IMG/VR virus record: IMGVR_UViG_3300045988_079139
Coordinates: 4,378 to 68,377 of that record
Length of the DNA: 64,000 bases
Strand: one strand, 5' to 3'
Source: a virus
The notes below the pieces were generated by a model. The model made no database searches. It was not told the DNA's origin and saw only the letters and a program-made list of their open reading frames with translations. Of the stretch, positions 1 through 64,000 are shown one piece after another. Both the position numbers and the translations under genes were made by a program. How positions within the stretch are numbered: the first letter of the stretch is position 1; every line of letters begins with the position of its first letter.

Positions 1-72
1 AAAACCAGAAAGCCAGCCTGATAACTGGATGAAAAATATTCACTAACTAAAATTTTAAGGAGGATACTAACC

Positions 73-1011
73 ATGAAATTTGGTGTACGCGAAATTTGCG
101 ATGTCGTTCTGAAGGCGAAGGCAGCTCAAAAAGTAGGTAATAAATTATTCTACAAGAATGAGCCTGTAATTTATTTTGATACTCTAAAGAGCTCTAGCAT
201 GGAAGGTGCAGCAACTACTGTTTATGCACAGGGTGGTCGTGGTAACTCTCGTTTGATTGCTTGGGAAGGCGAGCGTACTATTACTTTCACCATGGAAGAT
301 GCTCTAATCTCTCCCGCTGGCTTCATGATCCTGTCTGGTGCAGGTTTGATTGAGGCTACTGAAGAGAAGTCCATTAAGGTTCATACTACTGAGCAGACTG
401 ACAAGGTTACTGTTGAGAGTGGCGATGTTAAGTACGGTGCAGAAGGATATGCTGATGCTATTACTTCTGTAACTATTGAGCTTGATGAAGTTCCTTATGA
501 TGACGTTGATGGCGATTACATTTATGTAATGCTATTGGAGAATGGCGAAGTTGTTACTGAGCCTTACATTCCTGAGTCCGTTGACCAGGAGAAGAAGACT
601 ATTACTCTAAAGACTTCTGATGATTTGGCTAAGTTCTATGATAACTGCGTTGTTTTGGTTGACTACTACACTGAGAAGAAGGCTGGCGCTCAGCAGATCG
701 AAATTACTCCCGATAAGTTCGGTGGTAACTACTATCTAGAGGCTTCTACTCTATTCCGTGATACAAATGGTGTTGACATGCCTGCAGAGTTCATTATTCC
801 TAACTGCAAGATTCAGTCTAACTTTACTTTCACCATGGCATCTTCTGGCGATCCATCTACTTTCACTTTCACTATGGACGCTTTCCCTGACTACACTCGT
901 TTCGACAAGACCAAGAAGGTTCTGGCCGCAATCCAGATTGTTGACGTAGCAGGTTCTAGCGACTTGGTTCGTGACATGACTGCTTCTAAGCAGCACAACA
1001 AGTTTGATTAA
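73..1011 (+). CDS. Major tail (tube) protein candidate (312 aa); abundant structural protein, TAG-free
   Basis: Uninterrupted ORF with an AGGAGG RBS at 56-62 and a TAATAA stop followed by a hairpin plus U-tract terminator. It lies directly upstream of the chaperone-like genes and the tape measure, which is the canonical MTP-G-TMP order. Codon usage (AAG, CAG, TTC, TAC, CTG) differs sharply from the neighbouring genes, as expected for a very highly expressed gene. It contains no TAG. Confidence 0.55.
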   Translation: MKFGVREICDVVLKAKAAQKVGNKLFYKNEPVIYFDTLKSSSMEGAATTVYAQGGRGNSRLIAWEGERTITFTMEDALISPAGFMILSGAGLIEATEEKSIKVHTTEQTDKVTVESGDVKYGAEGYADAITSVTIELDEVPYDDVDGDYIYVMLLENGEVVTEPYIPESVDQEKKTITLKTSDDLAKFYDNCVVLVDYYTEKKAGAQQIEITPDKFGGNYYLEASTLFRDTNGVDMPAEFIIPNCKIQSNFTFTMASSGDPSTFTFTMDAFPDYTRFDKTKKVLAAIQIVDVAGSSDLVRDMTASKQHNKFD

Positions 1012-1027
1012 TAAAACTTAATATTTT

Positions 1028-1068
1028 GGGGAGAGACTAATATAGTCTCTCCCCCTTTTTTTTATTTT
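1028..1068 (+). terminator. Rho-independent terminator after the major tail protein gene
   Basis: ggggagagacta-ata-tagtctctcccc hairpin followed by a T9 run. Confidence 0.8.
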
Positions 1069-1088
1069 GAGAGAAAGGAGATTCGTAA

Positions 1089-2297
1089 ATGATTGAAAAA
1101 AGTTATATTCAATACTTAGATTATAAACCGTCAGTTGCATATTCTTTTTTCGCGTAGCGTCAGAATGCTTTATTGTTGGCAAATACTAAATCTGCTTTTG
1201 ATAGCAATGAAGCGCGTCTAAATCAGATTATTAGTAATGCTCAATAGGGATTAAATAAATTAACTAATAATATTGTGACTGAAGAAAATTTAGCAAACGC
1301 AATCTCTAAAGGAATGGAAGCTAGTGCTGCTTTATCTGGAGACTTAGAAAAAATGGCAGGGTCAATAAGTGGATATTTTAGTGAAGCAAATTCAAAAGCA
1401 GCTCAATTAAGAAATTTGTATGAAACCGGATACACAGATTTTGAAAGCATTGTTAGTTCAGTTTTGAAAAGTGGTAGAGTTACAATCAATCATGGTGAAT
1501 TGACACAAATTTTAAGCAATCTTCATCCAGATTAGATTGAAACCGCTTTTAGAGATGTAGCTAACCCGCTTGGTTGGATAGGTGAATTAAGTGGTTTGCC
1601 TCTTTTATCTAATATCGCAGATTAGTTATTAGAAACTTCGTTTAAGGGTATGCCTGGAGTTACTGTGGAAATTGTAAATACTGGTGCTCTTTACACAGAC
1701 AAAGGTTCTCGTTTAACCACTGATAATTTATTAATATTTAGACAAGGAAATCAAGTTTTATATTAGTTAAATCTTTCTAATAAATTAAATACTGTTTATC
1801 AAGATAAATCTAAAAATACTAAACGTGCAATTAAATTAAGAACTACAACAGTAAATTCTTTTTTATCTGGCCATGAAGACTGGGCTGAGCACGTTTATAA
1901 TATTATTAGTTATCACTGGGACACTTCTAAAGATATGCGAGTAGATTATTTAACTGGAGAGGGTAATATCGCAAGACAGAGTTTGGGGTTATAGATTTTA
2001 TATGACCATATTTATGGCACTAAAGAAAACTTTTTAGTTGGTGATGATATATTTAAGGATGAAGTTCAGTTGATAGCTTATGGTACAAAAATTATTGCCA
2101 GCAATAGTGTATTAAGACACGCTTTATTTACTAAAGCCATGAATGATAAGAAAAAATTTACAATGATTACCATTGATAGAAAGTCTTGGTTTCATAATGA
2201 AGATGAATAGGGAAAGACCTATATTCAAAATGAATATGATGCTCAAAGAAGAATTGCTGCCTTTGGTTTGATTTATAAACAAACTTTACAAATTTGA
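1089..2297 (+). CDS. Hypothetical tail-module protein (402 aa), read through 7 in-frame TAG codons
   Basis: ATG at 1089 is preceded by gagagaaaggag. The frame stays open to TGA at 2295-2297 except for TAG codons at 1155, 1245, 1533, 1623, 1764, 1992 and 2208. The ORF track shows only the 1275-1535 fragment. Confidence 0.55.
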
Positions 2298-2322
2298 CAA
2301 ATCAGAAAATTTCTGGTATAAT
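2294..2322 (+). promoter_or_regulatory. Consensus sigma-A-type promoter (TTGACA-17 nt-TATAAT)
   Basis: TTGACA at 2294-2299, a 17-nt spacer and TATAAT at 2317-2322, placed 36 nt upstream of the ATG at 2358. Confidence 0.7.
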
Positions 2323-2357
2323 ATAAATATAAAATGAGATAAAGGAGGAATTTAGCT

Positions 2358-2897
2358 ATGGCTAAAGTACCATTTTCAAAATTGCAGGCTAAAGTTGATA
2401 GTAAAGTAACTCAAAATTGCTATTGTAATTTAGCTGGCGAAGAAGTACATTATGAGGTAAAGCATTACTTACCTTTTGTAGAAAAACTCGACCTAGTTTC
2501 TCGTATCATCAATAATTCTATTGATGATAATGGTTTTTACAATCCAATGCGAGTAAAAATGTATATGGTTCTTGAAGTAACTTTCGCATATACTAATCTA
2601 AGTTTCACTGAAAAAATGAAGGAAGACCCTTTTAAACTATACGACATTTTAGTAAGTACTAGTATTTTTACCGATATTGTAAATGCTATCTGTGAAAAAG
2701 ATTGGACTGAAATTCAAGCAGATGTCTGGTCTACAATTGATAATATTTACAATTATAGAAATTCCGTGATGGGAATTCTAGAAACTATTACTGCCGATTA
2801 TAGTAATTTAAATCTTGATGCCAGTGAAATCCAAAAGAAATTGGCTGATCCAGATAATATGGATTTTTTGCGAGATGTTTTAAGTAAATTGGGCTAA
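2358..2897 (+). CDS. Putative tail assembly chaperone (179 aa), independently transcribed and TAG-free
   Basis: AAAGGAGG RBS, its own consensus promoter upstream and a strong terminator downstream. The chaperone call rests only on its position between the major tail protein and the tape measure. Confidence 0.45.
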   Translation: MAKVPFSKLQAKVDSKVTQNCYCNLAGEEVHYEVKHYLPFVEKLDLVSRIINNSIDDNGFYNPMRVKMYMVLEVTFAYTNLSFTEKMKEDPFKLYDILVSTSIFTDIVNAICEKDWTEIQADVWSTIDNIYNYRNSVMGILETITADYSNLNLDASEIQKKLADPDNMDFLRDVLSKLG

Positions 2898-2943
2898 TTA
2901 AATTAGTTTATTTATTAAGACTTTTACATTTTAATAGGAATGG

Positions 2944-2990
2944 ACGGCGGCTGGATAAAAACATTCCAGCCGCCGTTATTTTTATTTTTG
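2944..2990 (+). terminator. Rho-independent terminator
   Basis: acggcggctgg / ccagccgccgt 11-bp stem followed by ttatttttatttttg. Confidence 0.8.
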
Positions 2991-3026
2991 CAAAAATAAA
3001 AAATTGGAGAGAAAGGAGTATTTTAA

Positions 3027-6000
3027 GTGGCAAAACAATTAAATGTTAATTTAGCATTTAATGCTGATACTAGCAAGGTAAAAGCGTAGTTGTAGGAATT
3101 ATAGAATCATTTAAATAATTTAACTAACACAACAGCGGCTTAGTTGCCTATTACTAAAGAGGTCCAAGAGGCTCAATAGGCAACTATTCATTTGAAAACT
3201 GCCTTGCAGCAAGCAGTAAATGTAAATACTGGTAAATTTGACCTATCTAAGTTCAATTAGTCCATTAAGACTTCTGGAACTTCTCTAGAGCAAATTCGAA
3301 ATCGTTTGGTTCAAATTGGGCCTAGTGGATAGTAGGCTTTTGCATCGTTGGCACAATCAATTGCTTCAGCAGAAATCCCTGCTCGTAGAACCAGTGCTTT
3401 ATTAAGTGAGCTAGGAACCACTTTAAAAAATACTGTTAAATGGCAATTTTCTTCTAGTATGTTGCATGGTTTTATGGGCGCAGTTCAAAGTGCTTATGGA
3501 TATGCTCAAGATTTAAATAAATCTTTAAATGATATTCGAATTGTAACTGGATTGAGTGCTGATGAGATGGATAAATTTGCTATTAAGGCTAATAAGGCAG
3601 CAAAAGCTTTGAGCGCATCTACATTAGAATATACTAATGCAGCATTAATTTATTATCAACAGGGTTTAGATTCTAAGGCTGTTGAGGAACGAACAAATGT
3701 AACAATTAAAATGGCAAATGTTACTGGAGAAGTCGCTTCTGACGTATCTAATTATATGACAGCAGTCTGGAATAATTTTGCCAAAGGCGGCGAAACATTA
3801 GAGTATTATGCTGATGTTATGACTGCTTTAGGTGCTGCTACAGCTTCAAGTACAGATGAAATTGCAGCTGGATTGGAGAAATTCGCTTCTGTCGCAGATA
3901 CAGTAGGATTAAGCTATGAATATGCAACTGCTGCATTGGCAACTGTTACTGCCACAACTCGTCAAAGTGCTGATGTTGTAGGTACTGCTTTTAAAACCTT
4001 ATTTGCACGTATCCAAGATTTGGAGCTAGGAGAAACTTTAGATGATGGTACCACTCTTGGCAGTTATTCATAGGCTTTGCAAAAAGTTGGTATTAATATT
4101 AAAGATACTTCCGGTCAATTGAAAGATATGGATATTATCCTAGAAGAAATGGCTGCTAAATGGGAAACTCTTGGAAAAGCCGAGAGAACTGCCTTAGCGC
4201 AATCTGTTGCTGGTGTTCGTCAATATACTCAATTGATTGCTTTAATGGATAATTGGGATTTTATGGAATCCAACCTTGGAGTTGCGAATTCTGCTGAAGG
4301 TACTCTTCAAGAACAAGCAGATATTTATGCTGAAAGCTGGGAAGGTGCTCGAGATAGAGTAAAAGCCGCCGCTGAAGCAATTTATAGTGATTTGCTAAAT
4401 GATGATTTCTTTATCGATTTAACAAACGGTTTAGAAAAAGTATTGACATTATTTGACCATTTCTTAGATGCTATTGGAGGAGCTAAAGGTTTAATCTTTG
4501 GTTTATCTAGTATTTTATTAAATACTTTTAGCGCTTAGGCGGCTAAAGGTTTAGAAAATATGGTTTATAATTTAAAGAGCTTTGTAGGTTTAACGCAAAA
4601 AGAAGCCATTGCAACAAAAGCAGAAGCAAATCGATTAATGGCAGAAAAAGTGCCATCTGCAGGCCCTAGTGTTTTAAACACTTTCACTTCTGATGCTAGC
4701 ACAACAGGAATGTAGACATAGTTTGAATTGACGTCTCAAGTTGCTATGTTGAAAGAAAAGATGACAGAGCATCAACAAATGGAAGCACAAGCTATTTTAA
4801 GTTAGAACAAAGCTTATGCTGATTAGTTAGTGGTGTTGGGACAAAAGGCTGATGCTTTAAAAAGTGAGAAAGAAAGCGCCAGATCAAATTTATTAGATGA
4901 CGCTGCTTTTGAGTTGGGTACCGTTCGTGCTCAAGAAGCTTTGTCTCAAATTGATGCAGATATTATGAATGGCGAAAGCATTGTAGCTGAAATTGAATAG
5001 GTTGAACAGGCTTTTAAAAAAGGAACTGTAACTCTTGAAGATTATAAAGCTAAAATGGGAGAGCTAGGAAAGAAAGCTAAATCTTAGGGCTTAGAAGAAA
5101 CTGCAAGTATTATTGCGAAAGTTTCTGGCCGTACTGCAAGTGGAAAACCTCAAGATTTAGATATGGCAGGAATGGCTCGTACTGCCGCAACGAAAGATAC
5201 TCGCAAGCGAGCTAGAAAAGCTTTAACAGATAAGGGAGCAAAAAGTCCTGCTGTTGATGATAAAACAATTGATAAATATATCACAAAAACAAAAGAAGCT
5301 GCAAAAGCAGATAAAAAATTTGCTGATGGTAAAAAAGAGTTAGAGAGAAATACTGCTGAATCATCTAAAGCAATTAAGAATTTAACTAATACAACACAGC
5401 AAGTTTCACAAACCATTGTTAAGACTGCTTAGGCTACAATGTCTTTAGCTTATGGTATTAATGCTTTAAGTCAGCTAGGTGATATTTGGTCTGATGATAC
5501 GCTTTCTGGCGGACAAAAGTTCTTACAAACATTAATGTCTCTTGGTACAGCTATTCCAATGTTAATGAATGGTTTAACAGGAATGAATGCAGTATTAGGA
5601 GTTACTAGTGTTTTAGAACAAAAAGCAGCTATTGCATCTCAACTATATCTTGCGGCTCATAGTAAAAAGTTAGCTGTATTAACAGCAGAGCAACAAGCAG
5701 AATTAGCTGCAAATATGTCTAAAGCAACGGGCTTAACTTTAGATTAGGCAAAAGTTCAAGTAAGCAATGCAGTCGCTGCAGCTAAATTACAAGAGGCGGC
5801 CGCCTCTGGAGCGCTAACTGCTGCATCTACCGCAGAACAAATTGCTGGGCTAGCAGGAATTTCTATGGACTAGGCTGAAATCATTTCTAAAAAGCTTGCT
5901 GCAGGTGCAACAATAGAAGAGGCTATGGCTGAGGCTGGATTGACAGCTACTAAAACTGGCGGTATTGCTGCATCAGTAATGCAAATTTATACCAAAGGTT

Positions 6001-9000
6001 TAGAAAGTGGTGCACGATGGGCTAATGTAGTGGCAATGATTGCAGAGCAAACTGCGATGTCTCCACTGCTGATTATGACATTGCTTTTAGTTGCTGCAAT
6101 GGCAGCATTAGCTGCAGTAATAGCAATTGTAGTTACAGCTGTCAACGCAATTGTAAGCGCGTATAATGCTGATTCAATAGCAGCTGAAAAAGCAGAAGCA
6201 GCAGCAAAAGAATTGGCAAAAGCATATAATGAAGCAAAAGCCAGTTATGAAGAAATGGTTGCTGCGATGGAAGAATATCAAAGCGCACGAGATGCTTTGG
6301 ATTCTTTAACAAAAGGAACTGAAGAATATTCTCAAGCTTTAAAAGAAGCTAACCGTCAAGCTTTAGATTTAATTAATACATATGATAAATATTTAACTTC
6401 TGATGATTATAAATGGGATAATGGTCAATTGGTTATTGATGATGCTGCTTTAGAAAGAGCTAAGCAAATGGCAAGTCAAGATCTTGATACTGCATATGCA
6501 GCAAGCTCTATGGGCGCAGCCAATGCCAAAGAAATGCGAGCCGTATCTGATCAAACTAATTTAAAACGTAGTTATTACGATGGTAATATTGGTACCGCAG
6601 CACTTCAAGCAATGGGAAGTTCACTTGCTTCAACATTAATCCCAGGACTTGGCACTCTATTGGCCCCCGTACTAGCGACTGCTTCGCTTGCAACGTATGC
6701 AGCAAAGCAAGGTGAGGAATAGGCTTATGGCAAGGGCGTTGACGCTGCCATGAAGTTATATCGAGAAGGCAATAAGAATATTTTTGATTCTTAGGAAAAT
6801 TTATCAACCGCTTTAAGCGAAGTCGGTATTACCAACACTGATTTAATTACAGCATTGTGGGAAAATAAAGACGCTTTGCAAGAGCTGGGTAGCAAATTTG
6901 ATGCGGCTGAAATGGCTGGAAGAGCTGCTGCTCAAGAAAATGCTCGTGCCTTTATCGAAAATTCTTCTTATAGCAATTCAAAATATGCTGATGAAATGAC
7001 TCATATGGTTGGCAATAAGTATTATGAGCGTCAACAAGAAGTGGAAGCTCAGATGTCTGAATTGGTAAAAACCAAGGGTGGATTAAAAGCAGCTGCTAAT
7101 TCTTATTTCGCTAATAGTGGCATTGCTGATCAGTCAGGATTTAAAGTTGAAAAATACGATAAGAAAAATGGCGTTGTAAAATATAGCTACATTGGTGAAG
7201 ATGGAAAACGAGAAGAAAAAGAGGTAACAGCAGAATTTATTGCATAGATGGAAGCTGCTACCAAAGTGCAATCTGAATTAACAGAAAGTTGTAAAATTGT
7301 TAGCGATTCTTTTAGTGCTTTAGATGGACAGCTTGGTTCAACTAATGAAGCGTTAAATGAAGGCATGAAAGCCTTTTTAACAACTGGTGATATTAGTAAT
7401 TTAACTAAAGATTAGTATGATGAAATCGCCAATTTATCTGATGAAGATTTATTAAAATATTTAAATAATATCGGAATTAATGAAGATACTGTAAAGTCTT
7501 TTGGATATGATAATATGTCAGATTTTACAGATAGTATGAATGTTGATGGAGTAGGAGAGACTTGGGACAAGTACCAAAATATTACTGCCCATCAAGGAAC
7601 AGAAGATTTAACATTAAATCAAGCAGAGAATATTAGTAATGCTCTGGAGGGTATTGCAGAGTTCTTCGGTGAAGAAGTCGGACATGAGATGCTAGATTTA
7701 TCTGCGTTAATGGCTGATTCTTTAGATGAAGCCGCTCAAGACGATTTCTGGGAGCAACTGGGTAATATCTCTGATTATACCGATGCTGATCAATGGGATG
7801 CATTCTTAGAAGCCATGAAAGATTCTGAAGATATGACAGATGAATAGATTCAAGCTTTAGAAGAATATGTTGATACAGCTAAATTGGCAGCAAAAGCAAC
7901 TAAAGATTTAGATTTTGATGCTATGGCTGAAAGCGTAAAGAGTTTACGCGATATTATGCAAAGTATTTCTGATGGAAATAGAGAGATTACTGATGAAGAA
8001 TTTGCTGCTCTTGAAGCTCAAGGAATTGACACTTCTAAATTTGCAAAAACCATTGATGGTTATCGTTATCTTGGTGATAGTGCAGATTTAGTTGCAGATA
8101 TCTCTGAAGGTATTACTAAGCAATTTAAAGAAGCAGAAATGAATTTCTCTAATATCGCTGCAACTGCTGCTCAAGCTAGTTAGAATTTAATTGATGCTGA
8201 AGCTGCACTTGATGCTGCTCGTATAGCTGGCGATCAAGCAAGAGCATCTGCAGAAGCTGGCGCTACTAATCAATTAACTAATACTGAGAAATTAAGTGTT
8301 ATCATGTCACAAATTGTAAACAATGTTGTATCAAAGATTAAGGCAGCATGGGAATGGATTTGTGGAATCATGATGGATATTTATGATTTCTTTGCTAATA
8401 TTTTTAATAAAATTGGATAGGGTATTACTGATATTTGGAATGGCTTCTTAGAAATTATTGAAAATATTATTAATGGCGTAGTTGGAAAAGTTGTCGAACT
8501 ATTAGAAGAAATTCCTGGTGTTGATATTGATTGGGAAGATATTTCATTTGAAAAAGCTAATTTTGAAGGTGTAAAAACAACAGAAGAAATTGAAGCGGAA
8601 GAAAATGCTAGAAAAGCAGAAGAAGATTTAATAGCTTCTACTCAAGCATTGGCTGATGCTATACCTGATATGGTAGCTAGTATTGAATCTAGTGCTGATT
8701 ATCTTTCTGAAGCAGAACTTGAAGCTGGTCGTGTTGAAGCAGAATAGAATTATAATACTGCGCAATCTCAATATGATGCAGCTGTTGCAACATATGGTAA
8801 AGATTCTACTCAAGCTAAATATTATGAACAATTAGTGGCATATTATGAAGCTCAAATGGACGCTTATGCTAAGGCTTTGGATTCAAAAGCTTGGGGCGAG
8901 GTAATTGCAGAGGGCATTGATACCAAAGAGATGGAAGCTTATATTGATCTTCTGGAGCAAGCGCATCCAGAAATGCGTAAATTATATGAAACTACAGAAG

Positions 9001-12000
9001 ATTATGAAAATGCATTGCTGCAAGTCGCTACTGCCAATAAAAAAATGGAAAAGGGTGTTAAATCCTTAGCTTCTAACTGGGACAAATGGAATGATATTAT
9101 GGGTGATAGCGAAGCTTCAGCTTCAGATATTGCTACAATTTTACCAGAGGTTAATGATGCCGTACAAGATGTTTTAAATCTTGATACTAGTGAGTTCGCC
9201 ATGTTACCTCCTGATTTTGCTCGAAAGCATTGGGATTTAATTCAAGACGTTGTTAAGGGCGTAGAAGGATCTGTAGATAAATTGCGTAATGTAGCAGGCC
9301 AAGAAATTTTAATGCAAATTGATGGCGTGCTAGATGCCGATGGAAATCTTGACGCTCAATTTATGGCCTTACATGAAAAAATTGCTCAATACGATCAATC
9401 TCAATTTACTGTTGGAGTTGCTATTGATCCACAAGCAAATGCAGATTTTATTGCAGCTTGTAATGATATTATTCAAAAAGCTGGTATGACTGCAGAATAG
9501 GCTTAGGCTTATTTCGCATCCATGGGTTACGATATCAAGTTAAAGCCTGTTAAGCAAAAGATTACTGAAACACAATGGAATCACATTTATAAAAATGTTT
9601 ATGACGCCAAAGGAAATCTGTCTGGTAGAGTAATTTAGAAAGCTTGGCCTTCTACATTTACTGGTGAAGTTGATGCTTTGGCCATTGAGACTATTACTCC
9701 AAATGGCTCTTATGGTGGTGGTATTGGAGTAGAGACAACTCCTCCAAAATCTTCTACATCTGCCGCTGATTCATCAGGCGGTAATAATGATGAGCCAGAA
9801 GCAGCAGAAGAAGAAGAAGTTTCTAAAAAGTCTGATATTGTCGATAGATATCATACAGTTAATCGACAATTGGAGGATATGACTAAGGCGATGGAAAAAG
9901 CTTCCAAAGCCGCAGATAAATTATGGAGTCGTAAAAGATTACAGTATTTAAAAGATTAGAATGAATTATTAGATCAAGAAATAGGGTTACTGGAAACAAA
10001 GAAGCAAGAAGCAGAAGACTATCTTCGAGATGAAGATATTCCTAATTTAACTTAGGCTATGGCAGATGCCGGCTTTAATGCTACTTTTGATGATAATGGT
10101 GAAATTACAAATTATAGAAGCGTTATGGACACTTTGGCAGATTAGCTAATTGCCGCGCAAAATCAGCGTAATACGCTAGCTACAAAAGACGATCAAGATG
10201 CTTATACTAAAACTGTTATTGAACCTTTAGAGAAAAAGATTGAAGAATTGCAGGCTGCAATTGAAATGTATGAAGCAACATTAGATACTATTGAAGAAGT
10301 AGATACTGAAATTCAAGATCGAGTAGACCAGAAACTTGCTAATAATTATGAAGCTTGGAGCTTAGAGCTTGAATTAGACATTGCAATCAATGAAAGAGAT
10401 TTGGAATTATTAGATTATTACTTATCTAAAATTGAAGACGATGTTTATTCTATGGCTGAAGCCGCAGCTTATATGATTGGTTCTTTAGAAGGACTAGCTT
10501 CTGGAGAATTCGGTGGTCAATTAGGCATATACTTAAACAGCTTATCAACTTATAGTTCAGCCCTAGATGATTTAAATACAAAATTAGCTGCTGGAGAAAT
10601 TACTGAAGCAGCCTATGAAGAAGGTCTAGAAGAAATTCGTTCTGGTTTAATGGATAATTTATCTTCATTAAATGAATTGGACGATGCCATGTTAAATTAT
10701 TATGGTGATACTCTATCTATGGTTACAGAAGAAATTGATAAATATACTGAAAAAATGGAACATCAATCTTCTGTTCTGGAACACTATAGTAATATGATGG
10801 AAATCTTAGGTAAGTCTCAAGATTATGAATCAATGGGTACTATTTTGCAAGGTCAAGCTGATGTATTAGCAGACCAAGTTGATGTTGCAAAAGCTGAATA
10901 TGATTTATATGCACAAGAAGCTGCTAATAAGCGTAAATTATATGAAGATGCTATTGCGGCTGGTGACCAGGCAGCAGCAGAAGTCTACAAGAAAGAATGG
11001 GAAGCTGCTGATGAAGCCGCCATGGAAGCTCAATCTAATATGCTAGATAAGACTGAAGAGTGGGCAGAATCCATGAAGTCAGTTGTTGAAAATAAGTTGG
11101 CAGGTTTAGCGCAATCCTTGGAAAGTGCTTTAACGGGTGGAACTTCATTCGATGAATTAACCACTTCTTTGGAGCGTGCGGCAAGCTTACAAGAAGAATA
11201 TCTAACTACTACAAATTAGATTTATGAAACTAATAAATTAATGCGTACTGCACAGCAAGAAATTGATAAAACTACAAATACTGTTGCAAAATAGCGTTTG
11301 AAAGATTTTATTAAAGAAACTGACCAGTTGCAAGATAAGTCTAAATTAAGTCAATATGAGTTAGAAATTCAACAAGCTAAATATGATTTGCTTCTGGCTG
11401 AAATCGCTTTAGAAGAGGCTTAGAGTGCTAAATCTACTGTCCGTTTGCAGCGTGACGCTGAAGGTAATTTCGGTTATGTATATACTGCAGACCAAGACCA
11501 ATTAGCTAATGCTCAGCAAGAATTAGAGAATGCTCAAAATAGTCTATATAATATTGGTTTAGAGGGCGCCAATGAGTACACTGAAAAATACTCTCAAACC
11601 ATGCAAGAAATGTATGATACATTAACCTCAATCCAAGAGGCTTGGTTGAATGGTGAAATTGCTACTCAAGAAGAATATGATAGACAAATGTTGGCGGCTC
11701 AAGAATATTATTATCAGTAGTTAGAAGATTATTCTAGCTTATATAGTGTTGCCATTTCCACAGACAGTCGCGTTGTAAAAGATGCTTGGAGCACTGGTTT
11801 TAACTCAATGATGAGTAAAACCAACGAATGGAAAGACAAAGTCAATCAATATAGCGCCGAAGCTCGTGAGACTTTAGTCAATTGGTATGCTAAGGTTGAT
11901 GAAATCGCTAATAAGACTGGTTTAGATAATATTGCTTCTAAGGTAAAGGCCGTTACTGACGAATCTAAGGCTTTGAAAGATGCTGTTATTGGCGAAGATG

Positions 12001-12836
12001 GTAAGGGCGGAGTTGTTCAAGCTCTTAAAGATGAATTGACTGCAGTAAGCAATTTAACTGGTGGTTATGCATCTTTGCGTGGCACCATTTAGGGATTAAT
12101 TGCAGACTATGAAGCATTAATGGATACTGTTAATAATGCTTAGAATCAGCAAACTTCAATTAATCAAACAACTGAAAATGGTGACGGAGGCAGTAATGGT
12201 GGAGACACTGGAGGTAACACAGGCGGTGATACCGGAGGTAATAATACTGGAGGTAACACTGGTGGAAATACCGGAGGTAATAATACTGGAGGTAACGTTA
12301 CTCCAACATTGGCCGAGGGTCAAGATGTTACTGTTAAAGCTACTGCTACTCACTTCTCACGAGATGGCGGTAATGGAACTCGTATGAGATCCTTCGTACC
12401 TGGCTCTACTTATTCAGTAATGTAGATTCAGGGTGAAGAAGTTCTAATTGGACGCAATGGCACTGCCACAGGATGGGTAAGAAAAACTGACCTAGTTGGT
12501 TTTAATACTGGTGGTTACACTGGAGAATGGGGTCCATATGGTAAATTAGCCATTTTGGATGAAAAGGAATTGGTGTTAAATAAGAATGATACAGCTAATT
12601 TCTTAGCTAGTATGGAATTATTAGAACATATTCTAGAGATAATTGATTTGTAGGCCGCAAGCGCTCAGCTTGGTGGTATATTAAGTAGTCCTGGATATGC
12701 AGATACACCAACTGAAACAATTGAACAAAATGTTCATATTGAAGCATCATTCCCCGCAGTTCAAGATAGAAATGAGATTGAAGAAGCATTTAATACTCTT
12801 ATTAATAGGGCTTCTCAATATGCTAATCGAAAATAA
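3027..12836 (+). CDS. Tail tape measure protein, 3,269 aa, read through about 41 in-frame TAG codons
   Basis: GTG start 7 nt after AAAGGAG. A single frame runs open from 3027 to TAA at 12834-12836 and is broken only by TAG. Every gap between ORF-track fragments (3348, 4077, 5163, 5439, 5925, 6855, 7515, 7884, 8835, 9678, 10248, 11445, 11808...) was checked codon by codon. The protein is Ala/Gln-rich coiled coil. It has classic TMP N-terminal-domain sequence (AQSIASAEIP...GLSYEYATAALATVTATTRQSADVVGTAFKTLFARIQD) and a hydrophobic segment near 8330-8410, as TMPs typically do. Confidence 0.8.
12185..12300 (+). repeat. Intragenic tandem repeat of about 15-18 nt encoding GG(D/N)TGGNTGG... (Gly/Thr/Asn-rich) within the TMP C-terminal region
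   Basis: Repeated ggaggtaa(c/t)a(c/a)tgg(t/c)gg(a/t)(g/a)a(t/c)acc units. This explains the spurious ORFs on both strands at 12136-12387. Confidence 0.7.
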
Positions 12837-12843
12837 AATTTTA

Positions 12844-12876
12844 GGGTAGGTTATATTTTATAACCTACCCTTTTTC
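12844..12876 (+). terminator. Rho-independent terminator after the TMP
   Basis: gggtaggttatattttataacctaccc hairpin followed by ttttt. Confidence 0.8.
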
Positions 12877-12897
12877 TATTTGGCCTAAATAAAAAAA

Positions 12898-12926
12898 TTG
12901 ACTTTTCTAAAATTTTATAGTATAAT
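12898..12926 (+). promoter_or_regulatory. Consensus sigma-A-type promoter (TTGACT-17 nt-TATAAT)
   Basis: TTGACT at 12898-12903, a 17-nt spacer and TATAAT at 12921-12926, followed by ggagagaaaggagat and the ATG at 12957. Confidence 0.7.
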
Positions 12927-12956
12927 AGATTAAGGAGAGAAAGGAGATACGAGATT

Positions 12957-15900
12957 ATGGCATTTGATGTTGAGCAAATTTTTGGTGCGATGGATATTAT
13001 TCTCGCACAGCGTTTGCAAGATGTTTCATTCGATAAAACTCTAATTTGTACCATTGTTGATGATAGTGATAAGAAAAATGGTCATTATATTGTTACTGAT
13101 GGTACGATCAAATTTGATGCATACGTAAGTGATGCAACATATAAAAATGATGACCAAGTTCGCGTATCTGTTTTAGGTGGTGATTTTAGTGATAAAAAGT
13201 TTATCACTGGAAAATATGTGGCAGATGAAAATACTGGCCCAATCACATATGTTTCACCGCTAGAGGGAATTATTCCTATCACCGGAAATTTATTTTCCAA
13301 TGGTTCTAATGTATTTTCCATTAAAGCCAATGGCACTCCTCGTGATAAAGTATTATGGAATATTAATTTAACAGATAATGCTGAGTTTAGAGATTTGCAA
13401 TCTAATGGTATTTACAATACTATTACTTTAAAAGCAGATTTTAAAACACTATTATCTCATTACAATTTAAAGTCTGGTAATTTTGGATTACGATTAGACT
13501 TATTTATTCAACCTTCTTTAAATAGTCCCCGTCGCATTCGCAAATGGGTGTCTTTAGATAGTAGTGAGTTCTTTGGAAATCCTTATGCCTTTTCTATTTA
13601 TTCTACTCAAGGTAAGAAAATTAATATTGCATCTACTGGAGTTATTGCTGAAATGGCCTTATGGCTATATCAAGGAATGGATGGAGATGGTAATGATTCT
13701 TATTTCTTAAATAAAAAAGGCGAACAATTAAATCCAAATAAAACAGTTAACGGGCGACTGGTGCAAATGGATGATGATATTTTAGTAAAAAATATCGAAA
13801 TTGGATTCGGTAGTGATATTACTTCGATTACTGATAATACACTAGAATTATATACTTATAGTAGTCCAACTTATTTATATGATAATCACACCCAAGATAC
13901 GAATGAAAAAGAATTGGAATTATTGTGGTATAATAAGACTGAGGATAATGAGTATATCGGTTTTAGTGATGGTATTTATGATTTAGATTATGATGAAATT
14001 GATTATTTAAAATTAGCTCATCAAGACAGTAGATTGGTTGCTTAGGTTGGCCGAGAAGGCATTCCTACCGATAAGCCGGGTTTGACTCTTGCGGCAGATA
14101 TGCAAGAAGCAAAACCGATTATGATTTCAACAAGAGAATATTTGACAAAGGATTTAAATTCTGTTATTCGTTCTTTTAGTAATTAGGTCCTTGGTGTCAA
14201 TTCATTTGTTACTCTCTTGGATGGCTTATTAAACACTACAAATGGTGCTATTATTACTGCATACAATAGCGCAATGGCGGCAACTGATAGTATGATTGCT
14301 AGCTATGAAGGCGTTCTTCGTTTTGCTTATGACAAACAAAAGGATGTACAAGATAAGACCTCTTGGGATGCTGCTTGGGAGACTAATTATTATAACAATT
14401 TTAAAACGGCTTTTAATACTGTTTTAAATAAAATTGATATAGTGTTAAAAGATATTGAAAAAGAAACTCGTGCCGACGCTTCTTTTTCTGGATATCGTGG
14501 TATCTATGATACTTATGATACTCGCATTAGACGAGAAATGAAAGTAATTACTGATAGATTAAAATAGATTGATACTTTAATGAGTGATAATCATTCTATA
14601 TTAATTGCTTATAAAAATAATGCTTATCAATTTAATGAATATACAAGAAAAGATTTTTCTGATTACGCTAATAAATATTGTATTTATTGGTATAGATATG
14701 AGCGAGGTTATAAATTAACTTATGATAGCACTGAAGGTGCAAATAATGATGAATATAATTTCGGTCAATTTGTAACAGACAACTGGAGACGTCTAACTCC
14801 CGTCGGAGATTCTATTTTAAAGAACCTCGGATTACCTCGAAATGAGGCTGACACAAAGCTTGTAGATGGTAAAAAATATTATCCTCCTAAGGCAATTGGA
14901 GAGAAACTAGTTCGCTATATGAATAATAAAACTCAAGAAGAAAAATATATGGTTGTATTATTTTATAATCATGAAATGTATAAGAGTAATATTATTACAT
15001 TTACAAATAGTGAAGATGTTCCAGATGAATATTTAGTGGATCAAAGAGATGCATTAAGAATTGAGCATGATGTGCAATCTTTTGAGCATTATCAATCTTA
15101 TGATGTTACTAATATGTTAATCAATGTTGCAGATGGTGGAAAGGTTCGTCAATTAAAATGTTTTTATGAGGGTTTATTCTCTGGAGATGAAGCTTTAATC
15201 GATGCAGGTTTATATTGGTATGTTCCTAATACTGCAACAATGCTTACCTTTGATAAAGATGACTTAATTAAAGAAGGTTTTGCAACTGATGCTGATTTGC
15301 CAGAAGGAGAAAAATCTGATAAGAGTAGACCTGGATTTACTTATTTCTATAAAAAAGTTGGAAAGAGTGATACTCCTTTAACTGGATATAATCCAGATGG
15401 TACCACCTACACTTACGACACTTGTAAAAATGAAGATAGATATTTCTTCTATAAAATTAAACCTTATTTTGAACAAGCCGCAAGTAAAAATACTATTGAA
15501 GTATGGGCTTATTTACCAAACGTAACTGAGCCAATTAAGGGCGAAATTTCATTCACATTTAGTACTTTTGGTACTAATGGAACTAGATATACTTTGGCGA
15601 TTACTCCAGCGACTTCTCAAATTGCTGTAATTGGTGCGCCGTCTTATACAGAAATTACAACTGTAACAGCTGATAATTATGAACCTAATGTATATTATAT
15701 CCCAGATGGCGATGATTATAAACTAGCCACAGGAGAGTATTCTAGTGCCCTATAGTATTATACGGTTGCCGCAAACCATTCATTACCATTAGAAGTTTCT
15801 TTAAGAGACGCATCTAATAATAAAATTCCTATGGTAGATGGAGCAATAAGTGAAAATGCCGATGAAGCTTATGCATTTAAGACCTCTTGGATGGGTCCTA

Positions 15901-18900
15901 CTACATATATTGCTCATTCTAAAGATAGTAATGGTGACGGTAGTATTGATAGTATTACTATTACTCGTGATACTCGACATGATGAAAATCAATACTATTA
16001 TGGAATTTTAAAAGCAAGTGTTCAATTTAAATATGACGATGAAGCAGAATAGGCAAAACAGGAAGCTCAAAATAATCCTGCGAATGTTGATAAATATCAA
16101 AAATATAGAGTATTAGATTTAAATGCTTTATATGCAGTTCCATATTCTTCTTCTGGTCAATATTATATTTCTGGTCCTACATCTATTGTTTATAATAATC
16201 AAGGTGTAGTTAGCCATATGAGTGAAGATCCATTCTGTTTATATCAAGTTAATGATAAAGAAAATAAACCAGTTGAAAATCAGCGTTGGGTATTGGAATA
16301 CTATAGTGAGACTGGTGAATGGATTGATGAAACTCACGACGATTGGTTAACCATGTTAAATTATATGCCAGTTTTAAACGCAGAAAATGGATTGACTGCG
16401 GCTCCCATGTATATGCAAGGTTTGCCTTATTATCCAGTTGCCATTTGCACTGTTGATGGTAATATTTTATGGGTACAACCAATTATTATTACGCAAAATC
16501 GTTATGCTTCTTCCACTCTAAATGATTGGAACGGAAGCTTGACAATTGATGAAAAAAATGGTACAATATTATCAACCATGGTGGGTGCAGGTAAGAAAGA
16601 AACTGATAATTCTTTCTCTGGCTTGCTAATGGGTGATATAGGTGCTGGTGCTAACTTTGATACAGATAATTATAATGGATTAGGTTTATATGGTTTTCAT
16701 TATGGTGCTCAAAGTTTAGCCTTAACAATTGATGGTAAAGCATTTTTTGGTAAAGCTGGTCGAGGTCGAATTTATATTGATGGCGATAGCGGTAGTATTG
16801 CTAGCGCCTCCTATGAAGAGGTTCGTAGAAAAGGTGAATAGCTAACTTCCGCAGGTATGTTTATTGACTTGGATGATGGTTTTATTCATATGCTTGGTTC
16901 AACCATTATTGATAAAACTTATTCACCTGATTATCCTGATGGAAAAACTTCTCAGGCAGAAGTATTGCTTTCAACAGGCATGAAACATGGTGAAAAAGAT
17001 GCTTATTTTAAAATCAGAAGTAAAGATTAGCCAAATCCAGACCACTATTTAATCTATGTTGATACTGACAAGTATTATTTATAGACAGATGATTATACTT
17101 CTTGGACATATACAAAGACAGATAATTCCGGAGAATTAGACTTTAGTGGTAAGGGTTTAAATTTAGACTTAAAGAATGGTAAATTAGATGCTTATAATTT
17201 CCAACTAAGTTCTAAAAATGTATATATTGATTCTACAGATTCATCAGAAGGCTTCTTTATTATTAAAGATAATGCTGGTGTTAATTTATTTTTTGCTGGA
17301 AGAAATGATTATTATTTAAAATCTAGCGATTTTAAACCTATGAGTGCAACTGATATGGGTAAAGGAATGCGTTTGCATTTGATGAGTACAACTGATGATC
17401 CAAGTGGAATTGAAGCTTATAATTTTAATTTAAGAGCTGGTACCGTTGGCGTGTCTGGTAATCAAGATCACGCAATTGTATTAAGTGACAGTGGTAATCC
17501 ATATTTTATGGTTAATACTAGTTTATATGACACAGATGGTAACGTTACAGGGAAAAAAACTTTGGTACTTATCAGCAAAACAGAATAGTCACTTCAATCT
17601 AGTGATTATGCCGCGCCAAGTGGAGATGCTAGGGGTTAGGGTATCCGTATCAGCCTGTCAGACAAAGAATTAAAAGCCTATAGCGGTTTTTAGTTAAAAG
17701 CATACGGGTCTGCTAATAATTTTGTTGAAATCAATTCTGATTCTAATAATCCTACACCAATTCATGTTGATGGCGATGGTACTATTACTTATACAGATGC
17801 AGATGGTAAGCAGCAAATCGTAAATAAAGAATTTAAAGTTTTTTGGGATGGTAGTATTAGTGCAGTTGGTGGAACTTTTAAAGGAACTATTAATGCAACT
17901 GATGGTACTTTCTCAGGCACCATTAAAGCAAATGGTACAATTACAGGTGGTAAAATAAAAGGTGCAAGTATTTATGCAGCAAACCTTTATGCAGGTGGTT
18001 CTGACGGAAATAGTGAAACTCCGGAAGACTATAATATTAGAGCTTCTGGATCTGGAGTAATGATTAAAGGTGCTACTATCGAGGGAGTCAATGATGGAAG
18101 TCAAACCTTTGGATTAACCTCTGATGGATACTTAACAGCTAGTGAGGCCACAATGACAGATTTAATTGTTAGTACAAGTTTTACCACAGAAGACACTTGT
18201 ACAGTTGATATTGATGGTTTTGTCGGCATTGGCATTGAACATGATGAAGAATATGACTTAAAAATTGCTGGTGATGCTAATTTTTAGGGCTATTTATATA
18301 TGGGTGCGAATGGTTCTGAATATATCTACGCCGGTGGTACAACCCATAAAACAGATGGTATAATTATTAATGGTAATGACGTTTGTTTGTATTCTGACCA
18401 AGTGTGGATTGGAAATGATAATAAAAATACTTATGTAAATGGATACATGCAAGTTAATGCTTCTCTTGGTATTGGAGAAGAGCCTGATACTACTGGTGAT
18501 TATAATTTAAAAGTCAATGGTAGTTCTATGATTAGTGGAGACGTTTTATACACTGGAGATATTTATTGCACCCAAAAGGATAACGACCATAAAGGTGTTT
18601 CTGGAACTTACAAGGTTGAAACGGGTTGGTGGACTAGTAAACAATTAACTTTTGATAAGGGTATTTTAGTTAAAATAGGTGGTAAAAAAGACGACGGATC
18701 TGATGACACTGATGTGGGAACCTCCGCTCCAGATATTAAGGGTAATGCGAATAAATTCTTACAAGTAAATGCCAGTGCCACTGGTATGCAATGGACTGAA
18801 CTAGGTGATTTAGCTTTTAAAGATTCTATCACCATTAGTAGTTCAACTTTTAAATTAGGTAGTGGTAGTGCATATAATGTTACTCCAACGCTATCCGGAA

Positions 18901-19142
18901 ATACTGCTACCTTTTCTGTGACAATCCCCGGATAGTCTTATAGTGGTGGTACTGTCGCTGGACACTGGGTAACAGTTTATGCTAATAAAGCTTTGCCCGC
19001 AGGTTACAGTATTGGAGGATACGAAGATAAGGGATCTGACTGGGTTAAGGTTGGATCTGTATGGGCTGATGGTGGTAGTACTAGTGGAGGTACTACTAGT
19101 GACAGAACAGGTGTATTTACTGTTTCTTTAAAAGCAGAATAA
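12957..19142 (+). CDS. Giant distal-tail/baseplate structural protein (2,061 aa, Dit/Tal-like position), read through about 17 TAG codons
   Basis: One frame is open from 12957 to TAA at 19140-19142. The ORF-track pieces 12957, 14217, 14580, 15831, 16218, 17340, 18060 and 18300 are all in this frame, and the gaps between them contain only TAG. The gene lies immediately downstream of the TMP. Confidence 0.6.
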
Positions 19143-19168
19143 TATAATAATAAAGGAGATAAAGGATT

Positions 19169-19537
19169 ATGAAAATGACCAATAATGAAATTTATACTCG
19201 TGCAACTGCATTAGCAGAGGCATTTCAGGATGGCTCTCAAAAGCTTCCTATTAAAGTAAATTTTTATTTACAGAAGAATAAGGCTGCTTTATTAGCCTTG
19301 GCGCAAGATATTGAGAAATCTCGTATCGAAATTGCAGAAACCTATGGCACTCTTGACACAGAAACTTCTCAGTATGTAATTCCAGCTGAAAAGATGGCTG
19401 ATGCAGCAAAAGAGCTAGAAGATTTATTCAATCTAGAGTAGGAAGTTCAAATTTATAAGATTAACATTGATAGCCTAAGCGATGATCTGGCTATGACCAC
19501 TGCTCAGATGGAAGCTATCATGTTTATGATTGACTAA
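19169..19537 (+). CDS. Hypothetical protein (122 aa, 1 TAG)
   Basis: RBS aaaggagataaaggatt, ATG at 19169, TAG at 19439, TAA at 19535. Confidence 0.5.
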
Positions 19538-19543
19538 TTTAAA

Positions 19544-19575
19544 TGGGTCATGGCATTTAGCTATGACCCATTTCA
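19544..19575 (+). terminator. Possible weak terminator or stem-loop
   Basis: gggtcatggcatttagctatgaccc hairpin with only a weak T-tract after it. Confidence 0.3.
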
Positions 19576-19602
19576 CTTTATTGAGGGAAAGGAGTTAAGT
19601 AA

Positions 19603-22257
19603 ATGGATATAACCTTATACCCACCTTAGGTAGACACAAAACTACCTGCTTTTTATGCCAGCTCAAATGGTAAAATTATTTTACGAGTTCCTTTTCATTT
19701 GAATCGTGCTCATGCACGAGAAGAATTTAATGGAATGGCGATTATCTTAAAAACAGTTACTACTGGAGCAGTTAAATATCAACATACTGCAAATAATGGT
19801 GATATTCATTATGATAAAAATACTAAAAGCTATTATGTAGAATATGACTTAACATCTGTTTCGCAACTTTCTCCAGAAGATAAGAATTTTTTTGCACCAG
19901 TTGTTGGGCAATATTATAAATTACAAATAGCTTTTGCAAAAGATGATTATATTGGATATTATTCAAGCATGACGGTTGTCAAGTACACCTCTCGCCCTTC
20001 TAAGTTTGAGATTAGTGGATTAAAACCAGATTAGAATAATGTTCATTCATATACATACAGTGGTGTATATAGTCAAGAGGGTCGAGATACTACAGAAAGA
20101 GTTTATTCTTATCGCTTTGATGTGAAAACAAGTGAAGGCACTTTAGTCGATTCATCTGGTGATATATTACATAATAGTAATTTAGATAAGCACACTTATG
20201 AGTCTCAAGACACTTGGACTGTTACAAAAACCCTTGAGCGCAATACCCAATATTTAATTCAATATACCGTAACAACTTTGAATGGTTGCGAGTTCCAAAC
20301 TCAAAATTATTATATTATTGCGGGAGAGACGATTGATATCCAAGCCCCAATTCAGTTAAAGGCAGAAATGAATAATGATGATGGCTGTGCGATTTTATCT
20401 TTAATTCCAAATAGAAATGAAGCTCCAAAAGCTATCAGTGGCAATTTTGTATTGCTAAGAGCATCTAGCGAAGATGATTACGGAAACTGGACGGAGATTT
20501 GTCATTTTGAATTGGCTCAACAATATATTGATGATTTAAAAATCTGGGAAGATTTTACTCTAAAGCATGGTTATAAATATATTTATGCAATTCAAGCATA
20601 TAATAGTAAAGGTTTATTTACTAATAGACTATTAAATGTTGTTGAAGGCCGCAAGTATGTTTCTGCCAATTATAGTGAATATACTTATAAGCATATCGAA
20701 CTTTTGGCTGATTTTGAGGACGCTTATTTGTTTGATGGAAAACGTCAATTGCGTATTCGTTATAATCCTAAAATTTCTTCTTTTAAATCCACTATTTTAG
20801 AGACTAAGACCGATACTATCGGCGGTAGATATCCATTTATTTTCCGCAACGGAAATGTTCAATATAAAGAATTTCCTATTTCAGGTTTAATCTCATTAAA
20901 TAGTGATCCAAATGAAAGATTTATGAAGGGTATCCAAAATAAATATAAAGATACTTCAAGAAGAGAAATTTTAAGTGATGAAACTGATTATGAGTTTGAT
21001 ACTTAGTTAACTTCACGCAATATTCAACGCGAACGAGAATTTAAAATGGAAGTTTTAAAGTGGCTAACCAATGGTGAGCCTAAATTATTCCGTTCTCCTG
21101 GCGAGGGAAATTATATTGTTCGATTAATGAACACTTCTTTAAGTCCCAACGATCAATTGGGAAGAATGTTACATACTTTTTCTTGCACCGCTTATGAAAT
21201 TGCCGAATATAATTTTGAAAACTTAAATAAATTTAATTTCATTCAATCTACAGCTATCGAAACTAAATCTTTAAAAATTGCTCAGTTGCAATTAAATGAT
21301 TTAGAAGATGGTGTTTATGAGAATGGTGTTGAAGTAAAAAATTCTACTGTATATTTACCAGACGCCTATATAGTCAGTATCACTGAAGCAATTCCTGGCA
21401 CCACAGTTGGTTGGAACTTTAGCGATGGTACTGGTGAAGTGTCTGTTGAAATTGGTGTTACTGGAGCTTATTATATTGAAATTGAAGATAGACCAGTTAC
21501 ATCTATTACTCTTGAAAAAGGAACTTTTGAAGGAGCTAAATTAACTTATGGTTATTATGAAACTCAAATTCCTGATAACTTTACTTATGTTGCAGATATT
21601 AAATTATCTGATGAAATCGCCCAATATTTTGGACGAGGCTTAGTCGAAAAGACAGACAATTTAATTGATTTAATGGAAGATATTAGAAAAGAAACTGGTA
21701 AATTCCATTATATTAGAATTCGATTAAGAGACCATACTAATCTTTGGTATGTTAATGGTATTTATAGCCGTAATGAAATTGGCACTGATCCATTGCCTCC
21801 AGCTGAATGGTTTAGTGGTACCGTTTATTATGTTAAAAATCAAAATAAATGGTATGATGGTAGTATTAGTAAACCAATTCCCAAACCTGAATATGTTTTT
21901 AGATTGAATGGTAGTACAGTAGTAGACTTTTCTCGTTACCGCACAGATGAACCTATTACTCAAGGTCGTTATGAAGCATTGACCAATATTGACAAAGTTG
22001 ATATGCTAGTAGCAGGCACTGGATTAGTTATTGATGTGGTGTACCAGTTAAGAACTATTGAATATACTGTTGAGACCACAGTTCCTTCTGTTAAGTTAGC
22101 TAAGGAGGAATGGGAGGCCGCAGTTAAAACTCATGAGACCAATCCCGATGGTTAGAGTTTAGAAACAATGAACCAAAAATATGCTGTTTATATTAGAGAA
22201 TTAACAGCAGCATTGAATGAGTAGAAAGGAGCGTATGAAGTTGTCTATGCAGTCTGA
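19603..22257 (+). CDS. Tail/baseplate structural protein (884 aa, 5 TAG)
   Basis: RBS gagggaaaggag, ATG at 19603. The 19699, 20122 and 21046 fragments are in the same frame, separated only by TAG, and the gene ends at TGA 22255-22257. Confidence 0.55.
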
Positions 22258-22279
22258 TAAAAAAGAATTTTTATTATAG

Positions 22280-25111
22280 ATGGATAAAAATCGCAATAAA
22301 ACAGTATATGCAAAAGTAACTGCGCTCACTTTTGACGAAATGCCAATTGAAACAATCGAAGGCCGCGTAACGCAAGGCTCCATCAACTTAGATGGAGCTT
22401 CTGCGATGCGTCGCTCTTGTTCATTGACTATCGTAGCACAAGACTTTAATTATACTGATTATTATTGGGGTCTTAATACTAAATTCAAATTGGAAGTTGG
22501 AGTACAAAATTATGTTGATGATTCTATGCCAGAAATTATCTGGTTTAATCAAGGCATTTACTTAATTACTTCTTTAAATACTTCTCGAAGCACAAATAAT
22601 TTTACCATGTCTTTACAAGGTAAAGATAAAATGTGCTTACTGAATGGTGAGGTTGGAGGTTCTCTTGAGGCTTCGGTTGACTTCGGCGCAATTGAAGAGG
22701 AAGATGAAAATGGAAACTGGGTAATTACAAAAATTCCGATTCCAGAGATTATCCGCCAAGCTGTCCATCAATATGCGGGAGAGCCTTATCATAATATTAT
22801 TATTAACGATTTGGAAACATATGGTTTGGAATTAATGGAATATCGCTGTGATGCTCCTATGTATTTATGGCGTTCTGAAGATGATGGAAAAACCCCTAAT
22901 TATTTTGTTTATACCAATGCTTTTATTGACACTGGGGCAACCTGGTACAAAGGCGCCTCCAAGGAGGAGGTTTTATTAGAAAACGTTCCAGACGAGGATT
23001 TAGATTAGTTGGTTGAAAAACTTGCAACTTCGGGAGATCCTAAAATCTTCTATGAAAATAGCACAGACACAAAAGGATATTATCTGGCGCGTATTAAATA
23101 TGGTCAAACTGCAGGTTATCGTGAAACTGACTTAACTTATGCGGGAGATTTAATTGCAGCCGTTGGTGAAAGCATTACTTCTGTTTTAGATAAAATTAGA
23201 AATATGCTTTCTGAATTTGAGTATTTTTATGATTTAGATGGTCGTTTTGTATTTTAGAAAAAACGCTCTTATATCAATACTTTATGGTCACCAATTACAG
23301 AAGATTCATCTGGATAGGGTACTGTCCAAGAGAGTCTTGCAACTCAGTCTTCATATGTTTACTCTTTTAATGATGGTGAATTAATTACAGCGTTTAATAA
23401 TAATCCTAATCTTATGAATTTAAGAAACGATTATTCTATTTGGGGTGAGCGCACAGGCGTTAGCGGTGCGAAGATTCCAGTGCATATGCGCTATGCTATT
23501 GATAAAAAACCAAGCTATTATAAACTATCGGACGGTAGTAAATTTTATAGCACTGAGAAAAAGACTGACCAAGAGTTATATGATGAAATTTTTGCAGAAT
23601 TATATGGTAATTTTAAGAAAAAGCCAAATCCAAATGGACTGCCAGAAGACTGGTGGGATATTATGGATTGGGCTGAGTATTATAAAATTCTAAAAGGCAC
23701 TTATCCGGTCGGCCGCATTGGTAATTATTGTCCAGAATCTTGTGAAGGAACTATCGACTTGAATAGTTACTTCCCTCCAGGTAATAGGTGGAATCCTGCC
23801 GCCAATCGACGCATTTATATTTTTGACGTTGAGAACGATGGCACTCTTGGATATTTTGGACACTATGCTGCCTGTAGTCATGAATACTCTTATTTCTTAA
23901 ATCGTGCTTTAGCGGGAACTGGAACTTCTTATATTTATAAACCAGTTATTCCAATTGCAGAAGGTGGAGATGTTGAATAGATTATTCGAGAAATTATGAA
24001 GACTCGTATTTATAATCAAGATTGGCGCGAGATTATTTATCAAATGGCTAAAGACTATTATAAAAATAATCAGAATGATGATTTTGAAATTAATATCATT
24101 CGCAACAACTATCCCCGTTATACTAGTGGAAAAACTGGATATGAACAATATTATATTGACATGGAAGGTTTTTGGCGTTAGTTATATAATCCAGAAATCG
24201 AAGAAAAAATTCAATCTTTAACAGATAAATAGAATGAGGTAGAAAGCGAAATTGAAATTTTGACTGCAACTAACTATGGTTATAATGTTAATAATTACAT
24301 TAAAAACAATAAGAAAGATGATGTTGATAAAGATATTCCCAACACTATTTTATTTGTTGAAGATATTATTAGAGCGCAATCAGATTATATTACAACACTA
24401 GAAAATGCAGGAAATGTTAATTATCAAGTAATTGCAGACGAAGAAAATTATCTTTATCAATTACAATTAAAGCTGGGTAAGCTAAATACAGCTCTAGCTA
24501 AATATAAATCTCAATCTGAAGAGCTCCAATCAAAAATTGAAAGTCATTAGAAAAATAAAACAAATTTCTATTATCCAAACCAAGATATTGATTATCCTGT
24601 TGAGCGCACCTATTGGAATCAATCCATTTGGGTATCACCAGAAAATCTTAACTTCTGGTTTGATTTTATGGATACTGAGGGCACACTTTCTCAATTTAGT
24701 GTCAAGAATATTGGTAGAAGGTCAAAAGCTATCAATGATACAGCAGTAAAATCCATTTATTTTAGAGAAACTCCTCAAGTTATTTTTGATGAAAATTTAA
24801 CTGATGGGTATTTAAGCGGCTATAGTTATGTTCAAGTGCCCAATATTGATTATATGTTTACAATTAGTGCTCAAGGCAAATCTGCTAAAGATAGACTTGA
24901 TGAATTAATTTATCAACACAGTTATTGTATTGAAAGCGCAACAATTACCACCATTCCAATTTATTATTTGGAACCAAACACAAGAATTCATTTGTCTGAT
25001 AAAGATACAAATCTTGAAGGTGATTATATTGTTAGTAAACTTACAATTCCATTAACTTATAATGGCACTATGTCAATTACAGCAACTAAAGCTGCTGAAA
25101 GTATTATATAA
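22280..25111 (+). CDS. Tail/baseplate protein (943 aa, 7 TAG)
   Basis: The 22280, 23009, 23414, 23996, 24260 and 24668 fragments are co-frame with only TAG between them, ending at TAA 25109-25111. Confidence 0.55.
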
Positions 25112-25126
25112 TAAGGGGGCGAGCGA

Positions 25127-25471
25127 ATGAAATATATAAAATAGTTTAGATATTATGGAGAAGATCATCAAGATAATTTTCCTAAATATACAAATTATTA
25201 TGGTATGTTGAAAAGCGGAAATATTTTACAAGGTCTCGGCGTTGTTTCTCAGCTTGGTATTCAGGCTCGACCTGAAACAAAATTTTATTTAAATGGTAGT
25301 GATTCTCCCATTGTAATTGGTAAAACTGGTATTTTTGAACTTGATTTGGATGGTCGAGGAATGATTACTTCTATCCGATTTGACCCAAAATCATTAGACG
25401 ATTATAATGCACCTAATAATACAGATAGATTATTAGTTGATGTGGTTTATGAGGGGGTTGACGTCGGATGA
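25127..25471 (+). CDS. Hypothetical protein (114 aa) with TAG at codon 6
   Basis: The ATG at 25127 has a GGGGG RBS, whereas the ORF-track start at 25205 has none. The TGA stop overlaps the next start in an ATGA arrangement. Confidence 0.5.
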
Positions 25472-26511
25472 GTTTTTATGGTAGTATATATTATGAATTA
25501 GTTGATACTTTTTACAAAGTATTGGTTCATAATAAAGGAAAAACGAACATTGGATTTCCTGTTGCGGCCGATGTTAAAGACGAATAGACTTTGATGGCTA
25601 TTGGTCGAAAAGGCGTTTTAGATATTGATAGTGGTAATAGATGGATTAAGTTTACTGCTAGCCCAGATACTACAAAATATACTATATGGCATGAGAAACC
25701 AGATGAAGAAAATGTTTAGTCCATTGCTAGTTTTACAAGATTAGAATCTGCTCCAGAAGGAGTGACACCGACTAATTTATATGCTGGTGATGTTATTTAG
25801 GTCTCAAGCTTTGATTATGACAAAGCAGGCCACACTGCGAAATCAGAAATTAGATATTACAAACTACCGACATCTACGGTTGAAGCTGATATTGCTTCTT
25901 TAATGTCCGCAGTTGGCGATATTAAAGATATTTATCCAAGTAAAACTGAAGAAGATGTGGAAAACGACGAAGATGTAAAAAATATCGGTAAAGCTATTGG
26001 CGATATTGAATCTTATCGTCTGCAGATGGGAGAGGGACATGAGACTTATACCTTATGTAATGGTCTATATGATTTAAATCAAATCGCAAACACAATTGGT
26101 TCTGTATCAGAAGATATTTATGACGGCTTTGTTTGGGATAGAACATTTACAGACTCTTTTGGTAATTTAAGAACTGTATTTCCTACAGAGTATAGTAAGA
26201 AGAGTCTATGTGATGCAATTGGTAATGTTGAGTTATTGGTTGATGCGAATGGAGACCCTTTAAATATCGTTCAAGCAATAAATAAGACAGCAGGCGATAA
26301 TAGTGCCCTTACTGGTAATTTAACTGTTACTAACATCGCTGTGGAAAAGCATGAAACCGATATAGGTCTTTTAAATGATGCAGTTACTGCATAGCAAGAA
26401 AAAATCACTGAGCTTGAAACAAAAATAGCTGAATTAGAAGGTTATAAAGCTTTAATAGAGGATTATGGTACTCGTATTGAAGCTATAGAAGCACAATTAC
26501 AAACTGAATAA
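25468..26511 (+). CDS. Structural protein with a C-terminal coiled coil (347 aa, 4 TAG)
   Basis: ATGA overlap with the upstream gene and a gaggggg RBS. The 25903 fragment is co-frame, ending at TAA 26509-26511. Confidence 0.55.
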
Positions 26512-26567
26512 AATTTCTTTTAAAGAATTTTATATAATTATTTGAGAAGAAAGGAGCGCGAATTACA

Positions 26568-28043
26568 TTGCCAAATTATGTAAAGTTTAGACGTGGTACG
26601 CCAGAAGCGTATAAAAATCTATTGGATCTTGGTCGAATTGAGCAAGATACCCTATATTTCTTATATAAAGAAGATGGCTCCACAGAAGCGACCTTATATT
26701 TAGGAACTAAGTTAATTGGCGGTGGATCAGAAAGCTCCGGAGGCGCGTCTACACTGCGTGACTTAACAGATGTTTTAATCCAAGAGAACTTGGCAGATAA
26801 ATCAATTTTGATTTATGATACAAAAGCATCTGCTTGGGTTGATAAGACATTGGCAGAGGTTGTTCCCACTATGGTGGGAGCAACCATTGCTTCCTCTGGA
26901 GTTGGCGGATTGGTTCCAACCCCTCCCCAATTAGATGAAAATGGCGAATTAAAGTTCTTAGCAAATAATGGCGAATGGGTTCATATTGATACAACCAATA
27001 AGAATCAGCACATTATTTCCGTTGAGAACGGTGAAATGTTATTACATGAAAATGTAATTAATGAAGCTACTAAGGAATTAGAATTATCCGTAAATGATAT
27101 TCTAATTATTAAAGACCCTATCTCCGCAAATAAGTGGCAACACACCGCTTATGTCTATAATGGAGCAAATTGGGTTGCAATGGATGGTAATTATAATGCA
27201 GAGAATGTTTATTTCGATGAGGATTTAATTACTACTTTTGCAATTGGTAATATTTCACTTACTAATGGTCAAGGCAAAATTGCAGCCGCAGGTAAAAACT
27301 TAAAAGAAGTTTTTAATACAATTTTCTTAACAGAAAAAAATCCTAGCACTACTCAACCTTCAGTAAGTTTCTCTTCTGTCACTTCTGGAGGATATGAAGT
27401 TGGTACTACTGTAACTCCTTCTTATAATGCATCATTTAGCACAGGCTCTTATTCTTATGGTCCTGCTACTGGTGTAACTGTAGATTCTTGGGAAGTTACT
27501 TCCACAGATGGAGATACAAGTGATGCTAAATCTGGCACTTTTGCTTCTTTTATTGTGGAAGATGATACAAATTATACCATTACTGCAAAAGCAAATCATA
27601 GCGCTGGCGTTGTTCCTGTAACAAATGTCGGTAATGATTATGAAGATGGCGCAATTAAAACTGGTAGTAAGAGTAAAACTTCTTCTGCCATTTATGGCTA
27701 TCGCAACAGTTTCTATGGTACTGCAGAAAATAAAGATGCTTTAGATTCTGACAAGATTAGAGCTTTAACTGCAAGCGGTTATGCTTTAGCTAATGGTGCT
27801 CAGATTGAAGTTGCAATTCCTTTGGATGCTATGCGTGTAATTATTGCTTATCCAGCAACACTAAGAGATGTAACTTCCATCTTAGATGTTAATGGCATGA
27901 ATGCTGAAATTGTTTCTGGTTTTACCAAGCAAACAATTGAAGTTGAAGGCAAAGACGATTATGACGCAATTAGTTACAAAGTTTATACAATGGATTATGC
28001 AAATCCAAATGATAAAGAAAATACTTATAAAGTACAAATCTAA
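26568..28043 (+). CDS. Tail fibre / receptor-binding-type protein (491 aa, TAG-free)
   Basis: TTG start after AAGGAG. The N-terminus (FRRGT...LYF...LYLGTKLIGG) belongs to an N-terminal module shared with 29448, 31294 and 41052. Confidence 0.6.
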   Translation: MPNYVKFRRGTPEAYKNLLDLGRIEQDTLYFLYKEDGSTEATLYLGTKLIGGGSESSGGASTLRDLTDVLIQENLADKSILIYDTKASAWVDKTLAEVVPTMVGATIASSGVGGLVPTPPQLDENGELKFLANNGEWVHIDTTNKNQHIISVENGEMLLHENVINEATKELELSVNDILIIKDPISANKWQHTAYVYNGANWVAMDGNYNAENVYFDEDLITTFAIGNISLTNGQGKIAAAGKNLKEVFNTIFLTEKNPSTTQPSVSFSSVTSGGYEVGTTVTPSYNASFSTGSYSYGPATGVTVDSWEVTSTDGDTSDAKSGTFASFIVEDDTNYTITAKANHSAGVVPVTNVGNDYEDGAIKTGSKSKTSSAIYGYRNSFYGTAENKDALDSDKIRALTASGYALANGAQIEVAIPLDAMRVIIAYPATLRDVTSILDVNGMNAEIVSGFTKQTIEVEGKDDYDAISYKVYTMDYANPNDKENTYKVQI

Positions 28044-28060
28044 GAAGGAGGATAAAGATA

Positions 28061-29428
28061 ATGGCTTTAGATTTTGGTAAATTAAATTTCAGCGTTAGCT
28101 TTAATCCTACTTCTGCTTTCCCGATTGATGCAAGATGTTATTTTGAAAGCTATGCTGCTGCAGAAGCTGCGGCCGCAAAAGCAGAAGCCGCAGGAAGCAC
28201 CAATACAGTTTATTACTATGGTCAAAATGTGGTTGTTGTTGAAAATGGTGTAGCAAGTTTCTACATTATCCAACCAGATGGTACTCTTGGCGAAGTCGGT
28301 GGAAAAATTACCATTAATACAAGTTTATTTGAATATGACGAAGATGGTAATTTAAGTCTAAAGGGATTTGCTGATGCAGTTGCTGGCGCACAACTTGTAA
28401 AAGGCGCTGATAATACAGTCTCTTGGGTTAAACCAGATTCTACTACTGTAGAAGGTTTATCAACAGCTGTTGAAACTCTTCGTAAGGATGTAGACGCTTT
28501 AACTAAGAATGTATATACAAAAACAGAAGTTGAAAAATTAATTTCTGATGCAGCTCATTTAAAGCGTAAAATTGTTGATAGGGTTGAAGATATTTTAGCT
28601 TATATCACTGAAGCTGAAGATGAAGAGCATTATATTTTTATGGTACCTACTGGCTTCCAAGAAGAAGCTGATAAATATGATGAATATATTGTTGTTAATG
28701 GTGCCATTGAAAAAATTGGTTCTTGGGAAGTTAATCTTGATGACTATGCAACTAAAGATGATTTAAAAGATAAAGTCGATAAAGTTGAAGGATATGGATT
28801 AATTTCTAATGAGAATGCTAATAAACTTGATGGAATTGAAGAAGGCGCTGAAAAGAACTACATTAGTTCTGTAGAAGAAGCTCAGTTCCAAGTTATTGAA
28901 GGTAAACTAAAATTAATTGCTGTTCAACAGAATATTATTACCGGATTAGCAGATACATTAAAAGGCAAAGTTGATGTTATTGAAGGTAAGGGTTTATCTA
29001 CCAATGATTTTACAAATGAGTTAAAAGCTAAGTTAGAAGCAATTCCTGTTGCTGATTTAAATGCAGCTTTATCAAAAGTTAATGCTTTAGACAAGGATAT
29101 CTATGGATATCAAGATGAAGAGGGCAATGAGGTTCCTGGTTTAATTGCAGTTGTTCCTCAGTTACAAAATGAGTTAAATTTATTAACTCAAACTGTAAAT
29201 ACTAATAGCGGCAGTATTCAAACTTTGAATTCAACTGTCGGAACTTTAACACAAACTGTTAATACTTTAACCCAGACAGTTAATGGTTTTGCTGATACAT
29301 ATGTTTCTATTGCTAATTTCAATGCAGTTGTTGGTAATTTAGATTCTATGTTGGAAAACCAGGTTAATATCATGAATGAAATTGATGATATTAATAATAG
29401 ACTGACTTGGCATGGTATTGAAGACTAA
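28061..29428 (+). CDS. Fibre-like coiled-coil protein (455 aa, TAG-free)
   Basis: AGGAGG RBS. The protein is Ala-rich N-terminally and has C-terminal repeats (LTQTVNT...) with a coiled-coil appearance. Confidence 0.6.
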   Translation: MALDFGKLNFSVSFNPTSAFPIDARCYFESYAAAEAAAAKAEAAGSTNTVYYYGQNVVVVENGVASFYIIQPDGTLGEVGGKITINTSLFEYDEDGNLSLKGFADAVAGAQLVKGADNTVSWVKPDSTTVEGLSTAVETLRKDVDALTKNVYTKTEVEKLISDAAHLKRKIVDRVEDILAYITEAEDEEHYIFMVPTGFQEEADKYDEYIVVNGAIEKIGSWEVNLDDYATKDDLKDKVDKVEGYGLISNENANKLDGIEEGAEKNYISSVEEAQFQVIEGKLKLIAVQQNIITGLADTLKGKVDVIEGKGLSTNDFTNELKAKLEAIPVADLNAALSKVNALDKDIYGYQDEEGNEVPGLIAVVPQLQNELNLLTQTVNTNSGSIQTLNSTVGTLTQTVNTLTQTVNGFADTYVSIANFNAVVGNLDSMLENQVNIMNEIDDINNRLTWHGIED

Positions 29429-29447
29429 TAAAGGAGGAAAATAAATA

Positions 29448-31157
29448 ATGGCTGATGTTTTATTTAAACGCGGTTCACAAACCGATTTAGACGCATTGCG
29501 CGTTAATAGTGATAAAACAAAGAGAATTCCTGGAGCTTTTTATTTAACTGAAGACTCTCATAGATTATATGTTGGTATCAACAATGATAATAATGATATC
29601 GTTCCTGTGAATGAGGGTATTACTACTGTTGAGACTTTAAATCAGTTACCTAATCCTTCAACCGCAGATGATAAGAAATTAACTACGGGTCAATTCTATT
29701 ATGTTTATAAAGACAACTCTGGTAATGCGCTAAATGTTTTAGCTATTTATAATGGCCAAGAGTGGATTCAAATTAACTCTAATACTGATACTACTATCAG
29801 TTCTTTCACTCAGACCGTATCTGTTTCCAGTGGTACTGCAACTATTAAGGGTGATATTAAAGACTCTTCTGGTACTACTAAATCTAGTAATTTTAAAATT
29901 ACAGTTGCTGGTGGCTTAACATTAAGTGTTAATACTGCTAAAGATACTTTAACTATTGACGCTAGTGCTTTACAGCAGGATTTAGGACATACTGTAGACA
30001 CTTCTGGCGTTGATATTACTTTATTACATCCTAAAACAACTGGAAATAAATTCCGTATTGAAGCTGGTAATTTCACTACTATTGAAGCAAACTCTGACAA
30101 TACTGGTATTAAAATTAACAGTGCTGACCATAGAGTAAAATCTGTCGCCATCGGCAATGGCAATGCCGCAGGTAATAGCACTAATGGTTTTAATATTAAA
30201 GTTACTGATAATAGTAGTAATTCAAAGAGTGCTAATTTTGATCCAACCATTAAGCTGGCAAATGACACAGATGCTCGTCATTTCACTGGCGGTAACATTA
30301 CTTTGCCAGTATATACCACTACTGAAATTGATGATAAATTCAAATCAGAGCTAAAAGCAATTGATGGTATGACCTATAAAGGTACTATTGGTACTAATGG
30401 TACTGGTCACAATGGTAATGCATTACCAACAACTAATGTTCGCATTGGTGACACTTATAAAACTCTTTCTACTTTTACTGTTGCAATTGGTGGAGTAACT
30501 CCCTCTGAAGGCGATGTAATTATTGCTCGTTCTACAGATGGAACTGAAAATGCTAATGGTTATATTGATTCCGCTAAAATTACTTGGGATTTAATTCCTT
30601 CTGGTAACGAAGATACTACTTACTATGGAGTATCTGCAACACACGGTATTGGACTAAAAGACAGTAGCAATGCAACTGTTATGGCTTTCACATTAGAAAG
30701 CGGAAATGCTAGCATTACTTTAGAAGATACCACTGGTGATAAATCCAATAAAGTAAAAATTACTCACGCAGCTCCAACTGCCCAGACTAAAACTGCTGAA
30801 ACTATTACTGGTGTAAAAGGAAGCGGAGATCACGTTCAAAACACTTTGACTGGTACTGTTATTAAAGATGTACTGAAAGATTCAACTGGTCACGTTGCTG
30901 GTTTACAACAGGCCAATATTAGTTTTTCTGACACTAATGCAACTTTAGTTTCTGCTGGTGATACTACTGTAGCTGCAGCTTCTTTGGGTAGTAGTTCTAG
31001 TAAAGTTTCTTTAAAAACTACTTTGAAACAATCTAGTGGTACTACTAAAACTTCCACCTCTGTATTTACTGTATATTCTGATAATAAAAATTTACAAGTT
31101 TCTGCAGATGCTACTAATGATGCTGTAAAAGTATCCTTTGTGTGGGATTCTTTCTAA
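29448..31157 (+). CDS. Tail fibre-like protein (569 aa, TAG-free), Thr/Ser/Gly-rich beta-rich body
   Basis: AAAGGAGG RBS. Its N-terminus (LFKRGSQTDLDAL...GAFYLTED.HRLYVG) is shared with paralogues. Confidence 0.6.
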   Translation: MADVLFKRGSQTDLDALRVNSDKTKRIPGAFYLTEDSHRLYVGINNDNNDIVPVNEGITTVETLNQLPNPSTADDKKLTTGQFYYVYKDNSGNALNVLAIYNGQEWIQINSNTDTTISSFTQTVSVSSGTATIKGDIKDSSGTTKSSNFKITVAGGLTLSVNTAKDTLTIDASALQQDLGHTVDTSGVDITLLHPKTTGNKFRIEAGNFTTIEANSDNTGIKINSADHRVKSVAIGNGNAAGNSTNGFNIKVTDNSSNSKSANFDPTIKLANDTDARHFTGGNITLPVYTTTEIDDKFKSELKAIDGMTYKGTIGTNGTGHNGNALPTTNVRIGDTYKTLSTFTVAIGGVTPSEGDVIIARSTDGTENANGYIDSAKITWDLIPSGNEDTTYYGVSATHGIGLKDSSNATVMAFTLESGNASITLEDTTGDKSNKVKITHAAPTAQTKTAETITGVKGSGDHVQNTLTGTVIKDVLKDSTGHVAGLQQANISFSDTNATLVSAGDTTVAAASLGSSSSKVSLKTTLKQSSGTTKTSTSVFTVYSDNKNLQVSADATNDAVKVSFVWDSF

Positions 31158-31230
31158 TAATATAAATCTAGGACAAAGCTTGTTAAGAAAGCTTGTATGA
31201 TTTTTAATTCTCTATAGAGGATATTTGAAT

Positions 31231-31269
31231 GGGTGACAGGATTATATCCTGTCACCCGTTTTTTTATTT
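31231..31269 (+). terminator. Rho-independent terminator
   Basis: gggtgacaggattatatcctgtcaccc hairpin followed by gttttttt. Confidence 0.8.
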
Positions 31270-31293
31270 AAAAGGAAAGAAAGGAGAATATAA

Positions 31294-34200
31294 ATGAATA
31301 GTTCATTTAGACCCGTGCGTGGTATTGAGGCAAAAATTGTTGACCAGCCTTTGCATGACGGCTATATCTATTTTGCGACTGACAGCGGAAAAATTTATTT
31401 AGACACTGCAACAGATAGATATTCACTTGGTGCTAATGGCGCCGCAGTTTTATATGCAAATGCTGAAAATGTAATTTTTAACACAGATAACTCTTATACT
31501 ATTCTATATAGTTATCTAGATGACCAAAATGCCATTCCAAAAGCTGAAGATTTAGTAATCAATAGTGATGGTCGATTCTTTAGAGTTAATTATTACGATT
31601 CTGCTTCTGGCTTAATTAACTGTAAGCTAATCGCAGTTAGTGGTAGCGGAGGCGGCGGAGGTAATACCCCAGGCAGTCCAGATGCTCCAAGTGATGATCC
31701 AAAAGTAATTAAAGTTACTTATCACGATTTAACTTACTCCTTCTTGAACGGTCGTACATATACAATTGATTTCACTGCATTATCTCAGGTTGACTTATAT
31801 TTAAATATTAGTTATACTGTTAAAAATGCACAAAATCATACTACTGGTTTTGGTAGTATGCAAGTAAAGTCTGGCCAACGTGTAAGCTTGCCAGTAGGTC
31901 AGTATATTACACCAGAAGGCGGCTATCATGCAGTTGATATTATTATTCAGGGTGCTAATGCTTATGAATATACCCGTACTATCAATAGAATTAAATGTGT
32001 TGATTTATAGGTTGCCAATGATCCAGAAAAATTTACTTGTCAAAAAATTTATGATGGAACAATTCCTTATTATGTAAAAGTTGTCGGTCAAATTAATAAG
32101 ACTTTACATATTGAGATTGATGGAAAACCTTTTACTACTAAAACTTTAAGTTCTAGTGAAAGTGATACTTCTATTTACGTGCCGATTGACTGTAAGACAT
32201 TGGGCTTAAATACTGGCGTACATACTATTACTGCATATATGATGGCTGACGGTGTTCCTAGTAACACTATCATGACAGACTTCATTTATCATCCAGAAAA
32301 TGCTGCTGATGCAGTTTATGTTATTGTAACAGAATATCCAGAAGAGTGTATGAGTTATGAGACTCCCGCTGTTTACTACTGGGTATATAATACCGCACAA
32401 ACAGAAGGATATAAAAACTCTCTGTCCTTCACTGTTGATGGTGTAGTTGTAGCAAAAGATATCGTTGAAGCTCAGAACACAGGTACAAGCCTAAGATGGA
32501 ATGTTACTGGTTTGAAACCAGATGCTAAAAATATTTGTGAAATTAACTGCGGTAGCGGCAGCCGTACATTTGAAATTTACTGTCATTATAGTAGTATTTT
32601 TGAACCAACTACTGATGGTGCAGTTTTAATGTTAAGTGCTGAAGGTCGTACAAATAGCACTTCTTTAGAGCGTCGCTTAGAATGGAAATACACTAATGAC
32701 CGTGGTACTTCCTATACCGCTGAATTAAAAGATTTCAACTGGAATAACAACGGTTGGACAATTGATGATGCTACCGGAAGAGATTGTTTAAGAATTAGCA
32801 ATGGAGCTTCTGTAGAGATTCCTATGATGCTATTCCCAAATGCAGCTCCAAATACTGGTGGTTACACTTTTGAATTTGAATTTAAGCCTTATAACTTATA
32901 TTCTTATAATCTTTTAACTCAATCAACTATCACTGTGGAAAATGACAATAACACAGAAGATGATGAAGTTGATATTCTTCGTGAATTTAACTCTGACTTA
33001 GCTGCAATTTCTTATATTGCTACTGGCAATGATGGTAAGGCATACGGTATGTGCTGTGGTACTCAGGATGCTTTCTTCCGCATGAGCGATGGTAAAAATG
33101 TTACTGTCCGCTATACCAATGATACTGTAGTAAATGTTGCTATCACTGTTAATGCAGCGAAAGAACAAATTTGTATGTATGTTAATGGCGTTATGAGTGG
33201 CATGGTCGCTTATAAGAGAAGTTCCGCAAAACTTCCCATTCAGGCTAATAAGTTAATTATTAATTCTGATCAGTGTGACTTGGATATTTATAATATTCGT
33301 ATTTATGACCAGGCATTAACTTCAAAACAAATTGTTCAAAACTATATTGCAAGCACTAAGGACATGGATATTTATAATCAAAATGTTTTTAATGCTGCAG
33401 ATGAAACTGTAAGTTTAGCCGCATTGCAAGATTATAATGATGATAATCCAAGTAATGCGACAATTCCTTATATGATTTTTAAGACTAAATCTCCTGATAT
33501 TTTGCCTTTCAATAAAGCAAATGAAGATGTTATTTGCTCTATTGAATTTGTAAACCCTGCTTTGGACTATGCTTTGGCAAAAGGTGAGATTAACGAGTCT
33601 TATTATAAAAAACACGCACCTAGTTTTACTGCTGATGAAGTTACAATTAATGTTCAGGGTACTTCTTCTCAGAAATATCCAAGAAAGAACTTTAAAGGTA
33701 AGTTTAAGAAAGCAAAAAATTGGCAATGTCGTGAAAAATCTGTAAATGATTTAGTTGGTGATAAGTCACTATCTAAATTCTATATGGATGAAAGTATGGC
33801 AGAAAAAAGCATTTGTTGGAAAGCTGACTATATGGATAGCTCCAGTTGTCACAATACTGGTTTTGCTAGCTATGTGCAAGAGCTATATTGGAATCACCCA
33901 TTAGATTACTATGAAGGAACTAATGTGCCAGCCGCAAACAAGGATGGACAATTGGGTGAATATCGTAAGAAATATCGTACTAGCCTATATGGATTCCCTG
34001 TTTTAGTGTTCCATCAAAAGTCTGATGGTTCTACTGAATTCATTGGCCGCTATAATTTCAACTTAGATAAGGGCGCAGACGATACTCTTGGTATGGCTTT
34101 AGAAAAAAATCATCCAGTATTAACCGACAAAACCTATGATAAGGTTTGTGAATGTTGGGAAATGGCAAATAACATGGGTGGTCGTTGCTCTTTCAGAGGT

Positions 34201-37200
34201 AATCCTTTTGATTATTGCTATGACTATAATCATGTTAATGCTGATGGTACTATCGGTGCTTATATCGTTGATGGTAAAGAGAGTCAGAGCGATATTGGTG
34301 ACGATATTGAAGTACGTTATCATATTAATGGTGATGCCATTGAGGGCGCTTGGGATAATTTAACTAAACCCTTGGATGATGGTGGCACTCCAATTTCTTC
34401 TAGAGAAGCTTTCGAAGTATTGCTTGGAGGCGATGCTGACGGAAACAATAGAACTGGTGCTTATGCGCATTTAGAAAGATTGTTTAAGTGGTTACAGTCT
34501 TGTTATTATGCTTTTGATATGAATACTGATGAAGATAAAGATTGGGTAAGAGAATTATTAGGTCGAGATCCTATTGCCGACGAAGATGGTAAATATTACG
34601 ACGCTAATGGAATTCCTATTGACCCAGACTTTAGAGAATTGAGAAATGCTCGTAAAGTTAAGTTTGAAACTGAATTTGACAAGCATTTAAATAAAGAATA
34701 TTGCACTGTTTATTATATTTTAACTGAATTGTTATTACAATATGACTCTCGTGGAAAAAATATGATGTTATCCTCTTGGGGTCCTATGGAGGCCGGAGGA
34801 GAATATATTTGGTTCCCAATTTTCTATGATATTGACACTCAGCTTGGTGTTAATAACTCTGGTATTCCTTCTTGGGAGTATAACGTAGAACCAACAACTG
34901 GTTTTAATAATCCTGGCGGCAATAGAGCTTTCTCTACTGCAAACAGTTTGTTATGGAATAATTTCCATCAGTCTTATGCGGTTGAAAGTAAATATGTTCA
35001 AGATTATTACCGTTTATTGAGAGGTAGTACTTTAACAATTGCTAAAATTAATGGATATTATAATTTTGATTATGATATTAGTAAGGCTTATTGTATGAAG
35101 GGTATCCTTCCAATTAGTATTATGAATGCAAATCAAAATTATAAGTATATTGCTCCAAGCACTAAAGGTTATATTATTGGCGTCGATGACGCTGGTGCTC
35201 CTAAATATAGAACAACTAGTGCATATTTCTATTGTTTGCAAGGAACAAGAGAATTACATAGAGCCCAGTTATTACGTAATCGCTTCAACTATTACGATAG
35301 TAAATGGATGGCTCAGGACTACCAGCCTGGTACTGGCGGTAGTGCAATGCGTTGGCGTGCCAATGCTTATAATGACCCAGAAGATGCTAGCTTGCGCAGT
35401 CATTTAACATTACAGGTAAGACCTGCATTAGACCAATATCTAGTATTGTGGCCTGATGAAAGTGCAACTTATGTTGTGCCTATTTTTGCTAAGGGTGGCG
35501 AAACGGCTACTATTGATTTGATGAATTTGTTCTCTTCTGGAACTTATCAGCAACAGTTGATTTATATCGGTGGTTATAAATATTTGCAAGAATTTGGCGA
35601 TGTAAGTTTGTTATATCTTGATGAATTTGAATTCCCTGATGATGCTAATAATATTACTAAGATTCAACTTGGTAATGAGAATCCTCGATATAAGCCCAAT
35701 GAGCAGTTTAAAGTTGATGCGATTGATGAAGCAACTCAAAAGAAACCTTTGTTAAAAGTTTTTGATATTACTAATATTGATAAAATCAATAGTAAGATTG
35801 AGCTGTTAGATTCTGTTAAGCTAGAGACTTTTAAGGCTCTTGGTAGTAAAATTACTGGTGCAGTATTTGCTGATGGTGTTAACTTGCATCATTTATATTT
35901 ACCTAATACTGTTAACTCTTTATCATTGAGTAAAGCTACAAATCTAGAAAGAGTTCTATATAGTCCTAGTGAATTAAAAGAAACTTTGGATGATGGTACT
36001 GTTGTTGATACTGAAGGTTTATATATTGAAGATCTTGTAAAAACTGTTAATGGTTCTAAGACCACTAATATTAGTGAAATCAATATTGTCAGTGGCGGGT
36101 TGAAGTTATATAGCTATGATATGCTAAATAAGGTTACTGAAGCTGTCGACAGTATGATTGCTTCTGGTTCTGATGCTGCATTATCTATTAATATGGAAGA
36201 TGTTCATTGGACTCCTTACACTCAGTTGGGCGAGGGTGCTATTTACCAGCAGAGCAAGGTTGATAATTATAAATATGCAACTAATAACTACTCTTTCAGA
36301 GATTATGAATATAGTAATGAAAACCAGTGGCAATTAGATTTGTTAAATGGTCGTATTTATGAATATGTTGAAAGCCCTGTTGCTCCTCCTGTAAATCTTG
36401 ATTTACTTGATGTATATCTGGATCAGGAGAAAGACAGCGAGACTCAAATGCCTAAGCGCTTTACTAATATTACAGATACATTGGCTAAAGCTTTACCAGT
36501 TATTACTGGTGAATTATATATTGATAATGCAAATCATGCTGCGATTTCTGAAGCTGATATTGCTAATGTTTATAATGTTGCTTTCCCAAGTTTATCTATT
36601 AAGGCAGCAAAAGTGGCTGATGCTTATCGAGCTCGTTTTGTTCGTAAAGATGGTAATGTTGAATCTGAAATTAAAGTTTTGCGTTTTAATACGACTGATC
36701 AAAACATTATTATTACACCTCCTTCAGACAATGAAATTTCTACTCCAAACCATTATGACTTTAAGGGTTGGACTACTACCGATCCTGCAACTGTAAATGA
36801 TTTAGATAAATTGCCAATTATTACTGATTTTTCTACTTTTGCATTCTCCGAAAGTGTTCCAGAATTAACTTTCTATGCAGTATATAAGAAGCATGAATAT
36901 CAAATCACCTTCCTAGACCCTGGCGCTTCTGGAAATGATGCTTATGAAGAAGTTATTCCTACTGCTTACGGTTCAATTCTAACTGAACCATCTCGAATTC
37001 CTTATAGAGGTGCTGCTGAAGCAGAGATGGACTTAGATCAAAGACTAACTTTTAAAGGTTGGACTGATGTAAGAGATAATGCTGGTGTCGTTGGTACAGA
37101 AATTTTAAATGGTGTTTTGGTTGATATTTCAACATATAAAGCAGATAGAAATTATACCTTCTATGCTGTATTCACTCAAGAAAGTGTCTACACAAATACT

Positions 37201-37983
37201 ACTGATAACAAGTATTTTACCTTCGGTTATAATTATAATTATGTTGATCCAGTAGATCCTTCTAAGAATGCTGTCGGAAGTACAATTAGAATTTCTTCAG
37301 AATATCAAAATGGTGATTTAAGAGGTAAGATTACTGTGCCAGCTGTTGATGATTAGGGTAACCCAATTGTTTCTATTATGGGCTTTGATACTGATGCAGC
37401 AAAAGCAATTACTCATTTATTCTTTATGCCAGATAATAATATTTTGCAATTTGAATCTCAAGCCTTCGAAGGAAATAACTTTGATAGTAAATTGCAATAT
37501 ATTGACTTCCCAAATCTTACTAAGTTACGCTCAATTAACAGATATGCCTTCCGTTATCTGGATAATTTACAATTATCTGAAATTCCTGCTCCTGTTGTCT
37601 ATGTTGGACAAGAAGCATTTAATGGAAGCTTTGAGTCTTTGTCTGGAATTAAAGAATTCTATATTAATGGTAGTGTAACAAAAATGGACCCTGGAGCTTT
37701 CTCTAACTGTGATGTTCCAATTGAAACTCTATATGTAGGAAAGCCTGGAGACCCAACACAGCTGGATATTAGTTCTTGGAATTCTTCTCAAGCTCCTTAT
37801 TTCCAGCAAAATCAATATTTCCGTCCTAAGACTGTATATATTTATTGTGATGGAGATCGCATTGATGCGTTCCATGCGGCAATGTCTAAGTATGCAGAGG
37901 GTCAATCTATTTTCCAAGTTGCTTGGGAGGGCGAAGAAGAATTAGGACAATATTTTGTTAAAGATGCTAATGATTTTTCTTGA
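31294..37983 (+). CDS. Giant fibre/receptor-binding protein (2,229 aa if both TAGs are read through) with a LamG-like lectin domain and a C-terminal BspA-type leucine-rich-repeat domain
   Basis: RBS ggaaagaaaggag. The 31294, 32179 and 37378 fragments are co-frame, and only the TAGs at 32008 and 37354 separate them. The supposed starts at 32179 (GTG) and 37378 have no RBS. A LamG-type motif, DIYNIRIYDQALTSKQI, lies near 33290. The 37378-37983 segment has a BspA-like LRR pattern. An alternative reading splits it into three genes if these TAGs terminate. Confidence 0.5.
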
Positions 37984-38001
37984 GAAAGGAGTACATAAAT
38001 A

Positions 38002-38199
38002 ATGAAAAAAGAGGTCTTATATACATATTTAGGCACTAATGGTATTATTTGTTCTCCTGTCCATTTAGAGGATACATATTATACTCGCAAAGTGCGTTTA
38101 TATGCCGATAAAGATAAGCGACTAACCAAAGACGGCAAGACCTTCCATAAAGTCGTTGTTGTTCAAGATGAAGAGGTTAGTGAATGGTATGAAGTATAA
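38002..38199 (+). CDS. Small hypothetical protein (65 aa)
   Basis: RBS gagaaaggag, TAA stop. Confidence 0.45.
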   Translation: MKKEVLYTYLGTNGIICSPVHLEDTYYTRKVRLYADKDKRLTKDGKTFHKVVVVQDEEVSEWYEV

Positions 38200-38307
38200 G
38201 GCCAAATATAATTATTTGACTTACTTCATACGTTATATATAACAAAGGGCCAAGGGAATTTTCCCTTGGCCTCATAATAAAAATATAATAGAAAGGAAGA
38301 GTTTAAA

Positions 38308-40272
38308 GTGATTACTTCTCAAAATGTTCAAAATAGTGCCAAGTACTCTGCGTTATTTACTGATGCTTACAATCTGTTGAAGAAAGAAAATGATTTAACT
38401 CAGGGTGAATTAGATCTTGGCGGCTTTACTCGCTTAGAGGAATATTTTACTCGTATGCAAACTTTAAGCGCTAAGCATGTTGGCGAAGTTCAGAATATTG
38501 TAGATATCTTTGATGAGAAAAACAATGTTTATTATGCTAAATATGCGAAGTTCTTAATGCTTCCTCTTGATGAAACTCCTTTTGAAATTAATGCTAACTC
38601 TCGTCAGATTACTGTTCCTGATAATTTCAGAAAGTATGGCGTTAGCTTACATGGTGACCAGATTGCTGAAACTTTATTATTTAGAGTTGATAGATTCTTT
38701 GATTTCCAGGATTTGTTGAATACCACAATTCTAGTTCAGTGGACTAGACCCGGCAAAGAAGCAGAATCTGAGCGCGAAGGCGTTTCTTTAATTACTTTGG
38801 TTGACTATGAAACTGAGCCTGGTAAGATTTGGTTTGGTTGGCCATTAACCTCAGATATTACTAAAGAAGCTGGCGAATTAAAGTTCTCTGTTCGTTTCTT
38901 GCGCAAGAACTCCTCTTCTGGCAATATCTCTTATAGTTTAAATACTTTAACTACTCAAGTTACCATTAAGCCTGCTCTACATCCTAATTTAAATAATAAT
39001 TTAACTATGGATGAAGCTTCTATTTTATTTAGTGAAGCTATTGTAAACAGTCCTTCTACTGGTAGTACTCCTGCCGCTCGTCCTGTATATCTACAGAATT
39101 TGGCACAGAAGGCATGGTTGGTAGACGATGCATTGAAATTAGCTGTTACTGTTAAAACTGGCGATACTGGTGTATTAACTTATACTTGGTATAAGGCTGA
39201 TATTACTGGTGTTGACGCTGATGGTAAGTTTATTATTGCTGATGGTGTTTAGTTAGAAGGTAAGACTGAATTGCGTCGTACCACTGACGTTGTTCGTGCA
39301 GAAGATAAAGCTTATTATTTAGATAGCGAAGATGGCGCTGGTGTTCCTTATTTAGGAGAAATTAAAGCTGGCGTTGATGAAAACAATCAGCCTGTGGGTG
39401 TAAGCACTGACGGAGCCGCTGTCTATGAAAGATATTCTGTGTATGAAATGCCTGCCACTGGAGAAGTTTCTGGTCAGTATTGGGTTATTGCCCAGAATAG
39501 AGCTGGTACTTCCACTGAGCAGACTAAGAGTGTTTACTGTGAAATCCCTGGTCCTAAGACTTTGGTATTTACCGCAGATAAAGCTTTGGCTACTAATGTA
39601 TTTATCGCTGATGATGGTTCTGTAACATTACAGGCAGAGGCCACTCCTGATGATCCTGACCCAGCTCATACCACTCTAACTTATAAGTGGGAAAAGAAGA
39701 CTGCTATTGATGGTGAATATCAGGAAGTTAAAGTTGATGGCACTCCAGTATCCACCGGTAAGACTTTAGTTTTGGCTAAGGCTGGTGAAAATGAAGTGGC
39801 AGCTACTAAGCATATTGGATGGTATCGCGTTACTGCAAAATCTGTAGTAAATCGTGATGAAATGACTTGTGTAAGTGCTCACGATTGTAAGGTTACTGCT
39901 CATCCTACTTTGCCAACTGTCACTTTCCCAACTCAGGAAATTACTTTGGTTAAAGAACATGATGCTGATGATAATGGTGTATTCACTTTGAATATTGAAT
40001 TGGCCGACAAGGGTGGTTTATTACATAGTGAATATTATACTTACACCTGGTATCGTAGTATCACTGATAGCGATCCAGTTGAAGTTAGTGCTGATGATGC
40101 AGATATTATTACTGCTGCTGACATTCTAGCAGAGCATCGTAATAATACTTTACAGGTAAAATTGGCTCCAAACGATGAAGTTGAATTCTACTTCTGTGAA
40201 GTCCGCAATCATTTGAATGGAGAGGTTTCTGGTCCTGCTGTTACCAAGCTATTCAGAGTAAGTGCACAGTAA
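38308..40272 (+). CDS. Structural protein (654 aa, 1 junction TAG at 39250), paralogue of 40298
   Basis: GTG start after gaaaggaag. The 39271 fragment is co-frame, ending at TAA 40270-40272. Residues 60-200 align with the 40298 protein (F.VDRF.D..DL....I.VQ...). Confidence 0.5.
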
Positions 40273-40297
40273 TATTTAAGAAGGAGGGCTGTAATTT

Positions 40298-40981
40298 ATG
40301 ATTACAACTGCTGAAGAGTATTACCGCGCTTTATTTAGAGTTCAAGATGATAATCCTCCAACGCTAGCCCTATTACCTCACGCAGAAACTACTTATAAAG
40401 TTGATTTAAATAAGAGAACTATTGAAACTCCTGAGTTTCTAAGTGTTGCTCGTGACCATAAAGCAGAAAATATCTACTTTGAAGTAGATAGATTCTGCGA
40501 TTATATGGACTTATCAACTTGTTGCTGCATTGTACAATATGAGGCTGGAGAAGGAGAAACTCGTAGAAGCGGTATTTATCCAGTACCTTTTTATGATATT
40601 ACAACACCAAATAATCGTAGAGAAATTGAGAATCAAGGACAGGATATTCCAGAAGGTGGAGAAACCACCGAAACAGATAATCCAGTTTTATATATTAAAG
40701 ATAAAATGTTAGTGCCTTGGTGCTTAGATGGTGCGGCAACCGCTTATCCCGGTCCTATCACCTATTCCCTACAGTTTTATCGTTTGAATATTGATGGTAC
40801 TAAATTCGTTTATAATATGAATACCACTCCAGTAACAAGTGAAATCCTTTATGGCATGGACGTTGTAAAAGAAAATTACAACGGTGCATTTGATATTGAG
40901 CCAGATGAATATCAAAAGATTTTGGCTCGTGTCGTTGCTTTAGAGGGAACATTTGATATTAAGTGGATGGATATGTTCTAA
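40298..40981 (+). CDS. Structural protein (227 aa), paralogue of the N-terminal region of 38308
   Basis: AAGGAGGG RBS, TAG-free, followed by a terminator. Confidence 0.6.
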   Translation: MITTAEEYYRALFRVQDDNPPTLALLPHAETTYKVDLNKRTIETPEFLSVARDHKAENIYFEVDRFCDYMDLSTCCCIVQYEAGEGETRRSGIYPVPFYDITTPNNRREIENQGQDIPEGGETTETDNPVLYIKDKMLVPWCLDGAATAYPGPITYSLQFYRLNIDGTKFVYNMNTTPVTSEILYGMDVVKENYNGAFDIEPDEYQKILARVVALEGTFDIKWMDMF

Positions 40982-40990
40982 TTTTTATAT

Positions 40991-41028
40991 GGGTGGAATG
41001 ATTTAATCGTTCCACCCATTTTTTTATT
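40991..41028 (+). terminator. Rho-independent terminator
   Basis: gggtggaatgatttaatcgttccaccc hairpin followed by atttttttatt. Confidence 0.8.
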
Positions 41029-41051
41029 ATATATAGATTGGAGGGATAAAA

Positions 41052-41711
41052 TTGGCAGATTTAAAATTTTTAATGGGTATTGAGAAGACTAACACTGGCG
41101 ATTCTCGTTTACCTGCCGCAAATGTGGCTATCGTAAAAGGACAAGTATATTTTGCAGAAGATAAATCTAAAAATGGTTTTGCAAGAATTTACTATGATAC
41201 AGAAGATGGAAGACGCGTTACTGTCAATAGCTTATCATCAACCTATGACTCTAGTAATCATGAAATTGCTAGTTATTATGTTACTTTTCCAACCTTACAA
41301 CTGGATTACAGTAGTGGTAAATATGCTTTAATATTTAGTGATGGAAAAGGTTCAAAATCAACTTATAATTTATCAGATATTTATCCCAGTCAGTGGACTT
41401 GGAGCGGAGGTACGACCGCAGGTCCTACTGCTTCTATTAAGTTATTAAGAAATGGTTTAGATTATGGCAATGTCAGTGTTGCTGCGATTCCTACAGCTTC
41501 AACTTCAGCTTCTGGTATTATTACAACCGGAAGTCAGACTCTTGCTGGTGAAAAAACTTTTAATAATAAAATGACTGTTGGTACTGGTTCATCTTCTGGA
41601 ACCATTTTACAAGTCAGTGGTAATGCTAATATTACTTATAAATTAAGTTTCAATGATAAAGCTCATCTACAATATGACAATGCAGATGAATGTCTATATT
41701 TTACATTTTAA
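41052..41711 (+). CDS. Fibre N-terminal-module protein (219 aa)
   Basis: TTG start 6 nt after GGAGGG. It shares the N-terminal motif (KF..G.......L.....V.G.VYFAED....RIYYDTEDG) with 26568, 29448 and 31294. Confidence 0.55.
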   Translation: MADLKFLMGIEKTNTGDSRLPAANVAIVKGQVYFAEDKSKNGFARIYYDTEDGRRVTVNSLSSTYDSSNHEIASYYVTFPTLQLDYSSGKYALIFSDGKGSKSTYNLSDIYPSQWTWSGGTTAGPTASIKLLRNGLDYGNVSVAAIPTASTSASGIITTGSQTLAGEKTFNNKMTVGTGSSSGTILQVSGNANITYKLSFNDKAHLQYDNADECLYFTF

Positions 41712-41724
41712 GAGGTGAAAATTA

Positions 41725-44532
41725 ATGAGTTTACAAGTTTGGTTACCTCTTAATGGACATATAAAAAATTATGGCTTATCAGACGTAACAACCTCATTAA
41801 TTAATAATCCAACTATTGTTGCGTCTAATCGTGGAGAGTGCTATAATTTTAATCCTAGTAATGAAAATAAATAGGCAATTGAAGTAAGCATTCCCGATAT
41901 GCCTAGATGGATTCAAAATGAATTTTCAATCGCATTTTGGTTTTATCATCGAGAAGGTTCTGATAGAAGTGTTATTTTTGGCAATCATCAATATAATGGA
42001 AGCTATACTTTTAATATTGAAAAGCTTGCTAATAACCAATTAAGAGTATATATGTAGGCCAAACCAGATGCTTCTTTTTCTACTTGTACAATAGCCGCAG
42101 ACACATGGACTCATATTACCATTGTTAAAACATCGGATGAATTACGTATTTACAAAGATGGAGTTAAAGTAAGTACTCGCACACATTTATCTTCTGATTT
42201 ATGGCAAGCCGCTGATGGAGTAAAGTATTTATTAGGTAGAGACGGCCGCACAAACAATACTGCATTAAATGGTATGATAAGTGATTTCCGTATTTATGAC
42301 CATATATTATCTCAAAAGGAAATTAAAAATATATCGCAAGGTTTATTATTAAATTATTCTTTTGATGATTTATATATGACTGCTACAACTAATTTAGTGA
42401 ATAAAGCAGATGGAAGTTTTACAAAAAATGCTAGTTCTGTTTGGCATGCAGGATTAAGTTGTCCAAAAGCTTATGTCACTCCTGGAAAAACTTATACTTT
42501 CTCTTGTGAAATGCGTCATACTGGAACCTAGACTTATACAGCTTATTTTGATACGAATTGTACTGATGAGGATGGCGTATATAGTGGAAATGATGCAGCT
42601 ATGCAAAATATTAAATCCAACTCTGGTGCAACAATTCCAAAAGACGGAACATGGGTAAAAATTTGGGTTACAGTAACTATTAAACCGGACGCAGGAAAAC
42701 CATATATTCATCATACAATATGTCCACAGGTTACAGCAGAAGAAGTAACTTTTTATTATCGAAATGTACAATTGGAAGAAGGTCCTATGGCAACACCTTA
42801 TGTTGCTTATAATTCACCAAGAGAAAATTGCATTGTAGATAATTCTGGTATGGGAAGACATGGCAAATTAAATACAAGCAGTTGTTATGTTTCCACTGAT
42901 ACTCCTCTTGGAGAATACTCTTTACATTTAAATGGCTCTGATACTGGGGATAGAGCTTGTGTTATAGGCGATTTAAATTTGGATGATATTAAGACTTACA
43001 CCTTTGCAAGCTATATAAAAATTAATACTTGGGGAAAACAAACAAGTGGTTTGTTTAATGCAAATTATACTTCAAGTTCATCTCCTGGAGATTATACGGC
43101 AAGCCCTATTCATCATCGCGACTCTCATTTTGATATTGCTACGAAAGGTAATACGGTGGCTACAACAGGAGCAACATATCAAAGATTATCTTGTTCAACA
43201 TCAGATATTCCAGTAGGTTAGTGGAAGCATGTCGCAGTTACTTTTGATGGTAAGACAGCTACTTTATATATTGATGGAGTTAAGAAAAGAAGCGTATCAT
43301 TTAGCGCAGCAGTGACTTTAGCACCTTGCAAATATATCTTTTTATCATATTCCTCTGCCGGTGGTGCATAGAGAGTAACAAATGCTAATTGGTCTGATTT
43401 TAGAGTATATTCAACTTGCTTATCTGCTGATGATATTAAAAAATTAGCTTTAAATCATGTGGCAGTAGATAAAGATAATAACTTACATTGTTATGGTCTT
43501 GTAGAAGAAACTAATATTGAACACAATATATCAAAACAGAGTGTGGTTAATGTTGGGGTTAAAGAAGAAGTAAACATCTATCCAGGTTCACAATATAATG
43601 CGGCGTCTATGAATGTTACTTATAATTTTGCAACGGATATATTCAAGGATTATGGATTTAATTCTTGTACCAAATTTGCTGCTTCAAATACATCTACTTC
43701 TGCATTTATGGCTTATTCATATTTGTTACCAATTTCTTACTACACTCCAAATTCTACTTATAGCTTTGCATGTTATGCATATGTTTCACCTGATTGTAAT
43801 GCAAATTTGCGTATCAATTTGGAGCAAAGCACAGGTTGGGTTAAAAATTATTAGAATACAAAAAGCAATATTAATGATACAACAAAAGGACAAGTAATTA
43901 AAGTTACTGGAACTATTAAGGCCAATAGTAACGGAAAAATTTATATAATGTTCTATCCTAACCCGAATCAAGCAAATACTTTTACAACTGGATATTTCTT
44001 GATTGCTGGTTTAACCATAGTCCCTGGAGAAAATATTCCACATCCAAGAGTAGAAAGAATGAGTGGAAATTTAATTTCATCTATGTCTCCTGGCACAAAT
44101 ATGACAGCCAATGGAACTCATAGTTTAATTGGAGATTTTAGTAAAAATTCAGATACTTATGGTTGGTTCAATACTGTTGAACCATTAGAGTTCGATAGAA
44201 TGTATCGCCTAACTTTTAATGTATCTAATTTAACAGATGGTAGTATTTGGGGTTGGAGATTGTGGAATAATGCTAATTACGAATTAAAAGTAGATAGAAA
44301 TGGAAATTATTCTTATACTTTTATTGTAAAACGAAATAAACTTCCTGCGAATGTTAGTTTCCAAAGATTTTTGTGGGATGACGGTGGCCGCACAAATCCC
44401 ACAGGCACAGTTTATTTTAATAATTTTAAACTGGTAGAATGTATTGCTCAACCGTATCATGGAATTTTTGAAACTAATAAAGCAGCTATCCATCCTTCAT
44501 ATATTGAAATGAATAATATATATGAAGATTAA
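41725..44532 (+). CDS. LamG (concanavalin-A-like lectin) two-domain receptor-binding-type protein (935 aa, 7 TAG)
   Basis: RBS agaggtga. The 42274, 42601, 43459 and 43948 fragments are co-frame with only TAG between them. LamG signature motifs are ISDFRIYDHILSQKEI and SDFRVYSTCLSADDI. The N-terminus MSLQVWLPLNGH is paralogous to 47675. Confidence 0.6.
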
Positions 44533-44621
44533 GGGCAGTTTTAATTAAAAGTCCTAATTTAATTTTTAATTCTTATAGAAGGTAAAACTTTCTATAATTT
44601 AATCAAAGGAGAGATTCTATT

Positions 44622-44849
44622 ATGTTAAAGATTGAAAACAAGAATTTGAGTTTCAACGCAGTGAGCATGATCAACGATGAAGTCGTTGCTAGATTCACTT
44701 CCAACTATTATGGAGCTGGCGTCGATTTTAATTATAGTGTTGAGAATGCTGTGGCCCATTTGGCACATTAGGTCGAAGCAGACGCTGATTTTGATGCATT
44801 TAAGGGTCATGTAATGGACACTATTGGTGCAATGGCTACCATTGTCTAA
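44622..44849 (+). CDS. Small hypothetical protein (75 aa, 1 TAG)
   Basis: AAGGAGAG RBS, TAA at 44847, then a terminator. Confidence 0.4.
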
Positions 44850-44863
44850 TAAGAACCATATTA

Positions 44864-44900
44864 GGGGCGAGAGCTGATAAAGCTCTCGCCCTTATTTTTG
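44864..44900 (+). terminator. Rho-independent terminator
   Basis: ggggcgagagct-gataa-agctctcgccc hairpin followed by ttatttttg. Confidence 0.8.
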
Positions 44901-44981
44901 TTTCTCGGACAAATAAAATTAATTATATGAGTTTAATTTTTATACATATATAGAGAAATTTTTGAAAAGAGAGGTGTAAAA

Positions 44982-47663
44982 ATGGCTCAATTAAAAGATT
45001 TAATTGTAGCGGGAGCCTCAAGATTTCTAGGTAAAACTTATTTTGAAGACTCAGTTACATTTAATGACACCTTAATTTTAGCAAAATCGCAAGATTTATC
45101 TGGTATTGCTGATAACAGACCAGCTTTAATCGTAGGTGGATTACCATCAGAGTCTCATGTGGAGATAGATGCCAATGAAATCTAGGCTAAAAGCTCTGGC
45201 ACAGCGATTGCTTCATTATACATTAATAATGATGGTGGCTCAGTAATTTTAAGTGGTAATGTTACTACCGCTGCAGATGGCAATGATGTCACGGCCGCAG
45301 GTGGTGGAGCTTTACGTATTACTGGTGGTTTATCAACTACTAAAGCTTCCTACTTTGGTGGTGCAATTACTGCGGCAAGTACATTAGGAGTTAGCGGTAA
45401 AACAACTTTAAGCGGCGAAGCTTTATTAAAAGGTGTTACTAAAATTGAAAACACTTTAAATGTTACCAAAGCAGTTGATTTTGATAGCACTTTAAATGTT
45501 GATGGCAAATTAACATTAGGTGGCAATATCGCTTATCAAAATGGCTCATATAGTAATTATGATGTAATTAAGTTTCTCACTGGTGATGATAACGGAGCTG
45601 GTGTTGTAATCGGCGGTGGTGGAGTTGCAATTTTTGGTTCCGGTGAATCTGCTTCTAATTTAGCAACTGCCGCAAGCATAAGTGGCACAAGCGAAACTAC
45701 TTATATCACTTCTGATAATAATATTGAGTTTTATACTAATTGCCAAACTATTGGCGATAGAGTTGGTGTTATCCTAAATACTTCTCGATATTTTTATCCT
45801 AATGCTAATAATACCGGTAGTCTTGGTACTTCTGGCAACGTTTGGAATAGTCTATATGTAAATACTGCTAATATTAATGGAAATGCGACTGTTAAAGGAG
45901 CTTTAGTAGTTAATGGTACTACGACTTTAAAAGGAACATTAACTTTAGGTACATATGTAGATCAAGCAACAGTACCCTCCGATGGTGGTATTATTGTTAT
46001 GGATTTACGCAATGCCACTGTAACTCCAGATAGTTTTGGAGATAGAAGAGTTAATTTTTATTTTGACTAGATTACTGATGATTTTTATACAACTACAAGT
46101 GCAACAAGCCCATCTTCTGCCACTAAATGGATGGGTATATTGCATATGAAAGGTTGGAAAGATAGTACTTATGCCGCATGGGAATTAGCTGGTAATGCTG
46201 ATACTACAAGCGTTCAAGATACATTAAGATTTAGATAGGGCGTTGGTAATACTTGGGGAGCTTGGCAATCTGTTATTACTGATGCTAATATTAACCAGTA
46301 TATGGATGGCCGATATGTGAATGTCACTGGAGACTCAATGAGTGGACATTTATATATGACAGGATCTCATGCAAGCAGCAGTACAGCTAATACGTCCTAG
46401 ATTGTCATGGGAACTTCTTCTGCTCAACATTTTGCCTTAACCGCAAATGATAAAGCAGTTGTTTTTAACCCTAGTACAACAAGTACAGATAATCAAATTG
46501 TATTATATTTAAAAACTAATACTCAATCACTTTTCCCCAACGGTATTTCAGTTGGCGGAATTTTATCTACCTCTTCTGGAGCAGATGCTTCTGGTTCAAC
46601 TGGTTCAGGCGACTTAAGAGTAGCTGGCGGCGCAGGTATTGCTAAAAAATTATATGTTGGTTCTAATTTAAGTGTTGGTGGAACTGCCACTATAGCTTCT
46701 ACATTAGATGTGAATGGTGAAGCATATTTCGCTTAGAATATTACTTTTGACGGTGCAGCTAATAGAGATCAATGGATTAGTTTCTTGCACACTGGTTCTG
46801 AAACCGGTTATGATTGGCGCATTGGACATCAAGGAACTGGTTCAAGTGATGCTAACTATTTTGTTATTCAATCTAATTCTACAACTGGCACCTGGACCAA
46901 TGTTTTAAGATTGGGATTAACAAGTTTTGCCGCAGTTTTTGGTGGGTCTATTACTTCTGGAGGAAATGTTGTTCCAGGAACTACTAGTGCTTATACGCTA
47001 GGCACTTCTTCCAGTTATTGGAATAATTTATATACAAATGTTGCAAACGTAGGCAACGGAACAGATTCTTCCAATACTACCACTGGAGCTTTAATCGTTA
47101 ATGGTGGTGTTGGAATTAGTAAAAAATTATATGTTGGTACTAATTTAACAGTAAATGGTAACGCAACTCTTGGTGACGCAACCAGTGATACTCATAAAAT
47201 TAACGGCAACACTACATTCAATGGAATACTATATTTTGCAAATGGCACTACTTATTATATTAATGCTAGTGCAAGTGCTAAATTTTCAGGTTTAAATGTG
47301 GCTGGTAATGCAGCTGTTACTGGTACAATGAATATTGGCGGTAATACAACAATTGGCGATGCCACTTCTGATACTCATAAAGTAAATGGAAATATGACTC
47401 ATAATGGTCATATCTATTTAGCGAATGGTACAACTTATTATATCAATTCTTCTGCTACTGCAAATATTCTTGCATTAACAACTAATGGCGCAGTAAAAAT
47501 GAATGGTAATACAGCATCAAGCAATATGACTTCAGGTCAATTGGTTGTGGTTGGCGGTGTTGGTATAAGCGGTCAAGTTAATGCCAAATCGGTTCGACTT
47601 GACAATGCAGTAAGATTTGAGTATAATAGTACTGATAAATGTGTTGATGTTATATTTGATTAA
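44982..47663 (+). CDS. Tail fibre A (893 aa, 6 TAG) with internal beta-rich repeats
   Basis: The N-terminus MAQLKDLIVAGASRFLG is shared with 50167. The 46407 and 46785 fragments are co-frame. There are repeats GDATSDTHK(I/V)NGN and G.L.V.GG.GI.KKLYVG.NL.V. The segments DNNIEFYTNCQTIGDRVGVILNTSRYFYPNANNTGSLG and GDSMSGHLYM resemble tail-fibre sequence. Confidence 0.65.
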
Positions 47664-47674
47664 GGAGGACGCTT

Positions 47675-50146
47675 ATGAGTTTAATGGCTTGGTATCCTCT
47701 GGATGGTAATACTAGAAATCAAGGGGTTGGTAATCTAACCCCTAGTATTTCAGGTACTCTTACTTATGCAGCTGGAAAAATTGGGGCAAAAAGTCTAAGT
47801 GGTGGAGGATTAACTTGGACTGCCGATTAGACAGCTTCAGTTTTAAATAATAAAGAATTTTCTATTGCCTTTTGGATTAAACCAGTTGGAACTACTTCAG
47901 GTCCGATTTTTGGTAATACCGGCATGGGAGCATCAAACAATAGAAAATTTTGTATTTACGCTTATCCTACTGTTAATGACTTACATTGGAGCTGGATGAA
48001 TGATGCAGCGGAGGTTGTTTATGCAGGAGGGTCAATCAATGGCAGTTTACCCTCTAATAAATGGACTCATGTTTGTATCACATATAAAAATCCTCAAGGA
48101 TATGTATATATTAATGGAGTTTAGAAATCTTCATTTAGTGGAGAAAGTAAATCTTCATCTTTTAAATATGCAACAACAGTATTGCATAATAATACTAGTC
48201 GTTATATTAATGATTTGCGTATTTATAATCATGCCTTGTCTGTTAGAGAAGTCCAATAGGTAAGTCAAGGATTGATATTACACTTACCTCTTAAAGATTA
48301 GGATCTTGAGAGCACTACGAATTTGGCTCCATATCCAACGCCAGGAGCGGCTTATACGCCAGGTTGGGTAACAAATTTACATCCTGATGCAATTTCTGTA
48401 AGTAGTTGGTCTTCTGGATATAATGGCGGAGTTGGAACCCCACAAGCTGGTTATCATGCATATTGGAAAATGATGGATGGTATTCCGACGATGGTGTTTT
48501 AGCATTTAAATTCTCAATTAGGTCTAGGAAATCGTTGGCTAGGAATAAGCTGTGGAGATTTTCAAGGTAAAATTGGACCCTCAAAAACTTATACTATTTC
48601 TTTTAATGCAAAATCTAGCGTTGACGGAGTAGTGATATCTACAGGTTATTATTATCGAACAACAGGAAGCACTTCAAATAATTTTCATGATGGATGTCCA
48701 AGTACAGCCTTAACAACCTCATGGAAAAGATATAGTTTTACTTTTACAACTTTAAATACTTTAGATACTTCTGTTAATGCCTCTATGTATATTTATGGAC
48801 ATAATGGTTCTGTTAATGGCATTGCCTATGTTCGTAATATTCAAGTTGAGCTAAAAGATCATGCGACTTCTTATACACCAACTACTAGAACTGCTAGCAG
48901 TGTTATGGATTGTTCTGGTTATTAGCACCATGGCACAATGGTTGGAACGGTAGTACCAAAAAATGATAGCGCTCGATATGATACTTGTATTTACCAAGGT
49001 GATGGCGTAAATAATTATCTAAAGAGTGGAGCAATTACAATGCCAACTGATAGTGTTACTATGAGTTGTTGGTTTAAAAGTTCAACCACAGGATATAACG
49101 GTTATCACATTCCAATGGCAGTAAATTCTAGTTCTTATGAACTAAGTATTGATTCATCCGGCCATTTTAGAAATGGCTTTGTAATTGGTGGAACTCGTTA
49201 GGTATTAACCACTTCACATACTTCAATTCTTGACGGCAAATGGCATATGATTACTGCTACATATGATGGTGCAACTATTAGACGCTACTTAGACGGTAAA
49301 GAATTAACATCATATGCTACTTCTGCAACTGGAACTTTATCTGGAGTTACTTCTGAGTTGCTTGTAGGTAGTTATGGTAGTGGAGGCTATGGTAATAAAA
49401 ATGCTTATATGAGTGATATTCGTATTTATGCTACGGCTTTAAGTGCGGCCGCAATTAAAACTTTATATGAGTCTAGAGCATCTCTAAATTCCACAGGTAC
49501 TTTAATGACTTATGAATTTATTGAAGATGGTTCAGCAAATATTAAAATGACCAGTGAGGGCTTAATTCGTGCAGGAGTAGTAAGCGAAACACAAACTGCT
49601 TTTGGTATGCCTATAAAGGTTTTAAGTGATGGAAGTGCTTGGGCACGAATTCACTGGATTGATGTTACTGGAGTAAATTCATGGTTTGCTAATGCGACAG
49701 AAGTGGATGAATGTATAGATAAATCTAATCGATTTAGTCGTATGGGTTCAGTTGAAAAATTCATTGGATCTGATGGATATTACGAATTTATGTTAACCTA
49801 TCCTCGATTATCTAAAACAAACTTTAACCGCTGGAAGCAGACAAGCTCTCCAAAAGCAAGTACAGTTACTGGTTTTACACCTATTACGACAGCTTGGTCT
49901 GCTCATAATGGTGGTATTAGAAAACACGGAAGCTCTTGTTTATATAATTGTGATACTGGTTCAACATGGTTTGCTCCAATAGGCCAATATGGAAAATGGA
50001 CTGAAACTCAATATATACCTGCGGCTGACGGAAGTTCTTAGACTGAAACTGAATTATGGGTAAGAATTGATACCTTACCTTCTTTAAATAAAATTAGTAT
50101 GTTTGATAATAAATTTATTCAAGCATTGAATATACATGAAATATGA
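47675..50146 (+). CDS. LamG two-domain receptor-binding-type protein 2 (823 aa, about 8 TAG)
   Basis: AGGAGG RBS. The N-terminus MSLMAWYPLDGN is paralogous to 41725. The 47924, 48632, 48938 and 49247 fragments are co-frame, ending at TGA 50144. LamG motifs are INDLRIYNHALSVREV and MSDIRIYATALSAAAIKTLYESRAS. Confidence 0.6.
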
Positions 50147-50166
50147 GAGAAAGGAGCTGAAATTAA

Positions 50167-53100
50167 ATGGCACAACTAAATGATTTACTGGTATTGGGTA
50201 AATCTAATTTATTGGGCGATACTAGTATTTTTGGAGCCTTTAATATTAATGGTAATGTTGCTATCGACGGCACTTTAACTGTTGAAGATGCTACTTCATT
50301 AAAGAGTTCCTTGACAGTTGCTGGATCTTCTACGATTGGCGGAGCCACCACAATTGGTGGAGCTACTACAATTGGTGGCGTCTTAACCGCGTAGGATAAT
50401 ATTAAAGTTTCAAGTAATAAAACAATTATTCAAGCTCAAAGTTCTGGTAGTAACTACACTACAGTTATTAGATGGGATTGGGCGGATAAAGGTTCATTTA
50501 GCTACTATCCGCAAATTGGTCATCATAGTAATGGAGACACTACTGGCGCTATTGTTTTATTGCCATATGCCACTAATGCCAAGCCCTGGGATGCAAATGA
50601 TGGTTTATATATATCTGCGTCTAGATTAAGATGGAATAATTTAATTGCGGCTGATAATAGTAGAAATTTTTATCCTACTCAAAATGGCACTGGTTCCATT
50701 GGTACTTCAAGCTACTATTGGAATAATGGTTATTTAAATAACTTAACTATTAAAACAGCTTTAACTTTAAATGGAACAACATATTTAAATGGTAACTTAG
50801 TTTGGAAGCCAAGTGTTAATATTACTTGTACACCAACTGCTGCGAATCAAGAATTCTCAATTGACGTTGGTAGCAGTTCTTTTACAGGGTCTTATTTCCA
50901 TATTTGGTCTGCAGTTAAATCTACTTCGATTTTAAGTTGTTATCCAGATGATTTATCTGTGAAGATGGGCGGCGCTGTCACTATCGCAGGAGCCATCACA
51001 GCTAATAGTACAGCTTTAATTAAAGGCTCAACTGAAATTCAAAATAATGTTAAAATTACTAATGGTAACTTAACTATTCATAGAGACTCAACAAAGGCTG
51101 CAAATACACCAGCTAAAATTATTTTTTCTAACAAACAAACCGATGGTAATATTACAACAAATTCTGCCTGTATTGCTGCTTATGATGATCATGATGCCTC
51201 AAGTTATGGTCAAAATTTAGTTATTTAGGGTTGTTCTAATGTTGTTGTAGGTGCAGGTGAAAGTGCTACCAGTTTTTATGAAGCAGTTTTAAAAGATAGT
51301 TCATCAGAAGGTTTATATCTAACTTCTGATGGTAGTATTTATTTCTATCCTAAATGTGACACTGTTGCTAATAGAGTTGGAGTAATTCTTGATACTTCAA
51401 GACAGTTTTATCCCGACTCAAATAACACTGGTTCTTTAGGTGTAAGTTCTTACCGCTGGGCAAATGCATACATTGGTAATTTAAATGCTTCAGGAACTGG
51501 TACAATTTCTGGCAATACTTCTATTGGAGGCACATTAAGTGTAAGTAGCACTTTAACAGTTGGTAGTACCACATTATTAAAAAATACCTTAACTGTTCAA
51601 GGCAATATTTATATTAATCAAACTGCAGGTACAGGTACTGGCCTAGCTTTGTACGGAACAAGTGCACCTGCAACATATGGAGTTTATTTTGCTCAAACTG
51701 CTAATTTTAGTAAGCATGGCGACGTTCAAGGAGATTGGGCAACTTACTTTGGAATGAATGCCGTTGGTACAAGAGGTTGGATTTTCCGTCCTGGTACAAC
51801 AAATGTGGCAAGTATTTCCGCAAATGGTGTAGCATCTTTTTCTGCTATCGGTGATGGTGTTGCTTATTTAGCATTCCCCAAGGGCGGCACTCTAACTATT
51901 GGCTCTAGTGGCCAAAAAGGATATTTAACTATTGTAATGCCAGCAGGATTTAACTCCACAATGGTTAAATTCAAGGTATCTGTTTATAATTATTCAACCG
52001 GCACTTCTGTTGACTATATTATCGGAGGTTATTGTTATTCTTCTGATAATAAATGGTATAATCCAACTGCATATTGTATTGGTCCTAGAGGTAGCGGATT
52101 AGCAAACTTAACTGTTAATTACGGTATGTCTGGAAGTAATCCAGCAATTCAGATTGGTGCGGCAGACACAACTTGGGAATATCCAAATATCGCAATTTCT
52201 GATGTTTATTTAGGTCATAGCCGTAATTATTCTAATTGGTCTAAGTCATGGACCGTAAGTATTACCACAACTGCTATTACTTCTATCACACAAACTATAT
52301 CCAATACTTATATGGCCAACTTTAGCGGTACAAATAATAAAGTTGCTAAATTCTCTAATAGTGGTCTTAATATTACTAATAGTAATATTACTGATGATGG
52401 CTCCACTGTTACTATTGGTTCTAAACTTGTTGTTTAGGGTAATGGTAGTTCATATAATGAAGGTATTCGTATTTTACCAGCTTCAAATGGTTGGTCAAAT
52501 ATCTTCTTCTCCGCTGACTCCAGCGTTTAGGGAACTCATGATGGTGGATGGCTGATCGGACGACGCGGTGCCGTAGGTTCAACCGCAGGAGCTATTGGTG
52601 ACTTCACTATTGAAGAACAAGATTCTTCTGGCGTTAACCTCACTATTCACAAAGATGGTAATGGCGCAACGTTAATGGGTAGTTTACGCATTAATAAACC
52701 GATCATTTATAGCACAGAAGCTTCCGGTACTCGTATTCTGTATGGATCTACTCGTAATTCAGGTATGAAATATGACTATAGTGGCAATGAAAGTTTCATG
52801 ATTTCTGCTGGTACTTATGCATCTGCATCAATTCTACTATTGACCGGTGGACAATTAAATATGAATGATAGTAATGGTCAATGGAATGCTAGTACAACTG
52901 TTCCAGCAATGTCTCTGCGTAAGTCAGGTGTTGCAGTTAATTATAACTTAACTTCTGACCCAACTCATAATTTTTATGTTAAGGGTACTTCAAAATTTGA
53001 TGGTGTTGTTTTTGGTTATAATTATATTAATTCAAGTAACGCTGCAGCTTTTATGTGGGACAAGAATGGAACTAACTACACAGGCGTTGGTTCTTGTGGC

Positions 53101-54189
53101 GTAGCTGATACAATTCTTTTTGCTCCTTGTAGCGCAGACGGAGCTTGGGTAAGTAGTTATGAACAGATTTGGAGATTCCAAGGATCTATTGAATTCCCTC
53201 AAAACTCTGCTCGCGTAAGAGGAAATACTGCTACTGATTATACTCCTGTTTACATAAGTGGTGAGAAAAACACTTATGGCGGTATCGCTTTTTAGAATGG
53301 ATTGCATGTCATGTCTAGTGCAGATCACCATGGTTTTTGGGACGGTACATGGATCCTTTATCGAAACACTTCTCATGGAGCTATTAGTATTGGTACCGCT
53401 CAAACCACTGCTAACGGATATGCAATTACTCTTGCGGGAAGTACTTATATTAATGGTAATACATCCATTAATGGAACTTTAACTATGAGCAACGCTATTC
53501 AACTACAAGTTGATGGTGGTAACTGGTATAATCCTATTAAGAATTTAACACATAGTGGACTATATTATGATGCGTCAAGTTCTAATACTTCTACCTACTG
53601 GAGTTTAATTGCTTTAAAATTCCCTAACCAAACTTACTCTTTAGGTGGCGAGCGCTCCGGAAATACCTTCGGTATTTATAGTTACAATAACAGTAGAACA
53701 GATAACGGATACGATGGAGCTCTTTACGTTCATGGTGGCAACCACTACTTCTATTGTACTACTAGACTATATGGCGCTGTATGGAATGACTATGCGGAAT
53801 TCCGTACTCAAGAGCAAGAAGTAGCCCCAGGCTATTGTGTCGCTTCTAGAGATAATGGCAAAATTCATAAAACCCATAAGAGACTATAGGCTTGTGACGG
53901 TATTGTCTCTGATACTTATGGTTTCTCCATTGGTGAAAATGAAGAAAATAAAACGCCTCTTGCTGTTGCAGGTCGTGTACTTGCATACTGCGAAGGAGAT
54001 AAAAACGATTATCGTGCTGGTGATACTGTTTGCGCAAGCGAAAATGGTAAAGTCTGCAAGATGACTCGTGAAGAAATTCAAATGTGGCCTGACCGAATTG
54101 TTGGTACAGTTTCTGAAATTCCTGATTATGAAATTTGGGGAACTGGAAAGGTTAAAGTTAATGGTCGTATTTGGATTAAAGTAAAATAA
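50167..54189 (+). CDS. Tail fibre B (1,340 aa, about 8 TAG), paralogous to fibre A at the N-terminus and at an internal segment
   Basis: RBS gagagaaaggag. The N-terminus is MAQLNDLLVLGKSNLLG. The 50560, 51649, 52675 and 53302 fragments are co-frame. The segment DGSIYFYPKCDTVANRVGVILDTSRQFYPDSNNTGSLG matches fibre A. A TAG at 53887 precedes the last 100 aa, and the gene ends at TAA 54187. Confidence 0.65.
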
Positions 54190-54192
54190 TAT

Positions 54193-54232
54193 AAACCCAG
54201 AGAACAAAATGTTCTCTGGGTTATTTTTTTTA
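54193..54232 (+). terminator. Rho-independent terminator after fibre B
   Basis: aaacccagagaac-aaaat-gttctctgggtt hairpin followed by a T9 run. Confidence 0.8.
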
Positions 54233-54396
54233 TCTAAAAATACCTAAACAGGTATTCTTCAGGTCCTCTTCAATTCCATTAGTGGTCTCGTTGAGGTCCA
54301 CGGCTGGACAAATTTCATTAATTTTCCCATCCTAATTTTTACATATCTATGAGGGGATGGATAAGAAAATTTTTTGTATGGAAGGAGACCTTACAT

Positions 54397-54834
54397 ATGT
54401 ATTCCAACTATAATTATTATCCACAGCAAACCCAATAGCAAGTCAGACCAGTTATGACTCAATCACCCTATCAAACTTATATGCAACCTGGCCAATTACC
54501 TATGAGTTTAAAAGGTAGATTAGTTTCATCGCTGGAGGAAGCTCGTGCATCTTCCATTGACTTCGATGGTTCTGTATTCTACTTCCCCGATTTAGCAAAC
54601 AAACGAATCTATACAAAACAAATAAATATTGATGGCACTGCGTCACTGTATGTGTATGAATTAAGGGAAATGCCCGTTTAGAAAGAAGAGAGCAGCTTTG
54701 TTCCATCAGTTGAGAAATTTGTTACAAGAGAAGAGTTTGAGCGGGTCTTGGAGTATATTAAAACACTCCAAAAGCCAACCGAGCCGGCCGCATCCGCACC
54801 AGCTAAAGAAAAAGTAGAATTACTATCATTCTAA
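54397..54834 (+). CDS. Hypothetical protein (145 aa, 2 TAG) with a Gln/Tyr/Pro-rich N-terminus
   Basis: GGAGG RBS. The N-terminus reads YYPQQTQ(TAG)QVRPVMTQSPYQTYMQPGQ. The 54454 fragment is co-frame. Confidence 0.5.
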
Positions 54835-54844
54835 GGAGGTATGA

Positions 54845-55099
54845 ATGATGTATCCAGTAGACCCTAAAATGTTAATCCAAATGATTAGACAAGGGCAAAA
54901 CCCTCAGCAATTAATGATTTCAATTTTGCAAGGACAAGCCTACAATAATCCCCTCGGAAAAAATCTCCTAAATTTAGCACAGTCAGGTCGCACCGACGAA
55001 CTAGAGAAAGTAGTTCGCAATCTATACACCCAATAGGGAGGTAAGAATTTTGACCAAGACTTTGAAGCCTTTAAACGTGCAATAGGCTACAATACTTAA
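54845..55099 (+). CDS. Small hypothetical protein (84 aa if the TAG at 55034 is read through, 63 aa otherwise)
   Basis: AAGGAGG RBS, then a downstream TAA at 55097. Confidence 0.4.
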
Positions 55100-55119
55100 A
55101 TTTTAAGGAGGACAAAATT

Positions 55120-55827
55120 ATGTTTAATGGAAATGGTTATTCTTTGGCAGATGTCGCTGCCGCAACTCGTGGCACAGAAGATGGTTTCTTCGGTGGAGCA
55201 AATGGATGGTGGATTATCCTACTGTTTATGTTCTGCGGCTGGGGTAATGGCGGATGGGGTGGCAACCGCACTGGCACTGAGAATGTGCGCGATGCTGTCG
55301 CATATGGTTTCGACATCAATAATTTGGAGAATGGCGTTCGTGGTTTAGAACATGGCATTTGCGATGGTTTCTATGATATGAACACTTCTCTGCTAACTGG
55401 TTTCGGCAATGTTGCAATGGGCAATATGCAGAATACCAATGCTCTTATGGGTCGTTTGTCTGATATGGCTGCACAGAGTGCTGCCTGCTGCTGTGAGACT
55501 CAGCATCTAATTGAGAGAGGATTGTGTGAAGTTAATTATAATATCCTAACTCAATCTAACGCAACAAATACTAATATTGCGTCTGCCGCACGTGATATTA
55601 TTGAAAGCAACAATAACGGCGTTCGTTCCATCCTAGACTTCTTGACTCAGGACAAGATTGCTACTTTGCAGGCTGAAAATCAGGCTTTGCGCTTGACCGC
55701 TTCTCAGCAGGCTCAGAATGCTTTCTTAATCGACCAGCTAGGAACTAAAGCACCCGTTCCCGCATATGTAGTAGCTAATCCTTATGCTTCTGGATATTAT
55801 GCTGGCTGTGGATGCAGTAACATCTAA
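55120..55827 (+). CDS. Membrane-anchored Gly/Trp- and Cys-rich protein (235 aa), TAG-free, with host-like codon usage
   Basis: AAGGAGG RBS. It has one predicted TM helix (WWIILLFMFCGW) flanked by GG(A)NGW and GWGNGGWGG, then CCC and CGC cysteine clusters and a Gln/Asn-rich coiled-coil-like C-terminus. Gln is encoded almost entirely by CAG. Confidence 0.65.
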   Translation: MFNGNGYSLADVAAATRGTEDGFFGGANGWWIILLFMFCGWGNGGWGGNRTGTENVRDAVAYGFDINNLENGVRGLEHGICDGFYDMNTSLLTGFGNVAMGNMQNTNALMGRLSDMAAQSAACCCETQHLIERGLCEVNYNILTQSNATNTNIASAARDIIESNNNGVRSILDFLTQDKIATLQAENQALRLTASQQAQNAFLIDQLGTKAPVPAYVVANPYASGYYAGCGCSNI

Positions 55828-55840
55828 GGAGGAATGATAT

Positions 55841-56263
55841 ATGGAAATTATTGCTAATGCTGTTCAAACTGTTGCGGCAAATCAAAATGTTTATTTCACA
55901 GATTCCGTAACTTCTGGAAATTATTCAATTGAGCATCGTGACGGAAGTGGTTTAGTTACTCTTCGTGGTGTTACTGCTACTCAATGTCGTGCTCGTTTTA
56001 GAATTCATTTCGGAGCTAATATTGCCATTCCTACTGGAGGAACCGTAGAAGCAATTTCACTTGCAATTGCACTTGATGGTGAAGCAATCCCCTCAACAAT
56101 TATGACTATCACCCCAGCCGCAGTTGAAAATTATTTTAATGTAAGTGCATCAATTTTTATAGATATTCCAAAAGGTTGTTGCTCTCATGTAAGCATTCAG
56201 AATATTTCAACTTAGCCTGTATTAGTGCAAAATGCTAATTTAATTGCGGAGCGCTCTGCATAA
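55841..56263 (+). CDS. Hypothetical beta-rich protein (140 aa, 1 TAG)
   Basis: GGAGG RBS, TAG at 56213, TAA at 56261. A faint resemblance to the BclA C-terminal / C1q-like fold is speculative. Confidence 0.45.
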
Positions 56264-56275
56264 AGGAGGAGTAAT

Positions 56276-56701
56276 ATGAGTCACATAAAATTGATGTGGA
56301 TGGAGGAGCAGCTGATTGCAGAAGCTGAAAAACAATTTGAATGTTTGGAAAAAGTCTGCACAAAAGAACTTGGCGAAGTTATTGATATGATAAAAGATTT
56401 GAAAGAAGCTATTTATTATGAAACAGTGACTAAAGCCATGGAAGCTGGTGACTCTTATAAAACAGAAAAAAGCGACCATCTTCATGGAGAAGACGGCCGC
56501 CAAGAAAGTCGTAGCTATAGATATATAGAAGCACGAGAAATGAAAAAAGATAAAGCAACACAGTTGCGCGAATTAGAAAAGTATATTCAGGAAATGAGCT
56601 AGGAAATCATTGATATGATTAGTGATGCTTCAGTTGAAGAGAAAGCTTATTTGGAAAAGAAACTTACTGCTCTTGGAGTAAAAATTGGACAAATGAAATA
56701 A
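56276..56701 (+). CDS. Hypothetical coiled-coil protein (141 aa, 1 TAG)
   Basis: AAGGAGG RBS, TAG at 56600, TAA at 56699. Confidence 0.45.
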
Positions 56702-56751
56702 AAAAAATAAAGGCGAGATAATCATCGTGATTATCTCGCCTTATTTTTTTT
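56698..56751. terminator. Bidirectional rho-independent terminator between the converging late (+) and replication (-) operons
   Basis: aggcgagataat / attatctcgcct hairpin flanked by A9 on the left and T9 on the right. Confidence 0.8.
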
Positions 56752-56754
56752 GCT

Positions 56755-57225
56755 TTAAACAAGTGGGTCATTCTCAGTCTTTAATGGTAAAGCAACTGCT
56801 TTATTATAAAATGCTTCAGCTTGACCATTACCACCTAAACCTTTGTATAGCTTATAGAATTCGATTAATTGTTCCAGTTGTCCTTCAGTAATGTATCCTT
56901 GATGTAAAAAACCTTTACATAACTGAATTAGACGGAAACGATAGGACGCAACAATTAAGTTCATATGAGATTTTTCCATATTTTCATTATCACGGCAGTA
57001 TTTTCTTAAATCTTCTAATTCTTGAAATACTGGTTCTAATTCAATATCAATCTTATTCTCAATCTTTTCATCCAATTTCTATTCTGCTAAGGTGGCAGCA
57101 TTTTTCTCAGCTGTTTCTTTCTCTCTCATAATTTGAGAATTTTTCCATTTTGCATAGCCAATAACAGCAGCGCTAATTAGACCGAACAAAATTTCTGTTC
57201 CCCACTCTGCTAAAAGAGCTTCCAT
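56755..57225 (-). CDS. Membrane-anchored hypothetical protein (156 aa, 1 TAG between the TM segment and the soluble domain)
   Basis: The ATG at 57225 (minus strand) has GGGGG upstream. The N-terminus MEALLAEWGTEILFGLISAAVIGYAKW is a TM helix. An in-frame TAG at 57076-57078 joins it to the ORF-track fragment 56755-57075, whose start is TTG. Confidence 0.45.
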
Positions 57226-57290
57226 AAGAAAATCATCCCCCTTTCAACTTCTCTACTGATGTTAAGAAAAGTGAAAGAGGGATTAATAAG

Positions 57291-57776
57291 TTAAGACCAG
57301 TCGAATACTTCGACCTTGTTATTTACATAATGAGCACCAATACAAATAGCATCACATTCATCTTGAGTTGGTTTTACGCCATAGGTTTTTTCAACCCAGG
57401 CCTGTGCCGCTTTCTTTTGGGCTGGACGATCCTTGCCCTTGATTCCAAGAGTGGATTTCCATACCGTAGAAAGAACTGCGGTACGAGGCATTTTTAAAGT
57501 TACAAATAATTCATATAAAACGCCAAACACTTCTGCCAATGCTTTAAATGTAGCTACATTATTTGCCACATTACCTTGTAATTGGATATCTTCAAAAACC
57601 ACTTCATCAATATCATATTCATCAATGAGCGAGTTTACTTTACTTCTGATAAAATGTAGTCTATCTCCAACATCAGAATGGTCTGCAGTAAACTTGCCAA
57701 AAGTGACAAGCTTACCATCATTGAATACAGCCCATCCGCTTGTGCGGCTTGCTTGATCTAATGCTAGAACTCGCAT
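57291..57776 (-). CDS. ruvC: RuvC-like Holliday junction resolvase (161 aa)
   Basis: N-terminal motif MRVLALDQASRTSGWAVF with a RuvC/YqgF-like acidic catalytic pattern. TAG-free. Confidence 0.55.
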   Translation of the reverse strand: MRVLALDQASRTSGWAVFNDGKLVTFGKFTADHSDVGDRLHFIRSKVNSLIDEYDIDEVVFEDIQLQGNVANNVATFKALAEVFGVLYELFVTLKMPRTAVLSTVWKSTLGIKGKDRPAQKKAAQAWVEKTYGVKPTQDECDAICIGAHYVNNKVEVFDWS

Positions 57777-58315
57777 TACTTAGAAGTAGAGCCAAATCCG
57801 CCAGTGCGTTCTCCACCTGCGACGTCATTTTCAGTTACGCCGTAGGGAAGAATAATTGCCTGACCAATGGCCTCTCCCTTTTTGATTTGAATATTGAATG
57901 GAGATAGATTATAAATCTGGAAGAAGATTTCTCCTTCATTGTCTGGATTGTTGTAATAATCAGCATCAATAATGCCAATACCATTACCCATCATTAACCA
58001 ATACTTTAAAGGAGAAGAGCTACGAACACTCAACTGCAACCAAGTACCTGGGTCAAGCTTGCACTTCATACCAGTAGAAACAAGAGTTGGCTTGAAGCCA
58101 GTTTCCTTTGTGAATTTAGCCATTAGCTCCATAGTGACGAACTCATCATTAGCTACGGGCCACAACTCTTTAGCTTCTGCAACCATTTGCCACAAGGAAG
58201 GAATAATATAATCCTCTGCAGCAACCATATCATAACCTGCGGACTGTGCAGTCTTTCTGACCGGCATAGCAATATCCGCATCTGTATATTTAGAAACTTT
58301 TTCAAAAATAGCCAT
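57776..58315 (-). CDS. dut: dUTP diphosphatase (trimeric dUTPase, 179 aa)
   Basis: Motifs SVRSSS, GIIDADY...GE and the C-terminal GGERTGGFGSTSK. TAG-free. Confidence 0.85.
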   Translation of the reverse strand: MAIFEKVSKYTDADIAMPVRKTAQSAGYDMVAAEDYIIPSLWQMVAEAKELWPVANDEFVTMELMAKFTKETGFKPTLVSTGMKCKLDPGTWLQLSVRSSSPLKYWLMMGNGIGIIDADYYNNPDNEGEIFFQIYNLSPFNIQIKKGEAIGQAIILPYGVTENDVAGGERTGGFGSTSK

Positions 58316-58320
58316 CTTAA

Positions 58321-58566
58321 TTAACCCCTTTCATAAGATACGGTAAACACATCTTCAGGGTCTTTTTCTGCAGTGAACTGCTTAGTGGCCTGAACTACCA
58401 TATACTCTTCTATTACTTCGCCCTTGGCCTTAATCTGCTTTACCTTATAACTAAAGCCGACCAAGTCAAAACAAGGGTCGTTTAGAAGCTCGTCATGAAG
58501 AGCTTCAACTGCTGCCTCATCGGGCACTCTGTAAGTGTCAACTGCTTTCAATAAATATCTGCTCAT
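58321..58566 (-). CDS. Hypothetical protein (81 aa)
   Basis: ORF in the tightly packed minus-strand operon. Confidence 0.45.
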   Translation of the reverse strand: MSRYLLKAVDTYRVPDEAAVEALHDELLNDPCFDLVGFSYKVKQIKAKGEVIEEYMVVQATKQFTAEKDPEDVFTVSYERG

Positions 58567-58844
58567 TACTTTAATACCTCAACTTCAATATTATTCCAAC
58601 TATAATGTTTCTTTGAATATGCTAGCACATCTTCTGCAACGGCCGCACCGTACACACTATTACCAGCCAATGTTACTTTAAATACTTTTTTTGCATCACA
58701 AATAGCACTGATTACTTCTGGCAGTTCCTCCAAAGTAGTAATCGCAACCTGGTCCTTAGTGCCAACTGCGGGGTCAACAACATAGATATTTTGATGCAAG
58801 TCAAACATATGAATTTCGCAATATACTCTCTTCATCTCATTCAC
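58566..58844 (-). CDS. Hypothetical protein (92 aa)
   Basis: ORF with 1-nt and 8-nt overlaps with its neighbours, suggesting translational coupling. Confidence 0.45.
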   Translation of the reverse strand: MNEMKRVYCEIHMFDLHQNIYVVDPAVGTKDQVAITTLEELPEVISAICDAKKVFKVTLAGNSVYGAAVAEDVLAYSKKHYSWNNIEVEVLK

Positions 58845-59331
58845 CTACTTCTACAAGTCCCAAGTCATAAGGGAATAAATACAAACAAGTGGGTTCATCA
58901 TTATTAATAACCCAAATCTCAACAGCATCATTTGCTTCAGTCATATCTACTGCTTTAACAGTACCAACATTGGGAATGCAATCAGCAACAGTATCACCAA
59001 ACATTAGAGGCTCGTTTACCTTAAATAATGTAAAGTAAGAAATCTCTTTACCATACATCATATAATATGTGTTGTGATGAAAATTATAAAAATCATTCAA
59101 TAAAGCCTCAACTCTATCCCAGTCGGTTAAATCGGGAAGCTGCGCAATAATCTGCTTATTCATATCATATAAACTCAAATCAATGCCAGAACTTTCCATA
59201 TTGATCGTATTCCATTGATTATCTTTCCAGATAAGATATTCTCCTTCTGGGTTCTGGACAATTTCTCCCTCCTGGGGAGTATATCTGATTTGAGAAGGGT
59301 CAATCTTTTTGATTTTAATTTCATTGCCCAT
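58837..59331 (-). CDS. Hypothetical protein (164 aa)
   Basis: ORF in the operon, TAG-free. Confidence 0.45.
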   Translation of the reverse strand: MGNEIKIKKIDPSQIRYTPQEGEIVQNPEGEYLIWKDNQWNTINMESSGIDLSLYDMNKQIIAQLPDLTDWDRVEALLNDFYNFHHNTYYMMYGKEISYFTLFKVNEPLMFGDTVADCIPNVGTVKAVDMTEANDAVEIWVINNDEPTCLYLFPYDLGLVEVGE

Positions 59332-59369
59332 ATCAAATCTCTCCTTTATCTCTTGATATATCTATTATA

Positions 59370-59852
59370 TCAATTTTTTTTCTTTAAGTCAATAATTCGC
59401 TGATTGCGGGAGCCTCTCATTTCCAGTGTAACATCACGCTCTTCTTCAATATATGGACCATCAATTAAGAAGTCCGCAATCTCCAAAACGTGTTTTACTT
59501 GAGGATGACTCGCGTGTTGTAGCTGTTCATATGTATAGCCACTCCAGATATATACCTTTGTTCCTGGAACTTTCTCCTTAACCTCTTTAGCTACCAAATA
59601 GGTAAGGAAAGCATTTTCGTCACAAAGAGGTTCGCCGCCCATGATACACAAATCTCTTTGTATACCCTGGGCGGTTAGTCCGGAGATAATCTCATTTAAA
59701 GTCCCAGTAGTAAATTCCTTACCACGGTTGAAGTCCCAAGTTTCAGGATTATGGCATCCTTTACATCTGTGCGGACATCCTTGTACAAAAAAGCTGACAC
59801 AAAGACCGGGCGCGGCGGTAATATCATTTAAAATTAAACCACTATATTTCAA
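59370..59852 (-). CDS. nrdG: Anaerobic ribonucleoside-triphosphate reductase activating protein (radical SAM)
   Basis: CPHRCKGCHNPETWD radical-SAM cluster motif, a length of 160 aa, and a position directly downstream of nrdD. Confidence 0.85.
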   Translation of the reverse strand: MKYSGLILNDITAAPGLCVSFFVQGCPHRCKGCHNPETWDFNRGKEFTTGTLNEIISGLTAQGIQRDLCIMGGEPLCDENAFLTYLVAKEVKEKVPGTKVYIWSGYTYEQLQHASHPQVKHVLEIADFLIDGPYIEEERDVTLEMRGSRNQRIIDLKKKN

Positions 59853-59902
59853 TGGAATTTACTCCTTTCTTATTAGCGTAGCTAACTTGTAGTTAACTAC
59901 GA

Positions 59903-62110
59903 TTAAGAAAATTTACTATGCTTAACTCTGTGTTCAACCTCTGACTGTTTTCCTTTGTTAAAATGGCGATAATCAGTGGTTAGATAGCCTGTAACACGAC
60001 GCAGTTGCTGAATGTTGTGGCTGCCGCATTCGGGACAAGCATCATTGAATTCAGCCTGGTAGCCGCAATCTAAACAAGAGTCAATTGGGAAGTTGAATGC
60101 TAGATAAGGAATATCCAACTTCTGGAATGCATAGTCAATAATCTGCTCAATTGCTTTTGTATTCTTCACGAAAGTAGAATCTAACTCAACGTAAGTGATG
60201 CATCCACCAGTAGGATACTTACAGAAAGGAGATTCAACTTCTAACTTTTCAAAGATACCAATTTCGTGCCACACGGGAACATGGTGGCTATTGGTTAAGA
60301 ACTCATGGTCAGTGACATTAGGAATAATACCATACTGCTTACGAAGAGCCTTTGCCGCAGTATGACACAAACCTTCAGCAGGAGTTGCATAACAAGAGAA
60401 GTTCAAGTCATGTCTGTCAGAAGCCTCTTTTGCGTATTCGTTAATTCTCTTAACAACTTTTAAAGCAAAAGCATGAACTTCTTTATCTTCTGCGTGATTC
60501 TTACCAAACAGCGCCTGGCACATTTCAGCAATACCAATATAACCCATAGCTAGAGTTCCGTGCTTCAGTGCTTCATAGTTAGACATTACACAATCTTGAG
60601 CGTCTTTCATAGTACCATTCTGATACATAAAAGGAGCAGCTTCAGGTGGCTGATTAACCATAATATCAAAACGCTCCAGAAGACCCTGTTCACAAAGCAT
60701 CAATAAATCCTCGAACGCAGACCAGAAACCGTCTAAGTCCGGGGTCTCACGCTTGCCCAGACAAACTCCGTATTCAATACCAAGCTTCGGCAAAATCATA
60801 GTATTAGGAACAAGGTTTCCACGACCGACACGATTATAGGAATCAGTATGTCTGTCATAACCAAGCATGGTGCGGCAACCCATAGTGGCGAAATAAGTAT
60901 CCTTATTATCTGGGTCTTCATGTGCTTGAGAATAATCACAATTGACAAAGTTAGGATAAATACGCTTACTCAAAGACTCAATAGCCATCTGCTTTAAGTC
61001 ATAGTTGGGGTCGCCAGGGTTGGCATTACATCCAGCCTTATACTGGAAAATACTAATTGGGAAAATAGGAGTTAGGTGATGCTTGCCGATACCGGACATA
61101 GAAGCACCCAACATTTTCTTGGTTACAAAACGGCCTTCACTAGAAGTGTCACGACCAAAGTTGATGGAAGTGAAAGGAACCTGGCTTCCCGCACGGGACT
61201 CCAAAGTGTTCAAATTATGGAACATTGCTTCAGCAGACTGCTTACCTTCACGTTCCAGTTGCTTTAGTGCGAAAGCAAAAGCCGCACTCATATCTTGTTT
61301 CAACTGATGATTGTCCATTTCAATGGGACCGTGTTGATTTAAAATAATATCAGCATTTTCATCGCTCTGACCTTCAACATCAGTTAGATAGTGATGCATA
61401 TGTTTACGGAAACTCTTCTTAACAAAAGGAGCCAAGTCGTAGTCCAGGTGAACAGTACCAACTCCGCCGAACTGTACTTGCGACTGGCATTGGAAAATAA
61501 CTGCTGTTTGCTGGCATGCACTACTTAAAGTAGCAGGAGGACGAATATCACCATTACGAGTTACAAAACCTTCATTGAAAACTTTTTCAAAGTCTACAAA
61601 TAAACAGTTGTGTTCACCAATGTTGGTTTTCTCCAAATCGTGTTGGTATAATAGCATATTCTTGTGTGCTTGGCTAACTTCTGGAGAAAGAGTATAATCC
61701 AGCGCAATCACTTTTTGAACATCTGCTGACGCCTCTTTTTCACGACCGGAGAAGCTCTTCTCGTCTACGTTAGCATTTGAATTTTCGACAGCGGTAGCTT
61801 CAGTGCGCTTCATAACAGCTCTGATTAACTTACTACGACGAGTACGCTCCTTGCTACGCTGATCACGATAAATAATATAAGATTTAGCTACTGCTGGATA
61901 TTCACTCTTCATCAAGTAGCTCTCAACTAAATCTTGAATTTGTTCGACGGACATATCGACACCGCGACTACCAATTAAATCTGCAATCTCTTCAGCAGTA
62001 TCGGATTCATACACGGAGCCATATGCACTGACCATCGCTTTATTAATGGCACGGACAATCTTGTTTGGATCAAACAGAACGCGAGTGCCGTCTCTCTTAA
62101 TTACGTGCAT
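59903..62110 (-). CDS. nrdD: Anaerobic (class III) ribonucleoside-triphosphate reductase
   Basis: 735 aa. It has an N-terminal ATP-cone (VIKRDGTRVLFDPNKIVRAI), a C-terminal Zn ribbon (CLDCGYQ...CPECGS) and the glycyl-radical motif RVTGYL. GGAGG RBS. There are zero TAG codons in 735 codons. Confidence 0.9.
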   Translation of the reverse strand: MHVIKRDGTRVLFDPNKIVRAINKAMVSAYGSVYESDTAEEIADLIGSRGVDMSVEQIQDLVESYLMKSEYPAVAKSYIIYRDQRSKERTRRSKLIRAVMKRTEATAVENSNANVDEKSFSGREKEASADVQKVIALDYTLSPEVSQAHKNMLLYQHDLEKTNIGEHNCLFVDFEKVFNEGFVTRNGDIRPPATLSSACQQTAVIFQCQSQVQFGGVGTVHLDYDLAPFVKKSFRKHMHHYLTDVEGQSDENADIILNQHGPIEMDNHQLKQDMSAAFAFALKQLEREGKQSAEAMFHNLNTLESRAGSQVPFTSINFGRDTSSEGRFVTKKMLGASMSGIGKHHLTPIFPISIFQYKAGCNANPGDPNYDLKQMAIESLSKRIYPNFVNCDYSQAHEDPDNKDTYFATMGCRTMLGYDRHTDSYNRVGRGNLVPNTMILPKLGIEYGVCLGKRETPDLDGFWSAFEDLLMLCEQGLLERFDIMVNQPPEAAPFMYQNGTMKDAQDCVMSNYEALKHGTLAMGYIGIAEMCQALFGKNHAEDKEVHAFALKVVKRINEYAKEASDRHDLNFSCYATPAEGLCHTAAKALRKQYGIIPNVTDHEFLTNSHHVPVWHEIGIFEKLEVESPFCKYPTGGCITYVELDSTFVKNTKAIEQIIDYAFQKLDIPYLAFNFPIDSCLDCGYQAEFNDACPECGSHNIQQLRRVTGYLTTDYRHFNKGKQSEVEHRVKHSKFS

Positions 62111-62195
62111 AATAAAACCTCCATTTAAAAAACTATATTTTGTAGATGGGCAAAAAACCTCTTACTAGATATAGTGTTTCTTCTTAATCAATTAA

Positions 62196-62765
62196 TTACT
62201 TTTGTCCTCGCGCGAACCTGCGTCCGCTCTGGACCAAAATCTCCTTGACGTTATCTTCCAGGTCACCAGGAGTGTTGTTAATCAGACCGGTGTAGCTGAA
62301 ATCAATATTATCGAAATCATTATAGTCAGCTTGGAAACGTCTGACAACTTCTCGAACGTCAGGGTCCTCTTCTCTATTTAACTGGCGTAATAGACGGATC
62401 TTGTCATTGGTTTGAATCCAAAAGACGAGAACATTACAATCCGGACGAGCCAAGAGAGACTCAACACCTGTGGGATTGAATACTCCAATGTTAATTACTC
62501 CATCACTGCGGACAGAGTCATAACTTGTGCCATAGAACCAGTCATTAAAAACAGTACACTCTAACATTTCTCCATCAAGAACTTTCTATCCGAATTGCTC
62601 GGGAGTGTAATAAAAGTAATTAACTCCGTGCGCTTCACCCTAGCGCATAGGACGAGTCGTACAGCTGATAATTTCGTGGAGGGTAGGGTCGGCCGCAAGC
62701 ACAGCCTACATAGTCCGATCTTTACCAGAACCTGCTTCTCCCATTAAGGCAATAACGTTGTACAT
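62196..62765 (-). CDS. gmk: Guanylate kinase-like nucleoside monophosphate kinase (189 aa) containing 3 in-frame TAG codons
   Basis: ATG at 62765 with GAGGAGG upstream. P-loop GEAGSGKD, then the GK signature CTTRPMR(TAG)GEAHGVNYFYYTPEQFG(TAG)KVLDGEMLE...FYGTSYDSV. The TAGs are at 62708, 62645 and 62588 on the minus strand. It overlaps the upstream gene by 22 nt. Confidence 0.6.
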
Positions 62766-62992
62766 TTAATGTCTTCCTCCTCTTCAAATTCGTATTCTAG
62801 CTTACCAGGAAGTTCGCCTTCCCAGAAAGTTGCATGACCATCACAATCGAGATTCTCACACTTATAAGGATATTGTGCTGGATAAGTAGTGAGACAAATG
62901 CCAGTGGGGATTAACTCCCCACCGCACTTATCACAAATTGCTCTGGTTGTATAAATATTTTTTACTTTGTATCTTTTAAGCATCTTCCTCAA
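62744..62992 (-). CDS. Small zinc-finger-like protein (82 aa, CxxC...CxxxxC)
   Basis: Cys pairs CDKCGG and CENLDCDGH. It overlaps both neighbouring genes. Confidence 0.45.
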   Translation of the reverse strand: MRKMLKRYKVKNIYTTRAICDKCGGELIPTGICLTTYPAQYPYKCENLDCDGHATFWEGELPGKLEYEFEEEEDIKCTTLLP

Positions 62993-64000
62993 TGCCTCCT
63001 TGATAACGAGAGTCTTTCAATACCAATTCTCCATTGGGAAGAACTGACTCAATCTTATATAACTGGTGACCGCCCGTAGAAGCATACTTCTTAGATACAA
63101 AATCGTCACCAGAACGAATACCAGTAACCACAATCATATTTCCACGATTGAACCAAGACTTCTCCATAATCTTCTTAGTTCCATCTGCTTGACGCTCAGA
63201 AATCTGCTTATCAAACATTGTAAAATATTCTTTTCTAAACTTGACATTTACAACACCTGTTGTAGTCAAAATAGTTACTGTACTCTTAGTCTTATTCTTC
63301 GCAATACAAGTGCCGCAGATACGATTCAACTTAAAGATATGAATATCTTTTCCGCCCTTTGTGAAAGTCTTCTCAATCACTGGGTCTTCTGGTAGACTAT
63401 AAAAGTCTACAAAACCATATTTGTCGTTATTAATATGCTCAAGTTCATGCTCGTGATAATAGAAGCACAATACTTCCATTTCCCACGCGGAGATAGTTCC
63501 CTTCGCATATTTCTCCCAATCCTGCATAAAGATTTCAGTATTCAGTGCATCTAAGATAGCTTCTTTGTCAGACGCAATCCATGCTCTAAATACATCCATA
63601 TGCTTCTGGTAAATTGCATCCCAATTCTTAGTTTTTACAAACCAAGCAAGGTTATCTGTTTCCATAATATCATCACATTCAATTTCATGCAAGAACGCAA
63701 TTGCTCTTTCATCAAGTGAATACATATTAGGATAAGCATATTTATCTGCCTTTGTAATTGCTTTTAAATATCTGTTAAACTCGTAGACTCTACGAGCCAA
63801 AACCTGTTCAGGAGTCTTTTCAGGCAGAAGATTATGTTTAATCAAACCACCCATATTCTGTAATGTGATACGACTCTTCTTATCACAAGTCTCCCAAATA
63901 TACCATGCCATAGTAAACTTTCTATCTTCCATATCATCAAAAGCTCCGCCCTTGATTAGAGAAATCATTGCCTGCTTACTAGGCTTAACTTTATTCAAAA
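62976..64000 (-). CDS. dnaE: DNA polymerase III alpha-subunit-like replicative polymerase, C-terminal part (partial; the N-terminus lies beyond the window end)
   Basis: LIKGGAFDDME matches the DnaE helix-hairpin-helix region (LIKAGAFD). The C-terminal OB-fold-like segment reads TVTILTTTGVVNVKFRKEYF...NMIVVTGIRSGDDF. The ORF runs into the window edge. TAG-free. Confidence 0.55.
   Translation of the reverse strand, partial: LNKVKPSKQAMISLIKGGAFDDMEDRKFTMAWYIWETCDKKSRITLQNMGGLIKHNLLPEKTPEQVLARRVYEFNRYLKAITKADKYAYPNMYSLDERAIAFLHEIECDDIMETDNLAWFVKTKNWDAIYQKHMDVFRAWIASDKEAILDALNTEIFMQDWEKYAKGTISAWEMEVLCFYYHEHELEHINNDKYGFVDFYSLPEDPVIEKTFTKGGKDIHIFKLNRICGTCIAKNKTKSTVTILTTTGVVNVKFRKEYFTMFDKQISERQADGTKKIMEKSWFNRGNMIVVTGIRSGDDFVSKKYASTGGHQLYKIESVLPNGELVLKDSRYQGGIEEDA

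What the first reader, a model, noticed from the sequence alone, without database searches (positions are those of the whole stretch)
1089..56701. Amber (TAG) is a sense codon across the late/structural module
Across about 50 kb, every large structural gene is split in the ORF track into same-frame pieces separated only by TAG. I traced each gap codon by codon for the TMP (about 41 TAG in 3,270 codons), the 2,061-aa post-TMP protein, both LamG proteins, both fibres and the baseplate genes. Not one TAA or TGA interrupts them, and every gene ends at TAA or TGA. Translating TAG as Gln gives natural sequence in context, for example TMP N-terminus KVKA-Q-L-Q-EL-Q-NHL, EVQEAQ-Q-ATIHLKTALQQA and GPSG-QQ-AFASLAQSIA, or YYPQQTQ-Q-QVRP in the 54397 gene. 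Phages with amber reassignment (code-15-like, TAG=Gln) are known from gut metagenomes, but each lineage's mechanism is poorly characterised. Here it coexists with a Firmicutes-style SD/sigma-A architecture.
Basis: partly seen in the sequence, partly recalled or inferred. Interest (0 to 1): 0.9.

Follow-up and report, generated by a model that had tools for sequence, protein, structure and literature searches.

The report
Phage reads amber stop as glutamine
This 64-kb piece of a large gut phage uses the stop codon TAG as a codon for glutamine in most tail and baseplate genes; this is a real example of an alternative code already described in gut phages, and no suppressor tRNA could be found in it or in its close relatives.

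Summary
If TAG is read through, the window resolves into 34 tightly packed genes, each preceded by an AAAGGAG-type ribosome-binding site. Coding density rises from 79% in 85 fragments to 96.5% in 37 genes. There are 116 in-frame TAG codons and no in-frame TAA or TGA. All 34 genes end in TAA or TGA.

TAG means glutamine. Among relatives at least 92% identical, all 9 TAG polymorphisms are TAG<->CAG. A likelihood test over 42 aligned TAG positions puts Gln 34 nats ahead of Glu.

- TAG use is gene-specific, not module-wide. The tube gene, genes 26568-31157 and the 2,229-aa gene are TAG-free or nearly so. Their homologues are TAG-free in distant relatives too.
- Two minus-strand genes carry TAG: guanylate kinase has 3 and g26 has 1.
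- TAG replaces CAG specifically.

The phage is an SPbeta/Schiekvirus-like siphophage related to the published TAG-recoded phAss-1 group. It is therefore a new member of a known kind.

One question stays open. No tRNA of any kind was found in the window or in 92.9 kb retrieved from the closest 171.6-kb relative, whereas phAss-1 has three suppressor tRNAs.

The parts
73..1011 (+). g01, tail tube protein (YomU_Tube), 312 aa. 0 TAG; Gln codons 1 CAA / 8 CAG.
   Evidence: (precomputed Pfam PF27173). Homologues in L020, L025, L026 and L246 have 0-1 TAG.
1089..2297 (+). g02, 402 aa, function unknown. 7 TAG.
   Evidence: It shows 4 TAG<->CAG polymorphisms against L001.
2358..2897 (+). g03, 179 aa (YomO-like in L001). 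0 TAG.
3027..12836 (+). g04, tape measure protein, 3,269 aa. 41 TAG (129 CAA, 21 CAG); 8 of the TAG lie in the first 103 codons.
   Evidence: PhageMin_Tail on the L001 homologue.
12957..19142 (+). g05, 2,061-aa post-TMP protein. 13 TAG.
19169..19537 (+). g06, 122 aa. 1 TAG, aligned to CAA in L014.
19603..25111 (+). g07 (884 aa, 5 TAG) and g08 (958 aa, 8 TAG), baseplate-region proteins.
25127..26511 (+). g09 (114 aa, 1 TAG) and g10 (347 aa, 4 TAG).
26568..31157 (+). g11-g13 (491, 455 and 569 aa), a TAG-free block: 27 CAA, 13 CAG, 0 TAG.
   Evidence: The L014 ORFs at the positions of the g11 and g12 homologues, and the next ORF downstream, also have 0 TAG. A terminator follows at 31227-31261.
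31294..37983 (+). g14, 2,229 aa with an LRR_5 domain. Only 2 TAG, against 29 CAG.
   Evidence: binomial p = 6e-4 against the pooled rate.
38308..41711 (+). g15 (654 aa, 1 TAG), g16 (227 aa, 0 TAG) and g17 (219 aa, 0 TAG).
41725..44532 (+). g18, LamG/CBM_4_9 protein, 935 aa. 6 TAG.
44982..47663 (+). g19, fibre-like protein, 893 aa. 5 TAG.
47675..50146 (+). g20, LamG/CBM_4_9 protein, 823 aa. 8 TAG.
50167..54189 (+). g21, fibre-like protein, 1,340 aa. 6 TAG.
54397..56701 (+). g22 (145 aa, 2 TAG), g23 (235 aa, 0 TAG, 10 CAG), g24 (140 aa, 1 TAG) and g25 (141 aa, 1 TAG).
   Evidence: The g24 TAG aligns to CAG and the tail after it is conserved.
56755..57225 (-). g26, 156 aa. 1 TAG, aligned to CAA in a 90%-identical relative.
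57291..62110 (-). g27 RuvC, g28 dUTPase, g29 (function unknown), g30 NrdG-like radical SAM protein and g31 NrdD (by tblastn to annotated NrdD). All have 0 TAG.
62196..62765 (-). g32, guanylate kinase, 189 aa. 3 TAG, at codons 20, 42 and 60.
   Evidence: Pfam 1.8e-16. The TAG fall inside the conserved domain at variable polar positions. They are CAG in L005/L006.
62744..63998 (-). g33 (79-82 aa, Cys-rich) and g34 (C-terminal 340 aa of a 1,321-aa DNA polymerase III alpha). Both have 0 TAG.

Best explanation
The window is the tail, baseplate and fibre region, plus the start of the nucleotide-metabolism and replication region, of a large gut siphophage. The phage is probably 170-200 kb and SPbeta/Schiekvirus-like. 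In it, TAG is translated as glutamine (NCBI table 15).

Shown here:
- TAG is a sense codon and is never a terminator.
- It stands for Gln.
- It has replaced CAG specifically. In TAG-bearing genes TAG outnumbers CAG about 2-8 to 1, while CAA is unaffected.
- Its use is gene-specific, and the pattern is conserved between lineages. TAG is heavy in the TMP, baseplate, LamG and fibre genes. It is absent from the tube gene and from g11-g13 here, from the capsid and scaffold genes of relatives, and from most replication and nucleotide-metabolism genes.

Inferred:
- Some trans-acting factor that is not encoded in the window must decode TAG efficiently late in infection, because 41 TAG in an essential 3,269-codon TMP cannot tolerate leaky readthrough.
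- The genes that avoid TAG are those that must be made early or in the largest amounts. This would mean TAG decoding is delayed, limiting, or both, which fits the published idea that recoding gates late-gene translation.
- The decoder is either a tRNA(CUA) charged by host GlnRS and encoded in an unsampled part of the genome, or a host-derived route. No tRNA gene was detectable in this lineage, so the identity of the decoder is unresolved.
For: - ORF structure, SD sequences and stop usage.
- Gln identity: TAG<->CAG in 9 of 9 polymorphisms; likelihood test and reciprocal test; conserved contexts; guanylate kinase TAG positions lie inside the domain.
- Gene-specific usage: Fisher p = 6e-8 for g11-g14 against the other + strand genes, and p = 2e-4 for the - strand genes.
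- Conservation of the pattern in the lineages represented by L014, L020, L025, L026 and L246.
- Lineage: YomU/YomV/YomW/YonB/YonD Pfam hits on neighbouring genes; tblastn to Enterococcus EF1/VRE9, Lactococcus 949-like phages and phAss-1.
- Precedent: phAss-1 is published as TAG->Gln with three tRNA-Sup-CTA (PMC10607447). Borges et al. describe late-gene recoding in gut phages of Firmicutes (10.1101/2021.08.26.457843).
Against: - No suppressor tRNA was found. ARAGORN and Rfam find no tRNA in the window.
- None lies in the position syntenic with phAss-1's two suppressors, next to NrdD, in 46 relatives.
- None lies in the 92.9 kb retrieved from the closest 171.6-kb relative. None appears in two further 10-kb extensions of the early region, taken from two other relatives.
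- Intron-tolerant and relaxed ARAGORN settings gave nothing credible.
- The early/late gating idea is imperfect. Guanylate kinase, in the nucleotide-metabolism block, has 3 TAG, and an ORF in the replication/nucleotide-metabolism region of a relative has 9.
- The 5' enrichment of TAG is weak (OR 1.7, p about 0.06), and the +4 context does not differ from CAA/CAG.
- There are no protein-level data.
Confidence: 0.88

Rival explanations
1. TAG is decoded without any phage-encoded tRNA. The phage would reprogramme host translation, for example by neutralising RF1 so that host tRNA-Gln(CUG) reads UAG by first-position wobble. Alternatively it would rely on a suppressor tRNA supplied by the host or by a co-resident element. 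This rivals only the 'how' of the best explanation, not TAG = Gln.
For: - No tRNA of any kind was found in the loci of this lineage anchored on portal, PolIII-alpha, GyrA and RecA-like genes.
- None was found in the retrieved parts of the closest 171.6-kb relative.
- The syntenic suppressor site of phAss-1 is empty.
- Relatives carry tRNA-related enzymes without any tRNA gene: a Thg1-like protein, a YqeY-domain protein and an RNA ligase.
- Borges et al. detected suppressor tRNAs in only 40% of TAG-recoded genomes.
Against: - Part of the relative's genome was never seen: contig positions 1-23,694 of the closest relative. The roughly 20 kb of the corresponding region that I did examine came from two other relatives and could not be joined to it. 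The rest of the window's own genome is not available.
- Unusual tRNAs can escape ARAGORN and Rfam.
- Near-cognate reading is not known to be efficient enough for 41 TAG in one gene.
- No candidate RF1 inhibitor was identified.
Confidence: 0.3
2. TAG encodes an amino acid other than Gln (Glu, Lys, Tyr, Trp, Leu, Ser or pyrrolysine), or an ambiguous mixture.
For: - At many aligned positions relatives have E, K, N, D or S.
- One of phAss-1's suppressor tRNAs is 91 nt long, which is unlike a tRNA-Gln.
- The phAss-1 paper reports similarity of one of its Sup-CTA tRNAs to a Dehalobacter tRNA.
Against: - Gln wins the likelihood test by 34-71 nats.
- All 9 polymorphisms among close relatives are TAG<->CAG. 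None goes to TGG, TAT/TAC, AAG, GAG, TTG or TCG.
- The spread of E, K, N and D is what variable surface Gln positions show.
Confidence: 0.04
3. The phage simply shares the code of a host that itself reads TAG as Gln, so nothing phage-specific is needed.
For: - No decoding machinery was found in the phage.
- Some recoded phages, those using code 25, do match their hosts.
Against: - If TAG were an ordinary host codon there would be no reason for conserved TAG avoidance in early genes and in the most abundant virion genes.
- Published host predictions for TAG-recoded gut phages are standard-code Firmicutes and Bacteroidetes.
- To my knowledge no bacterium with TAG = Gln is known.
Confidence: 0.05
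4. TAG is still a stop. On this view the fragments are pseudogenes, assembly errors, or low-efficiency programmed readthrough.
For: None beyond the formal possibility.
Against: - There are 116 TAG but no TAA or TGA in frame.
- The same TAG positions are conserved in independent assemblies from different samples.
- No gene uses TAG as its final stop.
- Sequence after each TAG is conserved.
- Essential genes carry up to 41 TAG.
Confidence: 0.01

Closest known systems
phAss-1 / proposed Phassvirus group (OQ749652; Babkin et al. 2023, PMC10607447)
   Same: - Human-gut siphophage with TAG->Gln recoding in many structural genes.
- TMP longer than 3,100 aa.
- The same gene families: tube (42.5% aa identity), NrdD (46%), NrdG, RuvC and PolIII-alpha.
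- A rightward late module facing a leftward nucleotide-metabolism/replication module.
   Different: - phAss-1 is 136 kb at 44.5% GC, with 36 tRNAs including three Sup-CTA, two of them directly upstream of NrdD.
- The window is 35.8% GC. Its close relatives are about 170-200 kb, and no tRNA was found in the sampled parts of this lineage.
- Protein identities of 30-50% place it outside that genus.
- The same paper mentions divergent low-GC TAG-recoded relatives (BK048656, BK032759, BK051641). I could not fetch them for comparison.
TAG-recoded gut phage clades of Borges et al. (Jade, Sapphire, Agate, Garnet, Amethyst, Topaz, Lak, crAss-like; 10.1101/2021.08.26.457843)
   Same: - Code 15 with a predicted standard-code Firmicutes host.
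- Recoding concentrated in structural genes and variable in replication genes.
- Suppressor tRNA undetectable in 60% of TAG-recoded genomes.
- Genome size close to Jade and Sapphire (about 200 kb).
   Different: - Clade membership is defined by TerL phylogeny and was not tested.
- Here the most abundant virion proteins are TAG-free. The one endolysin-like gene seen in a relative is also TAG-free and lies in the leftward module.
Standard-code relatives: Enterococcus Schiekvirus-like phages (EF1, VRE9), Lactococcus 949-like phages, Bacillus SPbeta
   Same: Homologous tube (30-40% aa identity), TMP and baseplate proteins (tube; EF1), and the SPbeta Yom/Yon Pfam families.
   Different: They use TAG as a stop (8 of 35 genes in the EF1 module) and have no in-frame TAG.

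Membership tests
Code-15 (TAG->Gln) recoded phages | In-frame TAG, and only TAG, interrupts conserved genes. | tested here: met
   116 in-frame TAG, 0 TAA and 0 TGA in 20,310 codons. Coding density rises from 79% to 96.5%.
Code-15 (TAG->Gln) recoded phages | TAG positions align with Gln in homologues. | tested here: met
   All 9 polymorphisms are TAG<->CAG. Gln is the maximum-likelihood residue by 34-71 nats.
Code-15 (TAG->Gln) recoded phages | TAG is not used as a terminator. | tested here: met
   0 of 34 stops are TAG, against 8 of 35 in the standard-code relative EF1.
Code-15 (TAG->Gln) recoded phages | A phage-encoded suppressor tRNA with a CUA anticodon. This is frequent but not universal. 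| tested here: inconclusive
   None was found in the window. None was found in 414 related loci except in phAss-1. About 24 kb of the closest relative, and the rest of the window's own genome, were not seen.
Code-15 (TAG->Gln) recoded phages | Phage-encoded RF2 or GlnRS. This is an occasional accessory. | tested here: not met
   Pfam scans of 20 window proteins gave no RF or aaRS hit. A further 9 had only PHROGs scans or Pfam hits precomputed on homologues, which also showed none. The rest (g05, g19, g21, g29, g31) were not usefully scanned. Relatives' loci were not scanned systematically.
Code-15 (TAG->Gln) recoded phages | The host uses the standard code. | not testable with these tools
   The host is unknown. 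Relatives sit in MAG bins with inconsistent taxonomy.
Phassvirus genus (phAss-1) | At least about 70% genome nucleotide identity and shared synteny, including the suppressor tRNAs next to NrdD. | tested here: not met
   blastn of window 56700-64000 found no phAss-1 match. Protein identity is 30-50%. No tRNA lies next to NrdD.
SPbeta/Schiekvirus-like large siphophages | Yom/Yon structural protein families and a giant TMP. | tested here: met
   YomU_Tube on g01, with YomV, YomW, YonB, YonD and YomO on neighbouring genes. The TMP is 3,269 aa.
Borges gemstone clades (Jade/Sapphire/Agate) | Placement in the TerL phylogeny. | not tested

The most novel reading that the evidence does not exclude
A whole lineage of 170-200-kb SPbeta-like gut phages translates TAG as glutamine without encoding any tRNA. 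That would imply an undescribed way of rewriting the host's code. Candidates are inhibition of RF1 combined with host tRNA-Gln(CUG) reading UAG, or recruitment or remodelling of a host tRNA by the tRNA-related enzymes seen in relatives (a YqeY-domain protein, a Thg1-like protein and an RNA ligase). Conserved avoidance of TAG in the most abundant virion proteins would then reflect the limited capacity of that route.
Probability: 0.2. Interest if true: 0.8.

Novelty: new member of a known kind. Interest (0 to 1): 0.35.

Why it matters
- Practical: this contig, and hundreds of related IMG/VR, ENA and MAG contigs, are mis-annotated under table 11. Here that produces 85 fragments instead of 37 genes. 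Several relatives are binned into bacterial MAGs.
- Biological, pattern of use: the lineage gives a clean data set on how a reassigned codon spreads. TAG replaces CAG only. It becomes the major Gln codon in some genes (75 TAG against 57 CAA and 5 CAG in one relative's TMP). It is kept out of the same abundant or early genes in lineages only about 55% identical.
- Biological, mechanism: because no tRNA gene could be found, this is a candidate system for working out how the roughly 60% of TAG-recoded phages without a detectable suppressor decode amber.

Tried and rejected
- 5' clustering of TAG as an early translational gate: weak (OR 1.7, p about 0.06; without the TMP, p = 0.19-0.26).
- Special nucleotide context after TAG: no difference from CAA/CAG (chi-square p = 0.32).
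- Recent horizontal acquisition as the reason the g11-g14 block is TAG-free: unlikely. The L014 ORFs at the positions of the g11 and g12 homologues, and the ORF after them, are also TAG-free in a lineage only about 55% identical.
- Search for the suppressor tRNA:
  - I used all 8 IMG/VR scans, the single genome scan, the single metagenome scan, all 3 protein searches and 11 of 12 contig look-ups.
  - These walked about 71 kb leftward-module-upstream and 21 kb around the portal in the closest relative, plus 20 kb in two other relatives.
  - No tRNA was found.
  - The metagenome scan was wasted on a mobile HNH-like gene.
- ARAGORN with introns allowed and with relaxed thresholds gave only noise inside coding regions.
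- PHROGs and Pfam gave almost no functional names for the structural proteins.
- GenBank records of the low-GC recoded relatives (BK048656) are not in the accessible collection.
- Host identification from MAG bins was rejected as unreliable. Bins range from Bacteroidales to Mollicutes to Clostridia, which points to mis-binned phage contigs.


Full report
**1. Observation**

The window is 64 kb at 35.8% GC. Under the standard code it breaks into many same-frame fragments. With TAG read through, the + strand from 73 to 56701 becomes 25 contiguous genes and the - strand from 56755 to 63998 becomes 9. Nearly all are preceded by an AAAGGAG-type Shine-Dalgarno sequence.

In the 34 genes there are 116 in-frame TAG among 20,310 codons. 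There is no in-frame TAA or TGA, although TAA and TGA are common in the other two frames. All 34 genes end in TAA (27) or TGA (7). In the homologous module of the standard-code relative Enterococcus phage EF1, 8 of 35 genes end in TAG. Zero of 34 therefore has p about 1.5e-4.

A simple greedy gene call covers 78.8% of the window in 85 pieces under table 11. With TAG as sense it covers 96.5% in 37 genes. Treating TGA or TAA as sense gives no such gain.

**2. Which amino acid**

Three lines of evidence point to glutamine.

(a) Close relatives recovered from public assemblies are 92-99% nt-identical (L001, L004, L005, L006). They share 13 TAG positions with the window. Every difference that involves TAG, 9 of 9, is TAG<->CAG. 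This includes all three TAG of the guanylate kinase gene and one CAG->TAG change in NrdD. TAG has two other single-transition neighbours, TAA and TGG, and six transversion neighbours. None of them was seen.

(b) I collected tblastn columns against 27 more distant loci: the IMG/VR lineages L014 and L017, 20 MAG-binned relatives, phAss-1, EF1 and the closer L001. In reasonably conserved contexts, TAG positions align mostly with CAA (33), TAG (29) and CAG (8). An empirical substitution-profile likelihood puts Gln 71 nats ahead of Glu using all observations. With one observation per position (42 positions) the margin is 34 nats. Reciprocally, TAG codons of the relatives lie opposite Gln in the window proteins in 71 of 237 cases, against a background Gln frequency of 3.5%.

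(c) TAG codons near the 3' ends of g24, g25 and g26 are followed by sequence that is conserved in relatives of about 46-90% identity. These TAG align to CAG or CAA, so they are not terminators.

The three TAG of the guanylate kinase lie inside the Pfam and PDB-aligned domain, at variable polar positions.

**3.

TAG is not uniform across the late module.
- The tube gene g01, g03, g11-g13 (1,515 codons), g16, g17 and g23 have none.
- The 2,229-aa LRR protein g14 has 2, and g15 has 1.
- On the - strand, NrdD, NrdG, dUTPase, RuvC and the DNA polymerase III alpha fragment have none. Guanylate kinase has 3 and g26 has 1.

The g11-g14 block differs from the other + strand genes with Fisher p = 6e-8. 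The - strand genes differ with p = 2e-4.

TAG replaces CAG rather than CAA. Gln codon counts (CAA / CAG / TAG) are:

| Gene | CAA | CAG | TAG |
|---|---|---|---|
| TMP (g04) | 129 | 21 | 41 |
| g20 | 13 | 1 | 8 |
| g01 | 1 | 8 | 0 |
| g23 | 1 | 10 | 0 |
| g14 | 44 | 29 | 2 |
| NrdD (g31) | 14 | 20 | 0 |

The pattern is conserved. In lineages whose baseplate protein is only about 55% identical, or whose tube is 60-70% identical, the tube homologues have 0-1 TAG and are CAG-rich. So do the capsid (YonB) and scaffold genes of the lineages in which those were retrieved. In L014, the ORFs at the positions of the g11 and g12 homologues, and the next ORF downstream, have none. Homologues of the TMP and g02 are heavily recoded. 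One TMP has 75 TAG against 57 CAA and 5 CAG.

This argues for selection against TAG in proteins made early or in the highest copy number. It argues against recent import of TAG-free genes.

TAG is only weakly enriched near 5' ends, and its downstream nucleotide context is unremarkable.

Strong intrinsic terminators at 31227-31261, 40989-41019 and 44862-44894 divide the late region. They do not separate g10 from the TAG-free g11-g13.

**4. What the phage is**

Precomputed Pfam hits on the tube gene and its neighbours are the SPbeta structural families YomU, YomV, YomW, YonB, YonD and YomO. tblastn of the tube protein finds these relatives:
- Enterococcus EF1/VRE9, about 40% identity
- Lactococcus 949-like, Brevibacillus, Bacillus and Clostridium phages, about 30-35%
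- phAss-1, 42.5%

phAss-1 is a 136-kb human-gut phage published as using TAG->Gln with three tRNA-Sup-CTA and a 3,149-aa TMP (PMC10607447). Nothing in the GenBank phage collection is close at the DNA level.

The window is 100% identical over its first 11 kb to an ENA gut-metagenome contig. IMG/VR and ENA hold many relatives on contigs of 139-204 kb. Several are binned into MAGs of inconsistent taxonomy, so these give no reliable host. The SD and promoter style, and the relatives, point to a Bacillota host.

**5. Mechanism**

Reassignment in a standard-code host needs a UAG decoder. In phAss-1, two of the three suppressor tRNAs lie immediately upstream of NrdD, and 32 further tRNAs lie in a region about 40 kb away.

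In the window ARAGORN and Rfam find no tRNA at all. The GMK-NrdD junction is only about 85 nt.

I walked through relatives, anchoring on these genes:
- the baseplate protein
- PolIII-alpha, 46 loci
- a RecA-like gene
- GyrA, 46 loci
- PhoH
- NAMPT
- an early gene
- the portal, 80 loci
- two further steps through protein look-ups

In the closest IMG/VR relative, I retrieved positions 23,694-45,166 and 99,305-170,774. This relative is 171,580 bp, with PolIII-alpha 92% and portal 96% identical (the portal measured against L001's). Neither ARAGORN nor Rfam finds a tRNA there. The stretch from 45 to 99 kb corresponds to the window.

Two other relatives add about 20 kb of the remaining early region, again without a tRNA. 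Intron-tolerant and relaxed searches give only noise. Across 414 loci (about 6.7 Mb), CUA-anticodon tRNAs were found only in phAss-1.

A stretch of that relative remains unseen, and so does the rest of the window's own genome. Absence is therefore not proven.

Relatives do encode a Thg1-like enzyme (2e-28), a YqeY-domain protein (at the Pfam threshold) and an RNA ligase. These are leads, not evidence.

Borges et al. report that only 40% of TAG-recoded genomes have a detectable suppressor. A 2026 survey of jumbo phages reports about 61% among those using alternative codes. The gap is therefore a known problem rather than a new one.

**6. Verdict**

The observation and the Gln interpretation are both right. 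The 'module-wide' description should be replaced by gene-specific, conserved use of TAG in place of CAG.

The phenomenon and the broader phage group are already published, so this is a new member of a known kind. Its residual interest lies in two things: the apparent lack of any tRNA gene in the lineage, and the clean codon-usage pattern.

Noticed in passing
window 73-1011 versus 3027-12836; L001: The tube protein is 100% aa-identical in three different contigs (L001, L002, L003). In L001 the adjacent TMP is only 31-36% identical. This is a sharp mosaic boundary between neighbouring tail genes.
   Followed up: partly
window 31227-31261, 38248-38271, 40989-41019, 44862-44894: Strong terminator-like hairpins (10-16 bp stems) cut the + strand late region into several transcription units; the three on the + strand are followed by T runs, and the hairpin at 38248-38271 was called on the - strand. 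No convincing sigma-70 promoter excess was seen.
   Followed up: no
window 3027-12836: The tape measure protein is 3,269 aa. At the usual roughly 0.15 nm per residue this implies a tail of about 490 nm, which is my inference. Eight of its 41 TAG fall in the first 103 codons.
   Followed up: partly
window 58316-58836 (- strand): A 520-nt gap lies between dUTPase and g29. It contains a possible ORF of about 100 aa (58566-58940) that carries 2 TAG and overlaps the end of g29. This was not resolved.
   Followed up: no
L158 7591-8109 and 1175-2593; L240 7046-7936 and 8399-9319: Close relatives encode a YqeY-domain protein, an RNA ligase, a Thg1-like tRNA-His guanylyltransferase and a sigma-70 factor. 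No tRNA gene was found anywhere in them.
   Followed up: partly
L153 1-5400; L158 3300-11100: Relatives carry a large NAD-related gene set: NAMPT, NadE, an NMN adenylyltransferase-like gene, PRPP synthetase, nicotinamidase, Sir2, a macro domain and NADAR. They also carry a major-vault-protein-like 838-aa gene and a flotillin.
   Followed up: no
L010 12442-12532 (phAss-1): One of phAss-1's three CUA-anticodon tRNAs is 91 nt long, suggesting a long variable arm. The other two are 75-77 nt. The three suppressors may not all be tRNA-Gln-like, as the paper assumes.
   Followed up: no
L089 5926-6918: A 330-aa ORF in a relative's replication/nucleotide-metabolism region (between NAD-dependent ligase and ThyA) carries 9 TAG. 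It has a coiled-coil N-terminus and a GIY-YIG-like C-terminus by eye. This does not fit a simple 'early genes use the standard code' rule.
   Followed up: no
L106 3137-5470 and 5633-6379: A 777-aa multi-domain cell-wall hydrolase (M15 peptidase, lysozyme, amidase and SH3 domains) and two small membrane proteins lie in the leftward module of a relative. All have 0 TAG, unlike the recoded lysis genes reported for other recoded phages.
   Followed up: no
IMGVR_UViG_3300032167_000002 (L048/L053, L247/L250): This 402-kb IMG/VR contig contains two different related genomes whose portal genes lie about 203.7 kb apart. It is probably a concatenated or chimeric assembly.
   Followed up: no
L019-L038: Phage contigs of this clade (up to 175 kb) are binned into MAGs labelled Bacteroidales, Mollicutes, Gastranaerophilaceae, Clostridia and others. 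This is probably mis-binning and would contaminate those MAGs.
   Followed up: no

Follow-up and report, generated by a model that had tools for sequence, protein, structure and literature searches.

The established biology of tape measure proteins (TMPs) comes from deletion studies of lambda gpH and of other TMPs. In the Thermus phages P23-45 and P74-26, a TMP of 5,002 aa goes together with a tail that measures between about 800 nm and almost 1 micrometre (bioRxiv 10.1101/2022.12.01.518664; PMC10034513), and the P23-45 TMP has a virion RNA polymerase as its N-terminal part (bioRxiv 10.1101/2022.12.01.518664). The tails of the Lactococcus 949-group are non-contractile and have been measured at 470-610 nm (PMC3888941, PMC5371800), with 480 nm for its member phiL47 (PMC3888941). 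SPbeta is a siphovirus with a 320-nm tail (PMC8270828). Long TMPs have also been published for phages of the human gut that read TAG as glutamine (Gln). phAss-1, BK046881_ctckW2 and BK025033_ct6IQ4, which form the proposed Phassvirus, have TMPs of 3,149-3,209 aa (Int J Mol Sci 2023, PMC10607447). phAss-1 carries three tRNA-Sup(CTA) genes, and such suppressor tRNA genes are absent from some recoded phages; the wider "monophyletic group" of the same study takes in Enterococcus EF1 (PMC10607447).

Here we describe the TMP gene of an uncultured phage that is represented by a stretch of 64,000 nucleotides, called the window, to the plus strand of which all coordinates refer. The gene (3027-12836) starts with GTG, ends with TAA and encodes 3,269 aa if its 41 in-frame TAG codons are read as Gln. 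It is very probable that the reading as a whole is correct, namely that this is one TMP gene, the product of which is the ruler of a tail of about 460-480 nm, in a phage that uses genetic code 15 with TAG as Gln. Since long TMPs in TAG-recoded gut phages and the tail lengths of cultured relatives with TMPs of the same size are already known, the window TMP leaves current understanding unchanged.

Family membership and length of the TMP

Profile comparisons identify the protein as a genuine TP901-type TMP. TIGR01760 covers the core domain at aa 150-493 (3474-4505) over profile positions 5-337 of 349, with 113.5 bits (cut-off 28.8) and an E value of 1e-32, and the full PF10145 profile matches aa 189-396 with 95.3 bits against a cut-off of 33.2 (E 5.9e-27), so that comparison of the N-terminal part with these two families, proposed in the initial annotation, was positive for both. 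Two PHROG families of TMPs were matched with E values of 1e-54 and 1e-51. The protein is rich in Ala, Glu, Lys and Leu, and Pro accounts for 0-2% of the residues in most 250-aa bins.

A search for homologues of the TMP yielded 7,370 proteins. The best 120 of them contain 2,602-3,728 aa (median 3,181) and have their N- and C-termini in common. In IMG/VR, 76 of the 78 complete relatives are single frames of 2,570-3,386 aa when TAG is read as sense, and 28 of these 76 are devoid of TAG (for example, those of 3,265, 3,229 and 3,386 aa). Megablast revealed no relatives at the nucleotide level among deposited phages. The median length in the clade is about 3,100-3,180 aa and the maximum 3,728 aa. 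A length of 2,570-3,728 aa is retained although identity among the relatives drops to 25-40%, and the conservation includes relatives with the standard code. Such tight conservation of length across very divergent sequences is expected of a ruler.

The description of the TMP as exceptionally long had to be given up. Its 3,269 aa are the norm of the clade, close to the published sizes of its phAss-1 kin (PMC10607447) and to the 3,275-3,280 aa of the 949-group, and with 5,002 aa in P23-45 it is no record. Judged by these homologues, its length is normal for a gut-phage group that has already been described.

Tail length and internal architecture

The phiL47 TMP contains 3,275 aa and SPbeta YomI 2,285 aa. 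Together with the measured tails, these values yield 0.140-0.147 nm per residue and 458-479 nm for 3,269 aa. The tail of 0.45-0.5 micrometre proposed earlier is thus in agreement with two cultured relatives whose tube proteins are homologous. For the window phage, extrapolation from the cultured relatives predicts a tail of about 0.46-0.48 micrometre. During assembly, a small number of TMP molecules in a largely extended form would occupy the lumen of the tube, the polymerisation of which would halt at the TMP ends, such that TMP length would set tail length. A tail of about 460-480 nm would consist of roughly 115-120 rings. With hexameric rings and a rise of about 4 nm, the tube would contain about 700 subunits, which makes the copy number of the initial annotation reasonable. 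Should the Gly-rich linkers, an SH3-like module and a beta-hairpin module not act as ruler, the tail could be shorter by a few tens of nanometres.

Downstream of the core domain, a strongly hydrophobic stretch (aa 1008-1048, 6048-6170; Kyte-Doolittle 19-residue mean up to 2.88) would have room for two membrane-spanning helices. Another hydrophobic stretch, at aa 1204-1222 (6636-6692), is weaker. The block of aa 1001-1100 is aligned in about 78 of the 120 homologues, and only about 12 align at aa 1701-1900 in the middle third. A helical bundle, a long two-stranded beta hairpin and a Gly/Ser-rich linker were predicted at aa 2060-2230 (9204-9716) by AlphaFold from the 86%-identical segment of homologue P0003 (pLDDT 79; each strand about 25 residues long). 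A fold search with the model of aa 2060-2262 gave no significant match (best E 0.17), only a mixture of proteins that have long beta hairpins, some of them pore formers. Apart from the N-terminus, aa 2300-3000 (9924-12026) are best conserved, with 97-105 of the 120 homologues aligned and an identity peak at aa 2701-2900.

A low-complexity linker rich in Gly, Asn and Thr, defined by its composition (aa 3045-3092, 12159-12302) and encoded by a short tandem DNA repeat (12207-12296, period 39), precedes a small beta-barrel at aa 3095-3158 (12309-12500). This barrel was predicted by AlphaFold from the 95%-identical segment of homologue P0024, with a pLDDT of 79-92 there, and appears to be an SH3-like exchangeable module; other family members have a differing sequence at this position. 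The fold search with the model of the module and the C-terminus reached no significance (best E 0.02; SH3-like ribosomal eL21, SH3 domains and YrvJ, the last a weak match with probability 0.98 and E 0.06). Precomputed annotations place the cell-wall-binding repeat PF08230 (CW_7) in P0005, P0041, P0052 and other homologues. The CW_7-like sequence of P0005 lies immediately N-terminal to the TGGYTG motif. The SH3-like module here and the CW_7 repeats in other members would be compatible with a Gram-positive wall. Once the TMP has been ejected, the wall and membrane of a Gram-positive (Bacillota) host are the probable site of action of its hydrophobic segments and its SH3-like module. The protein ends with a conserved block (aa 3159-3269, 12501-12833; TGGYTGxWG ... 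EQNVHIEASFP ... ASQYANRK) in which 19 columns are invariant over 27 diverse homologues and the first 39 residues share 56% identity with residues 2143-2181 of SPbeta YomI. AlphaFold confidence is low in this block, and the C-terminal 264 aa, compared with PDB sequences, gave only low-complexity Gly-rich matches.

These modules bear on an alternative to which we assign a low probability: a sizeable part of the TMP might be cargo or effector instead of ruler, with a tail clearly shorter than 0.45 micrometre. SPbeta YomI with its lytic domains is a precedent, as is the giant P23-45 TMP with its enzymatic domain (bioRxiv 10.1101/2022.12.01.518664), and the hairpin module and the SH3-like barrel are folded parts within the window TMP. 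However, the folded modules amount to less than 10% of the protein, and no enzymatic Pfam domain was detected at E<0.01 across the 3,269 aa. Moreover, the length is tightly conserved despite strong divergence, and phiL47 has a TMP of equal length and a tail measured at 480 nm (PMC3888941), which implies that nearly the whole length counts in this lineage.

Gene order and tail type

The window begins with the gene of the tail tube (major tail) protein (73-1011, 312 aa, YomU type). The exact window protein carries a precomputed Pfam match to PF27173 (YomU_Tube) on four public contigs, it matches phrog_2729 (E 6e-54), and it shares 30-47% identity with tube or virion proteins from Enterococcus EF1/VRE9, phAss-1, the Lactococcus 949-group and Bacillus vB_BanS_Nate. 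The next gene (1089-2297, 402 aa) lies between the tube and chaperone genes and has no Pfam or PHROG match; in the relative L003, an unrelated gene occupies the slot. It is followed by a TAG-free YomO-like gene (2358-2897, 179 aa; phrog_30570, E 3e-16), a candidate tail assembly chaperone gene. In the closely related contig L196, its counterpart (183 aa) has a match to PF27287 (YomO). The window gene is 69% identical to an L003 gene that itself has a weak YomO match, and in Enterococcus VRE9_3 the TMP is preceded by the same PHROG. The analysis identified no G/GT-type frameshift partner. Downstream, a tail protein of 2,061 aa (12957-19142, 13 TAG) shows 57% identity with the L003 gene that follows its TMP and a weak match to phrog_9413 ("tail protein and host specificity"); the L002 homologue has a weak Peptidase_S74 match. 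The order tube, YomO-like gene, TMP and tail proteins from 12957 is that expected for a TP901-type TMP.

As the tube gene opens the window, there would be room for a sheath gene just upstream, and the TMP could then set the length of a contractile myovirus tail. This is very improbable. Contigs with the exact tube protein of the window encode YonD_N, YonB, YomW, YomV and YomO in this order, with an additional weak YomX_C, and the 10 kb upstream of the tube contain no sheath family. Furthermore, the homologous modules of SPbeta and phiL47 come from phages with non-contractile tails, as seen by electron microscopy (PMC8270828, PMC3888941). The SPbeta-type set of virion genes (YonD, YonB, YomW, YomV, YomU tube, YomO and a YomI-like TMP) is present, as precomputed Pfam families, on the identical-tube contigs and in L003.

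The genome of the window phage probably comprises about 200 kb, its closest relative being a scaffold of 203,724 bp. The NrdD protein of the window, looked up to reach beyond the window, was not on record. GTDB genomes permitted no host call, since what matched were entire phage contigs that had been assigned to MAGs of many phyla. The MAG bins of related contigs belong to many taxa, mostly Bacillota.

Integrity of the reading frame

The 9,810 nt from 3027 to 12836 form one genuine gene. They contain no internal TAA or TGA, one terminal TAA and 41 TAG; the coordinates, the 3,269 aa and the approximately 41 TAGs given in the initial annotation were exact on recount. The remaining five frames of the same stretch contain 97-378 TAA and TGA codons each, and the probability of 3,269 codons without TAA or TGA, estimated from base composition, is about 1e-79. 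The GTG start lies immediately 3' of a stop in the same frame and is preceded at a distance of 8 nt by the Shine-Dalgarno sequence AAAGGAG. The homologues start with MAKQLNV and end with ASQYANRK, both at matching places.

It is very improbable that the frame joins two or more genes, by assembly error or recent fusion, such that a TMP of normal size would be linked to another tail protein. The protein is mosaic, with the poorly aligned middle third and Gly-rich linkers that split it into blocks, as a fusion might be. Yet hundreds of independent assemblies show one frame of equal length with equal termini, and in cultured phages the TMP gene is likewise single, with 3,275 aa in phiL47 and 3,280 aa in AM4. 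One public contig is 100% identical across 1-11011 of the window; the 100%-identical contig is ERZ27229684 k119_127491. Two homologues that seemed to be split, L185 and L191, proved to be recoded from TGA to Trp and unsplit. The earlier claim of a single gene is borne out by the 76 of 78 unsplit relatives described above, and we retain it.

TAG as glutamine codon

Across the window, 34 ORFs contain 120 in-frame TAG codons and end exclusively with TAA (27) or TGA (7). Read-through of TAG raises the ORF coverage of the whole window from 55.6 kb to 80.6 kb. Opposite the TAG positions of the TMP, Gln occupies 101 of 391 aligned cells (26%) in standard-code homologues, compared with a background of 6.3%, followed by Lys and Glu; it is the most common residue opposite positions 21, 23, 26, 103, 504, 2158 and 2799. 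Judging from these alignments, TAG means Gln in this phage, which uses code 15. The alternative that TAG still terminates translation, so that the region would be decayed, non-coding or composed of about 42 short ORFs, draws on the 17 "hypothetical proteins" into which a standard-code gene caller cuts the homologous phAss-1 region and on the lack of a suppressor tRNA within the 64 kb, but its probability is close to nil and it is already refuted for practical purposes by the long open frame, the end-to-end colinearity of the translation with standard-code homologues that contain no TAG, the preference for Gln and the 25 kb gained by read-through.

No suppressor tRNA with a CUA anticodon, indeed no tRNA of any kind, was found in the 64 kb of the probably 200-kb genome, and there was none in 60 related tail-module loci; we therefore infer the decoding agent from relatives. 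With 41 TAGs, the yield of full-length TMP would scale as the 41st power of the decoding efficiency, such that near-complete reassignment would be needed.

The initial annotation had singled out the TMP gene as the most TAG-dense. It has the highest count, but its density of 12.5 per 1,000 codons is exceeded by the 17.4 of gene 1089-2297, which with 7 TAGs is the densest in the window; several window genes also exceed the TMP gene in the share of TAG among Gln codons. A possible N-terminal "gate" was considered, as TAG provides 8 of the 16 Gln codons within the first 110 codons of the TMP gene (Fisher p 0.008). It was rejected as a family feature since 36 distinct recoded relatives gave a pooled p of 0.19, with 22 of the 36 in the same direction.

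Expression signals around the TMP gene

The tube gene has the strongest codon bias of the window (GC3 0.41, Nc 33, AAG 21:AAA 3, CAG 8:CAA 1) and no TAG, which confirms the earlier view of it as codon-optimised and TAG-free. A terminator-like hairpin with a T-run lies just 3' of it (1028-1054; 12-bp stem, -21.8 kcal/mol, z -5.4). A consensus sigma-70-like promoter with a TG extension (2294-2322; TTGACA-17-TATAAT, 12 of 12 positions) precedes the chaperone-like gene, and a second sigma-70-like sequence (12898-12926; TTGACT-17-TATAAT, 11 of 12) precedes the tail gene that follows the TMP gene. Promoter-like hits in the region do not exceed chance (48 versus 47 expected), and the 2294-2322 candidate is proposed from its position. 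Directly 5' of the TMP gene lies a strong hairpin with a U-run (2943-2990; 13 bp, -27 kcal/mol, z -6.4), and another terminator-like hairpin with a T-run is located right after the TMP stop (12843-12871; 13-bp stem, -18.5 kcal/mol, z -5.8).

A hairpin with a T-run occurs 34-68 nt 5' of the TMP start in all 43 distinct relatives, with stems of differing sequence. The pre-TMP hairpin, which is flanked by conserved ATAGGAGTAAT and TTTTATTTTGCAAAATAAAAA motifs, is a putative intrinsic terminator or attenuator, and every relative examined has one at the equivalent position. RNAalifold returned no structure for it because MAFFT was unable to align stems of differing sequence; the evidence consists of individual folds.

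The TMP would be required in far lower amounts than the tube protein, and its expression appears to be throttled at two points. The positionally conserved hairpin would separate the upstream promoter and chaperone gene from the TMP start, and the 41 TAGs would be passable only once a suppressor tRNA(CUA) encoded beyond the window is active. By contrast, the TAG-free, strongly codon-biased tube gene would be served by its own 3' terminator. It is conceivable, albeit doubtful, that the TMP genes of the clade as a whole are subject to such a two-layer throttle in conserved form, made up of the terminator or attenuator with its co-varying stems and, in recoded members, of dozens of TAGs. If this is true, it would set both late timing and a stoichiometry of roughly 1 TMP per 100-250 tube subunits.

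Significance

Gut-phage contigs of this clade need to be annotated with code 15, and some relatives with code 4. With the wrong code, dozens of hypothetical fragments appear in place of a structural protein of 350 kDa. The analysis assigns an uncultured phage, with a genome of about 200 kb, to the siphoviruses of Gram-positive bacteria with tails of half a micrometre, and the morphology of the particle is testable. The ruler principle is cleanly illustrated in nature by the TMP length of about 2,600-3,700 aa, which is kept at identities as low as 25-40% and under three genetic codes. As the family is spread over codes 11, 15 and 4, it would offer a natural series for following an essential gene of 3,000 codons across a change of genetic code.

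Comparison with known systems

TP901-1-type TMPs, the founders of TIGR01760 and PF10145 with about 900-1,000 aa, have the N-terminal core domain in common with the window TMP and occupy the same position between the chaperone and distal tail genes. The window TMP is more than three times longer and has extra modules and TAG codons. In P23-45 and P74-26, a giant TMP likewise defines an extremely long siphovirus tail, but these phages belong to an unrelated lineage with the standard code and their TMP is about 1,700 residues longer.

SPbeta YomI (CwlP) shares with the window TMP the N-terminal domain (23% identity) and the 39-residue C-terminal motif, and the head-tail genes YonB, YomW, YomV, YomU tube and YomO are the same as in the window lineage. 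Stem-loops flank the TMP gene in both phages; the SPbeta record annotates them before and after yomI. YomI is about 1,000 residues shorter and belongs to a temperate B. subtilis prophage with the standard code. It bears peptidoglycan-hydrolase domains, and some records annotate it as a transglycosylase, whereas no hydrolase domain was detected in the window TMP, which has the SH3-like module instead.

In the 949-group (genus Audreyjarvisvirus; phiL47 orf166 and AM4), the TMP is practically equal in length to that of the window. The N-terminal TP901-type domain is the same (about 24% identity), beyond which tblastn revealed no similarity between the TMPs, and the tubes are homologous (30-35% identity). 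The genomes are also large (125-133 kb) and the hosts are Bacillota. The group differs in its standard genetic code, in its cultured dairy and plant lactococcal hosts and in an integrase-like gene immediately 5' of the TMP gene.

Enterococcus EF1 is a relative of the window phage too; EF1/VRE9-type phages have about 140 kb. The phAss-1 group has genomes of 133-138 kb, whereas the closest relative of the window phage reaches about 200 kb. Many TAGs interrupt the TMP frame in this group (110 in phAss-1), and in phAss-1 the share of TAG among Gln codons is much higher than the 21% found here. The phAss-1 and window TMPs are just 25.8% identical and do not match at the nucleotide level. The two phages nevertheless have homologous tubes (42% identity), and both read TAG as Gln within a TMP gene that forms one frame.

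A single tape measure gene from a family with three genetic codes

The tape measure protein (TMP) gene occupies positions 3027-12836 of the + strand, a frame of 9,810 nt with 41 TAG codons, no internal TAA or TGA, and its sole TAA at the very end; the remaining five frames of this segment contain 97-378 TAA and TGA codons apiece. Judged by base composition, a run of 3,269 codons lacking both TAA and TGA has a probability of about 1e-79. The start codon is the GTG at 3027, immediately past a stop codon, and is preceded 8 nt upstream by an AAAGGAG Shine-Dalgarno sequence. With TAG as a sense codon, ORF coverage of the whole window rises from 55.6 kb to 80.6 kb, the gain lying in long ORFs of the + strand, and the 34 tabulated ORFs terminate with TAA (27) or TGA (7). 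Based on the frame content, the gain in coverage and the TAA/TGA ends, it was therefore concluded that the ORF described in the initial annotation is real and its coordinates exact, including the count of 41 TAG.

Assignment as a TMP had been left to a check against TIGR01760 and PF10145. Both match above cut-off when TAG is translated as Gln: PF10145 (PhageMin_Tail) at residues 189-396 with 95 bits (cut-off 33) and TIGR01760 (tape_meas_TP901) at residues 150-493 with 113 bits (cut-off 29). Tape-measure families of PHROG match with E values of 1e-54 and 1e-51. The predicted product has a mass of about 350 kDa.

A protein search with the TMP yielded 7,370 matches, the best 120 of which all contain PF10145, are 2,602-3,728 aa long (median 3,181) and, like the window TMP, start with MAKQLNV and end with EQNVHIEASFPGVxDRNEIEEAFNxLINxASQYANRK. 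A search of IMG/VR anchored on the conserved TMP C-terminus (alignment A1) retrieved 80 loci, with the whole region present in 78. When TAG is read as sense, 76 of these 78 loci have a single TMP frame, 2,570-3,386 aa long with a median of about 3,100 aa. No TAG at all occurs in 28 of the 76 (for example, TMPs of 3,265, 3,229 and 3,386 aa), which thus use the standard code. The other two loci, L185 (1574-10330 of IMG/VR 3300021431_000157) and L191 (2141-10336 of IMG/VR 3300031998_000017), lack TAG and contain 25 and 19 in-frame TGA, respectively. That they are split TMP genes was ruled out by the alignment of their TGA positions with Trp, in 29-35% of cells compared with a background of 0.9%, which identifies them as code-4 relatives. 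One TMP family therefore occurs in standard-code, TAG-to-Gln and TGA-to-Trp phages (codes 11, 15 and 4).

The public 53.9-kb contig ENA ERZ27229684 k119_127491 is 100% identical to window positions 1-11011; its TMP is annotated 149 residues shorter, the start having been called at an internal ATG. Together, the unsplit homologues and the identical public contig therefore speak against a composite of two or more genes, and the claim of a single gene, with one frame in 76 of 78 homologous loci, code 4 in the other two and no internal TAA or TGA, is upheld.

Decoding of TAG and codon use

Among 17 standard-code homologues, Gln stands opposite the TAG positions of the window TMP in 101 of 391 aligned cells (26%, compared with a background of 6.3%), and it is the commonest residue opposite TAG positions 21, 23, 26, 103, 504, 2158 and 2799. 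The alignments thus indicate that TAG in the TMP gene encodes Gln, in agreement with what was published for phAss-1, whose three tRNA-Sup(CTA) genes are typed as Gln (PMC10607447). A tRNA gene was found neither in the 64-kb window nor in 60 tail-module loci of relatives; the agent that decodes TAG must therefore be located elsewhere in the genome, outside the window. The full genome is probably about 200 kb in size, since a scaffold encoding the identical tube protein comprises 203,724 bp.

The description of the TMP gene as the most TAG-dense of the window holds for the number of TAG, 41 being the highest count, but not for their density, which is 12.5 per 1,000 codons (21% of the TMP Gln codons) compared with 17.4 per 1,000 in the gene at 1089-2297, the highest value in the window. 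There TAG makes up 32% of the Gln codons; its share is 40% in the gene at 25468-26511 and 36% in that at 47660-50146. Eight TAG are clustered in the first 110 TMP codons, an arrangement rejected as a family feature since it was not reproduced in the relatives. The remark that the tube gene (73-1011, + strand) is codon-optimised and free of TAG is supported by zero TAG, a GC3 of 0.41 compared with about 0.2 elsewhere, and an Nc of 33; AAG is used 21 times and AAA 3 times, CAG 8 times and CAA once.

On the opposite strand, a block of nucleotide-metabolism and replication genes (56755-63998, - strand) encodes an NrdD-like anaerobic ribonucleotide reductase with its small activating subunit, a dUTPase, a RuvC-like resolvase and a DNA polymerase fragment. 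It is mostly without TAG and has a higher GC3 (0.27-0.38), which fits early genes readable in the standard code.

The tail module

The 312-aa tube protein is encoded with exactly the same sequence on four public contigs, where it is assigned to Pfam PF27173 (YomU_Tube) and where homologues of YonD_N, YonB, YomX_C (weak), YomW and YomV are encoded upstream; no sheath family is recorded among these upstream genes. It shares 30-47% identity with tube or virion proteins from the Enterococcus EF1/VRE9 phages, phAss-1, the Lactococcus 949 group and Bacillus vB_BanS_Nate. The gene at 2358-2897 (+ strand), a candidate tail assembly chaperone, is YomO-like, and large tail proteins are encoded downstream of the TMP. 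The gene set from the tube to the distal genes is an SPbeta-type siphovirus tail module. Between the tube and chaperone genes lies a gene for 402 residues (1089-2297, + strand) with no match in Pfam or PHROG; an unrelated gene fills this slot in a related contig (L003).

Further downstream, a 2,229-aa protein (31294-37983, + strand) is probably an adhesin-like component of the tail or of a fibre; its sequence includes leucine-rich repeats of the BspA type (LRR_5, E 3e-9) and matches CotH weakly. Its gene has only two TAG, and its codon use is CAG-richer than that of its neighbours. Four large genes in a row (41719-54189, + strand; 937, 908, 828 and 1,340 aa) encode fibre-like, Gly/Thr/Asn-rich proteins, two of which (41719-44532 and 47660-50146) share, by eye, an N-terminal motif WLPLNG / WYPLDGN followed by a LamG-like part. 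Judged by eye, the four may be multiple receptor-binding proteins.

Whole phage contigs of the clade, up to 175 kb (L006-L025), have been binned into metagenome-assembled genomes whose labels include Lachnospiraceae, Oscillospiraceae, Mollicutes/Tenericutes, Bacteroidales and Gastranaerophilaceae. Their placement is likely mis-binning, which would contaminate the genome bins; it prevents a host call.

Anatomy and mosaicism of the TMP

The conserved N-terminus with the TP901 core (residues 1-500) is followed by a variable, Ala/Lys/Glu-rich region (500-1000), a strong hydrophobic segment (1008-1048) and a variable, acidic region (1050-2250) that includes a weaker second hydrophobic segment (1204-1222). 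Residues 1701-1900 are common to only about 12 of the best 120 of the 7,370 homologues. For residues 2060-2230 (window 9204-9716), an AlphaFold model of the homologous segment (pLDDT 79) predicts a helical bundle and, after it, two strands of about 25 residues each that pair as a hairpin; a Gly/Ser-rich linker follows in the sequence. A fold search with this model gave only weak, non-significant matches, some of them to pore- or ring-forming beta-barrel proteins that have long hairpins. Residues 2300-3000 form the best conserved block outside the N-terminus. A Gly/Asn/Thr linker (3045-3092), encoded by a 39-nt tandem repeat, leads to a small beta barrel (3095-3158), SH3-like on weak fold matches only; at this position the sequence differs in other family members, some of which have a recorded CW_7 cell-wall-binding repeat (PF08230). 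The first 39 residues of the conserved C-terminus (3159-3269) are 56% identical to residues 2143-2181 of SPbeta YomI. No enzymatic Pfam domain was detected in the TMP.

Comparison with the 203.7-kb relative (ERZ28633363) revealed 91.6% DNA identity from the tube to the chaperone gene. The TMP of this relative has 3,172 residues, compared with 3,269 in the window, and is 68-81% identical in patches only. An identical tube protein and 91.6% DNA identity next to a diverged TMP point to a mosaic gene and a recombination hot spot, whose total length still stays within a narrow band.

Expression signals

Strong hairpins, each with a T-run behind it, are predicted at three sites: at 1028-1054, past the end of the tube gene; at 2943-2977 (-27 kcal/mol, z -6.4), directly ahead of the TMP gene; and at 12843-12871, directly behind the TMP gene. 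Sigma-70-like consensus promoters occur at 2294-2322 (12/12 match) and 12898-12926 (11/12 match); the total of promoter-like matches across the region is at chance level. In the 135 nt ahead of each TMP start (L003 and L026-L104), each of the 43 distinct relatives compared has a hairpin (-18 to -29 kcal/mol) plus T-run at a distance of 34-68 nt from the start. The stem sequences differ between relatives; conserved among the 43 are the flanking motifs, arranged in the window (2925-3026) in the order ATAGGA(G/A)TAAT, hairpin, T-run with TTTTATTTTGCAAAATAAAAA, and GGAGAGAAAGGAG leader. The SPbeta record likewise contains annotated stem-loops both before and after yomI. The block is probably a terminator or attenuator, and predicted transcriptional attenuation at its hairpin would keep TMP expression below that of the tube protein.

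Tail length and comparison with known phages

The ruler was calibrated on two cultured phages with homologous tube proteins. Lactococcus phiL47 has a non-contractile tail of 480 nm (PMC3888941) and a TMP of 3,275 aa (0.147 nm per residue); SPbeta has a tail of 320 nm (PMC8270828) and YomI of 2,285 aa (0.140 nm per residue). From these ratios, 458-479 nm is computed for 3,269 aa, inside the previously proposed range of 0.45-0.5 micrometre. Calibrated on these two relatives, the tail would measure about 0.46-0.48 micrometre, corresponding to about 115-120 rings at a rise of about 4 nm and, if the rings are hexameric, to about 700 tube subunits. Further phages of the 949 group have tails of 470-610 nm (PMC3888941, PMC5371800); the TMP of AM4, a member of this group, has 3,280 residues.

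The substance of the original finding, one TMP gene with TAG read as Gln, is correct. Its most interesting remaining aspects are the conserved hairpin element ahead of the gene and the occurrence of one TMP family across codes 11, 15 and 4. The label "exceptionally long" does not apply: such a length is usual in the clade (medians of about 3,100 and 3,181 aa, members up to 3,728 aa), and across the related contigs, with 2,570-3,386 aa in the 76 single-frame loci, 3,269 aa is ordinary. The TMP is ordinary for its lineage and was anticipated by the literature: TAG-interrupted TMPs of 3,149, 3,150 and 3,209 aa were reported with phAss-1 for human-gut phages, which the same paper ties to Enterococcus EF1 (PMC10607447). 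P23-45 and P74-26, whose tails measure from 800 nm up to nearly 1 micrometre, have a TMP of 5,002 aa (bioRxiv 10.1101/2022.12.01.518664; PMC10034513), in contrast to the 3,269 aa of the window TMP.

Follow-up and report, generated by a model that had tools for sequence, protein, structure and literature searches.

Profile-profile comparison shows that four genes in the tail-gene block of this phage, beginning at positions 26568, 29448, 31294 and 41052, encode homologous, diverged paralogous copies of one N-terminal domain, hereafter the module. The best explanation overall, which we consider probable, is that these are four paralogous trimerising anchor domains carrying variable distal parts, and that they are the same type of domain as Mtd_N, which opens Mtd and HylP1, and as the Pfam 'phage tail tip' motif. 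The window, that is the whole stretch of 64,000 nucleotides analysed here (IMG/VR record IMGVR_UViG_3300045988_079139, positions 4,378 to 68,377), belongs to an uncultured ~130-kb TAG-recoded siphovirus-like gut phage, whose host is probably a Gram-positive gut bacterium. The features of the region are as follows.

26568..28043, + strand: F1, 491 aa, TTG start; module at about residues 1-53 (26568-26726)
28061..29428, + strand: fibre-like, 455 aa; C-terminal part helical and repetitive; weak matches to tail fibres and tail proteins in PHROG
29448..31157, + strand: F2, 569 aa; module at about residues 1-57 (29448-29618), then small beta domains one after another
31227..31261, + strand: terminator-like hairpin, 16-pair stem then a T run; immediately precedes F4
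31294..37983, + strand: F4, giant protein of 2229 aa; module at about residues 1-50 (31294-31443)
38308..40272, + strand: 654-aa protein with one TAG, at 39250; weak Hoc-like and Ig matches
40298..40981, + strand: 227-aa protein with a domain in common with the 654-aa protein
40989..41019, + strand: terminator-like hairpin, 14-pair stem then a T run; immediately precedes F3
41052..41711, + strand: F3, small fibre-like protein of 219 aa, TTG start; module at about residues 1-60 (41052-41231)
41725..44532, + strand: LamG protein 1, 935 aa, 6 TAG; two Laminin_G_3 and CBM_4_9
44982..47663, + strand: 'MAQL' fibre 1, 893 aa, 5 TAG; another N-terminal type
47675..50146, + strand: LamG protein 2, 823 aa, 8 TAG; two Laminin_G_3 and CBM_4_9; paralogue of LamG protein 1
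50167..54189, + strand: 'MAQL' fibre 2, 1340 aa, 6 TAG

Homology of the four N-terminal modules

Compared as single sequences, the four N-termini resemble each other only at chance level, and phmmer searches of each 60-aa N-terminus against the 643 ORFs of the window recovered the query alone, with the other three at E = 1.8-42. We compared profiles made from the metagenomic homologues of each protein, and the common module proposed in the sequence-only reading was borne out over about 45-60 residues by the very profile-profile comparison on which that reading had staked the claim (hhalign 79-95%, E 4e-8 to 2e-5). The F2 family is the hub of these matches, pairing with the families of F4 (94.9%, E 4.3e-8), F1 (88.6%, E 2.6e-6) and F3 (86.3%, E 4.8e-6, 56 columns); the F4 family also matches those of F3 (92.2%, E 5.9e-7) and F1 (79%, E 1.6e-5), and F1 against F3 is the sole pair without significance. 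The matches run in register from residue 1 and span the first strand, the helix and the hairpin, and the best P among reversed-profile decoys was 8e-4.

Family HMMs built without the window sequences gave the N-termini of the other members as their top non-self matches, and a merged HMM matched exactly the four N-termini among the 643 ORFs, the next ORF standing at E = 1. A fifth copy, sought with the family and merged HMMs in the 455-aa protein at 28061, the MAQL fibres and a 347-aa protein, was not found, and the 455-aa protein matched none of the module HMMs. Bridging sequences occur in relatives: a 646-aa protein of L006 matches the F2 and F4 family HMMs together, and proteins of L011 match those of F1 and F2 and those of F2 and F4. 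The literal consensus of the earlier reading suits F1 and F2 well and describes F4 (FRPVRG) and F3 (KFLMG) only loosely. Its unrelated distal domains hold at the level of sequence, where the distal parts have no detectable mutual similarity. Relatives were not found by a peptide-pattern scan of IMG/VR, nor was any similarity found by megablast of the fibre region (26000-42000) against INPHARED phages.

Gene models and TAG recoding

All four modules begin within residues 1-10 of their genes, and homologues back the four starts: MPNYVKF... of F1 is also present in P0027, P0121 is identical to the F2 product, P0251 matches the F4 start, and P0245 and P0246 retain MADLKFL(M/I)G, in support of the TTG start of F3.

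In this phage TAG is a sense codon, as in the code-15 phages that read it as Gln. Reading through TAG raises the summed length of ORFs of at least 150 aa from 13,019 to 17,958 aa, TGA readthrough brings no gain, the 108 in-frame TAG codons lie in 20 genes, all 20 of which end in TAA or TGA, and related contigs are called with long products. No tRNA gene, including a CUA suppressor, was found in the 64-kb window of the ~130-kb genome. The share of TAG among Gln codons is 3/149 in the 26.5-41.7 kb block versus 105/484 in the flanking late genes.

Several gene models had to be corrected. The 238-aa gene from 31294 to 32010 of the sequence-only reading is the beginning of the 2229-aa protein that ends at 37983, with readthrough of TAG at 32008 and 37354. 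We rejected three separate genes (31294-32010, 32179-37356 and 37378-37983) in view of the reading frame, which is unbroken over the whole length and has 56 codons free of stops following the first TAG, the homologues of the first 238 aa, mostly 2000-2900 aa long, and the orthologues called as 2233, 2254 and 2610 aa. Likewise, the genes at 38308 and 39271 are one, and the 'LamG' and 'MAQL' genes encode 823-1340 aa. The re-annotation gives 11 genes in 26.5-54.2 kb, about nine of them fibre- or lectin-like, so that the earlier count of about ten candidate receptor-binding proteins in 28 kb is nearly retained on altered gene models. Directly upstream of these genes are a tape-measure-like ORF and a gene that matches a PHROG 'tail protein' weakly. 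In LamG protein 1 the domains are recognised with Pfam E-values of 1.8e-38 and 2.9e-7; this protein, which has no module, is a candidate carbohydrate binder. The two MAQL fibres are paralogues (E 3e-31), as are the 654- and 227-aa proteins over residues ~83-218 (phmmer E 1e-10). Searches of PHROGs returned only families of unknown function or weak tail matches.

Scanning GTDB genomes for prophage copies yielded only whole phage contigs in MAGs assigned to Bacilli, Lachnospiraceae, Prevotella and Burkholderiaceae, an inconsistent taxonomy that gives no host.

Conservation of the modules and of gene order

Compared with a close relative, each protein is most conserved in its module: identity is 95-98% over the N-terminal 60 residues, the distal windows are 65-83% identical or replaced, and the 884-, 964- and 114-aa genes just upstream, which we take as baseplate genes, are 98-100% identical. 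In a distant relative the F2 orthologue retains only its first ~130 residues, and from one relative to another the distal regions of F2 and F4 have diverged or been replaced. As far as sequence comparison goes, this contrast fits an anchor kept constant in front of distal domains that can be exchanged. Identity among the four modules is only ~20-30%, yet each is well conserved among its own orthologues, which would point to four distinct attachment sites rather than a common one.

The order F1, 455-aa gene, F2, F4 is fixed across large evolutionary distances, with the 455-aa gene between F1 and F2 in all the relatives examined, and the F1-F2-F4 arrangement is also present in a TGA-recoded lineage. 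In the related phages L010, L012, L013, L014 and L015, two or three neighbouring fibre genes open with a classical Mtd_N apiece, and in L010, L012 and L014 their positions are equivalent to those of F1, F2 and F4. F1 itself, with at least 2918 homologues (F2 has 251), consists of the module, a variable middle and a very widespread conserved C-terminal domain; phrog_35541 matches residues 174-479, and across the family this one C-terminal domain is combined either with the module or, in 410-aa homologues, with a classical Mtd_N. Conservation of this domain across thousands of homologues is atypical for a fast-evolving receptor-binding tip and speaks against the anchor explanation. F4 ends in a BspA-type LRR_5 domain (Pfam E 3e-10) and has a weak CotH-like match at residues ~1113-1244 (Pfam E 4e-4), and F3 has a weak BppL_N-like motif at residues 157-171 (E 0.0025).

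Predicted fold and relation to Mtd_N

The module is a small strand-helix-three-strand domain, in which a strand ('hxF+RG') is followed by a short helix, a hairpin ('G-x-h-Y-F-x-x-D ... h-Y-h-G/D') and one further strand. The structure prediction called for by the sequence-only reading gave a confident model resembling phage-fibre N-termini, namely those of HylP1 (2c3f), Mtd (1yu0) and phage tailspikes, with low scores. Its best matches are pure trimerisation domains, those of collagen XV/XVIII (multiplexin; PDB 3n3f, 3hsh, 9bnb; identity 12-19%). Collagen XV/XVIII being an animal extracellular-matrix protein, this likeness, seen on the model alone, may be convergent and may tell us only what such a fold can do. 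The module is most likely a trimerising anchor. For full-length F2 (pLDDT 81, pTM 0.30) Foldseek gave no match to the AlphaFold model at E < 1e-3.

Mtd_N (PF18454) is the N-terminal domain of the major tropism determinant of Bordetella phage BPP-1 and of the streptococcal prophage hyaluronidase HylP1. Both it and the module are short domains that open a phage fibre or receptor-binding protein, trimeric in the case of Mtd_N and probably so here, and both have a strand bearing a basic-Gly motif, a short helix and a hairpin in that order; Mtd is a trimeric receptor-binding protein at tail-fibre ends (PMC2408619). The classical domain differs in its conserved W and 'GE...DT...K.GDG', which the window modules lack, having 'G.hYF..D...hY.G/D' instead. 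Neither the four window proteins nor their isolated N-termini match PF18454 even at E <= 10, and none reached a module-relevant threshold in Pfam and NCBIfam scans. The PF18454 threshold is reached by 4 of 40 N-termini of the F2 family (best E 2.6e-8; P0199, residues 6-40, 30 bits vs 26.3) and by none of 45 in the F4 family. Against the profile of 42 classical Mtd_N N-termini, hhalign gave a weak match for F2 (P = 0.0058, 44 in-register columns, decoy 0.036) and nothing significant for F1, F3 and F4.

For the F1 family, 18 of 30 N-termini reach PF24243 (Phage_tail_C, the 'phage tail tip domain') at residues ~6-30 (best E 1.9e-9), a 26-position model that covers only the first half of the module and whose name suggests a C-terminal place, whereas the motif is N-terminal here. 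The window F1 protein does not match PF24243, and in the family alignment it has extra residues (LDLGRI) inside the region covered. L007 and L008 also have the motif, on a 244-aa protein adjoining their F2 homologue. When profiles of the F2 and F4 modules were searched against PDB sequences, the only results were designed beta-propellers and other chance matches, with no Mtd or HylP; the F2 profile matching designed propeller blades, the hairpin motif is not unique to fibres. A literature search for PF18454 found nothing.

Proposed role of the module and alternative explanations

Under the anchor explanation, three chains would associate through the module, which would set the register of the trimeric fibre and form its proximal tip. 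The tip would insert into the distal complex of the tail or be seated on another fibre, with a separate site likely for each paralogue, while the mutually unrelated, faster-evolving distal parts, from the strings of beta domains to the 2229-aa protein with its LRR and weak CotH-like match, would face the cell surface. Together with the two LamG/CBM proteins and the two MAQL fibres, this would give the phage several different surface-binding proteins. The comparisons show the homology of the four modules, their N-terminal place, the contrast in conservation and the gene order kept in relatives; trimerisation, docking, distinct sites and receptor binding are inferred, as are the branched apparatus and broad host range that the sequence-only reading had suggested.

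A bolder form, which we regard as rather unlikely, is that the 26.5-41.7 kb block is a portable host-range cassette moving between phages of different codes and feeding a truly branched multi-receptor organelle, in which the four anchors would each plug a different fibre, including the 2229-aa LRR adhesin, into its own site on an unusually elaborate siphophage tail tip. The scarcity of TAG in the block and the presence of the F1-F2-F4 arrangement in a TGA-recoded lineage are what would speak for it.

The T4 long tail fibre is built of segments, gp34-gp37. By a similar serial assembly, which we also think unlikely, the module proteins would follow one another as segments or adaptors within one or two composite fibres, the module capping the previous trimer, and there would be far fewer independent receptor-binding proteins than genes. 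Such an arrangement would account for the fixed gene order, for the highly conserved C-terminal domain of F1 and for F3, at 219 aa a short protein, after which comes a LamG protein lacking any recognisable anchor; Mtd, too, is mounted at the end of another fibre and not on the baseplate (PMC2408619). However, F2 and F4 vary among relatives in their distal parts, by divergence or replacement, as exposed tips do, the strong terminator-like hairpins before F4 and before F3 suggest separate expression units, and the 2229-aa protein, with its LRR domain and weak CotH-like match, looks like an end-effector rather than a connector.

The foldon and the collagen XV/XVIII domain drive trimerisation, and the module could be a folding nucleus of this sort, without attachment specificity, docking being left to other regions or proteins. 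We judge this improbable. The pure trimerisation domains among the best structural matches agree with it, as do the matched tailspike chains, which are crystal structures and include at least one N-terminally truncated construct (5w6h, 'TSP4dN'). Phage fibres nevertheless attach to virions by the extreme N-terminus, where the module lies; further matches of the model are the short chains resolved in the head fibres of P68 and crAss001, presumably their capsid-attached parts; and the divergence between paralogues, each tight among its orthologues, suggests partner-specific constraints.

Independent origin of a common beta-hairpin sequence ('G-x-h-Y ... D ... h-Y'), which the chance-level pairwise E-values and the propeller-blade matches would allow, is very improbable in the face of in-register profile matches far better than the decoys, bridging sequences in relatives, a merged model that picks out these four ORFs and the extreme N-terminal position of every copy in adjacent tail genes.

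Significance and comparison with known systems

If the four modules are anchors, their recognition marks virion fibre genes in large, uncultured TAG-recoded gut phages, and the module boundary shows where the exchangeable, host-determining parts begin, a natural splice point for engineering or phage-host matching. Current Pfam models miss two of the four anchor sub-families, including that of widespread phage proteins of ~2000-2900 aa, and standard-code gene calling breaks these genes into misleading fragments.

With phAss-1 of the 'Caudoviricetes code 15 clade' (OQ749652; PMC10607447) the phage shares an origin in the human gut, a genome of ~130 kb, late genes in which TAG is a sense codon, a tape measure protein of some 3150-3200 aa and an organisation of the siphovirus type. 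Its 312-aa virion structural protein at 73-1011, which we take as the tail tube, also has 42% identity to that of phAss-1. The two are only distantly related. phAss-1 has two CUA suppressor tRNAs, the window none, and it is described with one or two receptor-binding fibre ORFs with pectate-lyase domains and not this fibre cluster (PMC10607447).

That phages combine a constant N-terminal anchor with variable distal domains and carry more than one receptor-binding protein each is a well-established principle, and the window genes are adjacent, with a conserved N-terminal part and unrelated distal domains. In the Ackermannviridae tailspike complexes (PMC11414711) fibre or spike genes likewise stand in a row, with conserved N-terminal parts and exchangeable distal domains, as also found in the dual receptor-binding proteins of Klebsiella podophages, with their branching domain and docking peptide (PMC13352976); the idea in such branched systems is that more receptor-binding proteins reach more receptors (PMC11414711, PMC13352976). 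Those systems use other N-terminal domains and their protein-protein contacts were mapped experimentally; the present phage differs further in being long-tailed and siphovirus-like and in having one giant member of 2229 aa. Phages commonly mount several host-binding proteins in this way, and the finding is solid but fairly ordinary.

Genetic code and identity of the phage

With TAG read through, stop-to-stop ORFs of at least 150 aa in the window add up to 17,958 aa, against 13,019 aa without it, and the longest reaches 3269 aa; reading through TGA brought no gain in the same total. Long single-frame ORFs contain up to 41 in-frame TAG codons; the 20 late genes examined hold 108 of these codons, and all 20 end in TAA or TGA. 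Judged from these reading frames, all late genes on the + strand of window positions 1-56700 use TAG as sense (code 15) and not the standard code. Under standard-code ORF calling the late genes fall apart into misleading pieces; in the standard-code listing, ORFs on the - strand at 57-64 kb are intact. No tRNA genes were found in the 64-kb window.

A 312-aa virion structural protein (73-1011), taken to be a putative tail tube, is 42% identical to its counterpart in phage phAss-1, which GenBank places in the 'Caudoviricetes code 15 clade' and which carries two suppressor tRNAs. Such phages, as described in the phAss-1 paper (PMC10607447), inhabit the gut, have genomes of ~130 kb and a siphovirus organisation, encode tape measure proteins of 3149-3209 aa and probably infect Clostridia. 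The 3269-aa ORF (3027-12836, +; 41 TAG codons) is long, helix-rich and Gln/Glu-rich and by eye looks like a putative tape measure protein; its length, in line with those of phAss-1-like phages, would imply a very long tail. No relatives were found by a peptide-pattern scan of IMG/VR or by megablast of the fibre region (26000-42000) against INPHARED phages, and a prophage scan of genomes returned mis-binned phage contigs only, with no host assignable.

Gene models of the fibre cluster

Re-annotation of the region at 26.5-54.2 kb gave 11 genes. F4 is one frame running from 31294 through TAG codons at 32008 and 37354 to 37983; the 56 stop-free codons beyond the first TAG are plainly coding, proteins homologous to its first 238 residues are mostly 2000-2900 aa long, and its orthologues on related contigs are called as 2233, 2254 and 2610 aa. 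The ORFs at 38308 and 39271 are a single gene, and the TTG starts of F1 and F3 are both supported by homologues.

Genes and hairpins of the fibre cluster
F1: 26568-28043, +; 491 aa; N-terminal module
28061 gene, between F1 and F2; 455 aa; helical, repetitive
F2: 29448-31157, +; 569 aa; N-terminal module
F4: 31294-37983, +; 2229 aa; N-terminal module, weak CotH-like match, solid LRR_5 match
Gene pair: 38308-40272 (654 aa) and 40298-40981 (227 aa); common domain, E 1e-10 (paralogues)
F3: 41052-41711, +; 219 aa; N-terminal module
LamG proteins: 41725-44532 (935 aa) and 47675-50146 (823 aa); each two Laminin_G_3 plus CBM_4_9; paralogues, E 2e-27
MAQL fibres: 44982-47663 (893 aa, MAQL-1) and 50167-54189 (1340 aa); paralogues, E 3e-31
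Terminator-like hairpin: 31227-31261, +; 16-pair stem then T run; immediately upstream of F4
Terminator-like hairpin: 40989-41019, +; 14-pair stem then T run; immediately upstream of F3
GC-rich hairpin: 38248-38271; 10-pair; precedes the 38308 gene

With strong terminator-like hairpins ahead of F4 and F3 and the GC-rich one ahead of the 38308 gene, the cluster seems to comprise several transcription units. Its genes alternate (F3-LamG, then MAQL-LamG-MAQL) and include three paralogue pairs. About ten candidate receptor-binding proteins had been counted here by the sequence-only reading; some nine of the 11 genes are fibre- or lectin-like, close to that count, which had rested on fragmented ORFs. 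The number of such genes exceeds that of small model siphophages.

Homology of the four N-terminal modules

The genes at 26568, 29448, 31294 and 41052 had been proposed to share an N-terminal motif. Their N-termini, of which the module occupies ~45-60 residues, read as listed MPNYVKFRRGTPEAYKNL..DTLYFLY..ATLYLG; MADVLFKRGSQTDLDAL..GAFYLTEDSHRLYVG; MNSSFRPVRGIEAKI..GYIYFATDSGKIYLD; and MADLKFLMGIEK..GQVYFAEDK..ARIYYD. A single-sequence phmmer search with each one recovered, of 643 window ORFs, only itself, with the other three at E 1.8-42, and Pfam and NCBIfam models gave no match on the four N-termini. Since single N-termini were not significantly alike, homologues were gathered for profile-profile comparison: at least 2918 for 26568, 251 for 29448 and 10 for 41052, and for 31294 (first 238 aa) 390 cluster representatives. 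Inside its own family every N-terminus shows strong conservation.

Profile-profile comparisons of the modules (match probability and E-value), in register from residue 1
F2 (29448) vs F4 (31294): 94.9%; E 4.3e-8
F3 (41052) vs F4: 92.2%; E 5.9e-7
F1 (26568) vs F2: 88.6%; E 2.6e-6
F3 vs F2: 86.3%; E 4.8e-6; 56 columns
F1 vs F4: 79%; E 1.6e-5

The comparison of F1 with F3 was not significant (E 0.16), and the best decoy, from reversed profiles, reached P = 8e-4 over six columns. HMMs built without the window sequences had the N-termini of other members as their best non-self matches (F4 HMM: 41052 at E 0.01 and 29448 at E 0.08; F2 HMM: 41052 at E 0.13 and 26568 at E 0.4), and a merged HMM matched exactly the four N-termini among the window ORFs, the next ORF lying at E = 1. 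Bridging sequences occur on two related contigs: a 646-aa protein of L006 matches the F2 and F4 models, and on L011 one protein matches F1 and F2 and another F2 and F4. Profile-profile significance, on which the proposal turned, was thus found in five pairs (E 4.3e-8 to 1.6e-5), in register and with decoys at P of 8e-4 or above; together with the merged HMM and the bridging sequences it establishes the motif as real and homologous.

A probable anchor domain of the Mtd_N kind

The AlphaFold model of F2 residues 1-66 is confident (pLDDT 85, pTM 0.66) and consists of a strand (6-9), a helix (11-19) and three further strands (31-34, 40-43 and 51-53). A domain of 50 residues is expected to give low structural-match scores, as this one does. 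No fold match came from the full-length F2 model, and PDB sequence-profile searches with the module returned propeller-blade look-alikes only.

The Pfam Mtd_N threshold was reached by 4 of 40 F2-family N-termini (P0199 residues 6-40, 30 bits), and that of PF24243, the 'phage tail tip domain', by 18 of 30 F1-family N-termini. A module swap in the Mtd_N-scoring F2 relatives was rejected, as their alignment to the window sequence is continuous. A classical Mtd_N N-terminus takes the place of the module in many F1 homologues that share the C-terminal domain; with one C-terminal domain behind either N-terminus, evolution treats the module and classical Mtd_N as interchangeable. In five related contigs (L010, L012, L013, L014 and L015) fibre genes starting with classical Mtd_N lie next to one another in twos or threes, and in L010, L012 and L014 an Mtd_N gene, a gene without Mtd_N and two further Mtd_N genes mirror F1, the 28061 gene, F2 and F4. 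Profile comparison with classical Mtd_N was marginal for F2 (P = 0.006) and not significant for F1, F3 and F4. Because of this and the low structural scores, we describe the module as a small, presumably trimerising anchor domain of the Mtd_N kind and do not file the four sequences under PF18454.

Distal parts of the fibre proteins

The distal parts of F1, F2, F3 and F4 have no detectable similarity to one another. In F4 the CotH-like match is weak (E 4e-4), the LRR_5 domain is BspA-type and C-terminal, and residues ~440-620 look like a putative LamG/concanavalin-type domain. At least 390 cluster representatives, mostly 2000-2900 aa long, belong to the family defined by its N-terminal ~240 aa, and Pfam holds no annotation for their N-terminus. 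The C-terminal ~320 aa of F1 form an extremely widespread, highly conserved domain (phrog_35541; at least 2918 homologues) with 54% mean column identity across lineages, present at 35% identity in Faecalibacterium phage FP_Brigit and preceded by a PF24243-type or classical Mtd_N N-terminus (homologues P0036-P0120). A domain so conserved may be structural or bind a conserved ligand. Similar short strands end 29448 (..VSFVWDSF, 31157), 41052 (..ECLYFTF, 41711) and MAQL-1 (..KCVDVIFD, 47663), and may represent a capping strand common to these C-termini; within the 29448 family, W566 and F569 hardly vary.

Conservation and occurrence of the fibre cassette

The gene order F1, intervening gene, F2, F4 persists in one relative at 90% identity, another at 49% and a lineage far more distant. 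Relative to the closely related L002, the three genes directly upstream (884, 964 and 114 aa; putative baseplate genes) are 98-100% identical and the fibre genes 85-93%. The first 60 residues of the fibre genes are 95-98% identical, and lower stretches are F1 60-180 (65-73%), F2 240-480 (69-83%) and the C-terminal third of F4 (67-89%). Of the F2 orthologue in L006, a distant relative, only the first ~130 residues are kept (29%), and F4 is 24% identical over part of its length.

The block 26568-41711 has 3 TAG per 149 Gln codons vs 105 per 484 in the flanking late genes (1089-26511 and 41725-54189; Fisher p = 2e-10), and the CAG share of CAA+CAG is 43% vs 16%. The relatives L002 and L006 have the same TAG-depletion trend in the fibre block, which may point to a recent acquisition from standard-code phages, to exchange with them, or to another timing of expression. 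A distant lineage (L008, 3-18446; also L007) carries the same cassette, comprising a PF24243-type 244-aa protein, an F2 homologue and a 2610-aa F4 giant. L008 is TGA-recoded, with 8 in-frame TGA in the giant, 11 in the upstream 767-aa gene and no in-frame TAG in either; phages of more than one genetic code therefore share the cassette.

Proposed role and comparison with known systems

From the earlier multi-fibre interpretation the common module and the unrelated distal parts stand, but the gene models needed correction for TAG read-through, and docking, branching and a broad host range remain proposals. We infer trimerisation, docking and receptor binding. Identity between the four modules is only ~20-30%, yet within its own set of orthologues each is conserved, which suggests that each would dock at its own partner site, not at one common site. 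A serious alternative to such individually docked fibres is serial assembly, in which some cluster proteins would act as connectors within composite fibres.

In pattern, F1-F4 resemble the anchored receptor-binding proteins of well-studied phages, in which proximal pieces are conserved and distal ones variable (PMC11414711, PMC13352976): here too the proximal piece is conserved and the distal pieces are variable or replaced. Mtd itself, a trimeric receptor-binding protein, sits at tail-fibre ends (PMC2408619). The design is already known; here it is built with diverged, partly unannotated anchor sub-families in a TAG-recoded gut siphophage.

Follow-up and report, generated by a model that had tools for sequence, protein, structure and literature searches.

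The DNA analyzed here very probably comes from a phage that uses genetic code 15, in which TAG in late genes encodes glutamine, and the TAGs at positions 32008, 37354, and 39250 (TAG1, TAG2, and TAG3) would then be ordinary Gln codons inside two continuous genes. The window, by which we mean the whole 64,000-nucleotide stretch, covers the late (tail) region of a large uncultivated phage together with part of its replication module. Under this code, only TAA and TGA would terminate translation, with TAG decoded as glutamine in the late genes. The recoding, the assignment of TAG to Gln, the fused architecture of the two genes, and the lack of conservation of the three sites are established by the comparisons below, while the phage itself matches the known genetic code 15 of gut phages, so that a known phenomenon is extended and none is newly established.

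When we counted codons in the 25 plus-strand genes of the window, we found 112 in-frame TAGs. The genes themselves end in TAA (20 genes) or TGA (5 genes) and never in TAG, and no in-frame TAA or TGA was found within these 25 frames. Treating TAG as a sense codon raised the number of plus-strand residues in open reading frames (ORFs) of at least 100 amino acids from 15,273 to 19,946 and reduced the number of ORFs from 61 to 38, as fragmented ORFs merged into genes of 3269, 2092, 2229, and 1340 aa, among others (Table 1). The clearest evidence for TAG as a sense codon throughout the late genes is the tape measure gene. Since this gene has 41 TAGs, near-complete decoding is required: at 90% decoding per TAG, 1.3% of the chains would be full length, and a useful yield needs per-codon decoding of about 98% or better. 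This leaves little room for designed partial suppression; minor truncated products may arise from imperfect decoding. On the minus strand, no TAG was found in the five replication and nucleotide-metabolism genes scanned, and a short ORF in this module (58837-59364) stays open only if one TAG is read as sense.

Table 1. Features of the window, with TAG read as a sense codon except in the last row
Feature	Coordinates	Strand	Details
Tape measure protein gene	3027..12836	+	3269 aa, 41 in-frame TAGs; PHROG tape measure families, E down to 1e-53
Upstream recoded tail genes	12957..26511	+	aa (TAGs): 2061 (13), 122 (1), 884 (5), 964 (8), 114 (1), 347 (4)
TAG-poor island	26568..41711	+	Seven baseplate/fibre-region genes and a 65-aa ORF; 3 TAGs
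Tail fibre/host-adhesion gene	31294..37983	+	2229 aa, two in-frame TAGs, ends in TGA
TAG1	32008..32010	+	Fibre residue 239, read as Gln; CAA in L001
TAG2	37354..37356	+	Fibre residue 2021, read as Gln; CAA in L001
65-aa ORF	38002..38199	+	Directly 3' of the fibre gene, own Shine-Dalgarno sequence; conserved
Hoc-like Ig-repeat protein gene	38308..40272	+	654 aa, one in-frame TAG
TAG3	39250..39252	+	Residue 315 (654-aa form) or 266 (605-aa form), read as Gln; CAG in L001
Downstream recoded late genes	41725..54834	+	aa (TAGs): 935 (6), 893 (5), 823 (8), 1340 (6), 161 (2)
Replication/nucleotide-metabolism module	57291..63998	-	RuvC, dUTPase, NrdG, NrdD, DNA-polymerase-like fragment; standard-code compatible
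Pieces if TAG were a true stop	31294-32010, 32179-37356, 37378-37983, 38308-39252, 39271-40272	+	

The assignment to glutamine comes from comparison with related contigs of 160 to 205 kb, a family that mixes TAG-recoded, TGA-recoded, and standard-code members. Across this family, the residue most enriched opposite TAG is Gln, at 9 to 12 times background. The closest relative, L001, is ENA TONG22-1 scaffold_7 of 203.7 kb (ERZ28633363, TONG22-1_SAMN15871222_METAG-scaffold_7, 203,724 bp). In a codon alignment with L001, TAG is common to both sequences at 15 sites in flanking genes, and at the 11 discordant sites TAG is paired with CAA or CAG in 10 cases and with GAG in 1. In the gene at 41725-44532, all six TAG positions of the window are also TAG in L001, which has one more. 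Among the GenBank phages in INPHARED, megablast gave no match, and tblastn reached only distant CotH-like proteins (22 to 25% identity) encoded by Bacteroides phages and by Bacillus phage G, so that this collection offers no annotated relative; an exact-sequence look-up of the window's NrdD returned no record.

The region 31294-37983 is one fibre gene. Its ATG is preceded by a strong Shine-Dalgarno sequence, and the predicted protein has tandem Ig-like domains at its N terminus, a LamG/CotH-like center, and a C-terminal BspA-type leucine-rich repeat (LRR) domain. The LRR domain, which the sequence-only reading had recognized beyond TAG2, was identified by Pfam as LRR_5 (PF13306, BspA type) at residues 2048-2139 of the joined 2229-aa protein, with an E value of 2.7e-9 and a score of 37.5 bits, above the gathering cut-off of 27.7 bits. 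The protein also matches CotH weakly in Pfam, as well as PHROGs 14959 and 24896. We found more than 90 full-length fibre homologues of 2100 to 2750 aa, each of which unites the N-terminal, central, and LRR parts, and PF13306 is present in most of them; 91 full-length fibres were compared by segment-wise BLAST. The in-frame TAGs of fibre orthologues in other TAG-recoded family members number 0 to 47 and lie elsewhere in the gene, and fibre-gene TAG density ranges from 0 to 18 per 1000 codons across the family. In L081, a standard-code member, TAG serves as a true stop and the fibre gene contains no in-frame TAG. The 65-aa ORF that follows the fibre gene has orthologues in L001, L078, L079, L080, and L081.

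In the AlphaFold2 (AF2) model, TAG1 directly follows the final strand of one of the tandem Ig-like domains (pLDDT 92), within the conserved motif INRIKCVDL-x-VENDPENF, and the homologues have K (22), R (7), A (7), N (4), or other residues at this site. Over the 56 codons that follow TAG1, there are 19 synonymous and 8 non-synonymous differences from L001, showing that this segment evolves as coding sequence. Counting into the N-terminal cap and first repeat of the LRR domain ('KYFTF...LRGKITVPAVDD[Q]GNPIVSIMGF'), TAG2 comes after about 45 residues, in a variable loop of the first LRR unit between the conserved GKITIP and G-PI--IG-F motifs; the residue found there in homologues is D, Q, N, E, or K.

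The region 38308-40272 is likewise a single gene, encoding a 654-aa Ig-like repeat protein. Its GTG start has an SD-like AAAGGAAG upstream, and some callers use an alternative ATG at 38455, giving a 605-aa product. The protein has an N-terminal domain joined by a linker to about four Ig-like domains in a Hoc-like tandem array; its AF2 model has a pLDDT of 85.6, and its Foldseek matches are tandem Ig-domain proteins, including Hoc of phage RB49 (3shs). More than 60 full-length homologues of 600 to 670 aa were found, several of them covering 100% of the 654-aa form. The true linker is at residues 171-205. TAG3, which is residue 266 of the 605-aa form, falls in strand E265-267, midway through a confidently modelled Ig-like domain (local pLDDT 92). 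Homologues have E (9), Q (7), P (4), or other residues at the TAG3 site. Of the three TAGs, TAG3 alone meets a TAG in a relative, in the single case of the distant L079.

The sequence-only reading had taken TAG to be mostly a stop and the three TAGs to be programmed leaky stops at domain junctions, yielding short and extended isoforms such as a fibre with or without the LRR domain. We consider this very improbable, even though several of the observations behind it were reproduced. Each of the three TAGs is in frame with the downstream ORF segment, the gaps of 56, 7, and 6 codons contain no TAA or TGA, and no Shine-Dalgarno sequence precedes the supposed downstream starts at 32179, 37378, and 39271, unlike the genuine starts of the window, which have AAGGAGG or AAAGGAG 6 to 10 nt upstream. 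Both sides of each TAG do belong to one polypeptide, and the downstream starts are false. Continuous frames, unprimed downstream starts, and a block otherwise free of TAG are all compatible with leaky stops, and imperfect suppression could in principle give some truncated chains. The correspondence between the TAGs and gene boundaries in the ORF track, in contrast, is circular, as a standard-code track breaks at every in-frame TAG, and the chance of 0.002 calculated for co-framing presumes that TAG is a stop, whereas TAG is in frame 112 times and terminates none of the 25 genes. The placement of the TAGs exactly at domain junctions was borne out for TAG1, at a predicted boundary between Ig-like domains, but not for TAG2 and TAG3, which are inside domains. 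The comparison of fused and split homologues, which the same reading had considered informative, yielded full-length fusions for both the fibre (>90) and the second protein (>60); none of the homologues terminates where a TAG stands in the window, and all strong ones span the junctions. The three sites are CAA, CAA, and CAG in L001, whose fibre orthologue is 88% identical at the amino acid level and has no TAG, and they are K, D, E, or other residues in more distant homologues. Because the three TAGs are not conserved, no conserved short isoform can exist, and the decoding of about 98% or better per codon that the tape measure gene needs also argues against leaky stops. Site-specific partial suppression thus gives way to TAG as a general sense codon, and the three TAGs are not special read-through switches but ordinary codons. 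In programmed read-through, as in the Q-beta A1 protein and retroviral gag-pol, a conserved stop normally ends translation, and it is chiefly the short product that functions. The window resembles these systems in that a "stop" triplet precedes an open segment in the same frame, which would add a domain. It differs in that TAG ends no gene, the three sites lack conservation, and the short form has no counterpart among the homologues.

Two further explanations were weighed. If the three TAGs were nonsense mutations or assembly errors, in decaying pseudogenes or as sequencing artifacts, one could account for there being just three in the block and none shared with L001; however, the frames are interrupted by TAG only and never by TAA or TGA, 15 TAG positions in flanking genes are conserved with L001, discordant sites are nearly always Gln codons, and protein-level conservation persists downstream of the TAGs, which makes this explanation very improbable. 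The pieces listed in the last row of Table 1 do appear in standard-code ORF lists, as expected if the TAGs were true stops between independent genes with re-initiation or unrecognized starts. Yet the internal starts lack a Shine-Dalgarno sequence, the "intergenic" 56 codons are under in-frame purifying selection, the homologues are all fused, and the same code would break the tape measure protein into about 40 pieces, so we regard this as the least credible of the explanations and hardly worth entertaining.

The reading of TAG as glutamine agrees with published work on code 15 gut phages, which have TAG-free replication genes and recoded tail genes and include crAss-like, Lak, and Jade/Sapphire/Agate-type large phages (Borges et al., bioRxiv 10.1101/2021.08.26.457843), and with proteomics that validated TAG read as Gln, tail fibre included (Peters et al., PMC9523058). 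As in those phages, the TAGs of the window are concentrated in structural late genes while the scanned replication genes are standard-code compatible, TAG aligns with Gln, GC content is low, genomes are about 160 to 200 kb, tail fibres are split into several fragments under code 11, and one family includes TAG-recoded, TGA-recoded, and standard-code members. Unlike many published code 15 phages, the parts sampled here yielded no suppressor tRNA, release factor, or aminoacyl-tRNA synthetase genes, and unlike them this lineage has a TAG-poor island of about 15 kb amid its recoded tail module. The Mgcod abstract on multi-code phages (bioRxiv 10.1101/2022.06.29.495998) describes blocks that are genome sections with one code or another. 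The window resembles such phages in combining stretches that need TAG as sense with stretches readable in the standard code, and differs from the blocks as described there in that its almost code-neutral island is within the late tail region and comprises several transcription units.

ARAGORN and Rfam found no tRNA, suppressor tRNAs included, in the 64-kb window, which is about a third of a genome of about 200 kb. ARAGORN also found no suppressor tRNA in more than 200 related loci from four genome regions, roughly 90 kb, comprising the fibre, NrdD, the region that precedes the first gene of the window, and a single additional step past NrdD. The tRNAs that did turn up all belonged to ordinary arrays (Gln-UUG, Ile, Gly, Phe, Glu, and Met) in the distant contigs L103 and L104. 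By analogy with known systems, the decoding agent may be a phage suppressor tRNA with anticodon CUA, possibly together with release-factor manipulation, acting late in infection. Once such decoding was active, the fibre and the 654-aa protein would be made essentially only in full-length form. The predicted tryptic peptides that cross the TAG sites, with Q at that position, are CVDLQVANDPEK, ITVPAVDDQGNPIVSIMGFDTDAAK, and FIIADGVQLEGK.

The main value of these results is correct annotation, as the standard code splits the tail region into dozens of false ORFs and mis-splits two large host-interaction proteins, the 2229-aa fibre and the 654-aa Hoc-like Ig-repeat protein. They also serve as a warning that, where stops appear to fall at domain junctions, genome-wide recoding should be checked first. 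The family is a convenient natural series in which to follow the invasion of gene modules by a stop codon and its retreat from them.

A side observation of some interest is the TAG-poor baseplate/fibre island. The block is poor in TAG, as the sequence-only reading had reported. We counted 3 in-frame TAGs in its 4,788 codons (0.63 per 1000), whereas the plus-strand genes on either side have 109 in 13,322 codons (8.2 per 1000; Poisson probability of 3 or fewer when 39 are expected, ~1e-13). Glutamine content is the same in the island and the flanks, and CAG makes up 42% of Gln codons in the island versus 14% in the flanks. The island of L001 is equally depleted, with 2 TAGs at other positions, that of L078 is partly depleted, and the same depletion recurs in the unrelated lineages L029/38/74 and L040/47. 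TAG-to-CAG reversion as the source of the CAG excess was rejected: at sites that are TAG in relatives, the window carries CAA in 20 cases and CAG in 9 (31%), which is no enrichment. We also rejected the island as one transcription unit with its own timing, as strong terminator-like hairpins at 31227-31261, 38248-38271, and 40989-41019 lie inside it and indicate that it comprises several transcription units. Nor is divergence from the IMG/VR relatives specific to the island, since the whole tail module is 25 to 60% identical. The replication genes are 90 to 99% identical to the same contigs, a difference that implies rampant module exchange.

The three TAGs very probably arose recently, through substitution of CAG or CAA codons in an otherwise nearly TAG-free part of the tail module. 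One account of the depletion that does not appeal to chance, possible but on the whole doubtful, is that the island is a host-range (baseplate/fibre) cassette kept, or recently re-imported, in code-neutral form. A TAG-free cassette would be exchangeable among standard, TAG-recoded, and TGA-recoded family members, and TAG would creep back by CAG-to-TAG substitution, with 32008, 37354, and 39250 as the first such cases. Hints in favor of this account are the depletion shared with L001, in part with L078, and with the two unrelated lineages, the rampant module exchange, and one site where TAG in L078, L079, and L080 versus CAA in the window and L001 implies TAG loss. A donor for the island was not identified, and its several transcription units count against this account. 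So does the scarcity of TAG, in most family members, in the genes immediately upstream of the fibre, a pattern that points to expression-linked selection rather than a cassette.

We found that the whole window is TAG-recoded, a point that the sequence-only reading had missed. When TAG is read as a sense codon, broken plus-strand ORFs merge into long genes, TAA and TGA are missing from every coding frame, TAG is frequent in these frames, and the 25 plus-strand genes terminate in TAA (20 genes) or TGA (5 genes) and never in TAG. One merged gene, identified by PHROG matches (E as low as 1e-53), encodes the tape measure protein, which is one polypeptide by nature. As a rule of thumb, tail length is about 0.15 nm per tape measure residue, which predicts a tail of ~0.5 μm for this 3269-residue protein. 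The minus-strand genes for RuvC, dUTPase, NrdG, NrdD, and a DNA-polymerase-like fragment, which belong to replication or nucleotide metabolism, are TAG-free, and a short minus-strand ORF (58837-59364) is open only if one TAG is sense.

Genes fused when TAG is read as sense, and terminator-like hairpins of the tail region
Feature	Position	Strand	Remarks
Fused gene, tape measure protein	3027-12836	+	3269 aa, 41 TAGs
Fused gene	12864-19142	+	2092 aa
Fused gene, fibre	31294-37983	+	2229 aa
Fused gene	50167-54189	+	1340 aa
Terminator-like hairpin	31227-31261		16-bp stem
Terminator-like hairpin	38248-38271		10-bp stem
Terminator-like hairpin	40989-41019		14-bp stem

The earlier reading had proposed that three TAGs, at 32008 and 37354 in the fibre gene and at 39250 in a second protein, are possible leaky stops that could yield short and extended isoforms; its joining of the pieces held, but its mechanism did not. 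All three share a frame with the flanking ORF pieces, the gaps of 56, 7, and 6 codons ahead of the proposed restarts contain no TAA or TGA, and GTG 32179, ATG 37378, and TTG 39271 lack a Shine-Dalgarno sequence, while AAGGAGG or AAAGGAG lies 6 to 10 nt upstream of most genuine starts in the window. Because the window is TAG-recoded, every in-frame TAG necessarily creates an ORF boundary under the standard code, and the 0.002 chance figure attached to this coincidence is inapplicable. The three-TAG pattern follows, unremarkably, from an alternative genetic code that is already known.

Homologues show the same joined architecture. The joined fibre has more than 90 homologues of 2100 to 2750 aa, covering 94 to 100% of its length and mostly carrying LRR_5 at the C terminus, and for the joined second protein the count exceeds 60, at 600 to 670 aa; none of the homologues of either protein stops at one of the three junctions. 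In these homologues, the column of the first TAG holds K, R, A, N, or others within a conserved motif, that of the second, which falls in a loop flanked by GKITIP and G-PI--IG-F, holds D, Q, N, E, or K, and that of the third holds E, Q, P, or others. Fibre orthologues in other TAG-recoded family members have 0 to 47 in-frame TAGs at different positions, and a standard-code relative in which TAG is a true stop (L081) has none.

The placement of the TAGs at domain junctions was borne out only for 32008. An AlphaFold model of fibre (P0001) residues 126 to 440 (pLDDT 92) has three tandem Ig-like sandwiches, and this TAG is the first residue past the last strand of the first sandwich. The TAG at 37354 falls well within the part of the LRR domain that comprises its N-terminal cap and first repeat, and a product from ATG 37378 would be without the cap. 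In the second-protein model (pLDDT 85.6), a disordered linker (residues 171-205) connects an N-terminal domain to Hoc-like tandem Ig domains, and the TAG at 39250 (residue 266 of the 605-aa form) is in a mid-domain strand of the first Ig domain. Given a build of ~100-residue domains, one boundary site in three is unremarkable. This Ig-repeat protein has two candidate starts: GTG 38308 is preceded by an SD-like AAAGGAAG, and homologues covering 100% of the 654-aa form speak for it; ATG 38455 (605 aa) is the start picked by gene callers in close relatives.

The codon opposite TAG was read from the closest relative found (L001, a 203.7-kb ENA contig), which has 85 to 99% protein identity over window positions 19.6 to 47.6 kb. 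In a codon-level alignment, the two share 15 TAG sites and differ at 11, where TAG is opposite CAA or CAG in 10 cases and GAG in one; the codons opposite the three TAGs are CAA, CAA, and CAG, and the relative's own two block TAGs are CAG and CAA in the window. In ~70 related loci, no residue opposite TAG is as enriched as Gln (9 to 12 times background), and a separate site list agrees. The 56 codons past 32008 show 19 synonymous and 8 nonsynonymous differences from this relative and are therefore translated. At the 39250 site (alignment column 342), where the codon is CAG in L001 and GAA in L078 and L080, a 50%-identical orthologue (L079) also has TAG, probably through convergence at a Gln/Glu site.

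The efficiency of TAG decoding that the late genes require leaves little room for partial suppression. With 41 TAGs, the computed yield of full-length tape measure protein is 1.3% at 90% decoding per codon and 44% at 98%, so that decoding must be near-complete during late-gene translation; truncated fibre forms would thus amount to a few per cent at most. In addition, the 88%-identical fibre of L001 has no TAG, so a short isoform cannot be a conserved feature.

The window fits what is known of gut phages with recoded stop codons. Recoding affects 26 to 71% of genes in the large phages of Jade, Sapphire, and Agate type, with alternatively coded structural modules, standard-code replication genes, and different codes among close relatives (Borges et al., 10.1101/2021.08.26.457843); the window resembles them in its recoded structural genes, TAG-free replication genes, and relatives of mixed code, a likeness of pattern. 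TAG was assigned to Gln by proteomics, with examples that include a tail fibre cut into six ORFs by code 11 (Peters et al., PMC9523058), and Mgcod treats genomes made of different-code blocks formally (10.1101/2022.06.29.495998). By analogy, TAG would be decoded by a suppressor tRNA; searches of the 64-kb window and of some 90 kb from genomes of relatives turned up none.

The phage family with this fibre gene and gene order (contigs of 50 to 400 kb) includes TGA-recoded (L007, L008, L014, L019, L030, L032, L042, L048, and L065), standard-code (L018, L020, L026, L027, L037, L066, L072, and L081), and TAG-recoded members (most others from L002 to L080), and its fibre orthologues carry between 0 and about 18 in-frame TAGs per 1000 codons. 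For the replication module (57291-63998), most genes compared (RuvC, dUTPase, NrdG, NrdD, and DNA-polymerase-like) are 86 to 99% identical to the closest IMG/VR contigs (L082, L084, and L096), whereas the tail genes next to them in those contigs reach only 25 to 70% identity, indicating extreme intermodule mosaicism. One 402-kb record, IMGVR_UViG_3300032167_000002 (L003, L029, L083, L088, L118, and L124), contains the fibre, NrdD, and first-gene regions twice, in differing versions; its assembly appears to be a chimera or concatenation of two related phages, which makes it unfit as a genome-size reference. The fibre center (residues ~185-1552, LamG/CotH-like) has homologues at 24 to 28% identity in bacterial chromosomes (genomes and MAGs L265 to L330), including Segatella copri, Bacteroides, Chryseobacterium, Lachnospiraceae, and others. 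Copies of the whole fibre are confined to contigs binned to MAGs of Erysipelotrichaceae, "Tenericutes," and Clostridia (L262, L263, and L293), a weak hint of the host.

What novelty remains lies in the block 26568-41711, which is strongly TAG-poor: 3 TAGs are in frame over its 4,788 codons, compared to 109 over 13,322 codons in other plus-strand genes (Poisson P of about 1e-13; Fisher's test against other Gln codons, 1e-9), with the same Gln content as its flanks. There is also a fourth TAG (41034), and it precedes the true start of the block's last gene. This island may reflect selection against TAG or an imported cassette. Depletion is common to L001, partial in L078, absent in L079 and L080 (22 and 14 fibre TAGs), and recurs in two unrelated, lightly recoded lineages. 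None of the five island TAG positions is common to the window and L001, whereas all six window TAGs of the flanking gene 41725-44532 are TAG in L001, which has one extra. At one island site, three outgroups share TAG and the window and L001 have CAA, which implies that TAG was lost. The CAG share of Gln codons is 42% for the island, compared to 14% for the flanks and about 16% for the standard-code relative, and window sites where relatives have TAG show no CAG enrichment. Mosaicism relative to the replication module involves the entire tail module, not the island alone, and the island contains internal terminator-like hairpins.

Two TAG-free late genes, 73-1011 and 55120-55827, have GC3 of 0.39 to 0.41, compared to about 0.2 elsewhere, and use CAG for 8 of 9 and 10 of 11 Gln codons; with this atypical codon usage, they probably encode virion proteins made in very large amounts, from which TAG is kept out. 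The 38455-40272 gene has a milder skew of this kind (CAG, 16 of 19). Strong hairpins bracket the fibre gene together with a conserved 65-aa ORF (38002-38199), and likewise the next two genes; thus, the tail region comprises several transcription units.

Follow-up and report, generated by a model that had tools for sequence, protein, structure and literature searches.

Our analysis suggests that the LamG domains in this viral DNA probably belong to a tail fiber host-recognition cluster in which TAG is read as sense, where two of the three proteins that carry them would form part of two-part fibers. The 64,000-nt stretch analyzed here (the window) probably derives from a large phage that infects an anaerobe. 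Five recurrent motifs within it are best explained as the C-terminal strands of five ConA-like/LamG β-sandwich domains in three structural proteins (table 1).

Table 1. Features of the window discussed in the text, in window coordinates
Feature	Position	Strand	Remarks
Tape measure, 3125 aa	3459–12836		Upstream of fiber cluster
2229-aa fiber-like virion protein (putative)	31294–37983	+	ORF with TAG as sense; TAG at 32008 and 37354
Divergent ConA-like/LamG jelly-roll domain (predicted)	32620–33333	+	About residues 443–680; ends in DIYNIRIYDQALTSKQI (33283–33333, frame 0)
212-aa short fiber-like protein	41073–41711	+	C-terminal tail motif YDNADECLYFTF at 41673–41708
935-aa LamG-headed protein	41725–44532	+	6 in-frame TAG
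LamG-1 of 935-aa protein	41881–42327		Motif 42277–42324, frame 0
CBM_4_9 of 935-aa protein	42421–42705		
LamG-2 of 935-aa protein	42943–43440		Motif 43393–43437, frame 0
Small conserved ORF, ~76 aa	44622–44852	+	One in-frame TAG; read from the sequence
Strong intrinsic terminator	44862–44894		14 pairs, 8 G-C; after the ~76-aa ORF
893-aa tail-fiber-like protein	44982–47663	+	5 in-frame TAG; PHROG structural/tail fiber matches; tail motif YNSTDKCVDVIFD at 47622–47660
823-aa LamG-headed protein	47675–50146	+	8 in-frame TAG
LamG-1 of 823-aa protein	47837–48256		Motif 48206–48253, frame 1
CBM_4_9 of 823-aa protein	48527–48799		
LamG-2 of 823-aa protein	49001–49456		Motif 49409–49456, frame 1
Exchangeable C-terminal domain of 823-aa protein	49475–50143		
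1340-aa tail-fiber-like protein	50167–54189	+	6 in-frame TAG; last of cluster

Five Motifs and the Domains That They Close

The initial annotation had proposed five LamG domains from a recurrent peptide motif, and all five peptide strings were located at the positions it gave, on the + strand. A six-frame scan with the core expression R[IV]Y..[AICVL]L[ST] matches just these five sites. Across 200 codon shuffles the core returned 0.225 matches on average, and a stricter expression that matches four of the five sites returned 0.0; chance is expected to account for none of them. Every motif represents the final strand of Pfam Laminin_G_3 (PF13385), at the last ~16 profile positions. Scanned singly, four of the domains exceed the curated gathering threshold of this profile (27.6 bits), at 85.0 and 67.1 bits in the 935-aa protein and 67.4 and 73.9 bits in the 823-aa protein, and their alignments run to the end of the 151-position profile (position 150 or 151). 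Profile-level LamG matches, whose absence would have refuted the initial proposal, are thus returned for four of the proposed domains; the fifth is supported by its fold, its score lying below the cut-off.

This divergent domain scores 24.5–24.6 bits against PF13385 (E 3e-5; profile positions 16–150 of 151), and 12 of 22 homologs match the profile at E ≤ 0.01, the best at 5e-6. A search with its own profile against PDB sequences gave no LamG, only a spurious 60-residue match to dihydrolipoyl dehydrogenase, so that a fold search was needed. The AlphaFold2 model is a β-sandwich (pLDDT 86, pTM 0.82) with 372 Foldseek matches in the PDB at E ≤ 1e-3, to ConA-like jelly rolls. The best solved matches are clostridial neurotoxin HCN (Toxin_R_bind_N), within BoNT/TeNT Hc, and NTNH (E 3e-11, TM 0.5), a likeness of fold only, at 10–14% identity; matches to Toxin_R_bind_N itself, which also occur in the 823-aa protein, are weak (16.9–20.2 bits, below the cut-off of 23.8). 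The fifth domain is thus ConA-like by its predicted fold and not a PF13385 member by score. The two-sheet jelly roll is likewise found in the model of the 823-aa protein type.

The 2229-aa protein that contains this domain would be a single giant fiber-like polypeptide, with the ConA-like domain as one of several adhesin-type modules. The others are a weak CotH-like region (33454–35793), with no match among PDB sequences, Flg_new-type repeats and, at the C-terminus, a BspA-type LRR, which scores 37.5 bits with LRR_5 and whose alignment profile matches the BspA-like structures 4gt6 and 4fs7 at E 5e-22. The 110 homologs of the protein, mostly 2100–2600 aa, are colinear over 93–100%, and nearly all possess a C-terminal PF13306, which indicates that both TAG codons of the gene are read through.

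TAG Read as Sense

Under the standard code the region splits into ORFs of just 85–290 aa, which could be taken for decayed pseudogenes with the motifs as relics in broken frames. We reject this explanation as having next to no probability, because the interrupting codon is always TAG, never TAA or TGA: the coding frames contain no TAA, no TGA and several TAG, long ORFs emerge only with TAG as sense, and the three LamG genes are whole only under that reading. In-frame TAG occurs in conserved genes whose terminators are only TAA or TGA, a code-15-like pattern that recurs across the whole tail module, and the TAG positions are spanned by full-length homologs, known at 94% down to 28% identity. 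Code 11 also fails to translate the orthologous locus of a relative (L001), whose genes carry TAG mostly at other positions, which again argues against decay. In aligned TAG columns glutamine is the commonest partner (15 of 58), and TAG, translated as sense, is most likely read as Gln. A tRNA search of the window, about one-third of the expected genome, returned no tRNA and hence no suppressor tRNA(CUA); the relatives' genomes are ~200 kb, so a suppressor could sit outside the window. The proposal that the LamG domains are spread over several proteins is borne out, by three proteins, provided that the in-frame TAG codons are read through. The recoding of the LamG genes had been overlooked in the initial annotation.

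A Tail Fiber Cluster with Two Fiber/LamG Gene Pairs

The LamG genes lie among fiber genes, downstream of a tail-tube-like protein and the tape measure, and flanking genes match PHROG families of virion structural, tail and tail fiber proteins. Both genes for LamG-headed proteins begin directly past a fiber gene, 13 nt after the stop codon of the 212-aa gene and 11 nt after that of the 893-aa gene, and both of these fiber genes end in Y-[DN]-x-[TA]-[DN]-x-C, in this phage extended to Y-[DN]-x-[TA]-[DN]-x-C-[VL]-x-x-x-F. The small ORF and the terminator stand between the two pairs; L001 encodes an 80-aa ortholog of the former in the same place. The 893-aa and 1340-aa fibers have the N-terminus MAQL(K/N)DL in common. 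The same gene order is found in L001, on a contig of 208.7 kb, relatives of this phage generally being contigs of ~200 kb, and the presence of NrdD is a signature of an anaerobic habitat. Megablast of 41725–50146 against 50,697 phage records gave zero matches, and a search of 185,579 reference genomes for related prophages or a host yielded 11 pattern matches without a homolog among them.

Aligned to each other, the 935-aa and 823-aa proteins are colinear over ~640 aa (E 6e-19), and by this measure they are diverged paralogs that share the order LamG, CBM_4_9, LamG, variable C-terminus. The CBM_4_9 modules both exceed the PF02018 cut-off of 25.9 bits (31.4 at residues 233–327 of the 935-aa protein, 33.3 at residues 285–375 of the 823-aa protein). 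The C-terminal part of the 935-aa protein is β-rich and comprises ~360 aa; its syntenic ortholog in L001 has 960 aa and is 53% identical. The C-terminal domain of the 823-aa protein, found in only 53 of 120 homologs, has no match in PDB sequences or Pfam when searched as an alignment. The LamG-N domain, by contrast with this variable part, starts at residue 1 in all 118 homologs, among which a search for fused shaft–LamG proteins found none.

Sugar Binding and Its Alternatives

The 823-aa type was modeled on P0001, which is 94% identical to the 823-aa protein. The AF2 model (pLDDT 88) comprises four β-domains, shows as a monomer no sign of trimerization, and in Foldseek matches neurexin/laminin LG arrays, neurexin LNS, BoNT Hc, CBM22 and trans-sialidase lectin domains. 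It also matches 744 viral (BFVD) models at E ≤ 1e-3, and the best viral structural match is from phi-Grn1 (E 2e-27).

From sequence, the initial annotation had read the LamG modules as carbohydrate-binding and as pointing to diverse glycans such as teichoic acids or capsule. On this view all five would be lectins, each for a different cell-wall glycan of the host, and several domains would broaden glycan recognition. We consider this unlikely, although membership of the ConA-like lectin/glucanase superfamily, the neighboring CBM_4_9 modules above cut-off, the fold matches to trans-sialidase lectin domains and CBM22, and the place of the genes within a host-recognition cluster all speak for it. 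A ConA-like fold alone does not imply sugar binding. Among solved structures, neurexin/laminin LG domains come closest, together with the N-terminal half of Hc from clostridial neurotoxins; the LG domains bind mostly proteins, and the Hc half is not known to have an established role in sugar binding. Moreover, the N-terminal LamG is shared, fixed in position and paired with a conserved fiber tail, the signature of an attachment domain, while the variable part of these proteins is the C-terminus.

The LamG/CBM proteins might instead stick the virion to non-host polymers of its habitat, such as mucus or plant fiber, and so raise encounter rates, as in the 'adherence to mucus' model for the Ig-like Hoc. 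CBM_4_9 modules typically bind plant or β-glucan polysaccharides, and their Pfam matches here, the anaerobic-habitat signature and the BspA-type LRR and Flg_new adhesin modules of the 2229-aa protein are consistent with such a role. We nevertheless hold it improbable, since the genes are inside the fiber cluster and translationally adjacent to fiber shafts, and the homologous region of Vibrio phages is a hotspot at which receptor-binding proteins recombine, as expected of host-specificity determinants.

Homologs in Cultured Phages

The closest characterized homolog of the 823-aa protein is VP6E351A_0367 (QZI87535.1) of Vibrio phage 6E35.1a, which is 24% identical, colinear over 86% of the 823-aa protein, and likewise has an N-terminal LamG at residue 1. 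Orthologs occur in the KVP40-like Schizotequatroviruses D479, VH7D, ValKK3 and phi-Grn1. The Vibrio LamG genes begin 7–11 nt past a tail fiber gene ending in ...Y-N-S-[ST]-x-x-S-I-D-F-x-F, and in D479 and 6E35.1a the pair lies inside the long-tail-fiber cluster, with the homolog between long tail fiber genes. Unlike the present phage, with its 3125-aa tape measure and TAG recoding, these are T4-like myoviruses of standard code, and their proteins share only 24–35% identity, are longer (1057–1152 aa) and differ in their C-terminal parts. Mass spectrometry places VP6E351A_0367 in purified 6E35.1a virions, at 52/52 spectral counts (PMC12028318, Table S4), similar to the 49/77 counts of the adjacent fiber protein, and the gene lies in a hotspot of recombination among long tail fiber receptor-binding proteins (PMC12028318, main text and Tables S4 and S8). 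The virion finding concerns this 24% identical homolog.

These counts also bear on the idea that the downstream LamG proteins are fiber assembly chaperones or transient caps, absent from the mature virion. Their place right after fiber genes does resemble that of fiber–chaperone pairs, for example the chaperone caps that PMC10579305 names in its title. At 800–1100 aa, however, they are far above the size of known fiber chaperones, and the 6E35.1a homolog is found in purified virions in counts equal to those of the neighboring fiber, so that we regard a chaperone role as very improbable.

A role in host recognition is supported by the tail fiber cluster, by the CBM_4_9 between LamG domains and by the homolog in virions. 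Two further findings bear indirectly on host specificity, namely the exchange of the C-terminal domain among homologs and the recombination hotspot in Vibrio phages.

A Possible Joint Between Fiber Shaft and LamG

The tail motif precedes a LamG gene twice in the window, twice in L001, and also in loci L004, L005 and L006. Across 63 distinct IMG/VR loci it was found in 34. Of 58 motif-ended ORFs, 48 have a LamG start within the next 240 nt and most others have one at 260–350 nt; about one-third of the loci are without a recognizable motif-ended gene directly upstream. Across phages the consensus tail is Y-[DN]-x-[TA]-[DN]-x-[CSA]-[LIV]-x-F-x-F-stop, and the fiber/LamG pairing is seen in dozens of uncultured phages as well as in the cultured T4-like Vibrio phages.

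Such pairing suggests that the N-terminal LamG of the two proteins may attach to the fiber rather than to a glycan, although tight pairing could also reflect mere co-expression or co-assembly. We propose that the 935-aa and 823-aa proteins are the distal subunits of two-part tail fibers: the LamG that starts at residue 1 would dock on the conserved tail at the shaft's C-terminal end, leaving the host surface, plausibly a polysaccharide, to be contacted by the CBM, by the second LamG and, most of all, by the exchangeable C-terminal domain. We tentatively extend this proposal, as a possibility short of probable, to a widespread plug-and-socket, in which the N-terminal LamG and a fiber tail of ~13 residues would serve to attach exchangeable distal recognition proteins to shafts that are otherwise unrelated (205–1233 aa). 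Its range would take in the T4-like Vibrio phages in culture as well as TAG- or TGA-recoded metagenome phages, often with at least two pairs per genome. The conserved start MSLxVWLPL(xG) was also considered as a docking signal and rejected as specific evidence, since Laminin_G_3 domains in general have this as their canonical first strand.

Two-part or branched fibers such as gp38 on gp37 in T2/S16 and LtfA/LtfB in DT57C offer an analogy, drawn from general background and PMC4728585. There, as here, the gene of the distal recognition protein adjoins the shaft gene, the protein is proposed to attach to the C-terminal end of the shaft, and distal modules are exchangeable. Attachment in the present phage is inferred from gene pairing, and neither gp38 nor LtfA/LtfB has any sequence or fold relationship to the LamG proteins.

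Implications

LamG tail proteins are already common and widely annotated in phages, and the five domains belong to an ordinary kind of host-recognition protein; because such domains are common, finding them adds little to what is known. Isolate phage proteins annotated as 'LamG-like jellyroll fold domain-containing' (PF13385) share the domain family and the multi-β-sandwich architecture, among them minor tail proteins of Synechococcus, Streptomyces and Arthrobacter phages and a putative adhesin of Pseudomonas phage PaBG, but none is close in sequence by megablast. The practical consequence is for annotation: the standard code makes the fiber genes look like debris, whereas TAG as sense yields a complete multi-fiber host-recognition cluster of ~27 kb. 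Should the proposed docking prove true, it would provide a simple sequence rule for finding distal receptor-binding subunits in many uncultured large phages, and a natural modular joint for host-range engineering.

Motif sites and recoded genes

All five peptides quoted in the initial annotation, which had proposed at least five LamG/ConA-like lectin domains with a shared motif in several proteins, were found on the + strand (33283-33333, 42277-42324, 43393-43437, 48206-48253 and 49409-49456). A regular expression for the motif core, run over six frames of the whole 64-kb window, matches exactly those five sites, against a mean of 0.225 matches in codon shuffles; a stricter expression, matching four of the five sites, finds nothing in the shuffles. 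The sites are therefore real and above chance. The locus search independently singled out [NQ]DxR[VIL]Y[DN]Hx[LI] as the best-conserved segment of the family. Since all four Laminin_G_3 (PF13385) alignments reach profile position 150 or 151 of 151, the motif represents the last strand of that profile.

Under the standard bacterial code, the 41.7-50 kb stretch offers ORFs of only 85-290 aa. TAA and TGA are absent from the coding frames, which have several TAG per 2 kb, and reading TAG as sense opens long ORFs across the entire + strand block. The 823-aa protein has 121 full-length homologues (the closest, likewise of 823 aa, is 94% identical), and the 2229-aa protein has 110, most of them 2100-2600 aa long. 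On a 208.7-kb contig, an orthologous locus shows identical gene order and is not translatable under code 11 either; its TAG codons lie mostly at other positions than in the window, and Gln is the commonest residue aligned opposite TAG (15/58). The ORFs, homologues and orthologous locus together place the five motifs in three proteins rather than many fragments. No tRNA, suppressors included, was found within the 64-kb window.

Throughout the + strand structural block (1-56700) TAG is a sense codon and stops are TAA or TGA only; several minus-strand genes at the window's right end are without in-frame TAG. In the IMG/VR relative loci L027, L041, L051 and L056, TGA encodes the invariant Trp of MxLxVWLPL at the start of the LamG gene (near locus position 5001), so some family members would come from phages reading TGA as Trp. 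Within one protein family, some phages thus appear to read TGA as Trp and others TAG as sense.

Features of the window, with TAG read as sense in the + strand genes
Feature	Position	Strand	Remarks
3125-aa protein	3459-12836	+	33 TAG; tape measure
2061-aa protein		+	TAG as sense
2229-aa protein	31294-37983	+	2 TAG
935-aa protein	41725-44532	+	6 TAG: 41872, 42055, 42529, 43219, 43369, 43852
Small conserved ORF	44622-44852		~76 aa; one TAG
Intrinsic terminator	44862-44894		strong; 14-bp stem
893-aa protein	44982-47663	+	5 TAG
823-aa protein	47675-50146	+	8 TAG
1340-aa protein	50167-54189	+	6 TAG
RuvC-like nuclease	57294-57776	-	
dUTPase	57779-58315	-	
Anaerobic ribonucleotide reductase NrdD	59906-62110	-	503 bits

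Domain composition of the LamG-headed proteins

The 935-aa and 823-aa proteins each feature two Laminin_G_3 matches in Pfam with a CBM_4_9 match in between. Scanned singly, the four LamG domains score 85.0, 67.1, 67.4 and 73.9 bits, well above the 27.6-bit cut-off of this 151-position profile. The two proteins are colinear over ~640 aa (22% identity, E 6e-19) with unrelated C-termini, and by sequence are paralogues. Of 120 homologues, 116 have the N-terminal LamG, 117 the second LamG and 86 the CBM, but only 53 carry the C-terminal domain, which marks the C-terminus as the exchangeable part; this domain has no match in Pfam or PDB sequences. In 118/118 homologues, residue 1 is the first of the N-terminal LamG.

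A model of the 823-aa type, built on P0001, a homologue 94% identical to the window protein, is predicted with four β domains (pLDDT 88) that resemble neurexin LNS and laminin LG arrays, BoNT Hc, tandem CBM22 and the trans-sialidase lectin domain. At E<=1e-3 it has 744 matches among predicted viral proteins, the names 'LamG-like jellyroll fold domain-containing protein', 'minor tail protein' and 'putative adhesin' being frequent among these. Phage tail and fibre proteins commonly contain LamG/ConA-like domains, which existing annotations already name; the LamG/ConA-like call was thus correct, for new, highly diverged members of a known domain kind. The accompanying proposal of teichoic acid or capsule as ligands is speculation.

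The remaining domain, in the 2229-aa protein, is divergent. It scores 24.5 bits, under the 27.6-bit cut-off, and no LamG turned up when PDB sequences were searched with its profile; 12/22 of its homologues match Laminin_G_3 at E<=0.01. Its AlphaFold2 model (from 22 homologues) is a β-sandwich (pLDDT 86, pTM 0.82) with 372 solved-structure matches at E<=1e-3, the best being clostridial neurotoxin Hc chains and NTNH (E 3e-11). The matched neurotoxin part is the N-terminal jelly-roll half, a ConA-like clan member. On its predicted fold we accept this domain as ConA-like; its score falls short of PF13385 membership.

The domain lies internally, amid a weak CotH-like region, Flg_new-type repeats and a BspA-type LRR, which together make an adhesin-like mosaic. 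The CotH kinase-like match (aa 1113-1244; 34630-35025) scores 19.9 bits, below its 23.8 cut-off; CotH is matched by 4/20 homologues (up to E 1.4e-7), and a PDB sequence search returned nothing for this region. A CotH-like module within a phage fibre-like protein is unusual. The LRR (PF13306, aa 2048-2139; 37354-37983) comes after the second in-frame TAG at 37354, and a 201-aa ATG ORF (37378-37983) could encode it alone. Read-through is favored because the LRR is fused to the C-terminus of 2100-2600-aa homologues; this TAG might still be a leaky stop yielding two products.

A conserved fibre-tail/LamG gene pair

A gap of 11-13 nt separates each LamG-headed gene from the stop codon of the fibre-like gene before it. 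The upstream proteins (212 and 893 aa) are otherwise dissimilar, yet have in common a short C-terminal tail of the Y-[DN]-x-[TA]-[DN]-x-C type (...LQYDNADECLYFTF and ...FEYNSTDKCVDVIFD). Four other contigs show the pairing too; one of these is not recoded and just 28% identical. In 34 of 63 distinct IMG/VR loci a motif-ended ORF lies <=120 nt upstream of the LamG start, and several more have one slightly farther off or with a variant motif. Across all loci, 48 of 58 distinct motif-ended ORFs are followed by a LamG start within 240 nt (mostly 10-15 nt); for most of the remainder the distance is 260-350 nt. Two pairs occur in several genomes. Here the order is putative shaft, LamG-headed protein, small ORF (with an 80-aa orthologue in L001), terminator, second putative shaft and second LamG-headed protein.

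The same pairing is present in the cultured, T4-like Vibrio phages VH7D, D479 and 6E35.1a, where the gene upstream carries a tail fibre protein annotation and both genes sit inside the long-tail-fibre cluster. VP6E351A_0367 of 6E35.1a (QZI87535.1) shares 24% identity over 86% of the 823-aa protein. It was detected in purified particles by mass spectrometry (52 and 52 counts), comparable to the adjoining fibre protein (49 and 77) and to one of the distal subunits of the long tail fibre (50 and 60). The 195-205 kb region is described as a hotspot of recombination that encodes receptor-binding proteins of the long tail fibres (PMC12028318, main text and Tables S4, S8).

Tail module and proposed fibre architecture

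Positions 1-54 kb form a tail module, with a tail-tube-like structural protein, the tape measure and further tail proteins, followed by ~27 kb of fibre-like genes. Provided that tape measure and tail lengths scale as usual, a 3125-aa tape measure would mean an exceptionally long tail. The 893-aa and 1340-aa fibres have a common MAQL(K/N)DL(I/L)V N-terminus (44982-45030, 50167-50215). The 1340-aa C-terminus, ...KVNGRIWIKVK (54150-54186), is seen again in the relative loci L001, L004 and L005, where fibre-like proteins of 291-1629 aa end in it, perhaps as a second conserved terminal module. An N-terminal G-x-[FIV]-Y-[FL]-[AT]-[ET]-D...[IL]-Y-[LVY]-[DG] segment common to the 569-, 2229- and 212-aa fibre-like proteins (29448-29580, 31294-31410, 41073-41200) is possibly a baseplate-attachment domain. 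The minus-strand genes, including NrdD, point to an anaerobic host. Relatives' contigs reach 214 kb; no relative was found in 185,579 reference genomes, and isolated phages gave no close DNA match.

Two aspects of this locus are less ordinary: the TAG recoding, without which these genes cannot be seen, and the conserved pairing of a fibre tail with a LamG gene. From its fixed position and its pairing with the conserved shaft tail, the N-terminal LamG is best explained as an attachment module, a reading drawn from co-occurrence only; the MSLxVWLPL start gives no independent support for docking, being the canonical first strand of PF13385 generally. The 935-aa and 823-aa proteins would then be distal subunits of two separate two-part fibres, in which the N-terminal LamG would attach to the conserved shaft tail, and the CBM, second LamG and exchangeable C-terminal domain would be the host-facing parts.
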